DNA from: an uncultured Chloroflexia bacterium
GTDB taxonomy: Bacteria; Chloroflexota; Limnocylindria; Limnocylindrales; CSP1-4
Direction: 5' to 3'
Assembly (NCBI GenBank): GCA_963752475.1
Contig: CAVVYR010000027.1
Coordinates: 1 to 64,000, forward strand
Length of the DNA stretch: 64,000 nt
The position numbers and the translations under genes are program-made. Positions 1-64,000 of the stretch are shown here, in pieces (the first letter of the stretch is position 1; each line of letters starts with the position of its first letter). The notes below the pieces were generated by a model. It had not been told where the DNA came from. It did no database searches and worked only from the letters and a program-made list of their open reading frames with translations.

Positions 1-472
1 CCTGGTTCTGGCCGGCCGATGACAACAACATGCGCATCTTCAGCCTGGCCATGGGCTCACCGCCGATGCAGGCGCTCATCAAGCGGCGCAACTTCTTCGT
101 GACCACGCTGATGAAGCGGATGCTGCAGGCGGAGCTCAGCGCGGACGAGTTCGCTCACTACTCCGAAGTCGTGCCGACGCTGGAGTCACGCGCGGGCATC
201 GCAGAGTTCCCCGGCAGATCCGCGCCGCCCGGTCTTGGCTCACCGAGCTGGAGCAGCGAGTGAAGGCGACGTTGACCGACCGGCCGATCGTGTTGGTGCA
301 GGGCCAGAAGGACCCGGCCTTCGGCAGCCGGCGGAGCCTGGAACGCTGGCGCTCCACCTTCCCCGATCACCGTCTCGTGTTGCTCCCCGAGGCCGGCCAC
401 TACATCCAGGAAGATGCTCCCGAGCCCATCGTGGAGGCCATCATCGACCGGTTCGACACCGCCGACGGATAG
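1..472 (+). CDS. Alpha/beta hydrolase, haloalkane dehalogenase-like (5' partial, one frameshift)
   Basis: ORFs 30..263 and 260..472 join; C-terminal GQKDPAFG and LPEAGHYIQEDAPE catalytic-His motif. Confidence 0.7.
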
Positions 473-492
473 GTCGGCCGCCGACATGAGAA

Positions 493-525
493 ACCGGCGG
501 CCGAGTGGGGGACTCGACCGCCGGT
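493..525 (-). terminator. Hairpin terminator between convergent genes
   Basis: accggcggccgagt / actcgaccgccggt stem; followed by TTCT on the minus strand. Confidence 0.55.
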
Positions 526-555
526 CAGAGGAGGAGGACTGACTCAGAGGTGTCG

Positions 556-1895
556 CTAGCCGAGCGGCACCTGGTTGCGGAAGCCGTCCGCGTCCTCGAG
601 GCGACGCTTGACGGCGTTGACGAACTCGGCACCCATGGCGCCGTCCACGATGCGGTGGTCGGCGGTGAGGGTGATGCGCATCATCTTGCGGATGGCCATG
701 CCGCCCGCGTACGGACGGACCTCCTCGACGACGCTCGACACCGCGAGGATGCCGGCCTCGCCGGGGTTGATGATGGCCGTGAACTGCTCGACGCCGAACA
801 TGCCCATGTTGCTGACCGAGAAGGTCGAACCGCTCAGCAGGTCGAGCGCGAGCGAGCCGTCGCGGGCCGCGACGACCGTCTCGGCGGTCTTGTCGTGGAG
901 GCCCTTGACGCTGAGCATGTCGGCCTCGCGGATGACCGGCACCAGCAGGCCGTCGGGGACGGACACGGCCACACCGAGGTGGACGTGCTCGTGCTTCCAG
1001 ACCTTCACGCCGTCGGTCGAGGCGTTGAGCATGGGGAACTCGCCCAGTGCCTGGACCACGGCCACGTGGACGAAGTCGGTGACGCTGATCTTCGATCCGG
1101 CGGCCTTGAGCTGGGCTCGATAGGCGAACAGGTCGGTCATGTCGACGGCCTGCGTGACCGTGAAGGTGGGCACCGAGGTGTTCTCGGTCAGCCGCCTCGC
1201 GATGGTCTGGCGCATGCGGCTCATGGTCTCGCCCTCGCCCGCGATGTTGGTCGGTGCGGGCGGAGCGGGTGACCGGCGACCGGTGCGGCCGGGGCAGGGG
1301 AGGCGGGCGCCGGCGCGGCAGCGGCGGGCGCACTGGCCTGAGCGGCAGCGCCACCCTCGGCTGCGGCACGCACGTCACGCTCCACGATGCGACCGCCGGG
1401 GCCGGTGCCGTTGACCGAACGGGGGTCGACCCCGAGTTCTGCAGCGACGCGGCTGGCACGGGGGCTGATCTTCATCTTGCCGCCGGCTGTCGGAGCGGGC
1501 GCCGCGGCACGCTCCTGCATGGGCGGGGACTCGGGCGCGGACGGTGCCGCCGGCGCCTCGACAGCTGCAGGCGCTGCCGGAGCGGCCTCGGGCTCGGGTG
1601 CCGGAGCCGCCGCCGGTGCAGCGCCGCCCGCAGCCTCGGGCTCGGGCAGATCCTCGCCGGGCTTGCCGATCCAGGCCACGATCGACTCGACCGGCACCGT
1701 CGCCCCTTCGGGCGCATCGATGCGCAGCAGCGCGCCCTCGTCGAAGGCCTCGATCTCCATGTTCGACTTGTCGGTCTCGATCTCGAAGAGCGGGTCGCCC
1801 TTGGAGACCGTGTCGCCCTCGGCCTTGAACCACTGGAGCACGGTGCACTCCTCGGTCATCTGGCCGGGCATCGGCATGCGGATGGGAACGGCCAT
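556..1895 (-). CDS. Dihydrolipoamide acyltransferase E2 (frameshift near 1230-1300)
   Basis: Lipoyl domain ETDKSNMEI, Pro/Ala linker, E3-binding ISPRASRVA..GTGPGGRI, catalytic DHRIVDG; split over ORFs 1221..1895 and 556..1224. Confidence 0.9.
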
Positions 1896-4195
1896 CAGAT
1901 GAGCCCCTTCACAGCGTTGGCGATGTCGTCGGCGCCCGGCAGGAAGGCCGCCTCGAGACCCTCGGCCTGCGGGCTGATGCCGTTGGCGGCACCGATGCGC
2001 GCGACCGGCGCGTCGAGGTCATCGAAGGCCTCGTTGACCACGCGGGCCACGACCTCGTTGACATAGCTGCCCGAGAGGATGGCCTGCGCGGCCACCACAC
2101 ACCGACCGGTCTTGGCTACCGATGCCAGCACGGGCTCCATGTCCAGCGGCACCAGCGTGCGCAGGTCGATGACGTCGGCTTCGATGCCTTCGGCCGCGAG
2201 CTGCTCGGCGGCCTTGAGCGCATCGGGCACGGCCGGGCCCCAGGCCACGATGGTGGCATCGCCACCCTCGCGCACGACCGCGGACTTGCCCAGCGGGACC
2301 GTGTACTCACCGTCGGGCACCGGACCACGCGCGGCGTACAGGCCCTGGCTCTCGCAGAAGAGCACCGGGTCGTCGGAGCGGATGGCCGATTTGAGCATGC
2401 CCTTGGCATCCTCGGCGGTCGAGGGGTAAGCCACGACCAGGCCGGGCAGGTGCGTGAAGAGCGACTCGAGCGACTGGCTGTGCTGGCCGCCGTAGCCCTT
2501 GCCGGCACCGACCGAGCAGCGGATGACCATCGGGATGGTGGTCTGGCCGCCGCTCATGAAGTGCCACTTGCCGGCCTGGTTGGCGATCTGGTCTGACGCC
2601 ATCAGCGCGAAGTCCATGTACATGAGCTCGACCACCGGGCGAAGTCCGGCCATGGCCGCACCGACGCCGGTGCCGATGATGGCGGCCTCGGAGATGGGGG
2701 TGTTGAAGACGCGATCTCGGCCGAAGCGCTCCATCAGGCCCTTGCTGGCCTTGAAGGCGCCGCCGTAGTCGGCCACGTCCTCGCCGTAGAAGATGACTCG
2801 CTCGTCGCGCTCCATCTCCTCGATCATCGCCTCACGCAAGGCGTCCTTCTGGAGCATGCCCTTGTCGGTGACCTTGGGCTCGGGCGCGTCGTCGTAGAGG
2901 GTCGGGTTCGCGAACTCAGGGGGCACGGTCTCCGAGATGGTGCCCGCGTACATGTACTTGAGCACATCCTCGGGTGCGGGGTCGGTGGCCTTGCTCGCTC
3001 GGACCGCAGCAGCGGCGTTTCGCTCGGCAGCGGCCTTCTTGACCTCGGCCAGGCCGTCCTCGTCGAGGATGCCCTCGGCGATCAGCTGTGCGCCCAGGTT
3101 CTCGATGGGGTCGACCGCCTTCCAGGCCTCTTCCTCCTCCTTGGTCCGGTACTCGTTGCGCGGATCGGAGAGGGAGTGGCCGTAGTAGCGGTAGGTGGAG
3201 GCCTCGATGAGCACCGGGCCCTCGCCGTTGCGGCAGAGCTCGGTGGCGCGGTCGACCGCGTCACGCATCGCCAGCACGTCCATGCCGTTGACGACCTCGG
3301 CGTGCATGCCGTCCTCGGCGAAGCCGGCACCGCGGACCGCGAGAGCCTTGATGCCCATGACCTCGTCATCGGTACGGTGGGTCATGCCGTAGTGGTTGTT
3401 CTGGATGACGTAGATGACGGGGAGGCCATAGGCCTTGTCGCCCGCGAGGAAGTTCTTCCACTGGTACTGCGCAGCCCAGTTGAGCGACTCGAGCACGACG
3501 CCGTTGGCGTACGCGCCGTCGCCGGCGAAGCAGACCACGACGTCCTCGCTGCCCATGAAGCGCTTGGCCATGGCCGCGCCGGTGGCGATGGGCACCGACC
3601 CACCGACGATGGCGTTGGCGCCGAGGTGGCCGGTGCTGAAGTCACCGATATGCATGCCACCACCGCGGCCGGCGCAGTAGCCCTCGTCCTTGCCGAAGAG
3701 CTCGGCGATGATCCTGTAGATGTGCTCCTGCAAGGCATCCGCGAGAAGGCCCTCACGGTCTGTGGCCTTGGACCAGGGCGCGCGCTCCTTGAGCTGCTCG
3801 TCGGTCATCTGGCGGATGGCGCTGAAGCCCTTGGCCACCGCGTCGCCATGGCCGCGGTGGGAGCTGGTGATGCGGTCGCTGATGCCGAGCACCGAACTGG
3901 CGCCGACGGCGGTGCCCTCCTGGCCGATGGAGACGTGCGTGGGGCCGCGGTAGGCGAAACCCTGCAGCGGCTCGTAGCCACCCGACCGGAGGCGGACGAT
4001 CATCTCCTCGACCTCGCGGATCGCGAGCATGTCGTCGAGCAGGTCGATGGCCGCCTGGCCGTCAAGGTGATGGCTGCGGATCTCGTAGGCGAGGTCACCG
4101 CTGTACGCGAAGCCCTTGACCTCCGGCGGCTGGATGGTGAACGGCTCGAACTCCGGACGCATGTCCGACTTGTAGAGCGTGCGGGTTTCTGTCAT
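1895..4195 (-). CDS. Fused E1 alpha/beta 2-oxoacid (pyruvate/acetoin-type) dehydrogenase
   Basis: 766 aa; SHRGHG, GRGGGMH, TPP motif GDGA..NN, YRYYGHS, beta-domain GEDV..FNTPISE, QHSQ. Confidence 0.92.
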   Translation of the reverse strand: MTETRTLYKSDMRPEFEPFTIQPPEVKGFAYSGDLAYEIRSHHLDGQAAIDLLDDMLAIREVEEMIVRLRSGGYEPLQGFAYRGPTHVSIGQEGTAVGASSVLGISDRITSSHRGHGDAVAKGFSAIRQMTDEQLKERAPWSKATDREGLLADALQEHIYRIIAELFGKDEGYCAGRGGGMHIGDFSTGHLGANAIVGGSVPIATGAAMAKRFMGSEDVVVCFAGDGAYANGVVLESLNWAAQYQWKNFLAGDKAYGLPVIYVIQNNHYGMTHRTDDEVMGIKALAVRGAGFAEDGMHAEVVNGMDVLAMRDAVDRATELCRNGEGPVLIEASTYRYYGHSLSDPRNEYRTKEEEEAWKAVDPIENLGAQLIAEGILDEDGLAEVKKAAAERNAAAAVRASKATDPAPEDVLKYMYAGTISETVPPEFANPTLYDDAPEPKVTDKGMLQKDALREAMIEEMERDERVIFYGEDVADYGGAFKASKGLMERFGRDRVFNTPISEAAIIGTGVGAAMAGLRPVVELMYMDFALMASDQIANQAGKWHFMSGGQTTIPMVIRCSVGAGKGYGGQHSQSLESLFTHLPGLVVAYPSTAEDAKGMLKSAIRSDDPVLFCESQGLYAARGPVPDGEYTVPLGKSAVVREGGDATIVAWGPAVPDALKAAEQLAAEGIEADVIDLRTLVPLDMEPVLASVAKTGRCVVAAQAILSGSYVNEVVARVVNEAFDDLDAPVARIGAANGISPQAEGLEAAFLPGADDIANAVKGLI

Positions 4196-4204
4196 CGATC
4201 CTCC

Positions 4205-4996
4205 TCAGGCGACCAGGATGCGGACGCCGGCGTGCTCGAACGTGGCACTGGCCTCCTCGTCCAGCGCGACGTCGGTGATGACGACGTCGATCTGGTCGAG
4301 CCGGCCAGCCTTGGCGAATGAACGGGTGCCGAGCTTGGAGCCATCCACGAGGAGCACCGCCTCGCGCGAGCGCGCGAGCACGTACTCCTTGGTGAAGGCC
4401 TCGGCGGGGTCTGTCGTGGTCATGCCAGCGTCGAGCGAAAGGCTGAACGTGCCCACGAAGGCTTGGTCGAGATAGAGCTGATCGAGCACGGGCGTGCTCA
4501 GGGGTCCGACGAGCGCCTGGCTCAGGGCCCGCAGCTCACCGCCGATGACGATGAGGCGGGGCCCGGCGCCGGCAAGCTCGTTGATGGCGGGCAGGGAGTT
4601 GGTGACGATGGTGATGTCGGTGCGATGGGCCAGGAGCTTGGCCAGCTCGAGGCAGGTGGATCCGGCGTCGAGGTAGATCTTGGCGTCGGCCTCGACCATG
4701 GCGGCGGCATGCTCGGCGATGCGCTGCTTCTGGGCAGGGTTGGTGGCGGCCTTGGCCTCGAAGCGGGCCTCGATCGGGCTCTCGTCGATGGCGATGGCAC
4801 CGCCGTGGACGCGGCGCAGCTCACCTTCCTCCTCCAGCTCGTGGAGGTCACGGCGGATGGTGGCGGTCGACACGCCGAGCTCTTCCTTGAGATCCTCGAC
4901 GCGGACAGCATGACGTGACTTGACGATCTGCTTGACGCGCTCACGCCGCTCTGGCGCGAACGCGATGATGCTGCTGGGTCGCTCAGAATCGCTCAT
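4205..4996 (-). CDS. DeoR/GlpR family transcriptional regulator
   Basis: VSTATIRRDL..L..RRVHGGA HTH; DAGST and TNSL sensor motifs. Confidence 0.95.
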   Translation of the reverse strand: MSDSERPSSIIAFAPERRERVKQIVKSRHAVRVEDLKEELGVSTATIRRDLHELEEEGELRRVHGGAIAIDESPIEARFEAKAATNPAQKQRIAEHAAAMVEADAKIYLDAGSTCLELAKLLAHRTDITIVTNSLPAINELAGAGPRLIVIGGELRALSQALVGPLSTPVLDQLYLDQAFVGTFSLSLDAGMTTTDPAEAFTKEYVLARSREAVLLVDGSKLGTRSFAKAGRLDQIDVVITDVALDEEASATFEHAGVRILVA

Positions 4997-5010
4997 GAAT
5001 GACTACTATT

Positions 5011-5036
5011 CGAGCACAAACGAGCAGAAACGTCAA
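5011..5036 (-). promoter_or_regulatory. Putative DeoR operator (10-bp direct repeat) beside a TTGACG -35-like box
   Basis: cgagcacaaa cgagcagaaa tandem immediately upstream of the DeoR start. Confidence 0.45.
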
Positions 5037-5257
5037 CGTGCCGGGTGGCCCGTGGGTGGCATAGGCACCCTCCGGTGCCACACATCGGGTCACCGGGCAG
5101 ACCGCGCCGATCTCCAGGCCCGAGAGTCTCGCCTGCCGGGGTGACGTCCGGGCCATGGTGGAGAAGGGCGCTCGGCTGGAGAGTGGTGGCAATAGCAGGG
5201 TTCCGAGCGCACCGCGTCGTCGCTGTCGTCCTGGGCCCGACCATCGGGGGACAATCC

Positions 5258-6625
5258 ATGCGCGACCACGACCGCATCGTCATCCACAGTCTGGTGATCG
5301 GGCTCGTGCTTGCTCTCGTACTCGGCACGTTCACCGTGATTCCCGTGGCGGCTGACGATGACGAGCTCTTCGAGCGGGTGGACACGACGTATCGAGTGCT
5401 GCCCGACGAGGGTGTCGTCAGGGTCGATTCGTCGCTGCTCCTGACCAACAAGAGGAAGTCCACCACGAGCCGGGGACCCTGCAAGAACGGCCGGGGTACG
5501 TGCAAGTTCAAGAAGAGCTACTACTACTACGGCTGGAATGCCTGGTGGACACCCCTCGACGCGCTGAACCCCACGGTCAGCGGGCCCAAGGTGAAGGCGC
5601 AGTCGGCGATGGAGGTCGGTGGGGGCCTCGCCTACGGCATCACCTACCCCAAGCTCTGGAACAAGAAGGGCGCCAAGCAGAAGGCCTCGTTCTCCTTCGA
5701 CATCCCGGCCGGAACCGCCGCCAGCGGGGGCGACTCCGTGCGTATCGAGGATGGCTACGCGTACTTCTGCTACTGGGGCATGGCCGGCGACACTGGCACC
5801 ACGAGGGCCATCCTGCCGCCCGGCTGGAAACCCGTAGGACGCCGCGACGACGTCGTCATCGAGCACACGTCTGAGGGCGTGGTGCTCAGGGCGAAGACCA
5901 AGAAGGACCCCTTCGAGTTCAACCATTGCGTCGAGGCTGTCGACCCTGACCGGCTCGACCGGACCTTCGTCGCCGGCGAGGCTGGGAAGAGCCTCGTCGC
6001 CATCGAGTCGTGGCCGACCGACCCGGACTGGGCCGAGGGCATGAGGCAGGTCGCGGCCGAAGCCCTGCCCAACCTCGAGACGATGCTGGGCTCGACCATG
6101 CCTGGCGGCGAGCTGCGCGTGCGTGAGGTCGCGACACAGACCCGGCGCTTCACCTACGGCGATGACCGCCCGATCGACGGCCTTCTCGGGATGGATGAAG
6201 ACGCCGATGCTCGGATGCTGGCCGGTCGGATCGCTCGCAGGTGGATCGACCCGGCGCAGGTCGCGGACCGCTGGCTGGAGGAAGGACTGGTCCAGTGGCT
6301 CGCCACCCAGGCTGCCACCGACATCGCCTGTGGCGAAGCCGCAGAGCATCCCGGACCCGACGCGCCGGATCTCGACGCCTGGGTCGAGGTCACCTCCGGC
6401 GAGCTGGTCGAGCTTGGGAACTGGCAGAACGAGACGGCCTGCACGCTGGTGGAAACGGCTGCGGAGGTCGTCGGGCCTGCGCGCATGACCGAGCTGATCG
6501 TCGAGCTACTCGAGGCCCCGGTACCTGTGGGCACGAGCCACTGGCTGGCCGGCGTCTCGCGCGATCTGCCCGAGGGCCTGGACACGCTCATCGCTGCCCT
6601 CGACGCCGCCGGCGTCGATCACTAG
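5258..6625 (+). CDS. Secreted protein with degenerate M1/gluzincin-like C-terminal region
   Basis: Signal peptide ending VAA-DD; LAGRIARRW..WLEEGL aligns with the HExxH..WLxEG pattern; ATG at 5258 after ggggga. Confidence 0.6.
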   Translation: MRDHDRIVIHSLVIGLVLALVLGTFTVIPVAADDDELFERVDTTYRVLPDEGVVRVDSSLLLTNKRKSTTSRGPCKNGRGTCKFKKSYYYYGWNAWWTPLDALNPTVSGPKVKAQSAMEVGGGLAYGITYPKLWNKKGAKQKASFSFDIPAGTAASGGDSVRIEDGYAYFCYWGMAGDTGTTRAILPPGWKPVGRRDDVVIEHTSEGVVLRAKTKKDPFEFNHCVEAVDPDRLDRTFVAGEAGKSLVAIESWPTDPDWAEGMRQVAAEALPNLETMLGSTMPGGELRVREVATQTRRFTYGDDRPIDGLLGMDEDADARMLAGRIARRWIDPAQVADRWLEEGLVQWLATQAATDIACGEAAEHPGPDAPDLDAWVEVTSGELVELGNWQNETACTLVETAAEVVGPARMTELIVELLEAPVPVGTSHWLAGVSRDLPEGLDTLIAALDAAGVDH

Positions 6626-6656
6626 CTGAGCCGCACTTAGCTGAGCCGCACTAGCT
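6623..6656. repeat. Short tandem repeat tagctgagccgcac(t), about 2.3 copies
   Basis: Read directly from the sequence. Confidence 0.8.
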
Positions 6657-6840
6657 CCCGGACGTCATCCCACCCTGGCTGAACACGACACGCCGACGCG
6701 GGAAGTGCTCGGTTTCATCGCGCTCACGGCTGAGGGTGTCAGCGCGACCCCCGGGGAGGCTGAGATGCGACACCGCGGCTGCCGGCTCGTCAAGTTCAGC
6801 CATGTAGGAATGGGCTCGGCCGGCCCCGCCCCGCTCGGCG
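6640..6840 (+). ncRNA. Rod-shaped structured RNA candidate (6S-RNA-like)
   Basis: Nested complementary blocks 6676-84/6794-802, 6697-701/6773-77, 6708-16/6756-64 (G-U pairs on +), 6719-24/6741-46. Confidence 0.35.
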
Positions 6841-6855
6841 AGACGCCCACGAAGT

Positions 6856-6925
6856 AGCGGCGCCCGAAGGGGGCCGGGCACCGCTTGGAGGAGTATGCCG
6901 TTCCTGGGGCGCAGACGCCCCGGGA
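6856..6925 (-). terminator. Two hairpins downstream of the C1 operon
   Basis: agcggcgcccg/cgggcaccgct and tcctggggcg/cgccccggga stems. Confidence 0.5.
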
Positions 6926-6930
6926 GTGAT

Positions 6931-7557
6931 CTAGCTCAGCAGGTCCTGGGCCACGACCGCGGCGGTGGCGGCATCCTTGGCGAAGCCGTCGGCCCCGATC
7001 TCGGCCGCGAACTCGTCGGTCACCGGCGCGCCGCCCACGAGGATCTTGGCCTTGGGGTCGGCCGCGCGCACGGCCTCGACGGCCGCCTTCATGCCCACCA
7101 TCGTGGTCGTCAGCAGGGCGCTGATGCCGACCACGTCGGCCTTGTGCTCCTTGACGCCCTCGGCGAAGGCCTCGGGGGCCACGTTGGTGCCAAGGTCGAC
7201 GATGGCGAAGTTGGCGCCCTTGAGCATCATGCCCACGAGGTTCTTGCCGATGTCGTGGAGGTCGCCCTGGACGGTGCCGATGACCGCGGTGTGGGCGGGC
7301 TTCACGCCCGAGGCCGCGAGCAGCGGCTCGATGAGCGCGGTGGCTTCCTTCATGGCGTGGGCGGCGATGAGCATCTCGGGCACGTACACGCCCTCGTTGC
7401 AGGCGAACTTGCGTCCCACCTCGGTCATGGCCTCGGTCATCGAGTCGAGGATCTCGCCGGGCGGAACGCCCTCGTCGACGGCGGCCTGCGTGAGGCTCAC
7501 GGCCTCAGCACGGTTGCCCGCCTCCACGGCGGCGGTCAGAGCGGAAAGGTCGGCCAT
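6931..7557 (-). CDS. Methyltransferase corrinoid (B12-binding) protein, copy 1
   Basis: Cap domain YVPEMLIAA plus GDLHDIGKNLV, SALLTTT, GGAP motifs. Confidence 0.95.
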   Translation of the reverse strand: MADLSALTAAVEAGNRAEAVSLTQAAVDEGVPPGEILDSMTEAMTEVGRKFACNEGVYVPEMLIAAHAMKEATALIEPLLAASGVKPAHTAVIGTVQGDLHDIGKNLVGMMLKGANFAIVDLGTNVAPEAFAEGVKEHKADVVGISALLTTTMVGMKAAVEAVRAADPKAKILVGGAPVTDEFAAEIGADGFAKDAATAAVVAQDLLS

Positions 7558-7590
7558 CTTCTGGTCCCTCCTCCTACAGATGATGGTCGG

Positions 7591-9294
7591 CTAGAACAGG
7601 CCGACCGGCTTGCCGTTCTCGTCGATGTCGACGTTGTTCCCGGCGGGCTGGCTGGGCAGGCCTGGCATGGTACGCATGTCGCCTGCGAGTGGATAGATGA
7701 ATCCTGCACCTGCCGCCAGTTTGACGTCTCTGATCGGGACGCGGAAGCCGGTCGGGCGGCCCAGGAGCGTGGGGTCATGTGAGATCGACAGGTGCGTCTT
7801 GGCCATACACACCGGCAACTCACTGTAGCCGAGCTGATCGTACAGGGCCAGCGCCTTGGTGGCCGCCGGGGCGAGATCCACGCCGTCGGCACCGTAGGCC
7901 TTGACCGCGATGGTCTCGATCTTCTCGGGCAGCGACATGTCGTCGGGGTACAGCAGCTGGAAGTCGGACTCCTCTTCGCAGGCATCCCAGACTGCCGCCG
8001 CGAGGGCTTCGGAGCCTGCGCCACCATCGGCCCAGTGAGTGGTCACGACGGCGTCGCGAGCGCCGGCCGCGAGGGCCACCTCGCGGATGGCCTCGAACTC
8101 CGACTCGGCATCGCCAGGGAAGGCGTTGATGGCCACGACCACGGGAACGCCGTAGCCTCGCACCATCTCGATGTGCGCGGCAAGGTTCTCGCCACCGACC
8201 CGCACGGCCTCTGGGTTCTCCTCGAGGAGCGCTGGGTCGAGCGGCTTGCCGGCCACGATCCTGCCCACGCCGCCGTGCATCTTCAGGGCCCGGACGGTGG
8301 CCACGACGACAGCGCAGTCGGGCGCCATGCCCGACGCGCGGCACTTGATGTCGAAGAACTTCTGGGCGCCCATGTCGGCGCCGAAGCCAGCCTCGGTGAC
8401 GACGATGTCGGAGGTGGCCAGGGCCACGCGGTCGGCCAGGATGGAGCTGTTGCCGTGAGCGATGTTGGCGAAGGGCCCGGCATGGACGAAAGCCGGTCCA
8501 CCCTCGAGGGTCTGCAGCAGGTTGGGCTTGATGGCGTCGAGCAGGAGCACGGTCATGGCGCCTGCGACCTGCAGGTCCTCTGCGGTCACAGCCGAGCCAT
8601 TGCGGTCGGTGGCCATGACGATGCGTCCCAGCCGCGCCCGCAGGTCGAAGACGTCGGTGGCCAGCGCGAGGATAGCCATGACCTCCGAGGCCACGGTGAT
8701 GACGAACTCGCTCTCGCGGGGCACACCGTTGATCTTGCCGCCGAGGCCGATGTTGACCTTGCGCAGGGCGCGGTCGCTGATGTCGACGACGCGGGGCCAG
8801 CGGATGGAGAAGGGGTCGATGTCGAGCGGGTTGCCGTGGTGCAGGCTGTTGTCGAGGAAGGCGGACGCGAGGTTGTGGGCGGCACCGATGGCGTGCACGT
8901 CACCGGTGAGGTGGAGGTTGAAGTCCTCCATCGGGATGACCTGGCTGTAGCCGCCGCCGGCCGCGCCGCCCTTGATGCCGAAGACCGGCCCCAGCGACGG
9001 CTGGCGGATGGCCACCGCGGCCTTGTGACCGATGCGGTTGAGGCCCTGCACCACGCCCACGGTGGTGGTCGTCTTGCCCTCACCCAGCGGGGTCGGCGTG
9101 ATGGCGGTCATGACCACGTACTTGCCGCGCGGGTTCTCCTGCTCGACACGCTCGAGGCCCTCGAGCGTGACCTTGGCCTTGGTCGTGCCGTAGGACTCGA
9201 TCTCATCGGGGCGCAGGCCGAGCTCGGCGGCGACGTCGGCGATCGGCCGCGGTGTCACCGAACGGGTGATGTCGAGGTCGGTCATGGCGGTCAT
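7591..9294 (-). CDS. fhs: Formate--tetrahydrofolate ligase
   Basis: TPTPLGEGKTTT, GIKGGAAGGGYSQV, HAGPFANIAHG, TMPGL signatures. Confidence 0.97.
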   Translation of the reverse strand: MTAMTDLDITRSVTPRPIADVAAELGLRPDEIESYGTTKAKVTLEGLERVEQENPRGKYVVMTAITPTPLGEGKTTTTVGVVQGLNRIGHKAAVAIRQPSLGPVFGIKGGAAGGGYSQVIPMEDFNLHLTGDVHAIGAAHNLASAFLDNSLHHGNPLDIDPFSIRWPRVVDISDRALRKVNIGLGGKINGVPRESEFVITVASEVMAILALATDVFDLRARLGRIVMATDRNGSAVTAEDLQVAGAMTVLLLDAIKPNLLQTLEGGPAFVHAGPFANIAHGNSSILADRVALATSDIVVTEAGFGADMGAQKFFDIKCRASGMAPDCAVVVATVRALKMHGGVGRIVAGKPLDPALLEENPEAVRVGGENLAAHIEMVRGYGVPVVVAINAFPGDAESEFEAIREVALAAGARDAVVTTHWADGGAGSEALAAAVWDACEEESDFQLLYPDDMSLPEKIETIAVKAYGADGVDLAPAATKALALYDQLGYSELPVCMAKTHLSISHDPTLLGRPTGFRVPIRDVKLAAGAGFIYPLAGDMRTMPGLPSQPAGNNVDIDENGKPVGLF

Positions 9295-9310
9295 CGGGTG
9301 TTCTCCTGGG

Positions 9311-10201
9311 CTAGCTGGTGCGAACCGACGGCGCGCCCACGGCGATCTGGCGGGTGGCCTGGTCGCGAGCGGCACGCATGAGGTGGGTGAGCAGGATGGC
9401 GTTGGTCAGCGGCCCCACGCCGCCGGGAACGGGGGTGATGGCGCTGGCGACTTCCGCGGCCGACTCGAAGTGCACATCGCCGACCAGCTGGTCGTCCACG
9501 ACGTTGATGCCGACGTCGACGACCACGGCCCCGTCCTTGAGCATCGAGCCGGTGACCATCTCGGCCCGGCCGATGGCCACGATGACCACGTCCGCCTCGC
9601 GCAGCACGGCCGGCAGGTCCCTGGTGCGCGAGTGGCAGGTGGTGACCGTGGCGTTCTCCCGCAGCAGCAGCTGGGCGGCGGGCTTGCCGATGACGTTGGA
9701 GCGACCGACCACGACCGCGTGGGACCCTGCCAGCTCGACACCCGAGCGCTTGAGCAGCTCGACCGAGGCATGCGCGGTGGCCGGCAGGTAGCCCTCGTAG
9801 CCGAGCGCGAGCAGGCCGGCGTTCAAGGGATGGATGCCGTCGATGTCCTTGCGCGGATCGAGTGTGTCAAGGACCACGCGCAGGGGGATGCAGTCGGGCA
9901 GGGGCTGCTGGACGATGATGCCCGCGACCCCCTGCTCGGCACCCAGGGCCTCGATGGTCCGGGCCAGCTCCGTTTCGGTGCAGTCACCCTCGAGCTCGAC
10001 GAGCCGGCCGCCGATGCCGACCTTCTCGCAGCCCCTGAGGATGCGCTCGAGGTAGACCATCGACGGAGCGTCGGCCCCGGCCACCACGATGGCCAACTCG
10101 GGGGTGTAGTCGAACTCATCCTTGAAGGCAGTGACGTCGGCCGCCACGCCCTCGCGGATCTCGGCTGCGACGGGTCCACCCTTGAGCAGCTCAGCCGTCA
10201 T
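9311..10201 (-). CDS. folD: Methylene-THF dehydrogenase/cyclohydrolase
   Basis: KDIDG, PAT, GRSNVIGKP, TPVPGGVGPLT. Confidence 0.97.
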   Translation of the reverse strand: MTAELLKGGPVAAEIREGVAADVTAFKDEFDYTPELAIVVAGADAPSMVYLERILRGCEKVGIGGRLVELEGDCTETELARTIEALGAEQGVAGIIVQQPLPDCIPLRVVLDTLDPRKDIDGIHPLNAGLLALGYEGYLPATAHASVELLKRSGVELAGSHAVVVGRSNVIGKPAAQLLLRENATVTTCHSRTRDLPAVLREADVVIVAIGRAEMVTGSMLKDGAVVVDVGINVVDDQLVGDVHFESAAEVASAITPVPGGVGPLTNAILLTHLMRAARDQATRQIAVGAPSVRTS

Positions 10202-10227
10202 CCCTTGTCCCTCCTGCCGTTCTGAGC

Positions 10228-11265
10228 CTAGCTCAGCTCACCGGCTCGGAAGGCTTCGATGAACCCCATGCCGAAGGCGTCCTCGCCGCTCAGCATCGCG
10301 CGGGCCAGCATGTAGGCCCTGGAGTCGCGGTCGGGGTTGAGCGCCGCGGCCACGTCGGCTACTGGGTCGATGATGCCGCTGTCCTGGCCGTTCTCGACGC
10401 ACATATCGAGGAACGTGTCGGTGATGATGCGGCGGGCCGGCAGGCCGAAGCTGATGTTGCTCACGCCGCCGGTGATGTGGATCTCGTCCCCGAAGCGCTC
10501 ACGGATGGTGCGCACCGCATCGAGGTAGGCCTGGCCGGCCATGGGATCGACGCCGATGGGGATGACCAGCGGGTCCACGTGCAGCGAGTCCTCGGGCAGG
10601 CCCTTCTCGAGGGCCATGCCGATGATCTGCTCTGCCCGCTCGACACGGTCCTGTGTGCCCGAGGGCATCGAGGCGCCGGTGCATGAGAGCACGACCGGCG
10701 TGCCGCGCTCCTTGACCAGGTCGAGCACGTCGGGGCGCTCGGTCGAGGCGGAGTTGATCATGGGCGTGGCACCGTCGGCCCAGGCAGGATCGATGGCGTC
10801 GAGGCCGGCTTCGAGCACGGCCGCGTCGGAAGAGTCGATCGACAGCGGCACGCTCGAGACGGGGCCGACGGCGGCCACCAGCCACTTCATGGCGTCGAGG
10901 CGACCGTCCACGTCTGAGCTGATCTCATCGACGTTGAGATCGAGGTAGTCGGCACCGCCGGCGATCTGACGCTGGGCCATCCAGGCCACGTAGCGGGCCG
11001 CCACATCCGCCTCTGTGCCAGCCGCAAGGCCCTGCCGGACAGCGGCCATCACGTGCTTGATGCGCTCGCTGGTGGTGAACTCCTTCGATCCGAGGATGGA
11101 GTCGGGGAGGGGCACCCACGACTCACCATCCCCGTCTGGGAAGCGCACGCCCGGGCGACCGTCGGGAGCGACCCCGCCGCGGATGCCCTCGCGCTTGACG
11201 ATGCGGCTGCAGTGGATGTTCTCGCCGATGATGATGAACTCGGTGCCACCTGCGGCCGTCTTCAT
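10228..11265 (-). CDS. Pterin-binding methyl-THF:corrinoid methyltransferase (AcsE/MeTr-like)
   Basis: IIIGENI, GADYLDLNV, PLSIDS, INS, DPLVIP, GGVSNISFGLP; start overlaps the upstream gene. Confidence 0.88.
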   Translation of the reverse strand: MKTAAGGTEFIIIGENIHCSRIVKREGIRGGVAPDGRPGVRFPDGDGESWVPLPDSILGSKEFTTSERIKHVMAAVRQGLAAGTEADVAARYVAWMAQRQIAGGADYLDLNVDEISSDVDGRLDAMKWLVAAVGPVSSVPLSIDSSDAAVLEAGLDAIDPAWADGATPMINSASTERPDVLDLVKERGTPVVLSCTGASMPSGTQDRVERAEQIIGMALEKGLPEDSLHVDPLVIPIGVDPMAGQAYLDAVRTIRERFGDEIHITGGVSNISFGLPARRIITDTFLDMCVENGQDSGIIDPVADVAAALNPDRDSRAYMLARAMLSGEDAFGMGFIEAFRAGELS

Positions 11266-12749
11266 GTTTCCTCTCCTTGGTTCTCTCGGGCGTAGTGATC
11301 GCGCCCCAGGAACGTGTTGGCCCAGGCGCTGGTGCCGCGCAACGCGTTGTCCTGGAGGACCGGTGCGCGGTCGAGCATGGTCATGGCCTCGTCGTACGGA
11401 CGGAGGCGGTCGTAGGCGACGGCCCAGACGCAGGGCTTGCCGGGCACTTCGCACTCACCGTCGATGGAGCCGCCGCAGGGGCCGTTGCGCTGGTTCTTGG
11501 CGCAGGCGCCCTCGGGGCACTGGTAGGCGATATCCGGCAGCGAGCAGTCGCCGCAGTCCTTGCAGTCGAACATCGGCACCTTGACCGCCTGCTCCAGGAC
11601 GTGGGCGGGCCACATCAGGCGGGACTTCTCGAGCGTGCCGTACGCCTTCGCGCCCATCTTGAAGCCCCGCGACCCGGGCTCGAAGGCGACGTCGTGCACG
11701 AGGCGGTTGAAGCGGTACCAGAGCGGCACGCGCTTGGTCTTGGTCGGGGGTGTCGGAACGGCCGAGGCCAGCTGCGGCAGATCACCCTGCTCGTACATGC
11801 GGTACGGCCTGGCCTCGGGAAAGTGGATGTCCGGGAGCACGGCCTGCCAGTCCTGCTGGAACTCGTTAGCCATGCTCAGGACCTTGTCGACCTCACCGGC
11901 GTTGCGCTGGCCGGCGAGGTAGGCGCCGGCGTAGCCCATGCCACGCACCACGGCGACCTGCTTGGCCGCGAACTCGAGGAAGGCGGCACGGCCCTTGTCG
12001 TCGGCCGCGGCCTGCTCCTCGGCCCAGGCCATCTGCGCCTCGCTCAGGCGGATGCCTGGGACACCGTCCCGATGGAAGACCTTGGCCACGCCCTTGGAGA
12101 GGACGTAGATCGAGGCCATCAGCGGGATGGGGCGCAGCTGTTCGCGGTTCCACTGCAGCAGCTCCGACCATGAGCGCGTGTCGTAGCCGACCTGGGTGAT
12201 AGCCACGTCGGCGCCGGCCTTGATCTTCATGGCCAGCTTGAGGTACTGCGGCACGAGGTCCGCCTCGACGGCCTTGAAGGGGTTGATGGCACAGCCGATG
12301 GTGAAGCCGGGGCCGGTGCTCCCGGCGTCGCGCAGCATCGAGATGAGCCCGACCGAGTCGATGTCGAAGACCGCCCGCGAGCGGCCGTGGAAGCCCTCCT
12401 TGGGGTAGTCGCCCGAAAGTGCGAGGGTGTTGGTCAGGCCCTCGCTGGCCAGCCCGTAGACGGTCGACTGGAGGGCGGCGCGGCTGCGATCGCGGCAGGC
12501 GAGGTGGACCACGCACTCACCACCCATGCCCTGGATGGCCTGGCCCAGGGTGAGCGGGCCGAGCCGGACGAAGCCGCCGGCGTTGTCGGTGACGGTGAGG
12601 GCCGTGACACGTTCGTCGGCGATGAGTTCACGGGCGGTCTCGCGGTGGCGCTCGCCGGCCTCGTCCTGAAGGGGACCGGCCCACGGCACGAGCTCCACGA
12701 GGGTGGTGCTGCCGTCGTCGCGCGCGAGTGATTCCGCGAACTTGCCCAT
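11262..12749 (-). CDS. metF: Methylene-THF reductase with fused C-terminal Cys-rich MetV-like domain
   Basis: VTDNAGG, HLACRDR, LALSGD, KIKAGA..ITQ; C-terminal CKDCGDC..C..CAKNQRNGPCGG..C..C. Confidence 0.88.
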   Translation of the reverse strand: MGKFAESLARDDGSTTLVELVPWAGPLQDEAGERHRETARELIADERVTALTVTDNAGGFVRLGPLTLGQAIQGMGGECVVHLACRDRSRAALQSTVYGLASEGLTNTLALSGDYPKEGFHGRSRAVFDIDSVGLISMLRDAGSTGPGFTIGCAINPFKAVEADLVPQYLKLAMKIKAGADVAITQVGYDTRSWSELLQWNREQLRPIPLMASIYVLSKGVAKVFHRDGVPGIRLSEAQMAWAEEQAAADDKGRAAFLEFAAKQVAVVRGMGYAGAYLAGQRNAGEVDKVLSMANEFQQDWQAVLPDIHFPEARPYRMYEQGDLPQLASAVPTPPTKTKRVPLWYRFNRLVHDVAFEPGSRGFKMGAKAYGTLEKSRLMWPAHVLEQAVKVPMFDCKDCGDCSLPDIAYQCPEGACAKNQRNGPCGGSIDGECEVPGKPCVWAVAYDRLRPYDEAMTMLDRAPVLQDNALRGTSAWANTFLGRDHYARENQGEET

Positions 12750-12812
12750 CGATCCTCCATCCTGCGAGAGCCACTTGGCTCAGGCTGGAAGGTATCGTTC
12801 CCGGTCACGCAC

Positions 12813-12826
12813 GTCAACCGGTTGAC
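12813..12826. promoter_or_regulatory. LacI-type operator palindrome GTCAACCGGTTGAC
   Basis: Perfect 14-bp palindrome with central CG between divergent metF and lacI genes. Confidence 0.65.
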
Positions 12827-12887
12827 CAACAAAGGGTCCGGATGGCACGGTAGGGACGTCCGAACGGACTTCCGGAGCAGGGGAACG

Positions 12888-13907
12888 ATGGCGCGAGGAA
12901 CCGGCAGAGCGACGATCACGGACGTGGCCCGCGAGGCCGGCGTCGACCGTGCCGTGGTGTCCAAGGTGCTCTCGGACGATCCCGGTTTGCGGGTGCGCGA
13001 TGAGACGCGTGAACGCGTCCGGGCTGCTGCCGCCGCGCTCGACTACCGGCCCAACTTCCACGCTCGTGGCCTCGCTCGTGCACGCGCCGGCGCCCTGGGC
13101 CTGTTGGTGCCGGCAGGGGATCCGTTGATGGTGCCGGTCATCGCCGGCGCAGAGGAGGCGGCGGACGAGCGGGGCCTGCTGCTGTGGACCGCGTACCACG
13201 ACGGGGAACTGACCGAACGCTCCCTGCGTCTGCTGCAGAGCGGGGCCGTCGATGCGGCGCTGGTGGCCGGCCTGCGCGCGGGCTATCACGCCGATGCGCT
13301 GCTGCGCGACCCGCGCGTGCCCACGCTGCTGGTCGACCGACGCACCGTGGGCTCCGATCGCTGGATCATCGTCGACGACGAGGGGGCCGCCCGCGTCGCG
13401 ACCGAGCACCTCATCGCCCAGGGCCACACGCGCATCGGCTGGGCCGGCGGTCGTGCCGGTGTCGATACCGCCCAGCGCCGGGCCAACGGTATCCGCGACG
13501 CCATGGCCGCGGCCGACCTCTGGCTCGACCCGTCGTGGGTCGTGGCCGCCGACTACACGCCAGAGGGTGGGGCCAGGGCCGTGGCCGAGATCCTGCAGAG
13601 CGAGCTGCGCCCCACCGCCATCGTGGCCGCCGATCCCAACGAGGCGCTTGGCGCCTGGCACGAGCTGGAGCGACGCGGGTTGCGCGTGCCGGATGACATC
13701 TCGCTCGTGGCCATCGGGAAGCTGCCCGCGGAGGACTACCGTGTGGACCCGCTCACCTGCGTCGAGATGCCGCTGAATCGTTTGGGCCGCCTGTCGGTGG
13801 AGCTCGTGCTCGACAACCCCTGGGACCGGCCCATCCGCGAGGTCCTCGCCGATGGCTTCGTCATCTCCGATGGCGCCACGGTGGCACCGCCTGGCGAGGG
13901 TGACTGA
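12888..13907 (+). CDS. LacI family regulator
   Basis: TITDVAREAGV..YRPN..ARGL; VPDDISLV; PLTCV. Confidence 0.95.
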   Translation: MARGTGRATITDVAREAGVDRAVVSKVLSDDPGLRVRDETRERVRAAAAALDYRPNFHARGLARARAGALGLLVPAGDPLMVPVIAGAEEAADERGLLLWTAYHDGELTERSLRLLQSGAVDAALVAGLRAGYHADALLRDPRVPTLLVDRRTVGSDRWIIVDDEGAARVATEHLIAQGHTRIGWAGGRAGVDTAQRRANGIRDAMAAADLWLDPSWVVAADYTPEGGARAVAEILQSELRPTAIVAADPNEALGAWHELERRGLRVPDDISLVAIGKLPAEDYRVDPLTCVEMPLNRLGRLSVELVLDNPWDRPIREVLADGFVISDGATVAPPGEGD

Positions 13908-14221
13908 GCGCGCAGAGGAGGAGGGCTCGATGCGCCGTTCGCCACATCCTGGATCCCGCTTGGTGCACCTGACCGCGCGCGCTGCGGCACCGACCCGCGT
14001 GGCGTCGGAGCGCTGACGCTGCTCAGCCACGTTCCGTTCTCGGCCAAGGCGCGAGTCGAACCGCCCGCCGGTGCCCCTGGAGGGTGGTCGTCAGGAACAA
14101 CCCTGTCGTGGCGCTCGATGGCCGCACATCTCGGCACATGGTGTCGTGCTCTACGCACCTCACGCATCCGGCCGCGAAGTGCCCGGCAAGCAGTGTCTGA
14201 TTCGACGGGCGGGGCATCGAA

Positions 14222-14760
14222 TCATGGCCATGGAGTGAGCTCGGGCAGGACCGCTGCTATGAGCGGAACCGCGCGCTTGAGCCCGATGACTTCGCCGAGC
14301 GCTGCCTGAACGATCCAGTCGCGTGCGGCCTGTGTTCGGAATGCCCACGCTGCCACGGCTCGACGCGCCGGACCGAAGGAGGTGCTCCCCCTACGCGAGC
14401 GAGATGCCTCCGCCAGGGATGACCGGGTCAGGGCCGAACACGTGACGATCGAGACGACGGCCAGCGCTACGGCACGTCCCGTCCACTCGATGACCAGGAT
14501 CGCAGCTGGATCCTCCGGGTCCGCGGCGTCCGACACATCCGAAGCGGTCACCGCGGCCGACGCGACCGCTTCGGTGATACGCCGGAGGTGTGGCACGTCG
14601 ACGCCCGCATAGGGGGCGGCCTGGCCCGCTGCTGCGATCCTGGTGCCGCTGGCGATCGCCTCCACGTGGCCCACTATGCCGCGTCCGCACCATGCAGACA
14701 TGAGCCAATTCAGGCCCAGAGTCGAGGCCGTCATGGACGACCATCTTGACCTTGCGGCGC
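14222..14760 (-). pseudogene. Degraded ROK-family kinase, C-terminal remnant
   Basis: ELAHV, GHVEAIASGT, PDPVIPGGGIS, AALG..GL.RAVPLIAA spread across frames. Confidence 0.6.
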
Positions 14761-14929
14761 GGAGCCGCGTCGTTCTAATCCGAGCCGCTGAGGCGTTTGT
14801 GATGCACCTCATCGCGAGCTACCGCGCGGGCTGGCAACTGCTCGTCTGCCGGGATTGGCGGGAGCGCGGCTGACTCGCAGCAACTCGCGGGCGAGCCCAC
14901 TGCCCACTGCGCCCACGATCTGCGCTCGC

Positions 14930-15305
14930 GGATCGCTTCCACGCACCGACGGTGGTGACGGGTCTACGACCGGGCATGTAACTGATGGAGGAGGAGACGT
15001 CCGGCCCGGTCGCCCCGGTGCTGCGGTTCGAGGACGAGGCCAGCGCCATCGCCATGGCCAACGATACGCCCTACGGCCTGGCCGCCTATCTCTACACCCG
15101 CGATGTCTCCCGCCTCATCCGGGTCGCCGAAGCGCTCGAGTACGGCATCATCGGCGCCAATGACGGGCTACCGTCTACGGCTCAGGCACCGTTCGGCGGC
15201 ATGAAGGAATCCGGGCTCGGCCGCGAGGGCGGCAAGTGGGGGCTGGAGGAGTACCTGGAGACGAAGTACATCTCCATCGGCATCGAGGCCACGCCGCCGG
15301 GCTGA
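14930..15305 (+). pseudogene. Aldehyde dehydrogenase (GabD-like) C-terminal fragment
   Basis: [35 protein letters not shown]; N-terminal three quarters missing. Confidence 0.85.
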
Positions 15306-15327
15306 GCTCGAGAGGCGAGCCAGACGA

Positions 15328-16569
15328 TCAGCCCAAACCGATGGCGCGGTCGATCGGCTCCTGGTATGCAGCGATCCGCCCCGCCCTGACATCCTCTGTG
15401 TCGACCTCGCAACCCGCGAGAGTCGACTCGCCGATCGCCAAGGCGACCGCCAGATCTTGCATGCCATCGGCGAGGCTCACCTCCGGTCGGACTCTGTCAT
15501 CGATGGCTCTACACCAGTCGAGGTACTGCGCTGCGAACGCGTCGCCGGTGCCGCCCGCATCGACCCACTCACGCAGGCGGGCATCACTGGCAAGGTCGAG
15601 GACCTCTCCAAGCTGATGGTGATTGCCCGTCGCGGTGACATGGGTGTCATCGTGCAGAGCACCGTGGGATCCCATCACGTGAAGCTTCCCGTCCTCTGTC
15701 CGGGCACCACGCACGGCCCATGAGTAGCTCATCGTGCCGATGGCCCCACCCCGGAACGACACCGTGGCGGCGTAGGTGTCATCTGCGTCACACGATGTGG
15801 GCGTGCCCATCGAGGTGTATCGGACCGCCTCGAATGTGACGGCTCTAGCAGCCACGGCCTCGATCCGGCCGACCACGAAACCCAGACGGTGGGCCATATG
15901 GACACCCATGTCGATCGAGGCGCCGCCGCCAGCCGTGGCGAGGCGATGTCGCCAGGGAGTGTCTGCTGCCACGCGGTCCGGGGCCCACTCGGAGGGCCCT
16001 GCCCAGAACCAGTCCACGAGCCGCGGCTGGCCGATACCACCATCTGCGATGAAAAGATGCGCCAGCCTCGAAGCCCGGTCGAAGTGCAGGTTCTCCATCA
16101 CGCTGACGACGCTGCCCGGACGCCGCGCTGCCGCATCCTCGATGGCTCGCGCCGCTGCCATGGAGATCGCGACCGGCTTCTGGATCATCACGTGCAGTCC
16201 AGCTTCCAAGGCGGCGATCGCGGCCTCGTGGTGGAGGCGCACAGGGAGCAGGATGTCGAGCGCGTCGACGACACGGGCCCGGAGCATCGACTCGAGGTCA
16301 TCGAAGATGAGCGGCTCGAACGGCTGGACCTCGCTGATCGGCATTGGTGGCAACGCAAGTGGGTCCCCGCTGCGGCTGGCGCTGGCTTCGGGCTGCGGCC
16401 GTGCACCGATCCCAAGGGCCGCCGCTGCCTGCTCGGGCCGGGAAGACACGACCGCCGCGATGCGCACGTGCTCCGCCCCCGCATCGCGCGCCAGCTGGTA
16501 GCCCCGGAGGTGTGCCGCCAGTATCCGGCCTGTGCCCACGATGCCGACACGTAGCGGCCGCCGCGTCAT
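15328..16569 (-). CDS. Gfo/Idh/MocA oxidoreductase
   Basis: VGIVGTG, HVMIQKP, GGGASIDMGVH. Confidence 0.9.
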   Translation of the reverse strand: MTRRPLRVGIVGTGRILAAHLRGYQLARDAGAEHVRIAAVVSSRPEQAAAALGIGARPQPEASASRSGDPLALPPMPISEVQPFEPLIFDDLESMLRARVVDALDILLPVRLHHEAAIAALEAGLHVMIQKPVAISMAAARAIEDAAARRPGSVVSVMENLHFDRASRLAHLFIADGGIGQPRLVDWFWAGPSEWAPDRVAADTPWRHRLATAGGGASIDMGVHMAHRLGFVVGRIEAVAARAVTFEAVRYTSMGTPTSCDADDTYAATVSFRGGAIGTMSYSWAVRGARTEDGKLHVMGSHGALHDDTHVTATGNHHQLGEVLDLASDARLREWVDAGGTGDAFAAQYLDWCRAIDDRVRPEVSLADGMQDLAVALAIGESTLAGCEVDTEDVRAGRIAAYQEPIDRAIGLG

Positions 16570-17612
16570 CGAGACCCCGGCTCCACGGCCACGGAGCAGC
16601 CCTGCTCGTGGGACCGCAGCCCGGCCCCCATCACATGCGAGATGCGTTGGGCCGTTCGCAGGTCCACCCACCGATCGAACCGGCGCCCAGAGGAGAGGCG
16701 ATCGATGAAGTGCCCGACGGCTGAACGGAAGTCAGGCGGCAAGTCAGGGATATCCAGGGTTCGACCTAGCGGGTTGGTGGCGTCGCGGTGGACCAACCGT
16801 GCGTCACCGACCGGCTCGGCGCCCTCACGTGGGACGAAGGGCAGGCGGACGGCCACAGAGCCGGCCGTCCCCCGGACAACGAGGACATCGTCCGGGATGG
16901 CGCCGACATACGACCATCCGACCTCGAGTACCGATACGCCATGTTGGTGCTCGAGGACCAGGACGGCGTCCGTCGTCGATCCGCGGGATTCGTCCGTCGT
17001 CGAGAGCGTGGCATGAACACGGAGCGGCATGCCCAAGGCTCGCTCGGCGAGGAGGACCGCGTAGCCCGCGTAGTCGGTATAGGCCCCTTCGCCTGCCTCG
17101 GTCGGATCGCGCAGCCATCGGACGAAGGCATCGGAGCAGCCGAAGGCCTCTGGTCCGCTGTTCCCGAGTCGGACGTTGAGTCGCACGACCGAGCCGATGA
17201 GGCCATTGCGAACGAGCTGCAGAGCATGGCGGAGCGCCGGGACCCACGCCAGGGGCCAGTTGACCATGACCGGCAGTCCGGCTGCATCAGCCGCCTCGAC
17301 GATCGCATCGCCTGCCGATGCGTCAACTGCCAGCGGCTTCTCGAGCATGAGTGGGACCGATGAGCGGACACACGCCTCGACGGCTGCAAGGTGTCCGCGT
17401 GTCGAACCGCAGGCAATCGCGCAGGTCGCTCCGTCGAGCACTTCGTCGATGGAGTCGCACACAGATACCTGCCCGGGGGCAAGGCCCCCGAGCACGTCGG
17501 TGTCTGTCTCGAACACTCGCACGGACTCCACTCCTGCCTCGTGCTGGAGCGACGACAGATGCGTCCAAGCGTGGTCGTGCGACAGCCCGATGAAGGCAAC
17601 GACGTGCTTCAT
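16566..17612 (-). CDS. Gfo/Idh/MocA oxidoreductase
   Basis: GLSHDH, MLEKPLA, VNWP, GAYTDYAGY. Confidence 0.85.
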   Translation of the reverse strand: MKHVVAFIGLSHDHAWTHLSSLQHEAGVESVRVFETDTDVLGGLAPGQVSVCDSIDEVLDGATCAIACGSTRGHLAAVEACVRSSVPLMLEKPLAVDASAGDAIVEAADAAGLPVMVNWPLAWVPALRHALQLVRNGLIGSVVRLNVRLGNSGPEAFGCSDAFVRWLRDPTEAGEGAYTDYAGYAVLLAERALGMPLRVHATLSTTDESRGSTTDAVLVLEHQHGVSVLEVGWSYVGAIPDDVLVVRGTAGSVAVRLPFVPREGAEPVGDARLVHRDATNPLGRTLDIPDLPPDFRSAVGHFIDRLSSGRRFDRWVDLRTAQRISHVMGAGLRSHEQGCSVAVEPGSR

Positions 17613-20236
17613 CGGTCAAGGCGGGGGGCGGCAAGCGGCCACCGTGCTCCAGCTTCACCGGGGCCGATCGTGACCACGACCGCGTCGGCATCGACCCGTT
17701 CCATATCGCGACGCTTGGCCGTGCCGCTGAACGTTACCTCGGAGGCAGTGGCAGGAACGCGCAACTCCGCGGACGTGCCGGGCGGCACCTCGCAATGCAG
17801 CTCGACGACACCCGCGCTGATGTGCCACTCTGCTCCCAGCCTGCCTCGCACCGTGTCGAGCCGTGCCGAGGCGTGGGTCAGGCCGCCACCGATGCGGGGC
17901 CCGAAGACGACGCGATCAGCGCCGACGGCATCGTGATCGACACGGATGCCGGCCACGTACCTGTAGAACCACTCGGCCATCGAACCGAGTGCGCAATGGT
18001 TGAGGGAGTTCATCAGCGGCGTACAGAACCCGGCTTCCTCGGTCCAGCTATCCCAACGTTCCCAGATGGTCGTGGCACCGTTGGCGAGCATATATCCGAG
18101 CGACGGGTAATCGGTGGACCTCGCCGCGGTAGTCGCGACCTCGGGTTCGAGGCAGGAGCCCACCAGCTCCCACGCTAGCGGCGTGCACAGGACACCGGTC
18201 GCCAGGTGTCCTTCAGCCGCAGTGATCGAATCCCTGAACCGCTCCATCGCGAGCGGGCGCAGGTCTGACGGCACAAGCCCGAGGCCGAGCCCCAGTGCAT
18301 AGGCGCTGATCGACCCATCCGCGACCGTCCCGTCAGACGTCACGTAGTGGCGGCCGAATGCACGCTTCGCATCGTCGGCCTGACGTCTGTAGTTCCGGGC
18401 GTCATCGGGCCTGCCGACTGCGTGGGCCATGCCGGACATCGCGTCGGCGCTACGCCAGGCGTACGCCGTTGCGACTGCCTCCGGCGCAGCTTGCGGTCCC
18501 AGGGCTAGCCAGTCCCCGTAGGCCGCGCCAAGTCCACGAGTCCTGTGTCCGTCATCAGAATCGAGCTGGATCTGCGCCAGGAACCGCTTGGCGGGCTCGT
18601 AGGCCTCCATCACCGAAGGGACATCCGCATAGAGTCGCAGCAGTAGTGCCGGCAATAGTACGCCCACATCGGCGTATCCGGGTGCCCCGGCTCGGCCACT
18701 TACGAAGCCGATCCGCGGTGCGGTGTCGGCGAACATGCCGTCCTCGTCCTGGGTGTCGAGGATGTCGCGTAGCCACTTACGGTAGAACGCTGCCGCGTCG
18801 AAGGTCATGGCGGCAAAGGGGGCGATCGCGCCAGCATCACCGAGCCACCCCAGTCGCTCGTCCCGTTGCGGGCAATCTGAAGGGACACTCTGAAGGTTGC
18901 TACGCACGGTCCAGACGACCGCTTCATATGTACGCTGCAACTGCGGGTCGGAGCACTCGAACCAGCCGGTTCGCTCAACTGCCGCGTGGGCCACCTTGGC
19001 GTTGACCGACCCCGGTGCAGGAGCGCGCTCCAAACCGCTGATGCCCACGTAGCGGAAACCGTGGGTCGTGTTCTCTGGTTCGAAGCGGGCCGCATCACCA
19101 GCGCTGGTGACTGCATCCGTCTGGGAGGCCGTGCGGAGAGCCGCGCGGTAGAGTCGCCCGTCTTCCAGCGCCTCAGCGTGTCGGATGGTGACGCTGGTCC
19201 CGCTCGGCAACGCAGGTAGGTCGAGGGCGACCCAGCCGGTGAGGTTCTGACCAGTGTCCAAGATCCAATCCCCCTCGTCGTTCTGCCCGACGAGGTCAAG
19301 CGAGCGTGTCTCGGCAACGCTGATCCCTGCGTCTCGCTGAGCGACCAGGTGTTCCCGCACTGGAGATGTGCGGACAGGCCCCCATCTGCCGTCCGCGCCA
19401 AAGGCGCCCTCATGCCCGCGTCGAAGATCCCAGCTCTCGCCCATCTGGATATCCGCCCACCTGACCCGACCTCGAGCACATTCCCACTGCTCATCGGTGC
19501 CGATGCGACGCCACGAGCCTCCGCTCCACACGTCGAGTCGGGCTAGGAACCGCGGGACGAACCCATAGATGGCGCCCGAACGCCGTGGATCGAAGCCGAC
19601 GTAGCCGGCATACCATCCGTTCGCCAAGGATGCCTCGATCATGTTGCTGCCCGACCGCAGATACGAGGTCACGTCAAGCGCCTGAACCTGCACACGATGC
19701 TGATAGTCGGTCCATCCGGGCGCCAGGTGCTGATCCCCCACGAGAACCCCGTTGACCGCGAGACGATACGTGCCCAGCGCGGTCGCATAGACCACCGCGG
19801 ACGCTGGCGCCCGGTCCAGGTCGAAGGTCCGCCTGAAGAAGGTCGTAGGCGTCAGGTCGCCCACACCGCTGCCAAGAGCATCCGGATCGATGCCAGCCTG
19901 TACCGGACGCTGGTGTGGCGGCTCCAAGTGCGGCCCGACACTGACCCATTGCGATGTCCGAGGAAGGTCGTCCGGCATGATCCGGAACCGGGCAGGCTCA
20001 GACCATGGTCCCGCGTCCCCATCATCGGCGATGTAACGTACCTGCCATCGGAAGCTGTGCCCGGCGTCAGCCTCGGTGAACGGAATCTCGATGCCGATGG
20101 CGCGACCTAGTTGCTGTGGGCCCCACGACCAGGCGGGGCGTTCCATAGCATCGGGACCGTCCGCTGCGCAGCGGAGTTCACAGTGTGTGGCTGTCTCTGG
20201 CCGGGCTCCCGGCCGCCACGATGCGAAGACCGGCAT
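17609..20236 (-). CDS. GH78 alpha-L-rhamnosidase-like glycoside hydrolase
   Basis: PGWTDY, GQNLTGW, HGFRYV, DCPQRDERLGWLGD, ATTIWERW, SLNH. Confidence 0.92.
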   Translation of the reverse strand: MPVFASWRPGARPETATHCELRCAADGPDAMERPAWSWGPQQLGRAIGIEIPFTEADAGHSFRWQVRYIADDGDAGPWSEPARFRIMPDDLPRTSQWVSVGPHLEPPHQRPVQAGIDPDALGSGVGDLTPTTFFRRTFDLDRAPASAVVYATALGTYRLAVNGVLVGDQHLAPGWTDYQHRVQVQALDVTSYLRSGSNMIEASLANGWYAGYVGFDPRRSGAIYGFVPRFLARLDVWSGGSWRRIGTDEQWECARGRVRWADIQMGESWDLRRGHEGAFGADGRWGPVRTSPVREHLVAQRDAGISVAETRSLDLVGQNDEGDWILDTGQNLTGWVALDLPALPSGTSVTIRHAEALEDGRLYRAALRTASQTDAVTSAGDAARFEPENTTHGFRYVGISGLERAPAPGSVNAKVAHAAVERTGWFECSDPQLQRTYEAVVWTVRSNLQSVPSDCPQRDERLGWLGDAGAIAPFAAMTFDAAAFYRKWLRDILDTQDEDGMFADTAPRIGFVSGRAGAPGYADVGVLLPALLLRLYADVPSVMEAYEPAKRFLAQIQLDSDDGHRTRGLGAAYGDWLALGPQAAPEAVATAYAWRSADAMSGMAHAVGRPDDARNYRRQADDAKRAFGRHYVTSDGTVADGSISAYALGLGLGLVPSDLRPLAMERFRDSITAAEGHLATGVLCTPLAWELVGSCLEPEVATTAARSTDYPSLGYMLANGATTIWERWDSWTEEAGFCTPLMNSLNHCALGSMAEWFYRYVAGIRVDHDAVGADRVVFGPRIGGGLTHASARLDTVRGRLGAEWHISAGVVELHCEVPPGTSAELRVPATASEVTFSGTAKRRDMERVDADAVVVTIGPGEAGARWPLAAPRLDR

Positions 20237-20300
20237 CTGGACGATCTCGGGATCATCCAGGTAGTTGGTGCGGAGTCGTACTGCCTTGATGGGTTGCCTC

Positions 20301-21143
20301 CTAACGCATGGCTCCCAGCGCGACGCCTCGCGTGATGAAGCGCTGGAAGAGGATGTAGATCAGGACCACCGGAGCAGTGGCGATGACCAGGCCTGCGAAC
20401 TGCACGCCGAAGTCGGTGGCGTACTGGCCCTTGAACGCCGTGAGCCCAACCGGCAGCGTCTTGCCGTCCGGTGTCAGCAGCAGCACGACCGCGAGCGCAA
20501 GCTCGCTCCACACGAACAAGAGGTTGACCACCGTCACGCCGATCAGCGGACCCTGTGACAGAGGTAGGACCACTCGCCAGAAGGCTCCCATCTCGGAAAG
20601 GCCATCGAGCCTGGCAGACTCGACGAGGTCGAGCGGGAACGATACGAAGTACGCGCGCATCAGGATCACCGTCGTCGGCACGATGAGCGCGGAGTAGATG
20701 AGTGCGATGCCAAGAACGCTATTCCGGATGCCCAGTGCGCCGGTCAGGTCGAACAACGGCACCAGGGTGACGAGAACGGGAACGGTCAGAAGCACGATGA
20801 ACCAGATGTGCATCCATCGGCTTGCGGCGCCGCGAGCCCGGGCGAGGGCGTACGCTGCGAGCGTGCCGACCGAGATACCCAGCAGCAGTGAAACGGAGGA
20901 CGCGACCACCGAGTTCACGAAATAGGTGGCGAGGGGACGCCCTCCTCCGGGGCCGGCCCAGGCATCGGTGTAGTTCTCGAACTTCAGGCTGGCAAGGTCG
21001 ATACCGAACGGATCACGGAAGATCTCGATGTTGGACTTGAGCGACGAGAGCAGCATCCCCGCGAACGGTACGAGGATGATGAGTGTCCACAAGCCAACCA
21101 GGATGACCGCGATCCACGTCCCACGAGTCCACCCTCTAACCAT
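20301..21143 (-). CDS. Carbohydrate ABC permease (MalG-type)
   Basis: ESARLDG EAA loop, TLPVGL, FQRFITRG. Confidence 0.92.
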   Translation of the reverse strand: MVRGWTRGTWIAVILVGLWTLIILVPFAGMLLSSLKSNIEIFRDPFGIDLASLKFENYTDAWAGPGGGRPLATYFVNSVVASSVSLLLGISVGTLAAYALARARGAASRWMHIWFIVLLTVPVLVTLVPLFDLTGALGIRNSVLGIALIYSALIVPTTVILMRAYFVSFPLDLVESARLDGLSEMGAFWRVVLPLSQGPLIGVTVVNLLFVWSELALAVVLLLTPDGKTLPVGLTAFKGQYATDFGVQFAGLVIATAPVVLIYILFQRFITRGVALGAMR

Positions 21144-22043
21144 GACGCTCGATCTGCTGGGGCCGGGAGAGATACAGGTACGTGAGCGAGATCGCGATGA
21201 TGAGAGCGCTGGCTACGACGGCGATCGCCGACGCGTAGCCGAACCGCTGGAACTGGAACGCTTCCTTGTAGATGAGCGTGCCAAGGACCTCGGAGGCGGA
21301 CCCCGGACCGCCCTGGGTCATGACCCAGACGATGTCGAAGATCTTGAACGAGAAGATGATCTGGACCAGGGTGATCGTGGCGAGGACCTCCTTGGCCATC
21401 GGCACGGTCACATATCGCGCCCTGGTGACTGCGCCGGCTCCATCGAGTGTCGCCGCTTCTCCGATCTCCACCGGCTGTGATTTCGAACGCCGCGAGCATC
21501 ACGAGCATCGGGAACCCGGCGAACTGCCAGATCGACACCGCGATGATCACCCACATGACCGTGGCCGGGTCGGACAGCCAGGCGTGCCCGAATCCGGGAT
21601 CGATCAACGCCAGCGCCTTGTTGACGACGCCGAACGATGGGTCGAGCGCATTGGTCCAGAAGATGGCGACGACGGTGATGGGGATCGTCACCGGCAGGAA
21701 CAGGACGACCCGGAAGAAGCGCCACGCAGGGATGTGTTGGTGCAGCGCCAGCGCGAGCAGCGTGCCCAGGCCGACCGTTCCGGCCGTCGCGAGCACGGCG
21801 AACAGAAGGTTGTTGGTGGCTGCATTGACGAACGATGGGTCGCCGGCCAACTCCGCGAAGTTGTCCGTTCCCGCGGGTGAAGCCTGGCCGAGCCCGTCCC
21901 AGTCCAGGAAGCTCAGTCGCAGGGACTCGACGATGGGGTAGAGGATGAAGGCGGCCGTCAAGGCGATCGCCGGGACCGCCATGAGCATGATCCGATCGGA
22001 TGCCGGCTTCCGGCTCCGATGAGTGATGGTCACGTGCTCATGA
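21136..22043 (-). CDS. Carbohydrate ABC permease (MalF-type), frameshift near 21480
   Basis: ORFs 20984..22054 and 21136..21471 join; EAATLDGA, MTQGGPG. Confidence 0.88.
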
Positions 22044-22096
22044 GCAGCTGCCACGCCTGCACCAATGCGCGACAGCCGCTCATCTCGCTACTCGGC

Positions 22097-23416
22097 TCAC
22101 TCGCCGGAGCGCAGTCCTTCTGCGATCGCCTCGAACTCAGTGCCGACCTGCTCCGGCGACTTGGTGCCAGTCAGGATCTCCGCGTAGAGCGGCGCCGCCG
22201 CCTCACCGAGTGCGGGCGGTACGACATCTCCCCATAGCGTCGACACGCCGTACTCGGGCATCGCCGCCAGCATCTCGGCCAGCATCGGGTGGACAGCCAG
22301 CGACGCTACATCGATATCCTGGCGGGCCGGTACGCCGAACTGCGGGATGATCTGCTCCTGGACATCCTTGTCCATGAGGAACGACACGAACAGCTTGGCA
22401 GACTCCTTGTCATCGCTAGCCTTGGGCACGACGTAGGCGTTTCCGGCGTAGGCCAGGAATGGGGTCGGTTGCTCGCCGAGAGACGGATACAGGAACCATC
22501 CGTACTCGAAGGGGACCTCTTGGGCGTCCAGGATCCCCGGATGCCACGATCCGCCGGACATCATCGCCGCGCCGCCGGCGAGGAACAGTGCCATCGCTTG
22601 GTCCGCGGTGGCGGCTGGCGTACCGGGAGCGAAGACGCCGTCCTCCTGCCACTGCGCCAGGACCTCAAGGCTGGAAAGGAATGGTGGCTGATCGTAGTGA
22701 ACCGAGGGATCCGATCCCGGTCGCCAGTTGTTCAGGTAGTCCGTGAACTCATCGTCTGTCGCGGCGGTCACGAGCAGCTGATCGGGGATGTGCTTGGCCG
22801 GGTAGCCATCGCCGACACCGACGGCGAGCGGCGCGACTCCTGCGTCCTTGAGCGCCGTCACGACGGCATCCCACTCATCGAGTGAAGCGAGTCGACCATC
22901 CGGGGGCGCGATACCGGCCGCCTCGAATAGCTCCTTGTTGTAGTACACGACAGGGGCCCACACGAAGTCGGTATGGACCGCATAGCGACTGCCATCTTCC
23001 TCGGTGTACAGGCCCTTGACGGTGTCCGAGTATGCCGAGTCTAGGTCCATCTCGGCCCAGACATCATCGAGCGGCTCGAGCACGTCATTCTCGATCAGCC
23101 CCGGGTAGATGCGGGCGTCGTTCCACATCCAGCCGACATCGGGCGCATCCGACGACGCGTACAGTCGAGCCGAGTTGTTGCGCAGGTCGTCATTGCCGGT
23201 CACGTTGAGCGTCACATCGACCCCTGGATACCGGGCCTCGAACTCAGGGACGATGGCCCCGAGAGCATCCGCCTGTGCACCCTGGAGGGTGAGGACCGTG
23301 ATCGAGCCGGAGGGCTCGCCCATCGATCCATCAGCTTCGTCCTGTGCTGCCACGGGGGCTGATGCGGCCATCAGCAGGGCAGCCACCGATACCGGGACCA
23401 TCCAGCGGTTCACCAT
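22097..23416 (-). CDS. Carbohydrate ABC substrate-binding protein
   Basis: Signal peptide ..APVAAQD, YYNKELF, aggagg RBS. Confidence 0.92.
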   Translation of the reverse strand: MVNRWMVPVSVAALLMAASAPVAAQDEADGSMGEPSGSITVLTLQGAQADALGAIVPEFEARYPGVDVTLNVTGNDDLRNNSARLYASSDAPDVGWMWNDARIYPGLIENDVLEPLDDVWAEMDLDSAYSDTVKGLYTEEDGSRYAVHTDFVWAPVVYYNKELFEAAGIAPPDGRLASLDEWDAVVTALKDAGVAPLAVGVGDGYPAKHIPDQLLVTAATDDEFTDYLNNWRPGSDPSVHYDQPPFLSSLEVLAQWQEDGVFAPGTPAATADQAMALFLAGGAAMMSGGSWHPGILDAQEVPFEYGWFLYPSLGEQPTPFLAYAGNAYVVPKASDDKESAKLFVSFLMDKDVQEQIIPQFGVPARQDIDVASLAVHPMLAEMLAAMPEYGVSTLWGDVVPPALGEAAAPLYAEILTGTKSPEQVGTEFEAIAEGLRSGE

Positions 23417-23432
23417 GTCGCTTCCTCCTTGC

Positions 23433-23528
23433 TGGGCAAGCGCTTGCCCACTCCTGCGGCTCACGGTAGCCGAGGGGCCTCCTCGCTGTCAAACCCCGCT
23501 CGGGAACCCTCGAGAGGCGATCGCCGCC
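23433..23528 (-). promoter_or_regulatory. Sigma70 promoter plus LacI operator cassette, copy A
   Basis: TTGACA-18-TACCGT then the palindrome TGGGCAAGCGCTTGCCCA (23433-23450). Confidence 0.8.
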
Positions 23529-23802
23529 TGCTGCAGCCGCCGGTGGCCTCGACCCTCTTCTCGAAGAGCCCGATATGCGGGTCAGTGAGCTCTGTCTCGG
23601 TGGCCGCTCCCTGGGTGGTCGCGAGCGACGCTCGACGACCAAGTGGTCGGCCCTGCGGTTCGTGCCGCAGAGCGCCGCGGTCGCGCGACAGCTGCCGAGC
23701 TCCGCACACGGTGCCGGTACGTGTCGCCGAACGGCTCACACTTCACCCGCGGGGCGCGGAGTGTCACAGCCGGCCGGCGGTGCGAGAACTCGCGCAGCTC
23801 GC

Positions 23803-25920
23803 TCAGGGTGTGCGGCGCAGCACGACGTACTCGCTGATGCTCAGCCCGTCTAGGGTGACCTCGAGGCGCCCTCCGACATCCTCGAGGCTGAGCTCCTCGT
23901 TGGCACCCCGTATGGCCTGCGCCACAGGCAACACGTCGCGATCTAGGCTGATGCGAATGGGTCCTAGCACGAGCGGCCGCCCAGGCGGTGGAAGTCGCCG
24001 AGGGTCACCGGCGTGATAGTCGACCAAGTGCAGCACCCACCGATCGCCGTGGTCCTGGAGTACGAGCGCCACACCTGGCGGCGCGTCCGTCGTCAGCATT
24101 GGATCAGGGAGGAGATGACGAACGAGGTTGTCGGCGATTCGCCTCGTCCAAGCGCTCTCAAGGCCCTCGGTCCCTCGGCCGGGGGCCTCCGGCTCGTCAC
24201 CATCAAGCGGGACGCCGATGTAGACGGAACAGCCAAGCCCTTCCTCGCGTTCGATCCCGATCACCATCGTGTCGCTTTCGTCGGGTGGCGGGTATCCGTA
24301 CAGGACAGTCGATCCGTCGGTAAACGGCCGCACGGGCGGCGATCCCCACAGGACCGGCCGACCATCACTCACCGCAAGCCGGCGAGCCTCGCGATTGATC
24401 GCGATCGGAGCGGCAGTAAGACCATCGCTGAAGGCTTCATCCACCGAAGTGACGTAGGTGATGGGTTGACCCGTTCGACCCACGTTCTCTGCACCGAAGA
24501 CATCGGCCAGGGCGAAGTCGGGATGCGGTCGACCCCGGCCGTCGCTCAACGACGCATCGCCCGTGGCCAGCAGCGCGCCTCCGGCGCGAACGTAGCTACG
24601 AATCGCTACGACCTCTGCGTCGGACATGGCCACCTGATCGGGCAGGATCACAAGCCGGTAGCCGGACAGATCGACGTTGAGCCCGCCGACGTCGTAAAGA
24701 TGATGGCCGTCACGCAGGATGTCGTTCCAGTACTCGATGGCCTCGAACATCCGACCCCACTGACGGGGCGCGTCCAAGGGCTTGATGGTCGAGGCGAGCA
24801 AGATCTCGGCCACGTTGCGGGCACCCGTCGCGTGCGGCTCCAGCTGCCGGAGCCGGCCGTTGACGGGCTTGACCTCTGCAAGCTGGGCTGCATCCGATGG
24901 AGCGCTAGGGTTCGGAGCATGGCCGAAGACCATCGATCCGCCATGGCTTGAGGCCACGCTGCTCTCGACTCGGAGCACGACTTCGGGCTTGGGGTCTAGG
25001 CCATTCCAGCCACCTGGTGACGATGGAAGCGCTCCGGCGCTGAGGACCTCGAAGGGCTGGCCTCGCCCGCGCGCCCAGCGCCCGATGATGTCCTGCCGGC
25101 TGTAGTAGGGCGCATGGCCCTCTATTGATACGAGATCGGATGCGTCGAGGGCGTCACCAGGTGCGCCCGCTGCGTTGTAGGTCAGGATCGCCCCGGGTCG
25201 GTATTCGCGCAGGAGGCCTCGGGCTCGCTCCACGAGATCTCGCGAGGCGCTGAGGCCGAACTCGAAGAGGAGGCGTTCATCATCCTCGTCGGGGGACAGC
25301 GGGATGCTACGACCGTATTCTTCGGCGAACTGCGTGCGGCAGTAGTAGCAGTAGCAGGGCACCACATCGGCGATCATCCAGAGATTCGGCTTGTCGCCGA
25401 TAGTGGGATCCGTGAGGGCCGAGTTCGTATACGCAGACGGCCATGCGATGGGAATGATGTCCAGCCACAGTCCGTCGATGTCGTAGCCCTTCACGAGCTC
25501 CTCGATCTGTGCCAGCACGAGATCCCGATAGGGAGAGCGCAGGCACAGCCATGTGAATGTACCCGTGACCCGGGCCCGTCCCCGTACGTCGGTCGCGGCC
25601 CAATCGCGATGCAGCCCAACGAGGTACTGATCGAAGCAGATGCTCACATAGGCGATGAAGCGCATACCGCGCTCGCGCGTCGCCGCCACCGCCTCGGCCA
25701 CGACATCGCGCGGATACTTGATGCCATGGTCGGAAGGGAAGTAGACGTGGCCGTGATGGTCCTTGCAATAGAGCTCGATACAGTCGAACCCGGCATCGGC
25801 CAGGGCTGCGACCAAGCCATCCGCCGCAGACGAACTGCCGCGATCGGTGACCCACTCGGGCGATACGTAGAGGATGTGGCTCTTGCGCAGGCTTGCCCCG
25901 AACCAGGCATTGTCAACCAT
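23803..25920 (-). CDS. Putative glycoside hydrolase (GHL6/alpha-fucosidase-like TIM barrel plus class I glutamine amidotransferase-like domain)
   Basis: YCKDHHGHVYFPS, YDIDGLWLD, CYCYYC, LVILPD..YVRAGGALLATG. Confidence 0.75.
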   Translation of the reverse strand: MVDNAWFGASLRKSHILYVSPEWVTDRGSSSAADGLVAALADAGFDCIELYCKDHHGHVYFPSDHGIKYPRDVVAEAVAATRERGMRFIAYVSICFDQYLVGLHRDWAATDVRGRARVTGTFTWLCLRSPYRDLVLAQIEELVKGYDIDGLWLDIIPIAWPSAYTNSALTDPTIGDKPNLWMIADVVPCYCYYCRTQFAEEYGRSIPLSPDEDDERLLFEFGLSASRDLVERARGLLREYRPGAILTYNAAGAPGDALDASDLVSIEGHAPYYSRQDIIGRWARGRGQPFEVLSAGALPSSPGGWNGLDPKPEVVLRVESSVASSHGGSMVFGHAPNPSAPSDAAQLAEVKPVNGRLRQLEPHATGARNVAEILLASTIKPLDAPRQWGRMFEAIEYWNDILRDGHHLYDVGGLNVDLSGYRLVILPDQVAMSDAEVVAIRSYVRAGGALLATGDASLSDGRGRPHPDFALADVFGAENVGRTGQPITYVTSVDEAFSDGLTAAPIAINREARRLAVSDGRPVLWGSPPVRPFTDGSTVLYGYPPPDESDTMVIGIEREEGLGCSVYIGVPLDGDEPEAPGRGTEGLESAWTRRIADNLVRHLLPDPMLTTDAPPGVALVLQDHGDRWVLHLVDYHAGDPRRLPPPGRPLVLGPIRISLDRDVLPVAQAIRGANEELSLEDVGGRLEVTLDGLSISEYVVLRRTP

Positions 25921-26120
25921 CAGCGGAACGCTCCAAACGTGATGCCCTTCGTGGCCTTTCGCTGGACCACGAGGTAGGTGAGACACTGGCCCGGAAGCTC
26001 AGCAGACCGATCGGTAGCACACCGCGGTGCAGTCCCTCGAACTCGTCCACAGACGCCTCCATGTGGGCGGCCAGAGGACCGACCATTCCAGCGGTTCGCC
26101 CAATATCGCTCTTCCCCTCG

Positions 26121-26217
26121 GTTGGGCAAGCGCTTGCCCAACACTTGGGCACACGCTAGCCGAGGGGCCTCCTCGGTGTCAATCCCCCCCGGGGAAGCCT
26201 AGAGAGGCGTTCGCCGC
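26121..26217 (-). promoter_or_regulatory. Sigma70 promoter plus LacI operator cassette, copy B
   Basis: TTGACA-18-TAGCGT then the 22-bp palindrome GTTGGGCAAGCGCTTGCCCAAC. Confidence 0.8.
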
Positions 26218-26278
26218 ATCGCGCTATCCACACTTGGCCGAACCGCCCATGAACCGGCCGAGGAGTGATCAGCCGGCG

Positions 26279-27313
26279 TCACATGCTCGAATCTCGGACG
26301 ACCAGCGTCGTCGGGAAAGTGACCTTCCTTGGGCTGGTGAGCTTCCCAGACAGCGTGTCCAGCAGCAGCTTGGCCGTTTCGGCTCCCATCTCCTCCATCG
26401 GTTGCCGGATCGTGGACAGTCGCGGCGTTGACGAGGCAGCCAGCGGCACGTCATCGAACCCCACGACTGCGATGTCGTCGGGCACACGTCGCCCGAGCTC
26501 GCGGATCCGCTCGATGGCAGCCACGGCCATCCAGTCGGATGCTACGACGAGCCCGTCGATGTCAGGGTGTCGCTCGAGGAGCGTCGCAGTCGCCGCCCGA
26601 CCACCCTCCGGACTGAAGTAGCCGTACTCCACGCGACTGTCATCAGCCTCGTACCCGGCTTCGATGAGCGCGGCTCGGAACCCGGCGATGCGTGCTGTCG
26701 TCGTTCGGCTTCCCGGCGGCCCGGCGATATGTGCCAGTGACCGTCGGCCCGAGCGCAGCAGGTGCTCGGTAGCGTCCTCACTTCCCCCTCGCTCGTCAAT
26801 CACGACGGAACTCAAGCGTGGGTCAGCGTCATGGCTGCCGATGATGACGACCGGAAAGCCCCGCTCGACCAGCGCACTGTGGACCGAGCTGCCCTCATCC
26901 ACAGCGGATGCGATCACCCCATCCACGGACCCGGCGCCGATGAAGCGGAGCGCTCGTTCTTCCTCTGCTTCCGACTCTGGTAGCAGGAGCAGTGGTTGCA
27001 TGCCGCCATCGACGAGTGTGCGCGTGATGCCTCGCAGCTGAGCCGGAAAGAGCGGGCTTTCGAAGAGATGGCGGCCGACCTCCTCGAGCACGACGGCGAC
27101 ACAGTCCGTGCGACCACGGGCAAGGCCACGTCCAGGGGCACTGGCCACGTAGCCGAGCTGGCGTACCTCCGCCTCGACCCGCCGCTTCAGTGCCGGATCG
27201 ACCCGTCGCGTTCCATGCACGACCCGGGAAACTGTCGCCGTGGAGACGCCCGCGGCTCGGGCGACGTCCGCAAGCGTTACCCCGCGTGTTCTCCTCGTGT
27301 CTGACGTCTCCAC
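26279..27313 (-). CDS. LacI family regulator
   Basis: TLADVARAAGVSTATVSRV; VPDDIAVVGFDD. Confidence 0.95.
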   Translation of the reverse strand: METSDTRRTRGVTLADVARAAGVSTATVSRVVHGTRRVDPALKRRVEAEVRQLGYVASAPGRGLARGRTDCVAVVLEEVGRHLFESPLFPAQLRGITRTLVDGGMQPLLLLPESEAEEERALRFIGAGSVDGVIASAVDEGSSVHSALVERGFPVVIIGSHDADPRLSSVVIDERGGSEDATEHLLRSGRRSLAHIAGPPGSRTTTARIAGFRAALIEAGYEADDSRVEYGYFSPEGGRAATATLLERHPDIDGLVVASDWMAVAAIERIRELGRRVPDDIAVVGFDDVPLAASSTPRLSTIRQPMEEMGAETAKLLLDTLSGKLTSPRKVTFPTTLVVRDSSM

Positions 27314-27507
27314 AGCGCTCGTCCTCCCTCGGGCGAGGGTACCAGCGGCTCAGGAGGTCTTGTGGCGCTGCTTCACCACTGCAAGTGCCTTCCGAGCTGG
27401 CCAGCTCGGGCGTGTGGCCGAACTCGGCTTGGATGGCGGCCAGGTCGGCCGTCGCCGACTCGCGGATCTGCGCCGCGAAGGGGCTGCTCTTGGTAGCTCG
27501 GCCGCGC

Positions 27508-27800
27508 TCAGCGGTACTCGTCGATGGCCTCGAACACAGCCTCGGTATCCTGCGACCGCACGTCGCGCGGCATGCTGTGCGCCGTGGCGAAGACGAAGCC
27601 ACCACCGGTTGTGAGGCCTCGATGTTGGCCCGCACGTGACTGCGAACCTCGCCGGGCGTGCCCGTGGGCCGGAAGCCCAACTCACGCGCCGCCGCCATCA
27701 CGCGTGCGCCGTCTCGGAGCGTACCCCGGGCTCGTGATTGACGACCCGCGATACGGTCTTGAGGTTGACTCCGGCCACGCTGCCTCACGCGGAAGCGACA
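27508..27800 (-). pseudogene. Chimeric relic: LacI HTH joined to a URO-D-family C-terminus
   Basis: GVNLKTVSRVVN..AARELGFRP runs into PTGTPGEVR..GGFVFATAHS..EAIDEYR*. Confidence 0.65.
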
Positions 27801-28073
27801 GAATGACAGCACTGTCATCCTCCAGGTGGCGACCAAGCCAGCTCCAAGGATGACACGACCCGTACTCCTGCGGGCATGCACCGGTCTAGGAGCCGCCGGA
27901 GCCCAGATCGGCGGCGGGGGATGTAGGGACGCGGGCGCCGAGAGGGAAACGCCGACTGCTCCCAGTGGCGAAGGCGCTGGCCGGGCCGATGCCCTCGACC
28001 CGGCCAGACGCAGGAGGAGGGGAGGACGCGCGCCTCCAGACTACCGGAATAGCCGTCCACGCCGAGAATACAC

Positions 28074-28102
28074 TTGACACTCGATGACCGATGCTCGAGT
28101 AT
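28074..28102 (+). promoter_or_regulatory. Regulon motif site 1 (TTGAC plus TCGA repeats)
   Basis: TTGACACTCGATGACCGATGCTCGAGTAT; similar sites at 44096, 46082 and 49441. Confidence 0.7.
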
Positions 28103-28269
28103 TCGTCCCGATTGCTAGTCCGGCGTTCGACGACACCGTGGCTGGCAGATCTCACGCACATGTCTGACCTGGAGCTCGAGGGGAGGTGCTTCTGGGGAAA
28201 TGCGCTCGCATACGGATCGGTCGACCGCCGACGGATCCGGCCTAGCAATGTGGACACGCAACAACGGAG

Positions 28270-29333
28270 ATGAACGTGAAGCGAATTGGGATGAGTCAGC
28301 GGCTTACAATGGCCGTCCTCACCGGAGTGCTGGCGACGACCAGCCTCGCGGGCGCCGTGCAGGCGCAGGAGGAGTCCAAGGGCCTCGTCGCCTTCTCACA
28401 GTCGGCGCTGGAGAACGAGTGGCGAGTCCTCAACTCGAACGACATGGAAGCTGCGGCCCGCGCGCTGGCTATGACTTCATCACGACGAACGCGGGTGGCG
28501 ACCCGGCCCAGCAGCTCGCTGACGTCGAGTCGCTGCTTGCGCGACAGCCAGACCTTCTGGTCGCTCGCCCCAGTGGAGTACGAGCCGCTTGCCCCCGTGC
28601 CCGACATGGCGGAGTTCGCTGATGTGCCGCTGATCGTCATCGACCGGTCCATCCCGGGCGAGCCCGGCACGGGCAACTGGATCAGCCTGATCGAGGTCGA
28701 CTTCGTCGATCACGGCCGCCAGCTCGGCGAAGAGGTCGTGATGGAGCTGGAGCAGAAGAACGGTGCCCCAGAGGGCAAGCTTCTGCACATCACCGGCATC
28801 ACCGGTGCCTCGACCGAGATCAACATGACGGAGGGCATGAACGAGGTCTTCGCGGACTACCCCGGGATCGAGATCGTCGGCGTCTGCGACGGCAAGTACC
28901 AGGAGGAGCCCGGGCGGACATGCATGGAGAACTTCCTCCAGCGCTTCGGCCGCCGGTGAGGTCGATGGCGTGGTCTGTGGCAACGACTACTCGTGCTTCG
29001 GAGCCATCCAGGCGATCGAGACTGCTGGGCGAGACGATCTCCTCGGCGCGATCTGGAGCCAGGGCGGTGCCAAGCAGGCGCTCGAGTACATGGTCAAGCC
29101 GCTCGACCCGCCGAACGGCCCCTTGACGACCTGGTACTCGTTCTCCGTCCAGACACCCCCCGAACTACGGCGAGGTGACCATGGAGACCTTCGAGAAGTG
29201 GCTGGCCGGCGAAGAGGTTCCGGCCCGGGTCGCTGTGCCCAAGGAGACGTTCAACAACAACACTCCCGAGCAACTCGAGCGCGCGCAGGAGCGCATCGAG
29301 GAGCTGGAGGAGCTTGGTGTCGGCTGCTGCTGA
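28270..29333 (+). CDS. Monosaccharide ABC substrate-binding protein (RbsB-type), several frameshifts
   Basis: Signal peptide, [22 protein letters not shown]; fragments in three frames. Confidence 0.8.
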
Positions 29334-29360
29334 CCAGGACTCTGACCGTCCGGGCCCGCA

Positions 29361-30898
29361 GTGCGCGGGCCCGGACGTCACCGTCGCAACCGCACCTTGG
29401 TGGCGATGGCCGGGGTCTCCAGGTCCTACCCGGGTGTCCAGGCGCTGAAGGGCGTCGACTTCGACTTGCTCGCTGGCGAGGTGCACAGCCTGGTCGGCGA
29501 GAACGGCGCGGGCAAGTCGACGCTGATGAAGATCCTGGCCGGCTCAGAGCAGCCCGACGAAGGTCGCATCGCCATCGGAGGCGCAGAGCATGCGTCACTG
29601 ACGCCCCAGCTCGCGCACGACCTGGGGGTCTCGATGGTCTACCAGGAGCCAGACCTCGTCCTCGATCTGTCGGTCCGCGACAACATCGTGCTGGGGCGCG
29701 AACCGCGCGGGCGGCTTCCGGGCTCTACGACCGACGGTCGGCCGAGCGGCTTGCAATGCGATGCGCTTGGCGCAGGTGGGCGTCCCGATCTCGCCGCGCG
29801 AGAAGGTGCGCAATCTCAATCCCGCCGCGCGCCAGCTCGTCCAGATCGCCAAGGGCATCTCGGCGAACGCGCAGGTGCTCATCCTCGACGAGCCCGGCGC
29901 CGTCCTCAACGACTTCGAGCTGGAGCCATCTGTTCGAGCTGCTGCGCACGCTGGCTGGCCGCGGACACGGGGTCGTGCACATCTCGCACCGCCTCGATGA
30001 GGTCCAGCAGATCGCCGACCGCGTCACCGTCCTCCGCGACGGCGAGGTCGTCTCGACGCGCGAGCGCGGCTCGGTGACACGAGGACGCGCTTGATCGCGG
30101 ACATGGTCGGGCGGGACGTCGAAGAAGCTGCCCGGCGTCCGAGCAGTGCAGCACAGATGGCTGGTGCTTGGAGTGCGAGTCACTGACCGTGCGCGGACGC
30201 ATCCGCGACGTCAGTGTCGAGGTCCGGCGCGGCGAGATCGTCGGTCTGGCAGGACTCGCTGGCGCCGGGCGAAGCTCACTGCTCAAGGCCGTCGCCGGCC
30301 TCGTGCCGCTTGACGAGCGGGACCGTGGAGCTGGATGGGCGAGACGTGACCCGCTGGGGCTCGGTTCGACGCTACTCGCAGGGACTCGGATACATCCCGG
30401 AGGGCCGCAGGCAGTTCGGCATCCTGGGTGGGCGCTCGATCCTCGACAACACCATGGTCCGACTCTTGGGCGAGTCCGCGTTCAGTCGCGTGGATTGGGC
30501 CGGCGCGCGGCAAGCGTGTCACCGAGGTGGCGACGAGCCTCGAGGTCAAGGCGCCGTCCGACCGCCACCGTCATCGACACGCTGAGCGGTGGCAACCAGC
30601 AGAAGGTCATCGTCGGCCGTTGGCTCGCTCCGAGCGGCGTCAAGGTGCTCCTGCTCGACGAGCCCACCGCAGGCGTCGATGTCGGAGCCAAGTCCGAGCT
30701 GCACGGTCTCGTCATGGATCTCGCCGCACAGGGCCTGGGTGTGCTCGTGGCCAGCTCGGACCTGCCGGAGCTCCTCGGCTTGGCTGACCGCATCGTCGTG
30801 CTCGCGGGTGGGAGGTGACGGGCGAGCTCGAAGCCGAATCGGCCACGCAGGAAGCCATCATGGCGATGGCGGTCCCGGGAGCCGAACGTGTCAACTGA
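29361..30898 (+). CDS. Monosaccharide ABC ATPase (RbsA/MglA-type), frameshifted
   Basis: [44 protein letters not shown]. Confidence 0.88.
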
Positions 30899-31874
30899 CG
30901 CTCAGGGTGTGGCCTACGCGGCTCCCCGCGCAGACCATGCGCTCGCAGAGCGCTGGCCGCCTTCGAAGTGCTCGACGTCTGGATCATCCTGGCCGTGGCG
31001 CTCGCGCTGTCGGTCGCGTTCGTGCCGTTCTTCGCGACCAAGTTCAACATCAGCAACCTCCTGACCCAGTGCACCATCCTGGGCGTCCTCTCCATCGCCC
31101 AGTACCTGGTGGTCGTCGTCGGCGAGTTCGACCTGAGCGTCGGAGCCGTGATGGCCGCCGCCTCCGTAGTCTTCGCCTCGGCGGCCGACCGACGGCCTGC
31201 TGCTCGGGATCGGGGCCGCGCTCCTGACCGGGCTTCGTGTTCGGCGTCCTCAACGGCGTCGATGACGACCTACGGCCGCGTGCCGTCGCTGATCGTGACC
31301 TTGGCGACGCTCGGCATCGCCCGAGGGTTCGCCTTCGCGGTGACCGAGACGGCGATACCGAACCGGACCCAGGAGCTGATGGACTTCGCGCGCACGCTCG
31401 TCGGCTGGGTGCCTGCCAGCACCATCCTGTGGTTGACCCTCGCCGCCCTGGTGACGCTGTTCCTGCACTACTCCGGATTCGGTTCACACTTGCTCGCCAT
31501 CGGCGGCAACGAGGCTGTCGCGCGTACGTCCGGTATTCGCGTCACCGCCGTCAAGATCGCGGTGTTCACGACCGCGGGAGTACTCGTCGGCATCGCGGGC
31601 GTCCTCTTCGTCGTCAGGACTGCGCAGCGGCATTCCGCAGGGTGGGGCCGGGATGGAGCTCGCCTCGATCGCCGCCATCGTCATCGGTGGCACCCGTCTC
31701 TTCGGCGGTGAAGGCAGCCTGCCCAAGGCCATGGCGGGCGTCGTGATCTTCGTCATGATCCGCAACGCACTCGGCTTGCTGGGCGTCGATCCATTCGTCA
31801 CTGACTTCGTCATCGCCGCGGTCATCATCGCTGCCGTCGGAGCACGCACCATCGGCCAGCCCAGGGAGATCTGA
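30888..31874 (+). CDS. Monosaccharide ABC permease, frameshifted
   Basis: FDLSVG, PSLIVTL, IGGNE..A..SG, IAAIVIGGT..GG. Confidence 0.85.
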
Positions 31875-32892
31875 TGCGACCCTTCGGAGCCACGTCGGAA
31901 GGCGCCACGACAGCTCCGAGAGCAGCTTGCCGGGTTCGTCCGGGCCAACAGCATGGTCGTCATCCTGCTGTTCATGGTGGTGGTCGCGACCATCCTGTCC
32001 GAGGGCATCTTCCTGCAGCCGAGCAATCTGACGACGGTGCTCTTCCAGGCGAGCGTGCTGGGTGTGCTCGCCATCGGCCAGGCCATCGTCATCCTTTCCG
32101 GTGGCCTGGACCTTTCGGTCGGCGCCATCGCGCTCCTCTCAGCGGTCATCGCCGGCTCGATGAGCGACCCGACACAGGACGTCATCCCGCGTCTGCCGCT
32201 CGTGGGTGCGATTCCGGTCGCGCTCCTCGCGTGCACCGCCTTCGGGGCGGTCAACGGGGCCTTCGCCGCGTTCACGCGGATGCCGATGTTCATCGTCACG
32301 CTGGCTACGTCGCTTGCCGGCGGCAGCCTCATCCTGCTCATCGGAGGCGGCAATGCGGTCGAGCCCGGGGATCCGTTCTGGATCGACTTCGGGCGTTCGA
32401 CGATCGCTAGCATCCCCTTCCCGGTCTTCGTCTGGGCCGGGCGTCGCTCTCGTCGCTGCGCTATGGCTTCGCTACACATCCTCGGGCCGACAGGCGCTCT
32501 TCGTCGGCAGCGCCCCACTGGCATCTCGGTTCGCTGGCGTCCCGGTGGTGCGAACCCGCTTCCTGACCTACTCCCTCAGTGGGCTCCTCGGTGGCATCGC
32601 CGGCTTGCTGTTCCTGGCCAGGACCGCGTCGGTCGTGCCCGGCTCGCAAGGAGCTGACCTGGTGCTGAACACGATCGCCGCGGTCGTCATCGGCGGCATC
32701 TCGCTGCGGGGCGGCCAAGGCCGCATCCTCGACGCGGTCATCGGCGTTCTCGTCCTGGCAACCCTCACCAACGTCCTGGCCCTGATGCTCATCCAGCCGC
32801 GAAGTCAGTCCCTGTTCATCGGAGTGGTGATCTTGCTGGCCGCACTCATCAACGTCCGTGTCGCTGGCCAACGAAGTGGAGCAACAGCATGA
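31874..32892 (+). CDS. Monosaccharide ABC permease, frameshifted
   Basis: GGLDLSVG, FIVTL, IAAVVIGGISLRGG. Confidence 0.85.
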
Positions 32893-33657
32893 CGAGCAAT
32901 CGCGTGCACATCCTCAACAACGGCGTGTGGAATGCGCCTGGTCCAGTCATCTACCGCCACCCTTCGGGGCGCGTGGAGCCAGTCGCGATAGCGATGAACT
33001 TCTTCCTCATGGAAGCTGGGAAGCAACGCATCCTGGTCGACACGGGCATGGACGACCTGGATCGCTTCATCAGCGACGATCTTCGAGATGAGCTGGGACT
33101 GGGTGAGATCGGCTCGACGAAGGCCGAGCTTTCCCGGATCGGACTCGAGCCGGAGGACATCGACATCGTCCTGCTGACGCATCTGCACTTCGACCACGTA
33201 GACAACATCGCCGAGTTCCCCAACGCCCGCGTCATCCTCAACGAGATCGAGTGGCGATTCGTCACGACCCCCAGGTCTGGCTCCATCGTCTCGCGCGAGG
33301 CCTTCCCGAGGGCGACCGCTCGCCTATCTCATCGACGAGGCTTGGGAGCGGCTCGAGCTCATCGATGGCGAAAGGGAGATCGCACCAGGAGTCAAGGCCA
33401 TCTGGACCGGAGGACACACGCCCGGCCATCAGATCGTGACCGTCGACACGAGCGCAGGCCTGGTCGTTCTGGCAGGTGACGAGATCGCCACCTACGACAA
33501 CCTCGATCTCGATATCCCTATCGGCGGTTTCCATGATCTCGACAATCTGGTCGCGTCGATGGAGTTGATCCGTAGCCTCGGCGGCATCGTCGTCCCGGCT
33601 CATGAGCCGCTCGTGGCGCAACGACACCCAGAAGGCGTGATCCCAGCCGGGGAGTAG
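32889..33657 (+). CDS. Metallo-beta-lactamase-fold lactonase (AHL-lactonase family), frameshift near 33320
   Basis: VDTG, THLHFDH, GHTPGHQ, LAGD, PAH. Confidence 0.85.
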
Positions 33658-33668
33658 TGGAGGTAGGC

Positions 33669-34417
33669 ATGTCTCGGTTCGATGAACAGGTCGTGGTCGT
33701 GGTTGGCGGCGCCAGTGGCATCGGTGCGCGCACCGCGGAGCGCTTCGCAGGCGAGGGAGCATCCGTGGTCGTGGTCGACCGCAATCCGTGCTGAGTTGGC
33801 CTGCGATTCGCGCCTCGGCCGTCGCCGACGTCACGGATCCCGCCGCATTGACCAGCGCGTTCGGGGTAGCCAGCGATCTCGGGCCCATCAAGGTCGTGGT
33901 CAATGCCGCCGGCGTCAGCGCCAAAGCACAGCTGGTGGTCGACTTCGACCCCGAGGCTTGGCTCAAGACGCTCCAGGTCAACTTGCTCGGCTCGATGCTG
34001 GTCGGCGCCGAGGCTGTCCGGCGGATGTCAGCGACGGGAGGCAGCATCGTCTTCGTGTCATCGAACGTGGCCCGCCGCGGGTTGCCCTACCGCAGTGACT
34101 ATGTCGCGAGCAAGTGGGGGATGCTGGGTCTGGCCCAGACGCTGGCGCTCGAGGTCGTCGACCTGGGCATCAGGGTCAACTCGGTGCTGCCCGGACCCGT
34201 GGATACCCCGCTCCTGTGGGAGGTCGTGGACTACCACGCTGAGGTCGAAGGCAAGACACGTGAGCAGGTGGCCGAGGAATGGCGCGTGGGCGCTCCCATG
34301 AAGCGTTATCCCGAGGCGGACGAGGTCGCAGACGTGATCATGTTCCTCGCCAGCGAAGCCAGCTCGGCGATGACAGGGCAAGCCCTGAACGTCACGTGCG
34401 GCGCCCTGATGACCTAG
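33669..34417 (+). CDS. SDR oxidoreductase, frameshift near 33790
   Basis: GGASGIG, NAAG, YVASK, PGPVDT. Confidence 0.88.
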
Positions 34418-34428
34418 GCCGTCGAACC

Positions 34429-35446
34429 ATGCGTGCGATCCCTGAACGAGCAGCCTTGGGCAGCCTCGAACAGCTTGCCGGTGTCGACGAGTTCGTACTG
34501 GCGGCTGGTCCGGCAGCCGGCAGCCGAATCTGGCGGGTCCGCACCGGAGGGCGACTGACGGTCGACCTCCTGCCCGACCGCGCCATGGACGTCGGCCGTG
34601 TCGAGATCGGTGGCATCCAGCCAGCCTGGTGGTCCCCGATCGGCTACGCCAAGGGCGCGTCCTCGAGACCCGGCCCGATGGAGTGGCTGGACCAATTCTC
34701 CGGAGGATTGCTCACCACATGTGGGCTTCAGACCGTGGGCTCGCCCTCGCGACATGACGACGTCGATTGGCCGCTCCACGGCTCGATCTCTCACGATCGC
34801 TGCCGAGAAGGCCAGTTGGTGGTTCGTCGCAGACCCAGCGCCCGAGCTCGTGTGCGCCGCTGTCGTGCGCGAGGCAAGCGCCCTCGGCCCGAACCTGGTG
34901 CTCACGCGCGAGCTGCACTTCCCCTTGGGTGGTTCTTCGATCCGACTGGCGGACCGCGTCCGCAACGAGGGTTTCGAGCCTGTCGCGATCCAGGTCTTGT
35001 ACCACGTCAACCTTGGTTGGCCCTTCACGACCGACCAAGCTGTCTGGTCGTTCCCTCCACGATCGATGGCGCACCCGCTCGATGACGCCGAGCCGACTGC
35101 TAGTGACTTGATGGTCACCAGCGTACCGGCGGGCGTGTCGCGGCTGTTCCGCCATCGGCTTCACGAACCTGGAGACAGGCTTGTGCTCGGAGCGAGGGTG
35201 CCAGTCCCACGGTTCGCTGACGAGCAAGTCGAGGTCCGCATCGGCTACCGGCCTCGGCAACTGCCCGCGCTTTGGTCATGGGTAGACCGCCGGGCAGGGC
35301 GCAACGTGGTCGGCGTCGAGCCTGCGCTCGGAGCTGTACCTGGGCGCGCACAAGCTGCGGCCGATGGCCTGATCGAGACGCTGCCGCCAGATGGTGAGTG
35401 CTCCTTCGACCTGACCATCGAGCTGAGCCTGTGGCCGTCGAGCTAG
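34429..35446 (+). CDS. DUF4432 / aldose 1-epimerase-like protein, frameshift near 34800
   Basis: LPDRAMD, FSGGLLTTCGL, PLHGSIS, LYHVNLG, GVEP. Confidence 0.8.
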
Positions 35447-35488
35447 TGGTGGCTCGCTGGTGCTCACGTTGAAGCAGGAGACCTGTGC

Positions 35489-36574
35489 ATGAAGTTCCTC
35501 GAAGCGGCCGATACCGAGTTCGACCTCGTCAGTCTGGGCGAGTGCATGGTCCGGCTCAGTCCTCCGGCGCATGAGCGTCTCGAGTTCGCGGACTGTTTGG
35601 AGGTCCACGTCGGGGGCGGCGAGTACAACGTCGCCTACGCACTAGCGAGACTGGGCCTCAGGACTGGCTGGATCGGTGGCTTGGTCGACAACCCACTCGG
35701 ACGCCTGATCGGGAACCATGCGCGGGCAGCCGGCGTCGACCTGTCCTCTGTGGTCGCCGTGCCCTACGACGGGCTTGGCCGGGAGGCACGCATCGGGCTC
35801 AACTTCACGGAGGTCGGATGCGGGGTGCGCCCCTCGCTGACGATGTACGACCGGGCCCGATCCGCGACCGCCAACCTGCGACCCGAGGATGTGGATTGGG
35901 ACGATCTGTTCGGAAGGCGCGGGGTGAGGTGGTTCCACACCGGAGGTATCTTCACGGCGCTCGGCACGAACACCCGCGAGGTCGTCCTGGCTGCGATGGA
36001 GGCCGCCAAGCGAGCTGGCGCCTTCGTGTCCTACGACCTCAACTTCCGGGCGAAGATGTGGGACAGCCAGACCGCTATCTCAGCCTCTCGGCCATTGATG
36101 GAGCACATCGACTGCCTGATCGGCAACGAAGAGGACTTCCAGAAGTCGCTGGGCTATGAGGTCGACGATGTCGCAGCTGACCTGCGTGAGCTCCCCGCGG
36201 AGTCGTACGCGCAACTAGCGAGGCGCGTCGTCAACGACTACCCGAACCTGTCGTTCGTGGGCACCACCCTGCGTGAGGTGGTGAGTGCCAGCATCAACAC
36301 GTGGTCCGCGGTCCTGTATGAGCGAGCGACCGACACAGCCCACGTCGGCCCTCGGTTCGAAGCGATGACGATCGAGGATCGCGTCGGGGGAGGCGACGGC
36401 TTCGCCAGCGGTTTGGCCTGGTCGTTGCTGAGCGGCTTCGATAGCCAGCGCGCCGTCGCCTTCGGCACGGCCCACGGTGCCCTGCTGCAGACCACCCGCG
36501 GCGACACCAGCCAGATCACGCTTGCCGAGCTCAAGCACATCGAAGCAGGTGGTAGCGCTCGGATCATCCGCTGA
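35489..36574 (+). CDS. kdgK: PfkB sugar kinase, 2-keto-3-deoxygluconate kinase-like
   Basis: GGGEYNVA, SYDLNFR, GNEED, DRVGGGDGFASG. Confidence 0.85.
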   Translation: MKFLEAADTEFDLVSLGECMVRLSPPAHERLEFADCLEVHVGGGEYNVAYALARLGLRTGWIGGLVDNPLGRLIGNHARAAGVDLSSVVAVPYDGLGREARIGLNFTEVGCGVRPSLTMYDRARSATANLRPEDVDWDDLFGRRGVRWFHTGGIFTALGTNTREVVLAAMEAAKRAGAFVSYDLNFRAKMWDSQTAISASRPLMEHIDCLIGNEEDFQKSLGYEVDDVAADLRELPAESYAQLARRVVNDYPNLSFVGTTLREVVSASINTWSAVLYERATDTAHVGPRFEAMTIEDRVGGGDGFASGLAWSLLSGFDSQRAVAFGTAHGALLQTTRGDTSQITLAELKHIEAGGSARIIR

Positions 36575-36632
36575 CGTGAACCAGGTACGACCGTCGGAAG
36601 GACCTTCGGTCGCCACAAGAGGAGGGCCCATC

Positions 36633-37290
36633 GTGGTGGATCGTGCGGCGTTGATGGCGGAGATCGAGGGCAGCGGGGTCGTAGCCGTGATTCGCGCTCC
36701 CTCGAGGGATTCGGCGGTGGATATCGTATCGGCGCTGGCGGATGGGGGAGTGGTCGCATGCGAGATCACGATGACCACGCCCGGCGCGCTGACCGCCATC
36801 GATACCGCAGCCGCGAAGCTCGGCGACAGGGCCATCATCGGCGTTGGAACCGTGCTTGACGCGGAGACGGCGCGAGCTGCGATCCTCGGCGGGTGCACAG
36901 TTCGTCGTCGCACCAACGCTCGACCACGAGGTCATCGAGATGGGGCATCGCTACGACCTTCCTGTGATGCCAGGGGCCATGACGCCGACCGAGATCTTCG
37001 CGGCCTGGACTGCCGGTGCGGATGCTGTGAAGGTCTTCCCGGCCACCTCACTCGGGCCTCGATACTTCCGCGACCTGGCCGGCCCGTTCCCGCAGTTGCG
37101 CCTTACGCCTACCGGCGGGGTCGACCTCGACACTGCGGCCGACTGGATCAGGGCGGGGGCCATCGCCGTCGGCGTCGGCACCGCATTGGTTCGGAAAGAC
37201 TTGGTTGCCGAGCGGGATTGGAACGGGCTCGCTGGCTTGGCAGCTCGCTACGTCGACGTCGTGCGCAAGGCCCGCGAGGAACAAGCATGA
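36633..37290 (+). CDS. eda: KDPG/KHG aldolase, frameshift near 36890
   Basis: VVAVIR, EITMT, GVGTVLD, PGAMTPTE, VKVFP, PTGGV. Confidence 0.88.
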
Positions 37291-38475
37291 AGATCACTAC
37301 CGTCAAGACATCCGTTCTCAGGGTACCCCTGGGGGACGATCGCTTCTACTCCTCTCAGGCTGCGTTCCCAGAGCGGAACAGCCTGCTCGTCCGCGTGGAG
37401 ACCGACGACGGCCGTGTCGGCTGGGGGGAGGGCGGCCAGTACGGCCCTCCCGAGCCCGTCCAGGCCTGCATCGACCACGTGCTGGCACCATCGCTGCTCG
37501 GGCGCTCTCCACTGGATGTCGGCAGGATCTGGGACGAGTCGTACGCGACCACCCGAGACTTCGGCCAGAAGGGCACGTACGTGGAGGCCATGAGCGCGTT
37601 AGACATCGCCTTGTGGGACCTCAAGGGGCAGGCGCTCGGCGTCCCCATCAGCGACGCTCCTGGGCGGTGGGTTCAGAGACAGCATCGCGGCCTACGCGAC
37701 CGGCTGCTACTACCGCGGCGAGCACGTCTCTCGACTTCGCGGCTTCGCTGGACGCCCTCGGTGCCGAGGCCGCGTCATATGCCACGGCCGGTTTCAGCCT
37801 TCTCAAGATGAAGGTCGGGCTGCTGCCTGTCGAGGCCGATGGGGAGCGTGTGCGGGTCGTCCGTGATGCCATCGGGCCCGAGGTCGGCCTACTCGTCGAT
37901 GCGAACCACGCCTATGTGGCACCGAAGGCGATCCGCATGGGCCGTGTCCTGGAGCGATACGACTGTCTCCTGTTCGAGGAGCCGGTCACGCCCGAAGACC
38001 GTGAGGGCTACCGCACCGTCCGCGCCGCCCTCGATGTGCCCATCGCTGGTGGCGAGGCCGAGTTCACTCGCTGGGGCTTCCGCGATCTGATCGAGGGCGG
38101 CTGCGTGGATATCGCGCAGCCCGACCTCTGTGTCAGTGGCGGGTTCACCGAGTTCCAGCGCATCGATGCCATAGCGAGCGCCCACGGAGTACCGGTGGTG
38201 CCACACGTGCTGGGGCAGCGGGATCGCCCTGGCGGCCGCGCTCCACGCCATCGCGTCGCTCGCGCCCATGCCCCATACCGCCAACCCCGTTCCGCTCCAG
38301 AACGAGCCAGTCGTCGAGTTCGATCGCAATCACAATCCGCTGCGCGACGATCTTGCTCTCGGGCGCGATCACCATCGGGAGTCGACGGACGCGTGCCGGT
38401 CCCTACCGGCTCCGGGCTCGGCGTGGCCGTGGATGAGGAAGTCGTCGCAGCATTCGAGACGGGTAGCCTGAGTGA
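37287..38475 (+). CDS. Mandelate racemase/enolase-superfamily sugar-acid dehydratase, frameshifted
   Basis: GWGEG, DIALWDLKG, KMKVG, DANH, FEEP, GGE, QPD. Confidence 0.85.
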
Positions 38476-39627
38476 CCACGCTTCGGGTGTTGGGCTGGGA
38501 CGACCCTCGCGGCCGAGAGCCACTGCGGTCGCAGCCGAGCGGTTCGATCGGCTTCGATCCGAGGGTCGACGTACGAGGGTCACCCGCGACCATTGGCTGC
38601 GTTCGAGGACCAGCCCATCGAAGAGGTGATCCGAACCCACGACGTCATGTGCATCGATCACCCCTTCATCGGCGAGGCGGCTTCCCGTGGGTACTTCGTG
38701 CCGCTCGAGGACTACATCGAGAGCGCAGTGCTTGAAGCACACCGCCGAGACGCGATCGGGCCATCCTGCGATAGCTACGGCTGGCGTGGCCGTCAATGGG
38801 CGTTCGCCATGGACGTGGCCTGCCAGGTGAGCGCCTGCGCGACGACATCATGTCTCGACCTCGGCCTCCCGCCACCAGACTCCCTGCAGGCCGTACTCGG
38901 CCTAGCTCGACAGCACCCTGGAGCGGTGGCGCTGTCGCTCAACCCGACCCACTCGTTCTGCACCTTCATCTCGCTGTGCGCGGGCGCAGCCGGTGGCCGT
39001 GCCGATGCGACTCGGCTTTCGGGTCCCTCGCGATGTCGGGCTCTGGGCCTCGAATGGCTCCAGGAGCTCGTCGCCTTCGTCCATCCCTCGTCGGCGACAT
39101 CCGATCCCGTCGAGGTGCTTGACGCGATGAGCGTGGCGCATTCGAAGGTCGATACTGCCCGTTCGTCTTCGGCTACAGCAACTACGCCCGGCCTGGCTAT
39201 CGACCGCGGCGGATCACGTTCGGTGGCGTCGTCAGCGCCAGGGGCGACGAAGGTGGGTCCATCCTCGGTGGTGTCGGCCTCGCGGTCTCAGCCGAGTCCA
39301 CGATTCCGCGAGATCGCTGCCGAGTTCGCTGCATCGTAGCCAACGCGGACTTCCAGCGCGACCATCTGTTCGCTGCCGGCGGTCAGCCGGCGAGCCGCAG
39401 CGCGTGGGACGACGCCGAACTCGACCGCCGTTGCGGGGGGTTCTTCTCAAGCACGCGCGAGACGACTGAGAAGTCGTTCGTACGCCCTCGCTTCGACGGC
39501 TTCCACTCCCGTCAGAGATCGATGGCGGCGACGCTCCATCGCCTGATCTGGGAGGGAGGCTCGGCCGCCGAGCGTGGTCGACTCGCTGCTGGAGGAGCTC
39601 ACCACCGAGATGGGCGCTCGCCCGTAG
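38472..39627 (+). CDS. Solute-binding-fold protein without signal peptide, frameshifted
   Basis: LRVLGWDDPRG, IDHPFIG, DVACQV, GGQPA; homologous to 50271..51467. Confidence 0.7.
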
Positions 39628-39634
39628 CCCACGG

Positions 39635-40425
39635 TCAGGTCATCAGGAAGCCGCCGGTCACATTGAGGGCTTGTCCAGTCATGGCGCTGCTGGCGTCACT
39701 GGCGAGGAAGAGGGCGACCTGAGCGACCTCATCTGCAGTCACGAATCGCCCCATCGGCACGTTCTCCCAAGCCGCTCGCATCGTACTCCACCTCGACCCC
39801 CTCCGCCTCGGCATGCATCTGCAAGGATCTGCTCGATACGGTCGCCCTCGACAGGTCCGGGACAGATGGCGTTGACTCGGATACCGTCGTCGACGAGCTC
39901 CAGGGCCAGGGTCTGAGTCAGACCGAGCAGCGCCCACTTGCTGGCGACGTAGTCAGCTCTGCGGGGAAGCCCTCGTCGAGCGACGTTGCTCGCGACGTTG
40001 ACGACGCGACCGGATCCGCTGGCAACCAGATAGGGGATAGCTTCTCGCGTTACCAGCATCGTCCCAGTCAGGTTGATGCTGAGCGTCTGCTCCCAGTCGG
40101 TCAGGTCCATCTCCCGCACGAGGTGAACACGACCGTTCGTCCCGGCGTTGTTGAGCAGGACATCGATCGCTGCCCCCGAGTAGCCGCAGCAGCCCTCGCC
40201 ATCGTGTCGACGACCTGGGCCTCTTGACTGATGTCGCACCGCAATGCATCGACAGTCCCGCCCAGGCGGAGGATCTCCTCGACGGTGTCTCCGGCGCCCG
40301 CTTGGTCGACCACGACGATGCGTGCGCCCGCTCGGGCGAACGTAGTCGCCAGATGGCTGCCCGAGTCCGGCCGCTGCGCCGGTCACGACGACGTTCTGGC
40401 CGTTCAGTCGAGGTAACAGTTCCAT
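39635..40425 (-). CDS. SDR oxidoreductase, frameshifted
   Basis: TGAAAGLG, NNAG, YVASKW, PGPVEGDR, TGQALNVTGG. Confidence 0.85.
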
Positions 40426-40488
40426 GCTGGGAGCCTCCATCATGCCAAGGGCATGACCCTTGAGCGTTGCCGTTCGGGTGGTCCCGCG

Positions 40489-42075
40489 TCAGTCTGCATC
40501 GAGGCTGCGGCGCAGCTCCGACTTTCAGGACCTTGCCAGCGGCATTGAGTGGCAGGTCGTCGACGACATACGATCGCCCGCGGGACCTTGTACGAGGCGA
40601 GCCGCTCAGCCAGCCAGCTCGTGAGCTCGACCGTGTCGACGCCCGAGGGTCCTGCGGGCACGACGAAGGCCACGGGCACCTCGCCCGGACCGGGTGTCGG
40701 ACCTGGCCACGACCGCAGCCCGGTCCACGGCCTCATGCTCCGCGAGCAGGTTCTCGACCTCGACGCTCGATACCTTCTCACCACCTACGTTCACGACGTC
40801 CTTGAGCCTGTCGACGAGTAGTCACGAAGCCCTCGGCGTCGCTGGACGGCTAGGTCCCCCGTTCGCAGCCAGCCCTCGCTGTCCGTCACCGGCTCGTCGC
40901 TGCCCCACCTGCCGGGGCTGATGAGTGCGCCACGCAGTCGCAGCTCGCCGGTCTCGCCGACCGCTACGGGCTCTGCCGTCGCAGGCTCCGCTACCATCGC
41001 CTCCAGCGGTGGGCGTAGGAAGGCCGATGGAGCCGACGCGATCGTCTGCATGCTCCCACGGCATGATCACTGCCGGCGACGTGGCCTCCGTCAGTCCATA
41101 CGAGTTGTGGACACGAGCATCTGGGTAGGCCTCCCTCAGTGCCCTAAACAGCCGAGGCGGCATCGGTGCGCCCCCGACACCGATCACGCGGAAGGGAATG
41201 CGCTCCGCGTGCTGAGTCTTGGGCCACCAGCATGCGCTGGTAGATCGTCGGCACGGACATGGAATGGGTGGCTCCCGTCGATGCAGCCAGTTCCACCATG
41301 CCCTGGGCGTCGAAGCGGCCCAGCAGCACGACGGTTCCACCCAGTCGTCAACATAGGCACTAGCTGGGCGAACAGACCCGTGCCGTGGAAGATCGGTACC
41401 GCGATGATGCTGCGATCCTCAGGTACGAGACCGAAGACACACCTCGAACGTGCGCGCGGCCTGGAGTGCGTTGCGATTGGAGATCCGGACACCCTTGGGT
41501 TGACCAGTGGTTCCAGATGTGTAGAGCACGAACGACGTGTCCTCGTACTCCGACACGGCGGCATCCTGCAAGGGGCCCGAGCGTGCCCAGCTGTCGATCT
41601 CCGATTCGACGACCACTCGGACACCGGGCCCGAGCGCTGCCGGTGCGGTCGCGACGTCGTCAGCCGCGATTACGACCCGCGGCGCGGAGTCTGCGACACG
41701 AACCTGAAGCTCTCGCGGCTTGAGTCGTGTGCTGAGCGTGACCGCTATCGCGCCCAGGGCCCAGCACGCCAGCGCACTGACACAGAAGCTGGTCGAATTG
41801 CGCATCAGGAGCCCGACTCGATCGCCGGCGAGCACGCCATGCTCGTGGCTGAGTCGCCGAGCTACGCGCAGGCTCTTCTCGCGGAGTTCCTCGTACGTCG
41901 TCGAACCGTTCTCGTCCATGACCGCGAGGTGCTCGGGCGTCGATCCAGCGACGACTTCGAAACGCGCCCACAGTGACTCGCGCGTGATGTCGAACTCCAC
42001 CGCCCCCTGACGATCGCTGGTCGCCACGAGCGACTCGCGGGAGGGATCGCGCCAGTAGGCCGAGCCGAGACTCAC
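40489..42075 (-). CDS. Acyl-CoA synthetase (AMP-binding), several frameshifts
   Basis: YTSGTTGQPKG, SYGLTE, WLRTGD, GGEKV, YKVP. Confidence 0.85.
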
Positions 42076-43235
42076 GGTCCGGAGTCGACGGGATCGACCA
42101 GAAGCTCTTGGTCGATCGCCGCATTGTCCTCCCCGACGGCCGGGGCCCACTTGCGAGACTTCAGGACCTCTCCGTCGATCCGGATGGGGCAGCGCAGCGT
42201 CTGGAAGGAGGCTCCAGATGGGCGGGTCACCTCATACAGCAAGTCCATCGACTTGAAGCCGTCATGCTCGATCAGGTCGCGCCACTCCAGCACCTCACCG
42301 CACCACACGTCCCGCTCGCCGAAACGTTCGATCCATTCGGCAGTGGTAGCCGTTCGCAAGTGGCGGGCGATGATGCGCTTCACCTCATCACGGTGCTCGA
42401 ACTTGGCGCTCTCCTCGTAGAACTCGTCGAGATCGTCGGCCTCCATCACCTCCGCAAGCGTCCTGATCGAGGCCATTGCCAGGGCGACATAGCCGTCCGT
42501 CGTCTGGTAGAACCCGTAGGGGGCGGCGTTGTAGATGTGACCGCCGTTCACGACACACCGCTCCGGCACCTCACCATCACGGAGGTACGTCACGAACATG
42601 TCGATCTGGGCGTCAAGCATCGACTCCATGAGGCTTATGTCCACCAATCCGCCTTCGCCCGTCCTCTCGCGTCGGACGATACAGGCAAGTATCCCCTGAA
42701 CAAGGTAGGCGCCCGTGAAGGCATCTGCTACGGCGATGCTCGTGGGCATCGGGGGGTCTATGTCACGACCCTGGAGATAGCCTACGCCACTGCGCGCTTG
42801 GACCAGCAGGTCCTGACCGGGCTTGTCTTTCCAGGGCCCGGTGGGTCCATAGCCAGAGACGCTCGCGTACACCAGCCGGGTATTCAACGTGCGTACGTCT
42901 TCGTAGCCCAGCCCAAGGCGTTCCATGACCCCGGGCCGGAAGTTCTGCACCAACACATCTGCCCTCGTGATCAGCGACCGGACGCGGGCAAGATCGTCAG
43001 CGTCCTTCAGGTTGACCCCGTAGCTCTCTTTGTTCCGGTTCAGCGTATGGAAGAGCAGGCTGTCGCCATCGACATCGAGGTTCTTGAGGCGCAGCTGACG
43101 GTTAAGGTCGCCTGTCCCGGAACGCTCGATCTTGATGACCCGTGCGCCGAGGTCGGCCAAGCGCAACGTCGCCGAGGGCCCCGCGTAGTACTGGCTGAAG
43201 TCGAGGACGATCAGGCCGTCCAGTGGAAGTGTCAC
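42072..43235 (-). CDS. Family III CoA-transferase (CaiB/BaiF)
   Basis: AGPSA..LADLGA.VIKIE, NRNK, NFRPG, GYG, KPGQD. Confidence 0.95.
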   Translation of the reverse strand: MTLPLDGLIVLDFSQYYAGPSATLRLADLGARVIKIERSGTGDLNRQLRLKNLDVDGDSLLFHTLNRNKESYGVNLKDADDLARVRSLITRADVLVQNFRPGVMERLGLGYEDVRTLNTRLVYASVSGYGPTGPWKDKPGQDLLVQARSGVGYLQGRDIDPPMPTSIAVADAFTGAYLVQGILACIVRRERTGEGGLVDISLMESMLDAQIDMFVTYLRDGEVPERCVVNGGHIYNAAPYGFYQTTDGYVALAMASIRTLAEVMEADDLDEFYEESAKFEHRDEVKRIIARHLRTATTAEWIERFGERDVWCGEVLEWRDLIEHDGFKSMDLLYEVTRPSGASFQTLRCPIRIDGEVLKSRKWAPAVGEDNAAIDQELLVDPVDSGP

Positions 43236-43240
43236 GTGTT

Positions 43241-44033
43241 CTACCTACCTCGATAGTTGGCTGGCCGCTTGTGTACGAAGGCACTCACACCTTCCTGGGC
43301 GTCCTCCGTGGCGAACAGATAGCCGAGTACTGCGCGCTCCATGTCCATCCTTACACTCAGCGATGACTCGCCTGAGCCATGGATGTAGCGCTTGATGGCG
43401 GCCAGGGCCATCGGCGCTCGAGTAGCCAGTTCGCAGGCGAGTTCCTCCGCTGTCTCTCCCACCGAATCTGGCTGGGACGACGCGGTTGACAAGCCCGAGT
43501 CGAAGCGCGTCGGAAGCCGAGACTGGCTCCCCAAGCATCATCAGTTCGGCAGCCTGATGCTTGGTCAGGAGTCGGGTGATGCGAGGACCGCCCCCGAACA
43601 AGCCGATCTTCACTTCGGGTAGGCCCAGCTTCGAGTCATCCGCCGCCACCACCAGGTCGCAGCTGTTGGCAAGGATGAGTCCAGCGCCGAGCACATAGCC
43701 ATGGACTGCGGCAACGACCGGCATCGGAACTCGCTCAACGCTCTCACACATCGCGCGGAAGACGGACTGGAATGAGAGGAATGTCGCTTCGGTATGCTCG
43801 TCGTAGGCTCCGATGTCGGCGCCGGCGCAGAAGGATCGTCCACTTCCTGACAGAACGACGGCGCGGACGTCGTCGCGCTCTGCGAGCCTGTGGAAGGTGT
43901 CGGTCAGTTTGCCGAGCATCGACACATCCAGGGCGTTCAGCTTCGACGGACGGTCGATCACGATCCTGGCGACCGCGCTATCGACCTTGAACGCTATGTT
44001 GCCCTGTTCGGGCTGAGGCGTCGCCTCCATCAC
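43241..44033 (-). CDS. Enoyl-CoA hydratase/isomerase, frameshift near 43470
   Basis: KLNAL, FCAGADI, LPEVKIG, EDAQEG..AF..KR. Confidence 0.9.
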
Positions 44034-44095
44034 TACCCTCCGTTCAGCGGTCGGCCAGTCTGGCGAGCCGTCGAGAGCTCGTCGTCTCCAGGCTC

Positions 44096-44114
44096 ATGCT
44101 CGATTCTCGAGCAT
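44096..44114. promoter_or_regulatory. Regulon motif site 2, palindromic core ATGCTCGA-n3-TCGAGCAT
   Basis: Lies between the divergent hydratase and GntR genes. Confidence 0.7.
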
Positions 44115-44205
44115 CCATGGTAACCTGTTGGACGACGCCGTTGCATGCGGTGGGCCGGGCTATCGGACCGCACCGATGGCGCAGCAGAGGGATCCCATCA
44201 GCAGA

Positions 44206-44952
44206 ATGGCAACAAGCACGACGCCGCCGCGCCGCCGAGCGGTCCGCAGGGAGCTCCTTAGCGATCAAGTCCATGATCGCCTGCTCAGGGACATCATGTC
44301 CGGCGAGCTTAGCCCAGGCGACCGCATCGTCGAGAAGCGCGTAGCCGCCGAGCTGGGCGTGAGCAATGCGCCCATCCGCGAGGCCATCCGCCGCCTGGAG
44401 TCGGAAGGACTGGTGGTGACGTCGAGTTACGCGGGCGCGGTCGTGCGGGAGCGAGCCATCGAGGAGATGCTCGATGTCTACGAAGTCCGCGTAGCCCTAG
44501 AGTGCCGTGCGGTACGTGGTGCACTTGCCCGCAGCGACAAGGTCGCCCTGGTCGGAGAGCTTCGCGATGTCTACCGGCGCATGCGCCAGGTCGCGGCCGA
44601 GGGCAGCATGGCTGAGTGCGTCCGCCTCGACTTGGAGTTCCACGGCCTGCTCTACGAGGCCGCCGGGAACGAGCAGCTCACCACGACGGCCAGGCCCATC
44701 CACAATCAGATCAGCGCGATGACCTCGGTGAGCAACTTCCTCTACTTCGACGATCTCCTGGAAGTGGCCGAAACGCATGCCCCATTCATCGCGGCCGTCG
44801 ACACCGGCGACCCTGCTGTCGCTGAGCGCGCGGTCGTCGACCACTCTGCGCGAGTGTGGGAGCGAGCGCTGGACTCCAACCCCAAGCTGCGCGACGAGCT
44901 GAAAGGCGTACCGTCGCTTGGGGAGCGCTTCGCGGATATCCTCCGCGCGTAG
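44206..44952 (+). CDS. GntR/FCD family regulator
   Basis: ELGVSNAPIREA..L..EGLV; LDLEFH..AAGN. Confidence 0.95.
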   Translation: MATSTTPPRRRAVRRELLSDQVHDRLLRDIMSGELSPGDRIVEKRVAAELGVSNAPIREAIRRLESEGLVVTSSYAGAVVRERAIEEMLDVYEVRVALECRAVRGALARSDKVALVGELRDVYRRMRQVAAEGSMAECVRLDLEFHGLLYEAAGNEQLTTTARPIHNQISAMTSVSNFLYFDDLLEVAETHAPFIAAVDTGDPAVAERAVVDHSARVWERALDSNPKLRDELKGVPSLGERFADILRA

Positions 44953-44955
44953 GTT

Positions 44956-46035
44956 CTAGATGGTCAGCGCTGGCCGGTGCTGGCTCGCGCTTTCAGGCTC
45001 AGACTCCGTCGGCGATCGGGATACCGGCCCCATCGGTCCAGCGTGTCCCTCATGCCGATGACGTTCGCAGGCTCGAGGTACGCGGCCAGGCTGTTGCCGC
45101 TGCTCAGGATGTAGCCTCCGCCTGGCGCGACATCCCGGATCAGCCCACGCACCTCCGCCTCCACGTCCTCGACGGAGCCGATCGTCAGCGTATTCAGGTC
45201 CACGTTTCCGATCAGGCACAGGCGGTCGCCATACTCGCGCTTGACATCGCGGATCTCCATCGCTGCCTTCTCGATGGGGTTGAATCCCACGACATCGAGG
45301 GTCGTGACATCCGGCAGGAACGGGAACATGTTGCCGTCGCTGTGTAGGACCCACGGCACGGCGAGATGGGATTGGAACTCGCGATAGCGAGGTACACAGA
45401 GGTCGCGGAAGACCTGAGGCGAGAAGAACGTCGTCGTTCCGAACGCGACATCATCGGTCGTGACGACAGCGTCGAACCCCAACGCCGATGCTTTCTCAGC
45501 GACGATGCATGACCACTCGAGGTAGCGGTCGAAGACTGCCTCGACCAGGGCCACATCCTCGAATAGCATGAGTGAGAAGCCCTCGACACCCATGGACGTC
45601 ATTGTCGGCACGGTCCCGATTCTGCGTGACGAACCAGGCGGCATAGTCCTGCTTCCCGTCGATGAAACGCTTGACCGGCTCCCACATCTTCGAGTCGCTG
45701 TGGGTCTGGCAGATCGATGAGATCCAGATCCTTCGACGTCCTTGATCAGCCCATCCCCGTAGAAGACCCGACCGTCCTTGCCTTCGTGCTTCTCCGCGAC
45801 CATCGGGGGGCGCAGGAAGTAGCACACGTTGTCCTGATGCAAGTGCTTGGCGATCGTGATGGCCTCCTCGATCGAGTACTGCTGTATGTCGAGGTCCTGC
45901 TTCTCGTCTTCCGGGTCCCCAGCCGAGCAGCTTCCTGACGAAGTGGGGGTCGATCAGCAGTTCGCACCAGGGCACCCTATCCGGGACTTCGTGCCTCAGC
46001 GCCGCCGCGACGCGATCTCGGGACGTGTATGACAT
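44956..46035 (-). CDS. URO-D-family (MtaA-like) putative methyltransferase, frameshifted
   Basis: SRDRVAAALRHEVPDRVP, TDDVA, LHSDGN, GNVD, GGGYILSSGN. Confidence 0.82.
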
Positions 46036-46081
46036 GCGTTCCCCTTCGGTCCGATTTCCAGCAGTGGGGGGCTCTGGTCCT

Positions 46082-46110
46082 ATACTCGAGTATCGAGCAT
46101 CGAGAGTCAA
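46082..46110 (-). promoter_or_regulatory. Regulon motif site 3
   Basis: TTGACTCTCGATGCTCGATACTCGAGTAT on the minus strand upstream of the URO-D gene. Confidence 0.7.
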
Positions 46111-46189
46111 GCGCCCCGCGCTGGGTGTGGTCGCCCCACCGTCCGCCGCGGCCACCGAGTGACCGAGCCAAGACCAACCCACGGGATTG

Positions 46190-46896
46190 CCATCGGGGTG
46201 CGCGTGGGTCGGGTCGTCGACGCGAGGAAGATGGCCAAGCACTTCGAGCTCGACATCGGCCCCGGCCGCTTCGGCTACACCCGTCGCACCGCAGCCATCG
46301 CCACGGAGGCCGCGCTCGACGGCATCTACGTCGTGCGCACGAGCGTGCCGGTCGGACGGCTCGACGCGGGCGCGGTGGTCGAGACCTACAAGGGCCTCAG
46401 CGCCATCGAACGCGACTTCCGGATGCTCAAGGGTGACGAGCTCGCGGTGCGGCCCATCTTCCACTGGCGCGAGGACCGCGTCCGGGCACACCTCTTCCTG
46501 TGCCTGCTTGCCGCGTATCTGCGCTGGCACCTCGAGGCGGCCTGGGCCCCGCTGCTCTTCCGTGACGAGGAGCCACCGGGGCGGGCGCACCCGGTGGGGC
46601 CGCCGGGTCGTTCCGCGGAGGCCCGCCACAAGGACGTCCGCCACATCACCGCCGACGGCCATCCCGTGCACAGCTTCAAGACGCTCCTCGCGGAGCTGGC
46701 CACGCTGACGCGCAACCGCGTCGTGCCGGCCGGTGCCGACGGCGAGGCGGCCTTCGAGATCCTCGCCGAACCCACGCCGTTGCAGGCGCGCGCCTTCGAG
46801 CTGCTCGGGGTCTCACCCGACCACAAGTAGCCAGAGCGCCGCAGCCCGGATACCCCATCCACGCTCGGATCCGCCTTTCGAGCGCTGGAAGTTCGG
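46190..46896 (+). mobile_element. IS1634-family transposase, 3' fragment
   Basis: EAALDGIYVVRTS, YKGLSAIERDFR..K, RPIFH..RVRAH, PTPLQ..AF; possible end ggaagttcgg. Confidence 0.82.
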
Positions 46897-46967
46897 CCTA
46901 GCCGTCAACCCGCGGCCCTGGTCGGAGACCGCGGGTCAGGGCAGGCTGGGCCTACGGAACACGAGGA

Positions 46968-47042
46968 AGCAGCGCCCGTGCCAGGCACGGGCGCTGCTCG
47001 AAGGAGGAGGACCTGCATGAAGCGGGGCCGTGTCGGCCCCGC
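46968..47042 (-). terminator. Two hairpins downstream of corrinoid copy 2
   Basis: agcagcgcccgtgcc/ggcacgggcgctgct and gcggggccg/cggccccgc stems. Confidence 0.55.
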
Positions 47043-47048
47043 GCCGAT

Positions 47049-47675
47049 CTAGCTGAGCAGCTCCTGCGCCACGACCGCGGCAGTGGCGGCGTCCTTGGCG
47101 AAGCCGTCAGCGCCGATCTCGGCCGCGAACTCGTCGGTCACGGGCGCGCCACCCACGAGGATCTTGGCCTTGGGGTCAGCCGCGCGCACGGCCTCGACGG
47201 CCGCCTTCATGCCCACCATCGTGGTCGTCAGCAGGGCGCTGATGCCGACCACGTCGGCGCCGTGCTCCTTGACGCCCTCGGCGAAGGCCTCGGGGGCCAC
47301 GTTGGTCCCGAGGTCGACGATCTCGAAGTTGGCGCCCTTGAGCATCATGCCCACGAGGTTCTTGCCGATGTCGTGGAGGTCGCCCTGGACGGTGCCGATG
47401 ACCGCGGTGTGGTCCGGCTTCACGCCCGACTCCGCGAGCAGCGGCTCGATGAGCGCGGTGGCTTCCTTCATGGCGTGCGCGGCGATGAGCATCTCGGGCA
47501 CGTACACGCCCTCGTTGCAGGCGAACTTGCGCCCGACCTCGGTCATGGCCTCGGTCATCGAGTCGAGGATCTCGCCGGGCGGAACGCCCTCATCGACGGC
47601 GGCCTGGGTGAGGCTCACCGCCTCGGCGCGGTTGCCCGCCTCGACGGCGGCGGTCAGAGCGGAAAGGTCGGCCAT
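47049..47675 (-). CDS. Methyltransferase corrinoid protein, copy 2
   Basis: Differs from 6931..7557 at about 5 of 208 residues. Confidence 0.95.
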   Translation of the reverse strand: MADLSALTAAVEAGNRAEAVSLTQAAVDEGVPPGEILDSMTEAMTEVGRKFACNEGVYVPEMLIAAHAMKEATALIEPLLAESGVKPDHTAVIGTVQGDLHDIGKNLVGMMLKGANFEIVDLGTNVAPEAFAEGVKEHGADVVGISALLTTTMVGMKAAVEAVRAADPKAKILVGGAPVTDEFAAEIGADGFAKDAATAAVVAQELLS

Positions 47676-47719
47676 GGGTTGGTTCCTCCTCCGGACTCTA
47701 TTGCGTGTGGTGCCGGCTC

Positions 47720-48109
47720 GTCAGCGTGTCGCATGCTGTCCCGCATGGGTGTGCTTGACGAGGCTCGGCCGGGCCGCGGCGATGAGCGGCACCGCGCCCA
47801 CCGGGCTGCGCTCGTGTTGGGTGGGTCGACGAGCGACCACTCCTGCGGGGAGAGCGGTCCGGGGGCCGCGATGCCTACGGCCATCGGCTTCGCATTACCT
47901 GCGGCACGATGGCCGCTGCGCGCCCCACGCAGCAGCGCCAAGCAGTGCGCGACAACCGCATCTCGACCCTCGGGCATCGGCGTCGATGGCGAGTGGCGCG
48001 CGTGGACGACACCATCCGGCGTCACCACGGCTGCTCGGGCACGGGTGCCGCCCAGATCGAGCGCCAACACAGGTCCCACGAGGGTCCTGTCCGTGTGCTT
48101 GGCGGGCAT
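47720..48109 (-). pseudogene. ROK-family kinase with internal deletion
   Basis: LALDLGGT..VGIAAPGP..PPN joined directly to terminal GAVPLIAA. Confidence 0.75.
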
Positions 48110-48145
48110 CAGCGGTCCGGTGTCTGGGTGGCGGAGTCCACGAGA

Positions 48146-49204
48146 TCAGTTGCCGCGGCTCGGCACGTCGCTCGGCGCATGGTCGTACGCGTACGCGACG
48201 AGGGCTCGAAGGTTCTCAGGCGGCGTCTCGGGCGGTAGTTCGCAGCCGGTGCCCACGATGTGCTTCGGTCCGCAGATCCCGTGACAGCGAGCTGCGTCGG
48301 CGTAGACCTCCTCCGGGCTGCCGCTGAGCATCGTGGGCACCGTGGCCACGTTGCCGAGGATGACGCGATCAGGTCCGAGCACCTCGCGAGCGTGGGCGAG
48401 ATCGACGGGGAAGTCCAGCTCATAGATGTCCACCGGGAGTCGCTTCATCATCGGCAGGAGGTCATCGGTGCGGCCGCACATGTGCAGGCGCACGACGACG
48501 TCAGGCCGCTCCGCCTTGATGTCCTCGACGATACGTCGCTGGGCAGGGTAGATGTGGCGCTCGTAGTGGGTGGGGCTCAGCATGGAGGCGGCTGCATCGC
48601 TCATGCCGATGGTGTCCGCGCCGGCCTCCACCTGCGGTTTCCAGTAGGCGCGCGCCACCTGTGAGGTGAAGTCGAGCAGTTCGTCCACGAACGTCGGATC
48701 CTCGTAGGTATCCATCATGAAGGCGGAAAGGCCGCGCATCTCGGCGGCCAGGGCAAGGGGACCCTCGACCCAGCCCACGATGGACGCGCCCGAGCCGGCT
48801 GCCTCGCGCATGATCTCGATCGACTCGACCCGTTCACGCATGCGACCCGGTGCCAGTGGGTCGGGCACGCGCAGTTCACCCAGCTTGCCCTTCTCCAGCA
48901 CGAGCGCGCGAGACTCCACGATGACCGGGCCCGTGGGGGCCCACTCCACGCTGCTGTCGTCGCCACCGGCGATGTCGATGAGCTCGCGCGCGGGGTCGGA
49001 GCACTGCATCAGGCAGTCGATGCCGTACTCGTCCGCCATCGACAGCTGGGCTTCTGCGAGCATCCGCGCGTCGGTCACGTAGTCGTTGTAGGCGTGGCCC
49101 GCGTGACGGGCCGCGAACTGCATGATCAGGGGCTGCACCAGCAGGCGGTCGGTCGGCCTGCCCGAGAGCAGTTCCGCCAAGCGTCCCCGGGCACCGAGGT
49201 TCAC
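48146..49204 (-). CDS. URO-D-family methyltransferase (MtaA/CmuA type); start uncertain
   Basis: GWVEGP, GADTIGMSD, LHMCG, GNV, GTGCE (His-x-Cys...Cys zinc set). Confidence 0.9.
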   Translation of the reverse strand: MNLGARGRLAELLSGRPTDRLLVQPLIMQFAARHAGHAYNDYVTDARMLAEAQLSMADEYGIDCLMQCSDPARELIDIAGGDDSSVEWAPTGPVIVESRALVLEKGKLGELRVPDPLAPGRMRERVESIEIMREAAGSGASIVGWVEGPLALAAEMRGLSAFMMDTYEDPTFVDELLDFTSQVARAYWKPQVEAGADTIGMSDAAASMLSPTHYERHIYPAQRRIVEDIKAERPDVVVRLHMCGRTDDLLPMMKRLPVDIYELDFPVDLAHAREVLGPDRVILGNVATVPTMLSGSPEEVYADAARCHGICGPKHIVGTGCELPPETPPENLRALVAYAYDHAPSDVPSRGN

Positions 49205-49440
49205 GGTGTCGCTGCCGGGCGCAACGGGGGCAGGCGGTCGCTCGCAGCTGGGCGACTCGCCTGATGGGGCGTCATGGTTCGTCGGTCGTGGCGCCAGGCT
49301 CGTCAAGCTCTCAACGCGACCGGTGGCTTCCTGATGACCTGAGTCAGCGCTCATCGCCGAGGTGGGCGCTCGCCCGTAGCACGACATACGTTCCCCCTTG
49401 GTCGGGCTCTCTCGGAGAGGCTTGGTTTGGCGCATGTTGG

Positions 49441-49469
49441 ATGCTTGAACATCGGGCATCGATAGTCAA
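49441..49469 (-). promoter_or_regulatory. Regulon motif site 4
   Basis: TTGACTATCGATGCCCGATGTTCAAGCAT on the minus strand. Confidence 0.65.
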
Positions 49470-49559
49470 GTAGCTGCTCACCTTCATCGAGACGACATCG
49501 TCCGATGGCTCTTGTCCTGCAGCGCCACAGGGGTTATTCCAGGGGTCGCAGCCGGGTAC

Positions 49560-49870
49560 TTTCGCAGGAGGCTCGTGACCAGCAGAGGTAGTCGGTGGCA
49601 GTGCGGGTGGCGAGATTCGTGCAGCGTCTGCTTCGAGCGACGGGTGCCAGTCTCGTGGCGTGGTGCAGCAGGCGATCGAGCGACGCCACAGCGGCGGTGT
49701 GCTCGGGCATGTAGCGCACCTTCCACCGTCAGGTCACCGCAGCCTCGCCGAGCCCCCAGAAGGATGTGCGACTTCCCGGTGCCTGCGCGGCCGATGAGGG
49801 CGACGTTCTCGGCAGCATCGATCCAGTCGAGCGAGGCGAGGTGCTCTAGCGTGGCCCGGGCACCGAGGAC
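49560..49870 (-). mobile_element. IS21-family IstB ATPase relic
   Basis: LASLDWI..ENVALIG..GTGKSH and A..LDRLLHHA fragments, internally deleted. Confidence 0.75.
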
Positions 49871-49908
49871 TCGGTCAGGTCGAAGGCCTCGAGGGTGCGG
49901 ACCCGTCG

Positions 49909-50229
49909 TCATCCTTCATCCTCGTCTCCGCCGATCAGTACGTAGCCATCCTGGATGCGGACCGAGACTCGACGTAGGGACTCCGTGGCCGGCTCCTCGA
50001 TGACAGCTCCCGTGAGAGCGTCGAACTCCGAGAAGTGGGCAGGGCACGTGATGACGGTCCGGTCGAGGTAGTCCCCTTCGAAGGGGACGTCCTGGTGGGT
50101 GCATCGACCCTCGAGCGCGACCACGACCTCACCAGCTCGGGTCACGACCACCGGCACGTGGCCGTCGTGGAAGATCGTGGCTTCTCCATCGACTAGGTCA
50201 TCAAAGCGTATCTGCAGCACCGGGGTCAA
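49909..50229 (-). CDS. Rieske [2Fe-2S] ferredoxin
   Basis: CTH...CPAH motifs; 106 aa. Confidence 0.92.
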   Translation of the reverse strand: MTPVLQIRFDDLVDGEATIFHDGHVPVVVTRAGEVVVALEGRCTHQDVPFEGDYLDRTVITCPAHFSEFDALTGAVIEEPATESLRRVSVRIQDGYVLIGGDEDEG

Positions 50230-50270
50230 TCCATCCTTCCTAGCACTCGTGGTCCTGTCACAACGCGCAA

Positions 50271-51467
50271 TCAGTCGTCACCGGGTGACATCAGTTCCAA
50301 ACGCAAGCGTTGACTCTCATGGCGCGCCGAGTCCAGACCCGAGATGAGCTCGTGCCGGCCGAGCTTCCCTCGCACGAAGTCACGGAGCAAGGGCCCTGCT
50401 CGATCCTGGAACTCCATGTAGCCAGGCCACCGCGGGCGCAGGAACGCCAGGTCCATGCTGCGCAGGGTCGCTTGGAAGAAGCCACCCGTGAGGTCGTTCG
50501 CAGGACCATCCGTCCAAGCCGATCGGTGTGCCGGTTGGCCGCCTCCGGCGAGGTACCCGCCACGCTGCACCGGTCCACTGGCCAGCCACGCTGCGTACTC
50601 AGCGGCTGCTGCTGGCTGTGCACATCGACTTGAGATCGCGATGCCCGCGCCTCCGAGCGTCGCTCCCGATGGCTGGCGAGTCGCAGAGGGGATGTCCCCG
50701 AAGGTGACCGGGACGCGACGAAACCCGGTGCGCGCGTAGTTGGAGTAGCCGAACAGCAGCGGGCAGTATGCGATGTCGTCGCCATCGGCCATCCGGTCGA
50801 GCAAGGTGGGTGGGTCAAGCTCAGTCAGGTCGCTCTCGCATGCATCCCGGAGTCCCAGCAGGAGGTCGAGGACGCGATCAAGATGCGGCCATGAGAGCAC
50901 CGCGACCGACGGGTTGCGCAGTGGTTCCTCGCCGAGGTTCGCCGCCAGCGTGTAGAAGGTCGGCACCAGATCGGTATGGATCATCGGCATCCCCATCGAA
51001 AGGCCCGCCTTGCGTAGCTGCGACCCAAGACGCAACACTGCGTCCCAGGTGCTGGGTGATGCGAGGCCGGTCGCGTCCAGCAGATCGGTCCGCTGCGCAG
51101 AGACCTGGGCGGCAGCATCGATCGGCAAGGCCCACGTCCGACCGTCCCAAACGTAGCTGAGGTAGCTCGGACCGACGGACGCGTCCTCGAGCGATCGCAG
51201 CGTGGCGCCGGGAAGAAGCCCGTCTAGCGGGAGGATGTGCCCGGTGCCGGCTCCGTATCCGATGAACGGATGGTCGATCACGAGGAGGTCGTACCGCTCG
51301 GCCAGCTCCTCCAGCGGATCCTCACCGAACCGGAGGAGCGACCGAGCTTCCCAATCGATTCGGACCGTGGGTCGCTGCGCCTCGTAGGCCGGCGCTGTCG
51401 TCAGCAACGGGCCAAGGCCGCGCGGGTGGTCCCAACTGATTCCGCGAAGGGTGACCGACTCCGTCAT
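50271..51467 (-). CDS. Solute-binding-fold protein without signal peptide
   Basis: LRGISWDHPRG, IDHPFIG, DAAAQV, FGYSNY, GGQPA, RPR. Confidence 0.82.
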   Translation of the reverse strand: MTESVTLRGISWDHPRGLGPLLTTAPAYEAQRPTVRIDWEARSLLRFGEDPLEELAERYDLLVIDHPFIGYGAGTGHILPLDGLLPGATLRSLEDASVGPSYLSYVWDGRTWALPIDAAAQVSAQRTDLLDATGLASPSTWDAVLRLGSQLRKAGLSMGMPMIHTDLVPTFYTLAANLGEEPLRNPSVAVLSWPHLDRVLDLLLGLRDACESDLTELDPPTLLDRMADGDDIAYCPLLFGYSNYARTGFRRVPVTFGDIPSATRQPSGATLGGAGIAISSRCAQPAAAAEYAAWLASGPVQRGGYLAGGGQPAHRSAWTDGPANDLTGGFFQATLRSMDLAFLRPRWPGYMEFQDRAGPLLRDFVRGKLGRHELISGLDSARHESQRLRLELMSPGDD

Positions 51468-52546
51468 GTCGTCACCAGCTCACCGGCTCCCGCTGCATCA
51501 GGAGCTGGGCCGGTCGACTCGCGCACGACGAGGATAGGGACCACTGGTGGCCTGATGGACGTCGCGCCGGTGATGAGTAGCTCGACGAGGTCCCGGCCCA
51601 GTTGGTTCCGCGCGAGCTTCAGCGTCGTCAGTGGTGGCTGCGCGATGGATGAAGCCGCGAGGTCGTCGAAGCCGACGACGGAGACCTCGAGGGGGACCTG
51701 GACTCCCATCTCACGGGCGCCTTGGAGGATGCCAGCCGCGAGCATGTCATTGACGCCCACGATGACGGTCGGCCGCGCCTCATGGGAGAGGAGCACGATC
51801 GCTGCGGTCCTACCCGCCTCGATCTCGCCTCTCTCGTCGAGATAGCCCGAAGGGTCCTCGTGCACGTAGACGAGGTCGTCGCCGATCCCGCCCCCACGTT
51901 CTTCGAGCGCGGCTCGGAGACCGGCCAGGCGTCTCGGTGCGTTCGCGGTATTGAGTGATGTCATCGCGAAGGCGATGCGCCGGTGACCCAGTCCCCACAG
52001 ATGCTGAACGACCTGGCGCATGGCGGCCTCGTTATCGAGCGTGATCGCTTCGGAGGTCTGGCGTGACGGGTCATGCGGGAGCAGGAATGCGACCCGTTTC
52101 CCAGCCAGACGTGCTGCCTCTGCAGCCGGGTGATCCGTGTCGTGCACCGAGAAGACGTAGCCGACACCCTCGATGCCATGGTCGAGCATGGCCAGGGTGT
52201 ATTCGTGAGCCTTTTCCCAGTGACGATCGATGTTCGACAGGAACAGCGAGTATCCGGACTCGCGTGCACGATCCTCGGCGCCGCGGACGATCTCCGGCAT
52301 GGACGGGTTTGCGACGGACGGCACGATGAGCCCGAGCACCCGGGTCGGAGCCCCACGCAGACCGCGCGCGAGCGTCGAGGGTCGATAGCCAAGAGCCTTG
52401 GCGGTGCGGTCGACCCGCCTGGCGGTGTGCGGCGCCACGCCTCGGCCACTCAGCCAATTGGACACGGTGCCCACCGAAACGCCGGCCTCGCGTGCCACAT
52501 CGCGGATCGTCACACGTCGCGACTGCGGCCTCACCTCTTCACGCAC
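51464..52546 (-). CDS. LacI family regulator
   Basis: TIRDVAREAGVSVGTVS; SVVGFDD; PPLTT. Confidence 0.95.
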   Translation of the reverse strand: MREEVRPQSRRVTIRDVAREAGVSVGTVSNWLSGRGVAPHTARRVDRTAKALGYRPSTLARGLRGAPTRVLGLIVPSVANPSMPEIVRGAEDRARESGYSLFLSNIDRHWEKAHEYTLAMLDHGIEGVGYVFSVHDTDHPAAEAARLAGKRVAFLLPHDPSRQTSEAITLDNEAAMRQVVQHLWGLGHRRIAFAMTSLNTANAPRRLAGLRAALEERGGGIGDDLVYVHEDPSGYLDERGEIEAGRTAAIVLLSHEARPTVIVGVNDMLAAGILQGAREMGVQVPLEVSVVGFDDLAASSIAQPPLTTLKLARNQLGRDLVELLITGATSIRPPVVPILVVRESTGPAPDAAGAGELVTT

Positions 52547-52615
52547 GATCGGACCGATTCATGTTCGGGGATGGTAGCGCAACGAGTACGGCCGCACTGG
52601 TACGAAGCATCTCGG

Positions 52616-52644
52616 TTGACACCGAGACTGAAACGTTCTAGGTT
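52616..52644 (+). promoter_or_regulatory. Sigma70 promoter with overlapping LacI-type operator
   Basis: TTGACA-17-TAGGTT; TGAAACGTTCTA within the spacer/-10. Confidence 0.65.
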
Positions 52645-52692
52645 CTCGTACATGCTGTATGGTCGGCGCCATCGGACAATGGCTCGGCGCCA

Positions 52693-54389
52693 ATGACTGC
52701 ACCCTGGGTCCGGCCACTGCGCACTGGCCCGACGTTCGTTGACAGCGCAAGCGACTTGGCGTCGCTGGTGCCCGATGGCGCTCGGATCAGCGTCGGTGGC
52801 TTCCACTTCTCGCGTCAACCCATCCGGTTGGTGGAGGCGATCGCGGCTCGAGGGGTGAAACGTCTCAGTCACGCGAACTGGGGTGGCAGCATCGCTCTGG
52901 AGATCCTCCTCGAGGCGGACGCCGTAGACCACCTTATCTTCTGCTTCAGCAGCCTGGAGGTCTTCGGCACTGCGCCCAACTTCCGCGCTGCGCTCGAGCA
53001 GGGTCGTGTCACTCACGAGGAGTACACCGCGCTCGAGTTCCACCATGCGTTGCTGGCGAGGCAGATGAACCTGCCGACGCTCCCGCTACAGGCACCGAGA
53101 GGGTCATGGCGTGGCGCCGATGGCAGCGCAAGAGCTCGCCGAGGCCCCGGAGATCGAGATCGACTTCGTGCTTCTGCACGGGCAGCGCGCTGACACCAGC
53201 GGAAATGTCGAGCTTTCGAGCGCCCAGGGGCTCGACCGTTCGTTGGCGCTCGCTGGACGCCGAGTGCTCGCCACCGTCGAGGAGGTCGTGCAGCCAGGAA
53301 CCCTCGGCGAGCGCGCTGCGGTCATCCCACGCCAGTTCATCGAGGCGGTGGCTGTCGAACCCGGCGGTGCATGGCCGACGTCCTGCCTCCCGTACTACGG
53401 AACCGATTTCGGAGAACTGGCGCGACGTGTCGAGGCACGCCGTTTCGCGGGCAGTGACGACGCCCGCCCGCCCGCTCAGGCTCGCCTGGCTGCCGCCATC
53501 GACTGGAGTTCCGCTCCGTGGCCGGCTCCGAACGTCAAACGCGATGCTGCGTCGGAGATGATCGACGGCCTGGCTCGCCCGTCGTCTCGACGACCGTTCG
53601 GTGTGCTCGGTCGGCTCGGCCTCTTCCCTGGCGACGGTGGCCTACCTCGCCGCCAAGGCCAGCCATGCGCCTGGCCTGTCACTCGTGACGCATAACAGCG
53701 GCTACGTCGATGTGGCCGCCCGGTTCGCCAGTCTCGGCCTGGGTGAGGCCGCTGACTATCGATCGGCGGCCGTGATCTGCGGCGGTGACGACTCATACCG
53801 CTGGTTCTATCAGCAGAGTCGCGTCACCGACGAGGTCGTGGGCGCCGGCCAGATCGACGCATCGGGCCGGACGAACAACGGCTGGATCGAGCGGCAGGAC
53901 GGACGACGTCTGCGACTGCCTGGACAGGGCGGAATGGCCGATGTGGCCAATATGCACCGGAACTTCCTGATCTACGTGCCCCGTCAATCACCACGTCAGC
54001 TCGTTGAGGAAGTCGATTGGGTGAGTGCCAGCCGCGGGGTGATCACGAACGCGGAGCGCCAGGCGATGGGCTATGGACCGGGCGAGGTACTGCTGCTGAC
54101 CGATCTCGCCGTATTCCGGCTCGACCCGGTCGAACGACGGTTCAGGATCGAGTCACTCCACCCGGGCGTGACGCTCGACCGCCTGCGCTCGGAGACCGGG
54201 TTCGATGTGGTCGCAGCTGCGCCAGTCGCCACGACGGAGGCCCCGACCAAGGCGGAGGTGGCCGCGATCCATCGTGTCGATCCATTCGGCTTGAGCGAGC
54301 TTGAGCTGGTGCCCGCGCGCGAACGCCTGAGTATGATTCGGGCGGTCTTGGAGCAGGAGCGCTCGTACCTTGAGGGGCTCGAACGATGA
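52693..54389 (+). CDS. Family I CoA-transferase (GctA/GctB-like), apparently fused A+B, frameshifted
   Basis: ISVGGF..RQP, AWPTSC.PYY, GAGQID..GRTN, LPGQGG..D, SLHPGV..ETGF over three ORFs. Confidence 0.75.
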
Positions 54390-55699
54390 CCGAAGAGACA
54401 GGCCCGACCGGGCCCCTCGCAGGCGTCCGGGTAGCGGACTTCACCCAGCTCCTTCAAGGCCCTCTGGCTACACAGATGCTTGCCGACATGGGAGCCGACA
54501 TCGTCAAGATCGAGCCTCCCAGGGGCGACTTCTTCCGGCGCTGGTCGCTCGGGGATCGGTTCCCGCAGGGCGAGAGCGTTTCGTTCCTGACGGTGAACCG
54601 CGGCAAGCGCAGCATCGTGGTCGACCTCAAGTCGGAAGCGGGGCTGGAGGTCGCGCGTACCATCATCGCCAGCGTGGACGTCGTCATCGAGAACTTCCGG
54701 CCCGGGGTCATGGATCGGCTCGGTCTCGGTTTCGAGGCGCTCTCCGAGAGCAACCCAAGGATCATCTACTGCGCGAGCTCGGGCTACGGGCCGACCGGAC
54801 CCTATCGTGACTACCCTGGGCAGGATCTGCTGATCCAGGCCCTTGGCGGCACGATGTGGCTCAACGGTCGACGTGACGATCCCCCGACGGCGATCGGGTT
54901 CGGGATCGCGGACGTGGCGGGCGGACTGCATATCGTCATCGGCGTGTTGGCGGCGCTCCGCGAACTGACGGCGAGTGGACGCGGCCAACGTGTCGACGTC
55001 AGCCTGTTCAACTCCCTTCTCACCGTCCAGACGCACGAGTTGGCCTATTTCGCCAACACTGCCGATGCGCCCGTGCGGCCAGTAGCCAACACGACGGCGG
55101 CCTACGCAGGTGCACCCCTCGGGGTCTATCGGTGTTCGGATGGCTTCCTTGCCCTCTCGATGATGCCGATCGGACCACTGGCCGAGCTCGTTGGCGCGGA
55201 GTCGCTGGTGGGCACCGAGGCTGCCAACGACATCCCCAACCGCGACACAATTCACGCGACCCTAGAGGCACGCTTCCTGACCGACACCCGAGATGCCTGG
55301 ATCGCCCGGCTTCGTGAGCACGATGTCTGGTGTGCCCCGGTGCAGACGCTCGATGAGACGCTGGCCGACCGCCAGGTGGAAGCCAACCGCATGCTGAGGA
55401 CGATGGTGCACCCGAGGGTCGGGCCCATCCAGGTCATCGGCCCGAGCATCCGCTTCAGTCGGACCCCAGCCGACGTGAGCACGCCTCCGCCGGTGCTGGG
55501 TGAGCACACCCGCGACGTCCTGCGGGAGCTCGGGTACTCGGAGGAGGACGCGCAACGACTCATCTCGACCGGCGCAGTCATCGACGAGGCGCCGGAAACC
55601 ACTGACGAGGGGCGGTCGCCTCCGCGGAACCTCCCTACCGTCCAAGGTGCCGCTCCCACTGCCTCGCGGGGTGGGGGCCTTAGGGGAGGTGCAACCTAG
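54386..55699 (+). CDS. Family III CoA-transferase (CaiB/BaiF)
   Basis: QGPLA..LADMGA.IVKIEPP, NRGKRS, ENFRPG, PGQD. Confidence 0.95.
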   Translation: MTEETGPTGPLAGVRVADFTQLLQGPLATQMLADMGADIVKIEPPRGDFFRRWSLGDRFPQGESVSFLTVNRGKRSIVVDLKSEAGLEVARTIIASVDVVIENFRPGVMDRLGLGFEALSESNPRIIYCASSGYGPTGPYRDYPGQDLLIQALGGTMWLNGRRDDPPTAIGFGIADVAGGLHIVIGVLAALRELTASGRGQRVDVSLFNSLLTVQTHELAYFANTADAPVRPVANTTAAYAGAPLGVYRCSDGFLALSMMPIGPLAELVGAESLVGTEAANDIPNRDTIHATLEARFLTDTRDAWIARLREHDVWCAPVQTLDETLADRQVEANRMLRTMVHPRVGPIQVIGPSIRFSRTPADVSTPPPVLGEHTRDVLRELGYSEEDAQRLISTGAVIDEAPETTDEGRSPPRNLPTVQGAAPTASRGGGLRGGAT

Positions 55700-55796
55700 G
55701 GCAAGAAAGGACGAGTACAGCGCTACACGGTGCTCCGTGACGAGCAACGGTGGCAACAAGCCGATCAGTCATCCGACGAGTAGAGGAGGATAGGCA

Positions 55797-57053
55797 ATGA
55801 TGCAACGGAAGATCGTGGCGATGGCGGCTACCGCGGCCCTGGCGGCCACGGCGGTGTCCGCCCCCTTGGCCGCGCAGGACACGCCGCAGCTCGAAGTCTG
55901 GACGCTACAGCAAGCAGAGGGGCCGATCAAGGAGGCACAGGAACAGGCTGTCGCCGACTTCGAGACTGAGTTCGGTGTGGACGTCGTTCTGACGACGTTC
56001 CCCTACGTCGAACTGCAAGACAAGATGCTGCTCGCTGCCGCGTCCAACGCCGCCCCGGATGTGCTCATGCTGGACCAGATCTGGGTCGCGCAGTACGCCG
56101 GTGCCGGGTACGTGGACCCCATCGACGGCTTGATGGCCGAAGCCGATATCGCTGCGGACGACTACTTCCCGGGTGCGTGGAACTCATTGTTCGTCAACGA
56201 GAGCCAGTACGGCGTGCCTTTCGATGTGGGCGTCTGGGCCCTGATGTACTACAACCGGGACATGTTCGAGGCAGCTGGACTCGACCCCGATGCTCCGCCG
56301 ACCACGTGGGAGGAACTGAACCAAGCTGCGGAGACGCTCACCAACGCACCGGACCAGTACGGCATCGCTACCTGGGTGGGCCCCGGTGACGCCGCCAACT
56401 GCCTGTGGGACGCATGGACGTTCTCGGGCGGTGGCGAGGTGGTCGATCCTGAGACCAACGAGACGGGTCTCGGCGAACCAGCGGGCTTGGCCGCGCTCGA
56501 GCAGTACAAGAAGACTCTCGAATATGGCCCCGACGGCGCTGTCGCCCCAGACGTCGAGGACGCGTTCGCGCTGTTCACCGACGAGAAGGCCGCCATCTTC
56601 TTCTACGGCGAGTGGGGCCAGGACACGATCGCTGCCCGCTCGCCCGACCTCAACTACGGCGTGGCACTGCTTCCGGTGCCGGAGGGCGGCACGTCAGTGG
56701 GATGCTTCGGTGGCTTCAACCTCGGCGTCTCCAGCAACTCCGACAACAAGGACCTCGCTTGGGAGTTCTTGCAGTACGTGTCGGGCGTCGACAAGCAGAA
56801 GGAAGTCACGATGCTGACTCCGGCGAACCGGGACGCCGCCACTGAGTACCTTGACACCCGGCGCCAGTACGCTGATGTCATCTACCAGCAGTTGGATCAG
56901 GCTAGGTTCCGGCCGCTGATCCCGAACTACCCCGACTTCGCTGACGCGCAGCGCGTCATCCTCGATCGTGCGCTACTGGGCGACGTAAGCCCCGAGCAGG
57001 CGCTCGAGGAAGGTGTTCCGATGCTGAACGAGATCCTGGCCGAGGCCGAGTAG
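55797..57053 (+). CDS. Carbohydrate ABC substrate-binding protein
   Basis: Signal peptide ..APLAAQD, YYNRDMF, PPTTWEE. Confidence 0.93.
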   Translation: MMQRKIVAMAATAALAATAVSAPLAAQDTPQLEVWTLQQAEGPIKEAQEQAVADFETEFGVDVVLTTFPYVELQDKMLLAAASNAAPDVLMLDQIWVAQYAGAGYVDPIDGLMAEADIAADDYFPGAWNSLFVNESQYGVPFDVGVWALMYYNRDMFEAAGLDPDAPPTTWEELNQAAETLTNAPDQYGIATWVGPGDAANCLWDAWTFSGGGEVVDPETNETGLGEPAGLAALEQYKKTLEYGPDGAVAPDVEDAFALFTDEKAAIFFYGEWGQDTIAARSPDLNYGVALLPVPEGGTSVGCFGGFNLGVSSNSDNKDLAWEFLQYVSGVDKQKEVTMLTPANRDAATEYLDTRRQYADVIYQQLDQARFRPLIPNYPDFADAQRVILDRALLGDVSPEQALEEGVPMLNEILAEAE

Positions 57054-57076
57054 GCCTCTAGGCGCAGGTCGAACGA

Positions 57077-58033
57077 ATGGCGGGACGGGACGACAGGCAG
57101 CACGCGGTGGCCGCTGCGATGCCGCCCGTCGTCCCGCCCGTCGTCGTCCGTCGTTCACGCCGATCGGAATGGAAGAGGTCGGTCTTCGGGCTTGCGGTAG
57201 TCGCTCCAGTGGTCCTGCTGCTGGCTGCGCTGCTCGCGTATCCCTTGTTGCGCACGCTCCAGCAGAGCCTGTTCGACGTCCGTCCAGCGCTCCAGAAGAA
57301 CGAGTTCATCGGGCTCGATGGGTTCGGCGACATGCTCGCGGATCCGGTCTTCTGGACGGTCTTCATGAACTCGCTGCTCTGGACCGGGGTCGTGGTCGCT
57401 CTCCAGTTCAGCATCGGGCTGCTGGGCGCCTTCGTCCTGCAGCGTGCGTTTCGCGGGCGCTGGCTGGCTCGAGGGCTGGCCATCCTACCCTGGGCTATCC
57501 CCGGCGTGGTGGCGGCCATGGTCTGGCGGCTGCTCTATGACCCACAGATCGGCACGTTGCAGATCCTCACTGGGCCCCTCGGCATCGGGCCTCTGGACAT
57601 CCTGGGCAGGCCTGACACGGCACTCTGGGGTGTCATCGTCGCCGCCGCCTGGAAGGGCTTCCCGTTCTGGATGCTCATCCTTCTCGCAGCCCTTCAGGCC
57701 GTGCCGCGTGAACAGGTGGAAGCCGCAGCCATCGACGGTGCCGGGCACCTCGGCGTCTTCCGGCACGTGATGCTTCCTACGATGCGGCCGGTGATACGCA
57801 TCGGCGTGATCCTGACCTCCATCTGGACGTTCAACTATTTCGAGATGGTCTACGTGATGACCGGAGGTGGTCCGGTGCGCTCATCGCACATCTTCCCCAC
57901 GATCATCTACGAGGAGGCGTTCCGGCGACTGGACTTCGGGAATTCGTCCCGATATGCGCTGGTCAGCATGCTGCTCCTCATGGTCGTCGGCGTCTTTCTA
58001 GTGCGCGAGGCGCGGCGGAGCGAAACGCGATGA
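57077..58033 (+). CDS. Carbohydrate ABC permease (MalF-type)
   Basis: PWAIP, EAAAIDGA, MTGGGP. Confidence 0.93.
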   Translation: MAGRDDRQHAVAAAMPPVVPPVVVRRSRRSEWKRSVFGLAVVAPVVLLLAALLAYPLLRTLQQSLFDVRPALQKNEFIGLDGFGDMLADPVFWTVFMNSLLWTGVVVALQFSIGLLGAFVLQRAFRGRWLARGLAILPWAIPGVVAAMVWRLLYDPQIGTLQILTGPLGIGPLDILGRPDTALWGVIVAAAWKGFPFWMLILLAALQAVPREQVEAAAIDGAGHLGVFRHVMLPTMRPVIRIGVILTSIWTFNYFEMVYVMTGGGPVRSSHIFPTIIYEEAFRRLDFGNSSRYALVSMLLLMVVGVFLVREARRSETR

Positions 58034-58043
58034 AGGTGACGGC

Positions 58044-58880
58044 ATGATCGGCTGGCGGACCCGACGATGGGAGGTCCTCTGGGGCATCGGGGCGTTCCTG
58101 CTGCTGGCCTGGGTGGCCTTCCCCTTCATCTTCATGATCTCCACATCGTTCAAGCCGCCGACCGAGCAGCTCACGGCGCCGCCGACGGTCCTGCCTGAGA
58201 ACCCCACGCTGGACAATTACCGGAGCGCGCTCGGCCAGTCGGTGTTCTTCCGCTACCTGGCGAACAGCGTCGTGGTGACCGTCGGTACCACCGTGCTGGC
58301 CATCACGTTGGGGGCGATCGCGACCTTCGGCTTCACGCGCCTTCGCTTCCCCGGCCGGCGCAGCTTGATGGTAGCTGTCGTCCTTGGTCAACTCGTCCCG
58401 CTCGCCGCGATCGCCGTGCCGATGTACCAGATGGCCAGCGGCCTTGGGCTCATCGACTACCTCCCCGCATTGATCGTCGCGTACCTGGCGGTGACGCTAC
58501 CGGTGACCGTGTGGATGCTGCGTAGCTACCTTGGCAGCATCCCCCGCGAACTCGAGGAGGCGGCCATCATCGACGGCTGCTCGGAGTGGGGTGCGTTCCG
58601 CCGAATCGTGCTTCCACTTGCGGCTCCCGGAATCGCCGCCACTGCCTCCTTCGTCTTCTTCCTCATCTGGCAGGAATTCCTGTTCGTCCTCATCTTCACG
58701 ACTAGTCCGGACAACCGTACGCTGCCGGTCGGCATCCTGGACTTCGTCGGCCAGTTCGAGACGAACTGGGGCAATCTCATGGCCGCCTCGATCCTGATGG
58801 CGATTCCCGCCGTGATCGCGTTCGCGCTCATCCAGCGCCATCTGATCGCCGGCCTGACGGAAGGTTCGGTGAAATCGTGA
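58044..58880 (+). CDS. Carbohydrate ABC permease (MalG-type)
   Basis: ELEEAAIIDG, TLPVGI, GLTEGSVK. Confidence 0.93.
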   Translation: MIGWRTRRWEVLWGIGAFLLLAWVAFPFIFMISTSFKPPTEQLTAPPTVLPENPTLDNYRSALGQSVFFRYLANSVVVTVGTTVLAITLGAIATFGFTRLRFPGRRSLMVAVVLGQLVPLAAIAVPMYQMASGLGLIDYLPALIVAYLAVTLPVTVWMLRSYLGSIPRELEEAAIIDGCSEWGAFRRIVLPLAAPGIAATASFVFFLIWQEFLFVLIFTTSPDNRTLPVGILDFVGQFETNWGNLMAASILMAIPAVIAFALIQRHLIAGLTEGSVKS

Positions 58881-59818
58881 ACCATCTGATCGGCGTGTCC
58901 CTCAACATCGGGTCTCACGCCTGGTACGTGAGACAGGTCGCGGCCGAGCGTCGAGCAGCGGAGTTGGCTGGTGCATCTGTCACGGTCCGCGACGCGAAAG
59001 ACCGAGTAGACCAGCAGGTGTCCCAGGTTCGCGAACTCATCGAGCTTGGTGCGGATGCCATCATCCTGAGCGCCACACGTCCTGAGGCGATCGGTGAAGC
59101 GCTGGACGAGTGCCGTAGCCGTGGCGTGGCAGTCATCGGCGAGTCCATCGCTCTGGACCACCCTGCTGTGGTGGCAGAGGTGCGTGTCGACGATACGGCG
59201 GCAGGTGTCGCCCTGGGTTCGGCCACGGGCGCGGCGCTCGAGATCGCGGATGAAAGGATTCCCGGGTTGGTCGCGGTCGGCTTCTCGAGCTTGCGTGAGT
59301 CGCACGACCGCGAGCGAGGCTTCCTTGAGGGTCTACGACGAGTGCATCCCCACGCGCAGGTGGCGTACATCGATGGACGCGCCCAGGTCGATGCGGCACG
59401 GGCTGCGACGCTGCGAGTCATGGGCTCGATCGGTGCCGATCGGCGTCCGGACGCACTGTTCGGCGTTGACGACGAATCGGTCATCGGCGCACGACAGGCC
59501 TTCGAAGAGCTTGGCGTGGACCTTGGGCCCACGATCGTGGCCACATTCGGCATTTCGCCGCCGGGCGGCCCGGCGCTCATCGATGACGGCATCATCGACT
59601 TCGGCGTGGCGATGTTCCCTGAATGGCACGGACAGGTGCTTGTCGACCTCGCCCTGCTGCACTTGGACGGTCGCGACCACCCGCGACTCGTGAACCCGCC
59701 GTCAGCCGTGGTAACCGCTTCGGGCACTGCCACCGGATGGGACCGCTTCTATCGGCGCGACGGCGAGACCTACGAACTGGACGTCGGCGCGGTGCGGGCT
59801 CTCGGAGGGGACGTCTGA
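58877..59818 (+). CDS. RbsB-like sugar-binding domain protein, no signal peptide or HTH
   Basis: IGVSL start, QQVSQV..GADAII, RERGF, DESVIGA. Confidence 0.75.
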   Translation: MNHLIGVSLNIGSHAWYVRQVAAERRAAELAGASVTVRDAKDRVDQQVSQVRELIELGADAIILSATRPEAIGEALDECRSRGVAVIGESIALDHPAVVAEVRVDDTAAGVALGSATGAALEIADERIPGLVAVGFSSLRESHDRERGFLEGLRRVHPHAQVAYIDGRAQVDAARAATLRVMGSIGADRRPDALFGVDDESVIGARQAFEELGVDLGPTIVATFGISPPGGPALIDDGIIDFGVAMFPEWHGQVLVDLALLHLDGRDHPRLVNPPSAVVTASGTATGWDRFYRRDGETYELDVGAVRALGGDV

Positions 59819-60600
59819 TGGAGCGGCCGGATCGCCGGTTCCTCGGTCGGGTGGCATGGATCACCGGGGCCGGCAAGGGGATCGGAGCTGCGGCAGCCCA
59901 GCGGTTCGCTGCCGAGGGCGCCACCGTGGCGGTGCTTTCGGCCAGCGAGGTATCGGCCCGCGCAAGCGCCGACGCGTGCCGGGCGTTAGGTGTCGAAGCG
60001 CTCCCGCTGTGGGGTGACGCGGCGGACATCACGGTACTGGAGGCGTCGCATGCTCGGATCGTCCAGCGGCTTGGCTCGGTCGACGTGTTGGTCAACAACG
60101 TGGCCGAGGCCCTTTCGTCGCCTCTAGCCGAGTCCAGTGAGGACCACTGGCAGCGCGTCCACGATGTGAACTTCCGCTCGGTCGTTCGCTGCGCGCGTCT
60201 CGTGGTCCCAGGGATGCGACAGAAGCAACGTGGGGTCATCGTCAACATCAGCAGCAACCACGGGACGAGGGGTTTTCCTGGCTGGGGTGCGTATGCGTCG
60301 GCCAAGGGCGCGATGATGGCCCTGACCCGCCAACAGGCCGTCGAGCTGGCCTCTGATGGCATTCGCGTCGTATCGGTAACACCCGGCGCAACGATGACGC
60401 CGCTGAACGAGCAGCGTTTCGCGGAAGCGGAGGACCCGGTCGCGCTGGAACGTGAGTTCGTGGCCGGCATCCCGATGCGACGGCTGGCCTCACCGCAAGA
60501 GATCGCCAACGCCATCGCGTTCGTCGCCTCCGATGAGGCTTCGTTCATGACCGGGGCCGATCTGCTCATCGACGGCGGCGAGTCGATCCAGGGTGGCTGA
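59818..60600 (+). CDS. SDR oxidoreductase
   Basis: TGAGKGIG, NNV, YASAK, TGADLLIDGG. Confidence 0.92.
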   Translation: MERPDRRFLGRVAWITGAGKGIGAAAAQRFAAEGATVAVLSASEVSARASADACRALGVEALPLWGDAADITVLEASHARIVQRLGSVDVLVNNVAEALSSPLAESSEDHWQRVHDVNFRSVVRCARLVVPGMRQKQRGVIVNISSNHGTRGFPGWGAYASAKGAMMALTRQQAVELASDGIRVVSVTPGATMTPLNEQRFAEAEDPVALEREFVAGIPMRRLASPQEIANAIAFVASDEASFMTGADLLIDGGESIQGG

Positions 60601-60643
60601 GGCCGTCCCTAGGGATGCGAATGCGACAAGGAGTGACGCGAGA

Positions 60644-61861
60644 ATGACCGCAGCCAAGGCCACGCTGCCCAGCTATGCCGAGTATTTCGATCGGGACCCC
60701 TTCGGTTTCTTCGAGAGCGTGCGCTCCGAAGGCCCTGCCGTGTGGGATGAGGGTATGCAGGCGTGGCTCGTCGCCGCCTACGAGGACGTAGTCACCGTGA
60801 TGCGCAGGGAGGACCTCTTCCTGGCTCCGTGGCCGCGGATGGACTTCGAGTCGATCTTCGGGCGGCGGTCGCTCTTCATGATCGAGGGCGAAGACCATCG
60901 GCGTCTCTACACGAAGATCAGCCAGTTCTTCACACGCGCGATCATCGACGACTACCGGCAGCGCTTCATCCGACCGCTCGTGGACGATCGCCTCGAGAGG
61001 ATCGCCTCGCGAGGACGCGCAGAGTTCGCCTCGGAGCTCGCACAGGAGATCCCCGTCCGGGTCATCGGCTCGATGCTCGGCGTGCCGTGGCAGGACGAAC
61101 AACTGGGGCACGACGTGTGGGGCTGGACGAGCGGCTTCCTGGCCCACACCGGCACCTGGATCCTTCCCGACGCCGGGAAGGATACGCAGGGTGCTGCTGA
61201 GCGATCCATGGCGCGCCTCGACGACCTCCTCCGCCCGTTAGTCGGGCGAGACGTCGCGCGTGAACCCGGGGACTACATCTCGCAGCTCTGGGAGTTCGGG
61301 CCGACGGTGTTCGAAGACTGGGACGAGCAGGATGTCCTTGAGAACTGCCGCTTCCTGTTCATCGCCGGTGTGCATACGACGACGGAGTTGCTCTGCAATG
61401 CACTCTACGCGATCCTTACCACCGATGGGCTCGAGGACAGGCTGCGACAGGACCGCAGCCTCATCCATGGTTTCATCGAGGAGGTGCTGCGCCTGAGCCC
61501 ATCGATGCACGTGCGGATGCGCATCGTGGGCGAAGACACGAGCGTCGGCTCCGTGGCCATGAAGGAGGGTCAGCGCGTGCTGGCCGTCCTCGCTGCTGCC
61601 AATCGCGACCCCGCACGCTACGAACACGCATCTCGGATGGATCTCGCCCGTAGGAAGATCGCGAGCCATCTGACATTCAGCCGCGGACCGCGCGCCTGCG
61701 CCGGGGCGCCGCTCGCTCGCACGGAAGCTCACGCACTCATCGATGCGATGCTGGACCGCATCGAGGGTCTGCGCCTCGACCCGCAGATGCCGCCACCCAT
61801 CAACGAGGGCTTCCTCCAGCGTGCGTTCATGCCGCTCCACGCGACCTACCGGGCGCGCTGA
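60644..61861 (+). CDS. Cytochrome P450
   Basis: I-helix AGVHTT, EEVLR, ANRDP, heme motif FSRGPRACAG. Confidence 0.93.
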   Translation: MTAAKATLPSYAEYFDRDPFGFFESVRSEGPAVWDEGMQAWLVAAYEDVVTVMRREDLFLAPWPRMDFESIFGRRSLFMIEGEDHRRLYTKISQFFTRAIIDDYRQRFIRPLVDDRLERIASRGRAEFASELAQEIPVRVIGSMLGVPWQDEQLGHDVWGWTSGFLAHTGTWILPDAGKDTQGAAERSMARLDDLLRPLVGRDVAREPGDYISQLWEFGPTVFEDWDEQDVLENCRFLFIAGVHTTTELLCNALYAILTTDGLEDRLRQDRSLIHGFIEEVLRLSPSMHVRMRIVGEDTSVGSVAMKEGQRVLAVLAAANRDPARYEHASRMDLARRKIASHLTFSRGPRACAGAPLARTEAHALIDAMLDRIEGLRLDPQMPPPINEGFLQRAFMPLHATYRAR

Positions 61862-61896
61862 GCGATGAACACCCCAGCGGACTGGAGCCGACAACG

Positions 61897-63069
61897 GTGA
61901 CGCCCAGGCAACGTGTGCTGGCCGCTCTCGATCATCGCGAGCCAGACGGCCTCCCGCTCGACGTGGGAGCCACGAACGTCACCGGCGTCCACCGGGCAGT
62001 CTTCGAGCCACTCATCCGCCAGTTGGGCCATCGCGGTGAGGTGTCCACGCTTGACCCGAGGCTCGGTCTCGCGTTGATCGACCGCGAGGCTCGGGACTTG
62101 CTCGGCGTGGACGCCGCGATGGTCACCCAGCATGGTCCCTCGCCGGAGCATTACCAGATGTCAATCGTGGAGGAGGGCGATCACGCCGATCTTCGCGACG
62201 AGTACGGCGTTCTTTGGCGGATGCCCCTCGACCAGCGCTTGTACTTCGACATGGTGGAGCACCCGCTCGCCGGCGATGTCGACCTGCGCGACATCGAGCG
62301 CTACCCGTGGCCCGATCCGGTCGATCCACACCGGTTCGAGGGCATGGCGGAGCGCGCCGGCGCCATCGTTCGGGAGGAACGGCGTGCGACCTGTTTCGGC
62401 AACATCTCCACCGGCCTGTTCGAGTTCGCCATCCGGATGCGCGGCTACGAGTCGTTCTTCATGGATATGCTCACAAACAAGCCGCTGGCCGAGGCCCTGC
62501 TCGAGAAGGCACTTGAGTTGAAGCTGGCCTACTGGGAGCGCGTCATCGAGCTCGTGGGTGACGACATCGATGTCGTGGTGGACACGGACGACTATGGGAC
62601 ACAGCGTTCACTGATGATCTCACCGGTCACGTGGCGTGAGCTCATAGGACCGCGGTTGCGGAAGCTCAACGACTTCATCCACTGCAACAGCCGCGCAACG
62701 GTGCTGCTGCACTCCTGCGGCGCGATCAAGGGGCTGATCCCCGATCTGATCGACTCCGGGGTGGACATCCTCAACCCCATCCAGGTGAGCGCCACGGACA
62801 TGGACACGGCCGAGCTGAAGCGCGAGTTCGGTCGCGACATCGTCTTCTGGGGCGGCGGGGTCGACACGCAGTACACGCTGCCCACCGGCACACCCGAAAG
62901 CATCCGCGACGAGGTTCGCCGCCGCGTCGAGGACTTGATGGCGGGGGGTGGCTTCGTGTTCGCCGCCGTCCACAATATCCAGCCCGATGTGCCGGTCCGG
63001 AATGCAGCGGCCATGCTCGAGGCGGTGGCCCAGTACCGCGGCACCGACTCGGTCCAGGGAGGTTCATGA
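61897..63069 (+). CDS. URO-D-family putative methyltransferase
   Basis: TPRQRVLAALDHREPD, DDYGTQ, LHSCG, LNPIQ, GGGVDTQ, VHNIQ. Confidence 0.9.
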   Translation: MTPRQRVLAALDHREPDGLPLDVGATNVTGVHRAVFEPLIRQLGHRGEVSTLDPRLGLALIDREARDLLGVDAAMVTQHGPSPEHYQMSIVEEGDHADLRDEYGVLWRMPLDQRLYFDMVEHPLAGDVDLRDIERYPWPDPVDPHRFEGMAERAGAIVREERRATCFGNISTGLFEFAIRMRGYESFFMDMLTNKPLAEALLEKALELKLAYWERVIELVGDDIDVVVDTDDYGTQRSLMISPVTWRELIGPRLRKLNDFIHCNSRATVLLHSCGAIKGLIPDLIDSGVDILNPIQVSATDMDTAELKREFGRDIVFWGGGVDTQYTLPTGTPESIRDEVRRRVEDLMAGGGFVFAAVHNIQPDVPVRNAAAMLEAVAQYRGTDSVQGGS

Positions 63070-63725
63070 TGGTGCGAGCAAGAGCGCAAGTGCTGGACGG
63101 TTTGACCGATACCGGGGTCGTCGCGGTCGTCCGAGTCGATGACTCGACCGGCCTGAGTCCGCTCGCGGCCGCACTTCACGAGGGTGGCGTCACCCACACG
63201 GAGATCACCATGACGGTCCCCGGCGCGCTGGCAGCCATCGAGGCCACCGTGCGCGAGCTTGGCGATGGAGTCTGTATCGGAGCCGGCACGGTACTCGATG
63301 CGGTGACGGCGCGACTCGCCATCGACGCGGGTGCCGCCTTCATCGTCGGCCCCAGCCTTGACCCCGACGTCATCATGCTGGCTCACCGATACGGGGTGGT
63401 GGTCATCCCTGGTTGTCTCACGCCGACCGAGATCGTCCGCGCTTGGTCAGCTGGCGCAGATGTGGTCAAGCTTTTCCCTGGGCGGGTCGCCACGCCCGGC
63501 TACTTCTCCGACCTGCGCGGACCTCTCCCTCGGGTCCGGCTCATGCCGACCGGCAACGTGGACCTCGTGACAGCGCCCGAGTACATCGCTGCTGGAGCGG
63601 TCGCTGTGGGCGCGGGCAAGGCGCTCGTCGAGCCGACGGCGTTCAAGGAGCAGCGCTGGTCAGACATCGCCGACAACGCCCGCCGGTTCGTGGCGGTCGT
63701 CGCCGATGCACGGGCAAACCGATGA
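63066..63725 (+). CDS. eda: KDPG/KHG aldolase
   Basis: VVAVVR, EITMT, GAGTVLD, PGCLTPTE, VKLFP, PTG. Confidence 0.9.
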   Translation: MMVRARAQVLDGLTDTGVVAVVRVDDSTGLSPLAAALHEGGVTHTEITMTVPGALAAIEATVRELGDGVCIGAGTVLDAVTARLAIDAGAAFIVGPSLDPDVIMLAHRYGVVVIPGCLTPTEIVRAWSAGADVVKLFPGRVATPGYFSDLRGPLPRVRLMPTGNVDLVTAPEYIAAGAVAVGAGKALVEPTAFKEQRWSDIADNARRFVAVVADARANR

Positions 63726-63801
63726 TGGGTGCTCGGCTGCATCGTGTGTTCGTGTCGGGCGAGTCCCCGTTCCCTCAACATGCTGCCCGTGGTGTCATCC
63801 A

Positions 63802-64000
63802 GTGACTGCCGACGTCATCGAGACGCAGGCCCTCGTCTCCCCGGCCGCGGGGGAAGAGGTCGAGGTCATGCCCATCCAGGTGGACCCACCGGGTCCAGGT
63901 GAGGTCCGCGTCCGCATCACCGCCAGCGGGATCTGCCACACCGACCGGATGGTGGCCGACGGCGTGTGGTGGGCGGACCATCCGTACGTCTTGGGGCACG
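63802..64000 (+). CDS. Zn-dependent alcohol dehydrogenase (3' partial)
   Basis: PGPGEVRVRI..SGICHTD..LGH, open frame to the window end. Confidence 0.85.
   Translation, partial: MTADVIETQALVSPAAGEEVEVMPIQVDPPGPGEVRVRITASGICHTDRMVADGVWWADHPYVLGH

Follow-up and report, generated by a model that had tools for sequence, protein, structure and literature searches.

The closest described counterparts of the locus are the three-component O-demethylases of anaerobes, namely OdmB/VdmB of Acetobacterium dehalogenans, MtvABC of Moorella, the Desulfitobacterium hafniense system and MtoABCD of Methermicoccus. As in those systems, the genome described here encodes a putative MT1 of the UroD superfamily, small corrinoid proteins with the DxHxxG motif, an MT2 of the pterin-binding type for methyl transfer to folate and an ATP-dependent RACo/RamA-type activator, and many MT1 paralogs have few corrinoid proteins between them. 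However, the substrates of the known O-demethylases are phenyl methyl ethers, whereas the context here is monosaccharide transport and catabolism. Furthermore, COX1 is present in the genome, indicating that the host respires oxygen, and acetyl-CoA synthase was not found in a genome search, so that the methyl group would be oxidised and not built into acetate. The metal site also appears different, its residues being His/Cys-or-Asp/His. By both sequence and fold, the best solved match is MtaA, the methylcobamide:coenzyme M methyltransferase of Methanosarcina (PDB 4ay7), although the present host is a bacterium without methanogenesis context.

In aerobic methylotrophs, chloromethane is degraded by cmuA/cmuB together with metF, folD and purU. 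A chloromethane pathway, cdmBCA, has also been described for A. dehalogenans (excerpt of PMC13222342). Like these pathways, the present genes would lead from a corrinoid methyltransferase through methyl-THF to formate via a dedicated MetF/FolD module, and the cmu host is likewise an aerobe. On the other hand, the chloromethane donor is a halomethane, whereas the candidate donors here are linked to carbohydrates; in addition, the present module has Fhs in place of PurU and is under the control of a LacI regulator.

Oxidative sugar demethylation is established in marine Bacteroidota, where, according to excerpts of PMC6292453, PMC10033563 and PMC9400963, a P450 demethylates 6-O-methyl-D-galactose with associated alcohol dehydrogenases. 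The P450 described below is likewise part of an operon for carbohydrate utilisation and has an alcohol dehydrogenase of the Zn type close by, but it is paired with a corrinoid-type enzyme, and its operon has no ferredoxin or ferredoxin reductase pair. MocDE is the demethylase in rhizopine catabolism. The Moc cluster functions in the catabolism of rhizopine (3-O-methyl-scyllo-inosamine) in rhizobia, as stated in an excerpt of PMC3538637. MocDEF combines a desaturase-like oxygenase and a Rieske ferredoxin beside inositol-type genes; a fused homolog follows URO-D in 4-5 loci related to ours and a Rieske protein is encoded here, but a MocD-like oxygenase was not found within the window.

The window, by which we mean the whole analysed stretch of 64,000 nucleotides, comes from an uncultured soil and freshwater bacterium of the Limnocylindrales-type Chloroflexota, with a genome completeness of 88.8% and an estimated contamination of 5.83%. 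We scanned 70 window ORFs against Pfam and searched the whole genome for families; 17 of the 70 gave no Pfam family match, several of these being alternative frames. An earlier note had read positions 6931-64000 as a system for catabolising O-methylated sugars, and this interpretation is partly supported: nearly every gene that it named was found, yet the span is several operons and not one demonstrated system. The C1 module was as follows.

6931..7557, minus strand, corrinoid protein CP1 (B12-binding_2 and B12-binding domains, DxHxxG; Pfam), final gene of the C1 operon
7591..9375, minus strand, formate-tetrahydrofolate ligase, Fhs (PF01268, 834 bits)
9311..10201, minus strand, FolD, methylene-THF dehydrogenase/cyclohydrolase (PF02882 and PF00763)
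10228..11265, minus strand, MT2, pterin-binding methyl-corrinoid:THF methyltransferase (PF00809)
11262..12749, minus strand, methylene-THF reductase with a fused MetV-like domain at its C-terminus (MTHFR and DUF5981; Pfam)
12822..13907, plus strand, LacI-family regulator divergent from the C1 operon (Pfam)

All genes of the proposed route from corrinoid protein through THF to formate are thus present. CP1 scored below every NCBIfam cut-off, with the MtgC/MtbC type as nearest match, and is 98% identical to a second corrinoid protein, CP2, at 47049-47675. The likely start of MT2 is the ATG at 11265, which has AAGGAGAGG upstream and overlaps the stop codon of MetFV. MT2 matched PRK07535 with 180.6 bits, under the cut-off of 259. 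A search of the genome for a RamA/RACE activator, as the note had proposed, returned a complete RACo (Fer2, Raco_middle and RACo_C_ter) on contig C10. The family search found only one MttB-family gene and no MtaB in the genome, which makes the URO-D proteins the main candidate partners of its five stand-alone corrinoid proteins.

The first 13.9 kb of the window repeat the start of contig C19 at 98.1% identity, and the 98%-identical repeat stops at the stop codon of the LacI gene; in the C19 copy, a 1-base indel at window position 11644 fuses MetF-MetV with MT2. Because of this duplication, the linkage of the C1 module to the remaining window depends on one assembly join, and the module may be a strain variant or assembly branch instead of a neighbour.

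At the other end of the window, an intact URO-D gene (URO-D-390) lies within a sugar operon.

55797..58880, plus strand, CUT1 sugar ABC importer, comprising an SBP (55797-57053) and two permeases (Pfam)
58877-59818, plus strand, Peripla_BP_4 protein (Pfam), neither HTH nor leader detected
59623-60600, plus strand, SDR dehydrogenase (Pfam)
60593..61861, plus strand, cytochrome P450 (Pfam)
61897..63069, plus strand, class II URO-D, intact, 390 aa, putative substrate:corrinoid methyltransferase (MT1)
63066..63725, plus strand, KDPG/KHG aldolase, Eda (PF01081, 135 bits)
63892..64000, plus strand, start of a Zn-dependent alcohol dehydrogenase that continues beyond the window (contig family search)

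The importer heads the strand run that carries the P450, URO-D-390 and Eda, and the start of Eda overlaps the stop codon of URO-D-390 by 4 bp, indicating translational coupling. Past the alcohol dehydrogenase, the contig carries PfkB (~64.9-66.0 kb) and then a 465-aa URO-D-fold protein (C27:66062-67456) with no Pfam match. Regarding the P450 demethylation proposed in the note, the gene does sit directly upstream of URO-D-390 (36 bp), but its closest solved relatives are generic YjiB/CYP107/PikC-type enzymes, and its best 60 PDB matches showed no special likeness to solved carbohydrate demethylases. We read it as a putative enzyme that uses oxygen to demethylate or hydroxylate either the substrate of URO-D-390 or a related compound.

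The second methyltransferase cluster and its surroundings contained the following genes.

44128..44952, plus strand, GntR/FCD regulator adjoining the cluster (Pfam)
44964..46041, minus strand, third URO-D gene with H-D-N as its metal-site residues, frameshifted in the assembly
47049..47675, minus strand, corrinoid protein CP2 (Pfam, DxHxxG)
47801..48067, minus strand, weak remnant of a ROK N-terminus, located between the CP2 and MtaA-type genes (PF00480, 22.9 bits, E 1.1e-4)
48146..49459, minus strand, MtaA/CmuA-type URO-D methyltransferase, intact, H-x-C...C zinc triad (PF01208, 203.7 bits)
49909-50229, minus strand, Rieske [2Fe-2S] protein (Pfam)
50271-51467, minus strand, SBP in the same strand run as the Rieske gene, overlapping LacI by 4 bp
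51464-52546, minus strand, LacI in the same strand run (49909..52546), upstream of the MtaA/CmuA-type gene

The two corrinoid proteins, MT2, MetFV, FolD, Fhs, P450, Rieske protein and Zn-ADH listed in the note are therefore all real, and so are its three URO-D/MtaA-type genes and fourth relic, in the form of two intact genes, the frameshifted one and a 37-residue remnant. By contrast, the several ROK relics that it listed reduce to the single weak match above. The protein at 48146-49459 has 4ay7 as nearest solved structure (E 1e-23) and scored 148 bits against TIGR01463, under the cut-off of 235. Its relatives are ~348 aa long, so that the true start of the ORF is probably internal. This enzyme retains the full MtaA triad, a zinc triad of the thiol type, and probably swaps methyl groups between the corrinoid protein and a different partner.

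We then characterised URO-D-390 as a structural model. Its top Foldseek match was MtaA 4ay7 (E 1.2e-16, ~20% identity in the structural alignment), while the sequence similarity to MtaA was weak (E 6.4e-7) and all NCBIfam matches lay under curated cut-offs. The metal-site residues are H272, C274 and H359. Among 20 aligned sequences, H272 and H359 were invariant, whereas position 274 was Cys in 13 of them and Asp in the other 7. In a set of 134 sequences, 96 had the triad HCH and 23 had HDH. The LH-x-C-G motif aligns with MtaA, and H359 aligns with the third MtaA ligand, which is Cys in MtaA and His in class II enzymes. A complex of URO-D-390 with CP2 was predicted with an ipSAE of 0.76, compared with 0.00 for the best of 3 controls, and its contacts agreed by at least 89% across three runs with a partner pLDDT of at least 83. 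In a benchmark, 58 of 80 solved complexes attained the corresponding mark, as did 2 of 110 mismatched pairs; these counts are a rough guide here because the alignments were our own. The predicted complex may reflect likeness to known corrinoid-protein complexes.

Next, the gene context of the family was compared in 80 class II URO-D loci from Chloroflexota, Armatimonadota, Spirochaetes, Planctomycetes, Bacteroidota, Halanaerobiales, Atribacteria and Bacillota. ABC transporter genes were present in 43 loci (on the same strand in 40 of those), sugar kinases (FGGY/ROK/PfkB) in 28, and a sugar ABC transporter or sugar kinase in 50. In related loci, URO-D is flanked by transporter and kinase/aldolase genes on one strand. 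A corrinoid protein was adjacent in 15 of the 80, MT2 in 6 and RACo in 3, including URO-D-URO-D-CP operons, some with RACo or MT2, in L039, L063, L067 and L068. Eighteen loci had no labelled (carbohydrate) neighbour, and 6 of these were among the 37 loci with complete flanks. From the neighbour clusters seen in at least 5 loci, 20 were annotated via representatives: 18 were families of monosaccharide/polyol transport and catabolism together with a corrinoid protein, and the remaining two were a GNAT acetyltransferase and a cluster without family match. The same tendency held in the host's own genome, where 16 of 24 URO-D ORFs had a sugar-type gene within 5 kb (0.215 at random positions) and 7 of 24 a corrinoid protein within 10 kb (0.027 at random). 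Of the genome's four P450 genes, three are found less than 5 kb from a URO-D gene and the fourth less than 11 kb. The association of URO-D homologs with carbohydrate genes, on which the note had staked its proposal, is thus borne out. In addition, among 301 genomes of the phylum, RACo was present in 32/32 with class II URO-D (called at E <= 1e-30) and in 71/269 others, a contrast obtained from related genomes with 6 candidates scored per genome; the 32 genomes span 15 families.

The best explanation of these results is that the genome has an enlarged complement of corrinoid-dependent methyltransferases that are integrated with the uptake and breakdown of carbohydrates, since every part of a three-component system is encoded, namely URO-D-fold candidates, DxHxxG corrinoid proteins, MT2 and RACo. 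The loci are probably B12-dependent methyl-sugar demethylases. More specifically, we assign a probability of roughly 0.55 to the URO-Ds being substrate:corrinoid methyltransferases that remove methyl groups from sugars or cyclitols after their import, with the methyl group oxidised via THF to formate. Judging from homology and gene context, a LacI-controlled ABC transporter would import a methylated sugar, sugar acid or cyclitol, which the enzyme at 61897-63069 would bind at its His/Cys(Asp)/His metal site. The 208-aa corrinoid protein in its Co(I) state would accept the methyl group, and MT2 would hand it to tetrahydrofolate. The gene content suggests that MetF-MetV, FolD and Fhs would convert it to formate with a gain of ATP, while the RACo-type activase encoded elsewhere in the genome would re-reduce oxidised cobalt. 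The demethylated backbone would enter dehydrogenase, KdgK and Eda-type cleavage, whose genes are in the same operon. To our knowledge, characterised URO-D-superfamily MT1s act on aryl methyl ethers, halomethanes or thiols, and none on an alkyl (sugar) methyl ether, which has a poorer leaving group. We searched the literature and found no description of such a system; B12-type methyl-transfer genes within sugar-uptake operons suggest an undescribed, oxygen-free route of sugar demethylation.

Part of the evidence recalls aromatic substrates, and involves the operon that adjoins the C1 module.

15328..27313, minus strand, rhamnosidase operon (Pfam), which includes two GFO/IDH/MocA oxidoreductases and two CUT1 permeases
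17609-20236, minus strand, GH78 alpha-L-rhamnosidase (Pfam)
22097-23464, minus strand, SBP (Pfam)
23803-25986, minus strand, GHL6 hydrolase (Pfam)
26279-27313, minus strand, LacI regulator of the operon (Pfam)

GH78-type enzymes also cleave flavonoid rutinosides. The URO-Ds could thus be ordinary aryl O-demethylases for methoxylated aromatics (lignin monomers, methoxylated flavonoid glycosides), with sugar genes nearby through glycosides or the use of plant litter. In line with this, ECH, CoA-transferase and acyl-CoA-ligase genes adjoin the second methyltransferase cluster, and the nearest solved relative of MT2 is 4o0q/4o1e/4o1f (E 8.5e-27), which we take to be MT2 of the Desulfitobacterium aryl O-demethylase. 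The characterised UroD-superfamily O-demethylases OdmB and VdmB are all phenolic in the excerpt of PMC10418091. We nevertheless consider aryl substrates unlikely: none of the 20 annotated neighbour clusters was an aromatic-ring family, URO-D lies between transporter and kinase/aldolase genes, and LigB-type and intradiol ring-cleavage dioxygenases were not found in the 88.8%-complete genome.

Carbohydrate-linked substrates other than O-methyl sugars, such as O-methyl-inositols (pinitol, rhizopine-like) or N-/S-methyl sugars (methylthioribose, N-methyl amino sugars), have a similarly low probability as the whole answer, and would refine the sugar reading without contradicting it. GFO/IDH/MocA oxidoreductases (16/80 loci), xylose-isomerase-like TIM barrels (5/80) and PfkB (7-8/80) are a typical combination of inositol catabolism. 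A fatty-acid-desaturase and Rieske fusion resembling MocD plus MocE directly follows URO-D in L001, L003, L005 and L009 and is also present in L055; the window Rieske domain shares 32% identity with its counterpart in the L003 fusion. However, the URO-D-390 operon has Eda, PfkB, SDR and Zn-ADH with no IolE-, IolD- or IolB-type inositol genes, and FGGY, ROK and SIS neighbours in other loci indicate true sugars. As substrates of the proposed methyltransferases, methylated cyclitols and N- or S-methyl sugars are roughly as plausible as O-methyl sugars.

It is improbable that class II URO-Ds do not transfer methyl groups and are instead cofactor-free decarboxylases or sugar-acid enzymes of another kind with the URO-D fold, or that they work independently of a corrinoid protein, leaving the C1 module to serve, for example, the MttB-family enzyme. 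HemE has the same fold and works without a cofactor, 65/80 loci lack a corrinoid protein, and the weak sequence similarity to MtaA and the single MttB-family gene point the same way; against this stand the constant company of RACo, the URO-D-URO-D-CP operons, the conserved MtaA metal-site positions and the predicted interface with the corrinoid protein. An arrangement produced by chance, or by faulty assembly in a contaminated metagenome bin, with C1 module, URO-D and sugar genes functionally unlinked, is very improbable despite the estimated contamination, the duplicated block at the contig end and many single-base indels against short-read contigs, because binning cannot create the URO-D/Eda overlap and same-strand operon, and 80 independent loci, as well as contigs C19, C6 and C29 of the own genome, show these associations again.

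Over the whole window, the transport and regulatory genes comprise permeases, three SBP_bac_1 proteins, one CUT2 transporter, a single GntR regulator and three of the LacI family. The central part includes a URO-D remnant and genes that are broken as assembled.

27511..27621, minus strand, class II URO-D C-terminal remnant, 37 residues (tblastn and HMM)
28270..38629, plus strand, CUT2 sugar ABC transporter (Peripla_BP_4, ABC_tran, two BPD_transp_2; Pfam), then sugar-acid pathway genes (MBL, SDR, DUF4432, PfkB, a KDPG-aldolase-like gene, MR_MLE dehydratase)
35489-36574, plus strand, PfkB (Pfam)
near 36.5-37.3 kb, Eda fragment (KDPG-aldolase-like)

The URO-D remnant, ~200 bp upstream of the rhamnosidase operon's LacI gene, has 46% identity over 35 aa in tblastn and covers HMM positions 348-384 (domain E 1.5e-7). 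Two Eda genes had been claimed, of which the one at 63066-63725 is complete and the second is this fragment. At 28-46 kb, the relic state itself is doubtful, with assembly indels as the alternative: many of the broken genes fall at single-base indels relative to short-read contigs. The third URO-D gene has its C-terminal half at 45021-45602 and its N-terminus at 45928-46041 in a different frame, and the short-read contig over 44813-45091 shows 2 gaps. The genes of 28270..38629 are likewise fragmented as assembled at such indels, and leaving out two of them puts both MR_MLE halves in one frame.

The most likely reading of this gene set is that the class II URO-D proteins, among them the candidate substrate:corrinoid methyltransferase (MT1) URO-D-390, carry out corrinoid-dependent methyl transfer from a carbohydrate-type donor, and we put the probability of these two parts together at about 0.55. 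That the class II enzymes transfer methyl groups in a corrinoid-dependent way is by itself highly probable, and, given such transfer, a carbohydrate-type methyl donor is fairly probable. The gene layout was obtained by choosing ORFs in the window (G+C approximately 67%) by third-position G+C and scanning 70 ORFs against Pfam; 17 were without a match, several of these being alternative frames. The features are as follows.

6931-12749, minus strand: tight operon (the C1 module) of MetF fused to a MetV-like domain (MetFV), the pterin-binding methyl-corrinoid:THF methyltransferase MT2 (10228-11265), FolD, Fhs and the 208-aa corrinoid protein CP1 (6931-7557)
12822-13907: LacI gene, divergent from the C1 operon
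Just upstream of the LacI gene of the following operon: URO-D remnant of 37 residues
15328-27313: LacI-headed operon with a GHL6 hydrolase, a CUT1 sugar importer, a GH78 rhamnosidase and two GFO/IDH/MocA oxidoreductases
28-39 kb: CUT2 sugar transporter and sugar-acid pathway (MBL, SDR, DUF4432, PfkB, Eda-like gene, MR_MLE dehydratase), all fragmented as assembled
39.7-44 kb: SDR, split acyl-CoA ligase, family III CoA-transferase and enoyl-CoA hydratase
Minus strand: second methyltransferase cluster, with LacI, a substrate-binding protein (SBP), Rieske, a 142-aa ORF, an MtaA/CmuA-type URO-D (48146-49459), a weak ROK remnant, the corrinoid protein CP2 (47049-47675) and a frameshifted URO-D (44964-46041)
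Between this cluster and the next operon: further CoA-transferase genes
From 55797, plus strand: operon of an SBP, two permeases, a Peripla_BP_4 protein, an SDR, a P450, URO-D-390 (61897-63069) and Eda
After Eda: Zn-ADH running out of the window, then PfkB and a 465-aa protein on the same contig (C27)

The Pfam scan and family searches confirmed the gene inventory of the earlier note. The Zn-ADH and the weak ROK remnant were picked up by the family searches and not by tblastn, in which single representatives of Zn-ADH, ROK, FGGY, AKR, PTE, SIS and FAD-oxidoreductase had no match in the window at E ≤ 1e-4. The likely start of MT2 is the ATG at 11265, which has AAGGAGAGG upstream and overlaps with the MetFV stop codon, and the stop codon of URO-D-390 is overlapped by the Eda start. 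When inverted repeats in eight intergenic regions were compared for a LacI operator, no palindrome was common to the C1 operon and the sugar operons. Two plus-strand ORFs, 5045-6625 and 46033-46830, have strong coding signals (third-position G+C of 0.84 and 0.87) and no Pfam match; the latter runs antisense to the frameshifted URO-D gene and overlaps its N-terminus. The 142-aa ORF (49484-49912, minus strand) shares a 4-bp overlap with the Rieske gene, and its sole similarity is a weak one to the IstB/IS21 ATPase (Pfam, 28 bits), in agreement with a protein-atlas lookup that gave IstB-like leads only, with scores of at most 0.85.

PF01208 scored above its cut-off in three window genes, and the genome contains 24 such matches in approximately 22 genes. 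Both intact URO-D proteins of the window have MtaA (4ay7) as the nearest solved structure and fall below every curated NCBIfam cut-off. Specifically, the 437-aa MtaA/CmuA-type protein and URO-D-390 (390 aa) scored 148.1 and 59.5 bits, respectively, with TIGR01463 (MtaA/MtbA/MtsA/CmuA; cut-off 235.4), and with TIGR01464 (HemE; cut-off 302.95) the former scored 75.4 bits and the latter had no match. The AF2 model of URO-D-390 (pLDDT 92.5) had MtaA and then HemE as top Foldseek matches, with no solved MT1 O-demethylase among the matches. In the motif alignment, LH-I-C-G of MtaA corresponds to LH-S-C-G of URO-D-390. The zinc triad of MtaA is presumably His-x-Cys...Cys, and the position of the Cys that we take to be its third ligand aligns with an invariant His, H359, of URO-D-390. 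Among 134 sequences, comprising 22 paralogs of this genome and 112 URO-D ORFs from fetched loci, the triad was H-C-H in 96, H-D-H in 23 and H-C-C in 5. The 437-aa protein has the H-C-C triad of MtaA type, the frameshifted gene encodes H-D-N, and URO-D-390 has H-C-H, which we name class II here. Such a ligand set rich in N and O would fit an O-bound substrate better than a thiolate. In a tree, the URO-D paralogs of this genome were interspersed among orthologs of other genomes, so that the paralogs look like the result of an old functional diversification and not of a recent duplication burst.

Relatives of the 437-aa protein carry the JGI name "MtaA/CmuA family methyltransferase". They were detected in 4 of 301 genomes of the phylum (E ≤ 1e-40) and in 2 of 201 genomes of the class (E ≤ 1e-60), the present genome counted, which is too few for a neighbourhood analysis of that type. 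The best full-length PF01208 scores in the genome belong to C13:24303-25388 and C1:98067-99203, which are unlike typical HemE since their residues are of the MtaA-type H-x-C...C; a bona fide hemE was not identified in the genome.

The genomic neighbourhood of the class II family was characterized in a locus sample drawn by pattern scan with one genome per species, in which 566 of 598 candidate stretches were confirmed and the best 80 loci were kept. These loci span Chloroflexota, Armatimonadota, Spirochaetes, Planctomycetes, Bacteroidota, Halanaerobiales, Atribacteria, Bacillota and others. All of their ORFs were clustered without prior labels, and 20 cluster representatives were annotated with Pfam. 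Same-strand neighbours, counted in loci out of 80, were CUT2 ATPase (39), CUT2 permease (32), CUT2 binding protein (25), LacI (17), GFO/IDH/MocA (16), corrinoid protein (14, from the clusters alone), FGGY kinase (11), SDR (11), ROK (10), GntR-UTRA (9), PfkB (8), Zn-ADH (8), FAD oxidoreductase (7), phosphotriesterase family (7), aldo-keto reductase (6), SIS (5), xylose-isomerase-like TIM (5) and a fatty-acid-desaturase and Rieske fusion (5); the two other representatives were a GNAT acetyltransferase and a protein without a family match. With HMMs added, ABC transporter genes were present in 43/80 loci (on the same strand in 40), a sugar kinase in 28/80, and one or the other in 50/80, while 18/80 had no labelled neighbour. 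For the 37 loci with full 10-kb flanks, the corresponding numbers were 24 with ABC genes, 6 with a corrinoid protein and 6 with no labelled neighbour. A typical operon (L068) reads LacI, binding protein, ATPase, permease, URO-D, URO-D, corrinoid protein, Zn-ADH and FGGY. At least two URO-D genes occur in 20/80 loci, and tandem arrays of four to seven URO-D paralogs were observed in L035, L044 and L078 (Latescibacterota, Armatimonadota and Spirochaetaceae).

Within the genome itself, 16/24 URO-D ORFs have a sugar-type gene at a distance of 5 kb or less, compared with a fraction of 0.215 at random positions. On contig C19, three URO-D genes and two corrinoid protein genes, all well formed, stand amid carbohydrate genes (CUT2 transporter, lactonase-type amidohydrolases, MR_MLE dehydratase, altronate/galactarate dehydratase, GFO and AKR), together with DUF1638. 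That URO-D homologs should neighbour sugar genes, as the earlier note had proposed for a check, was thus borne out both among the 80 loci and in the genome's own ORFs. At C19:45552-47064 (L090:12053-13514), the DUF1638 gene adjoins a third stand-alone corrinoid protein, near an ABC ATPase and the altronate/galactarate dehydratase.

These neighbourhoods bear on the possibility that the methyl donors are aryl methyl ethers. Known three-component O-demethylases consist of a UroD-superfamily MT1, a DxHxxG corrinoid protein, a pterin-binding MT2 and a RACo-type activator, and putative counterparts of all four are encoded in this genome. Their substrate is a phenyl methyl ether, however, and the gene context here argues for carbohydrates instead: no aromatic-ring family was present among the 20 annotated neighbour clusters, and searches of the 88.8%-complete genome for LigB-type and intradiol ring-cleavage dioxygenases found neither. 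We therefore regard aryl donors as unlikely.

Oxygenase genes accompany the URO-D genes. Each of the genome's four P450 genes has a URO-D gene within 11 kb, for three of them at 5 kb or less, and two directly adjoin one, upstream of URO-D on C27 and downstream on C29. The P450-URO-D pair recurs in L021 (Limnocylindrales), which has the only P450 among the 80 loci. The best 60 PDB matches of the window P450 were YjiB, CYP107, PikC, CYP109/106 and similar proteins, none titled as a carbohydrate demethylase. In four loci of Anaerolineae/Thermoflexales type, the desaturase-Rieske fusion directly follows URO-D; the loci carrying the fusion (L001, L003, L005, L009 and L055) are CUT2 sugar-transporter operons. 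The fusion looks like a combination of MocD and MocE from the rhizopine cluster, MocDE being a demethylating oxygenase. The B12-type enzyme is thus paired with oxygenase types that differ by lineage, both known from methyl-ether removal, and the pairing would therefore give oxygen-dependent and oxygen-independent routes for one methylated nutrient, usable with or without oxygen. According to PMC3538637, mocDEF acts in the catabolism of 3-O-methyl-scyllo-inosamine. That the donors are methyl-cyclitols or N- or S-methyl sugars, which would refine the carbohydrate reading and not replace it, finds a parallel in the rhizopine cluster; we hold it to be about as unlikely as aryl donors.

Corrinoid dependence of the class II enzymes is suggested by several observations. 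The DxHxxG motif, GDLHDIGKN, was invariant in 13/13 aligned corrinoid proteins, including CP1 and CP2, which are 98% identical to each other. The genome encodes five stand-alone corrinoid proteins plus MetH, and one MttB-family gene. MT2 matches PF00809, and its best PDB match was 4o0q/4o1e/4o1f (E 8.5e-27), followed by MeTr/AcsE, from which its function is predicted by homology. The earlier note had also called for a search for a RamA/RACE activator, and one full-length gene for an ATP-dependent reductive corrinoid activase (RACo) with 2Fe-2S, middle and ASKHA domains was indeed found in the genome, on contig C10 outside the window. An FGGY carbohydrate kinase lies approximately 24 bp downstream of this only RACo on the same strand (C10:15673-18825; L091:5674-8826).

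Across 301 sampled genomes of the phylum, class II URO-D (E ≤ 1e-30; six candidates per genome scored) was present in 32 and RACo in 103. All 32 genomes with class II URO-D, which span 15 families, had RACo, compared with 71 of the 269 others; note that related genomes do not count as independent in this comparison. RACo lies within a few kb of URO-D in several genomes (G027, G253 and G299) and loci (L034, L039 and L067), and the L039 operon reads RACo, LacI, transporter, URO-D, URO-D and corrinoid protein. The predicted complex of URO-D-390 with CP2 reached an ipSAE of 0.76 versus 0.00 for the best of three controls, with at least 89% of contacts agreeing across three runs and a partner pLDDT of at least 83. 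The mark used was passed by 58/80 solved complexes and 2/110 mismatched pairs, counts that hold only roughly here because our own alignments were supplied, and the pass of URO-D-390 and CP2 could mirror a likeness to known corrinoid-protein complexes. A class II function unrelated to methyl transfer might be read from the modest locus counts with HMMs added (corrinoid protein 15/80, MT2 6/80 and RACo 3/80); it is improbable in view of the co-occurrence with RACo across genomes. Chance or artefact is very improbable. The assembly comprises 4.25 Mb in 38 contigs (88.8% complete, 5.8% contamination), and 7/24 of its URO-D ORFs have a corrinoid protein within 10 kb, as against a fraction of 0.027 at random positions.

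With methyl transfer from a carbohydrate-type donor as the preferred reading, the substrate-specific methyl-transfer components would reside in the sugar operons, and the methyl group would pass to formate via MT2, MetFV, FolD and Fhs. Judged from its genes, the organism is an oxygen-respiring heterotroph and not an acetogen, since a heme-copper oxidase (COX1) is present and the 88.8%-complete genome gave no match for acetyl-CoA synthase (PF03598), the enzyme of Wood-Ljungdahl acetogens. MtaB was likewise not found at this completeness. With COX1 present and CdhC and MtaB not found, an acetogen or a methanogen-like methylotroph was rejected. A fuller joint reading, which we advance tentatively and which falls just short of even odds, is that Co(I) cleaves alkyl methyl ethers of carbohydrates or cyclitols in a multi-phylum family; that the B12 enzyme, paired with a P450 here and with a MocDE-like oxygenase elsewhere, permits use with or without oxygen; that the LacI-controlled MT2-MetFV-FolD-Fhs set yields formate and ATP; and that a Pfam-invisible family of URO-D fold is a further component.

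Abundant methylated sugars include 4-O-methylglucuronate in xylan, 2-O-methyl-fucose and 2-O-methyl-xylose in pectin, 6-O-methylgalactose in red algae and methyl-rhamnoses in microbial and algal glycans, and these sugars, as well as methyl-inositols, block ordinary sugar catabolism. To our knowledge, the only established route of methyl removal named in the literature is oxidative, by P450, and no enzyme has been described that uses Co(I) to split an alkyl methyl ether in a carbohydrate or cyclitol. A search of the full-text literature, with subscription journals and supplementary files outside its reach, brought up no report of methyl groups being removed from a carbohydrate by a corrinoid-dependent enzyme. 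Among papers on MtaA-like clusters of bacteria, the nearest, PMC10418091, lists O-, S- and halogen-demethylases of the UroD superfamily and does not contain the words sugar or carbohydrate; PMC11264602, a survey of floodplain genomes, reports corrinoid methyltransferase genes of Limnocylindria of the methylamine type only. Most likely, an enzyme system of a known kind acts here on a new class of substrate in a new physiological setting. If true, a B12-dependent route that needs no oxygen would close a gap in the carbon cycle of anaerobic and micro-oxic habitats, tie carbohydrate degradation to the C1 and B12 economies of soils and sediments, and bring unactivated alkyl ethers within the scope of corrinoid methyltransferase chemistry, a point of interest for biocatalysis. 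Among 8000 candidates scored, 7776 were class II relatives at E ≤ 1e-10, and the best 120 listed all bear the source name "uroporphyrinogen decarboxylase" (or that family) or "hypothetical protein"; a single assay would therefore re-annotate thousands of genes.

Window positions 116-13900 are 98.1% identical, with 11 gap columns, to C19:1-13778; the LacI stop codon marks the exact end of the repeat. This 13.9-kb block contains an E1 dehydrogenase, DeoR, an unknown 526-aa ORF, the C1 operon and LacI, and on C19 a URO-D gene follows directly after it. Because of this identity, the block may be a recent duplication, with the C1 module present twice, or the contigs may represent strain variants in the bin; under either reading, the locus next to the C1 module is one of carbohydrate or URO-D genes. 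On C19, MetFV and MT2 are fused by a 1-base difference at 11644, and the window MetFV keeps its MetV-like domain and therefore looks intact. The assembly was checked over 28000-47999 against short-read contigs (low depth, 3-5) from three runs of one study of freshwater sediment and soil metagenomes. There were 12 listed single-base indels and 7 further ones, mostly outside homopolymers, with the extra base in the window in 10 of the 12 listed; the long-contig assembly probably carries consensus indel errors. Leaving out those at 37651 and 37728 rejoined the MR_MLE dehydratase halves into one open frame. Of the ROK relics named in the earlier note, one weak remnant was found. The broken genes at 28-46 kb, whose reading as certain pseudogenes was rejected, owe at least some of their breaks to assembly errors or strain differences.

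The 465-aa protein that ends the URO-D-390 operon (C27:66062-67456; L088:2563-3957) had no Pfam match and belongs to a family (A3) with at least 863 members named "hypothetical protein". The leads from a language-model lookup were URO-D-like clusters. Alignment to URO-D with hhalign was not significant (probability 1.6%, E 0.031), and an A3 profile gave nothing meaningful against PDB sequences. The first 25 Foldseek matches listed for the AF2 model (pLDDT 82.5) were HemE and MtaA structures, with E from 2.9e-9 to 3.4e-5, and it is by this fold search only that A3 is placed, as a predicted member, in the URO-D fold. Three copies are present in the genome (C27:66062-67456, C19:36380-37693 and C6:217051-218958), all beside or near class II URO-D, and A3 adjoins URO-D in one of the 80 loci. 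Its members are approximately 412-465 aa long; H293, C356 and C357 are among the invariant residues, and C294 is nearly invariant (≥90%).
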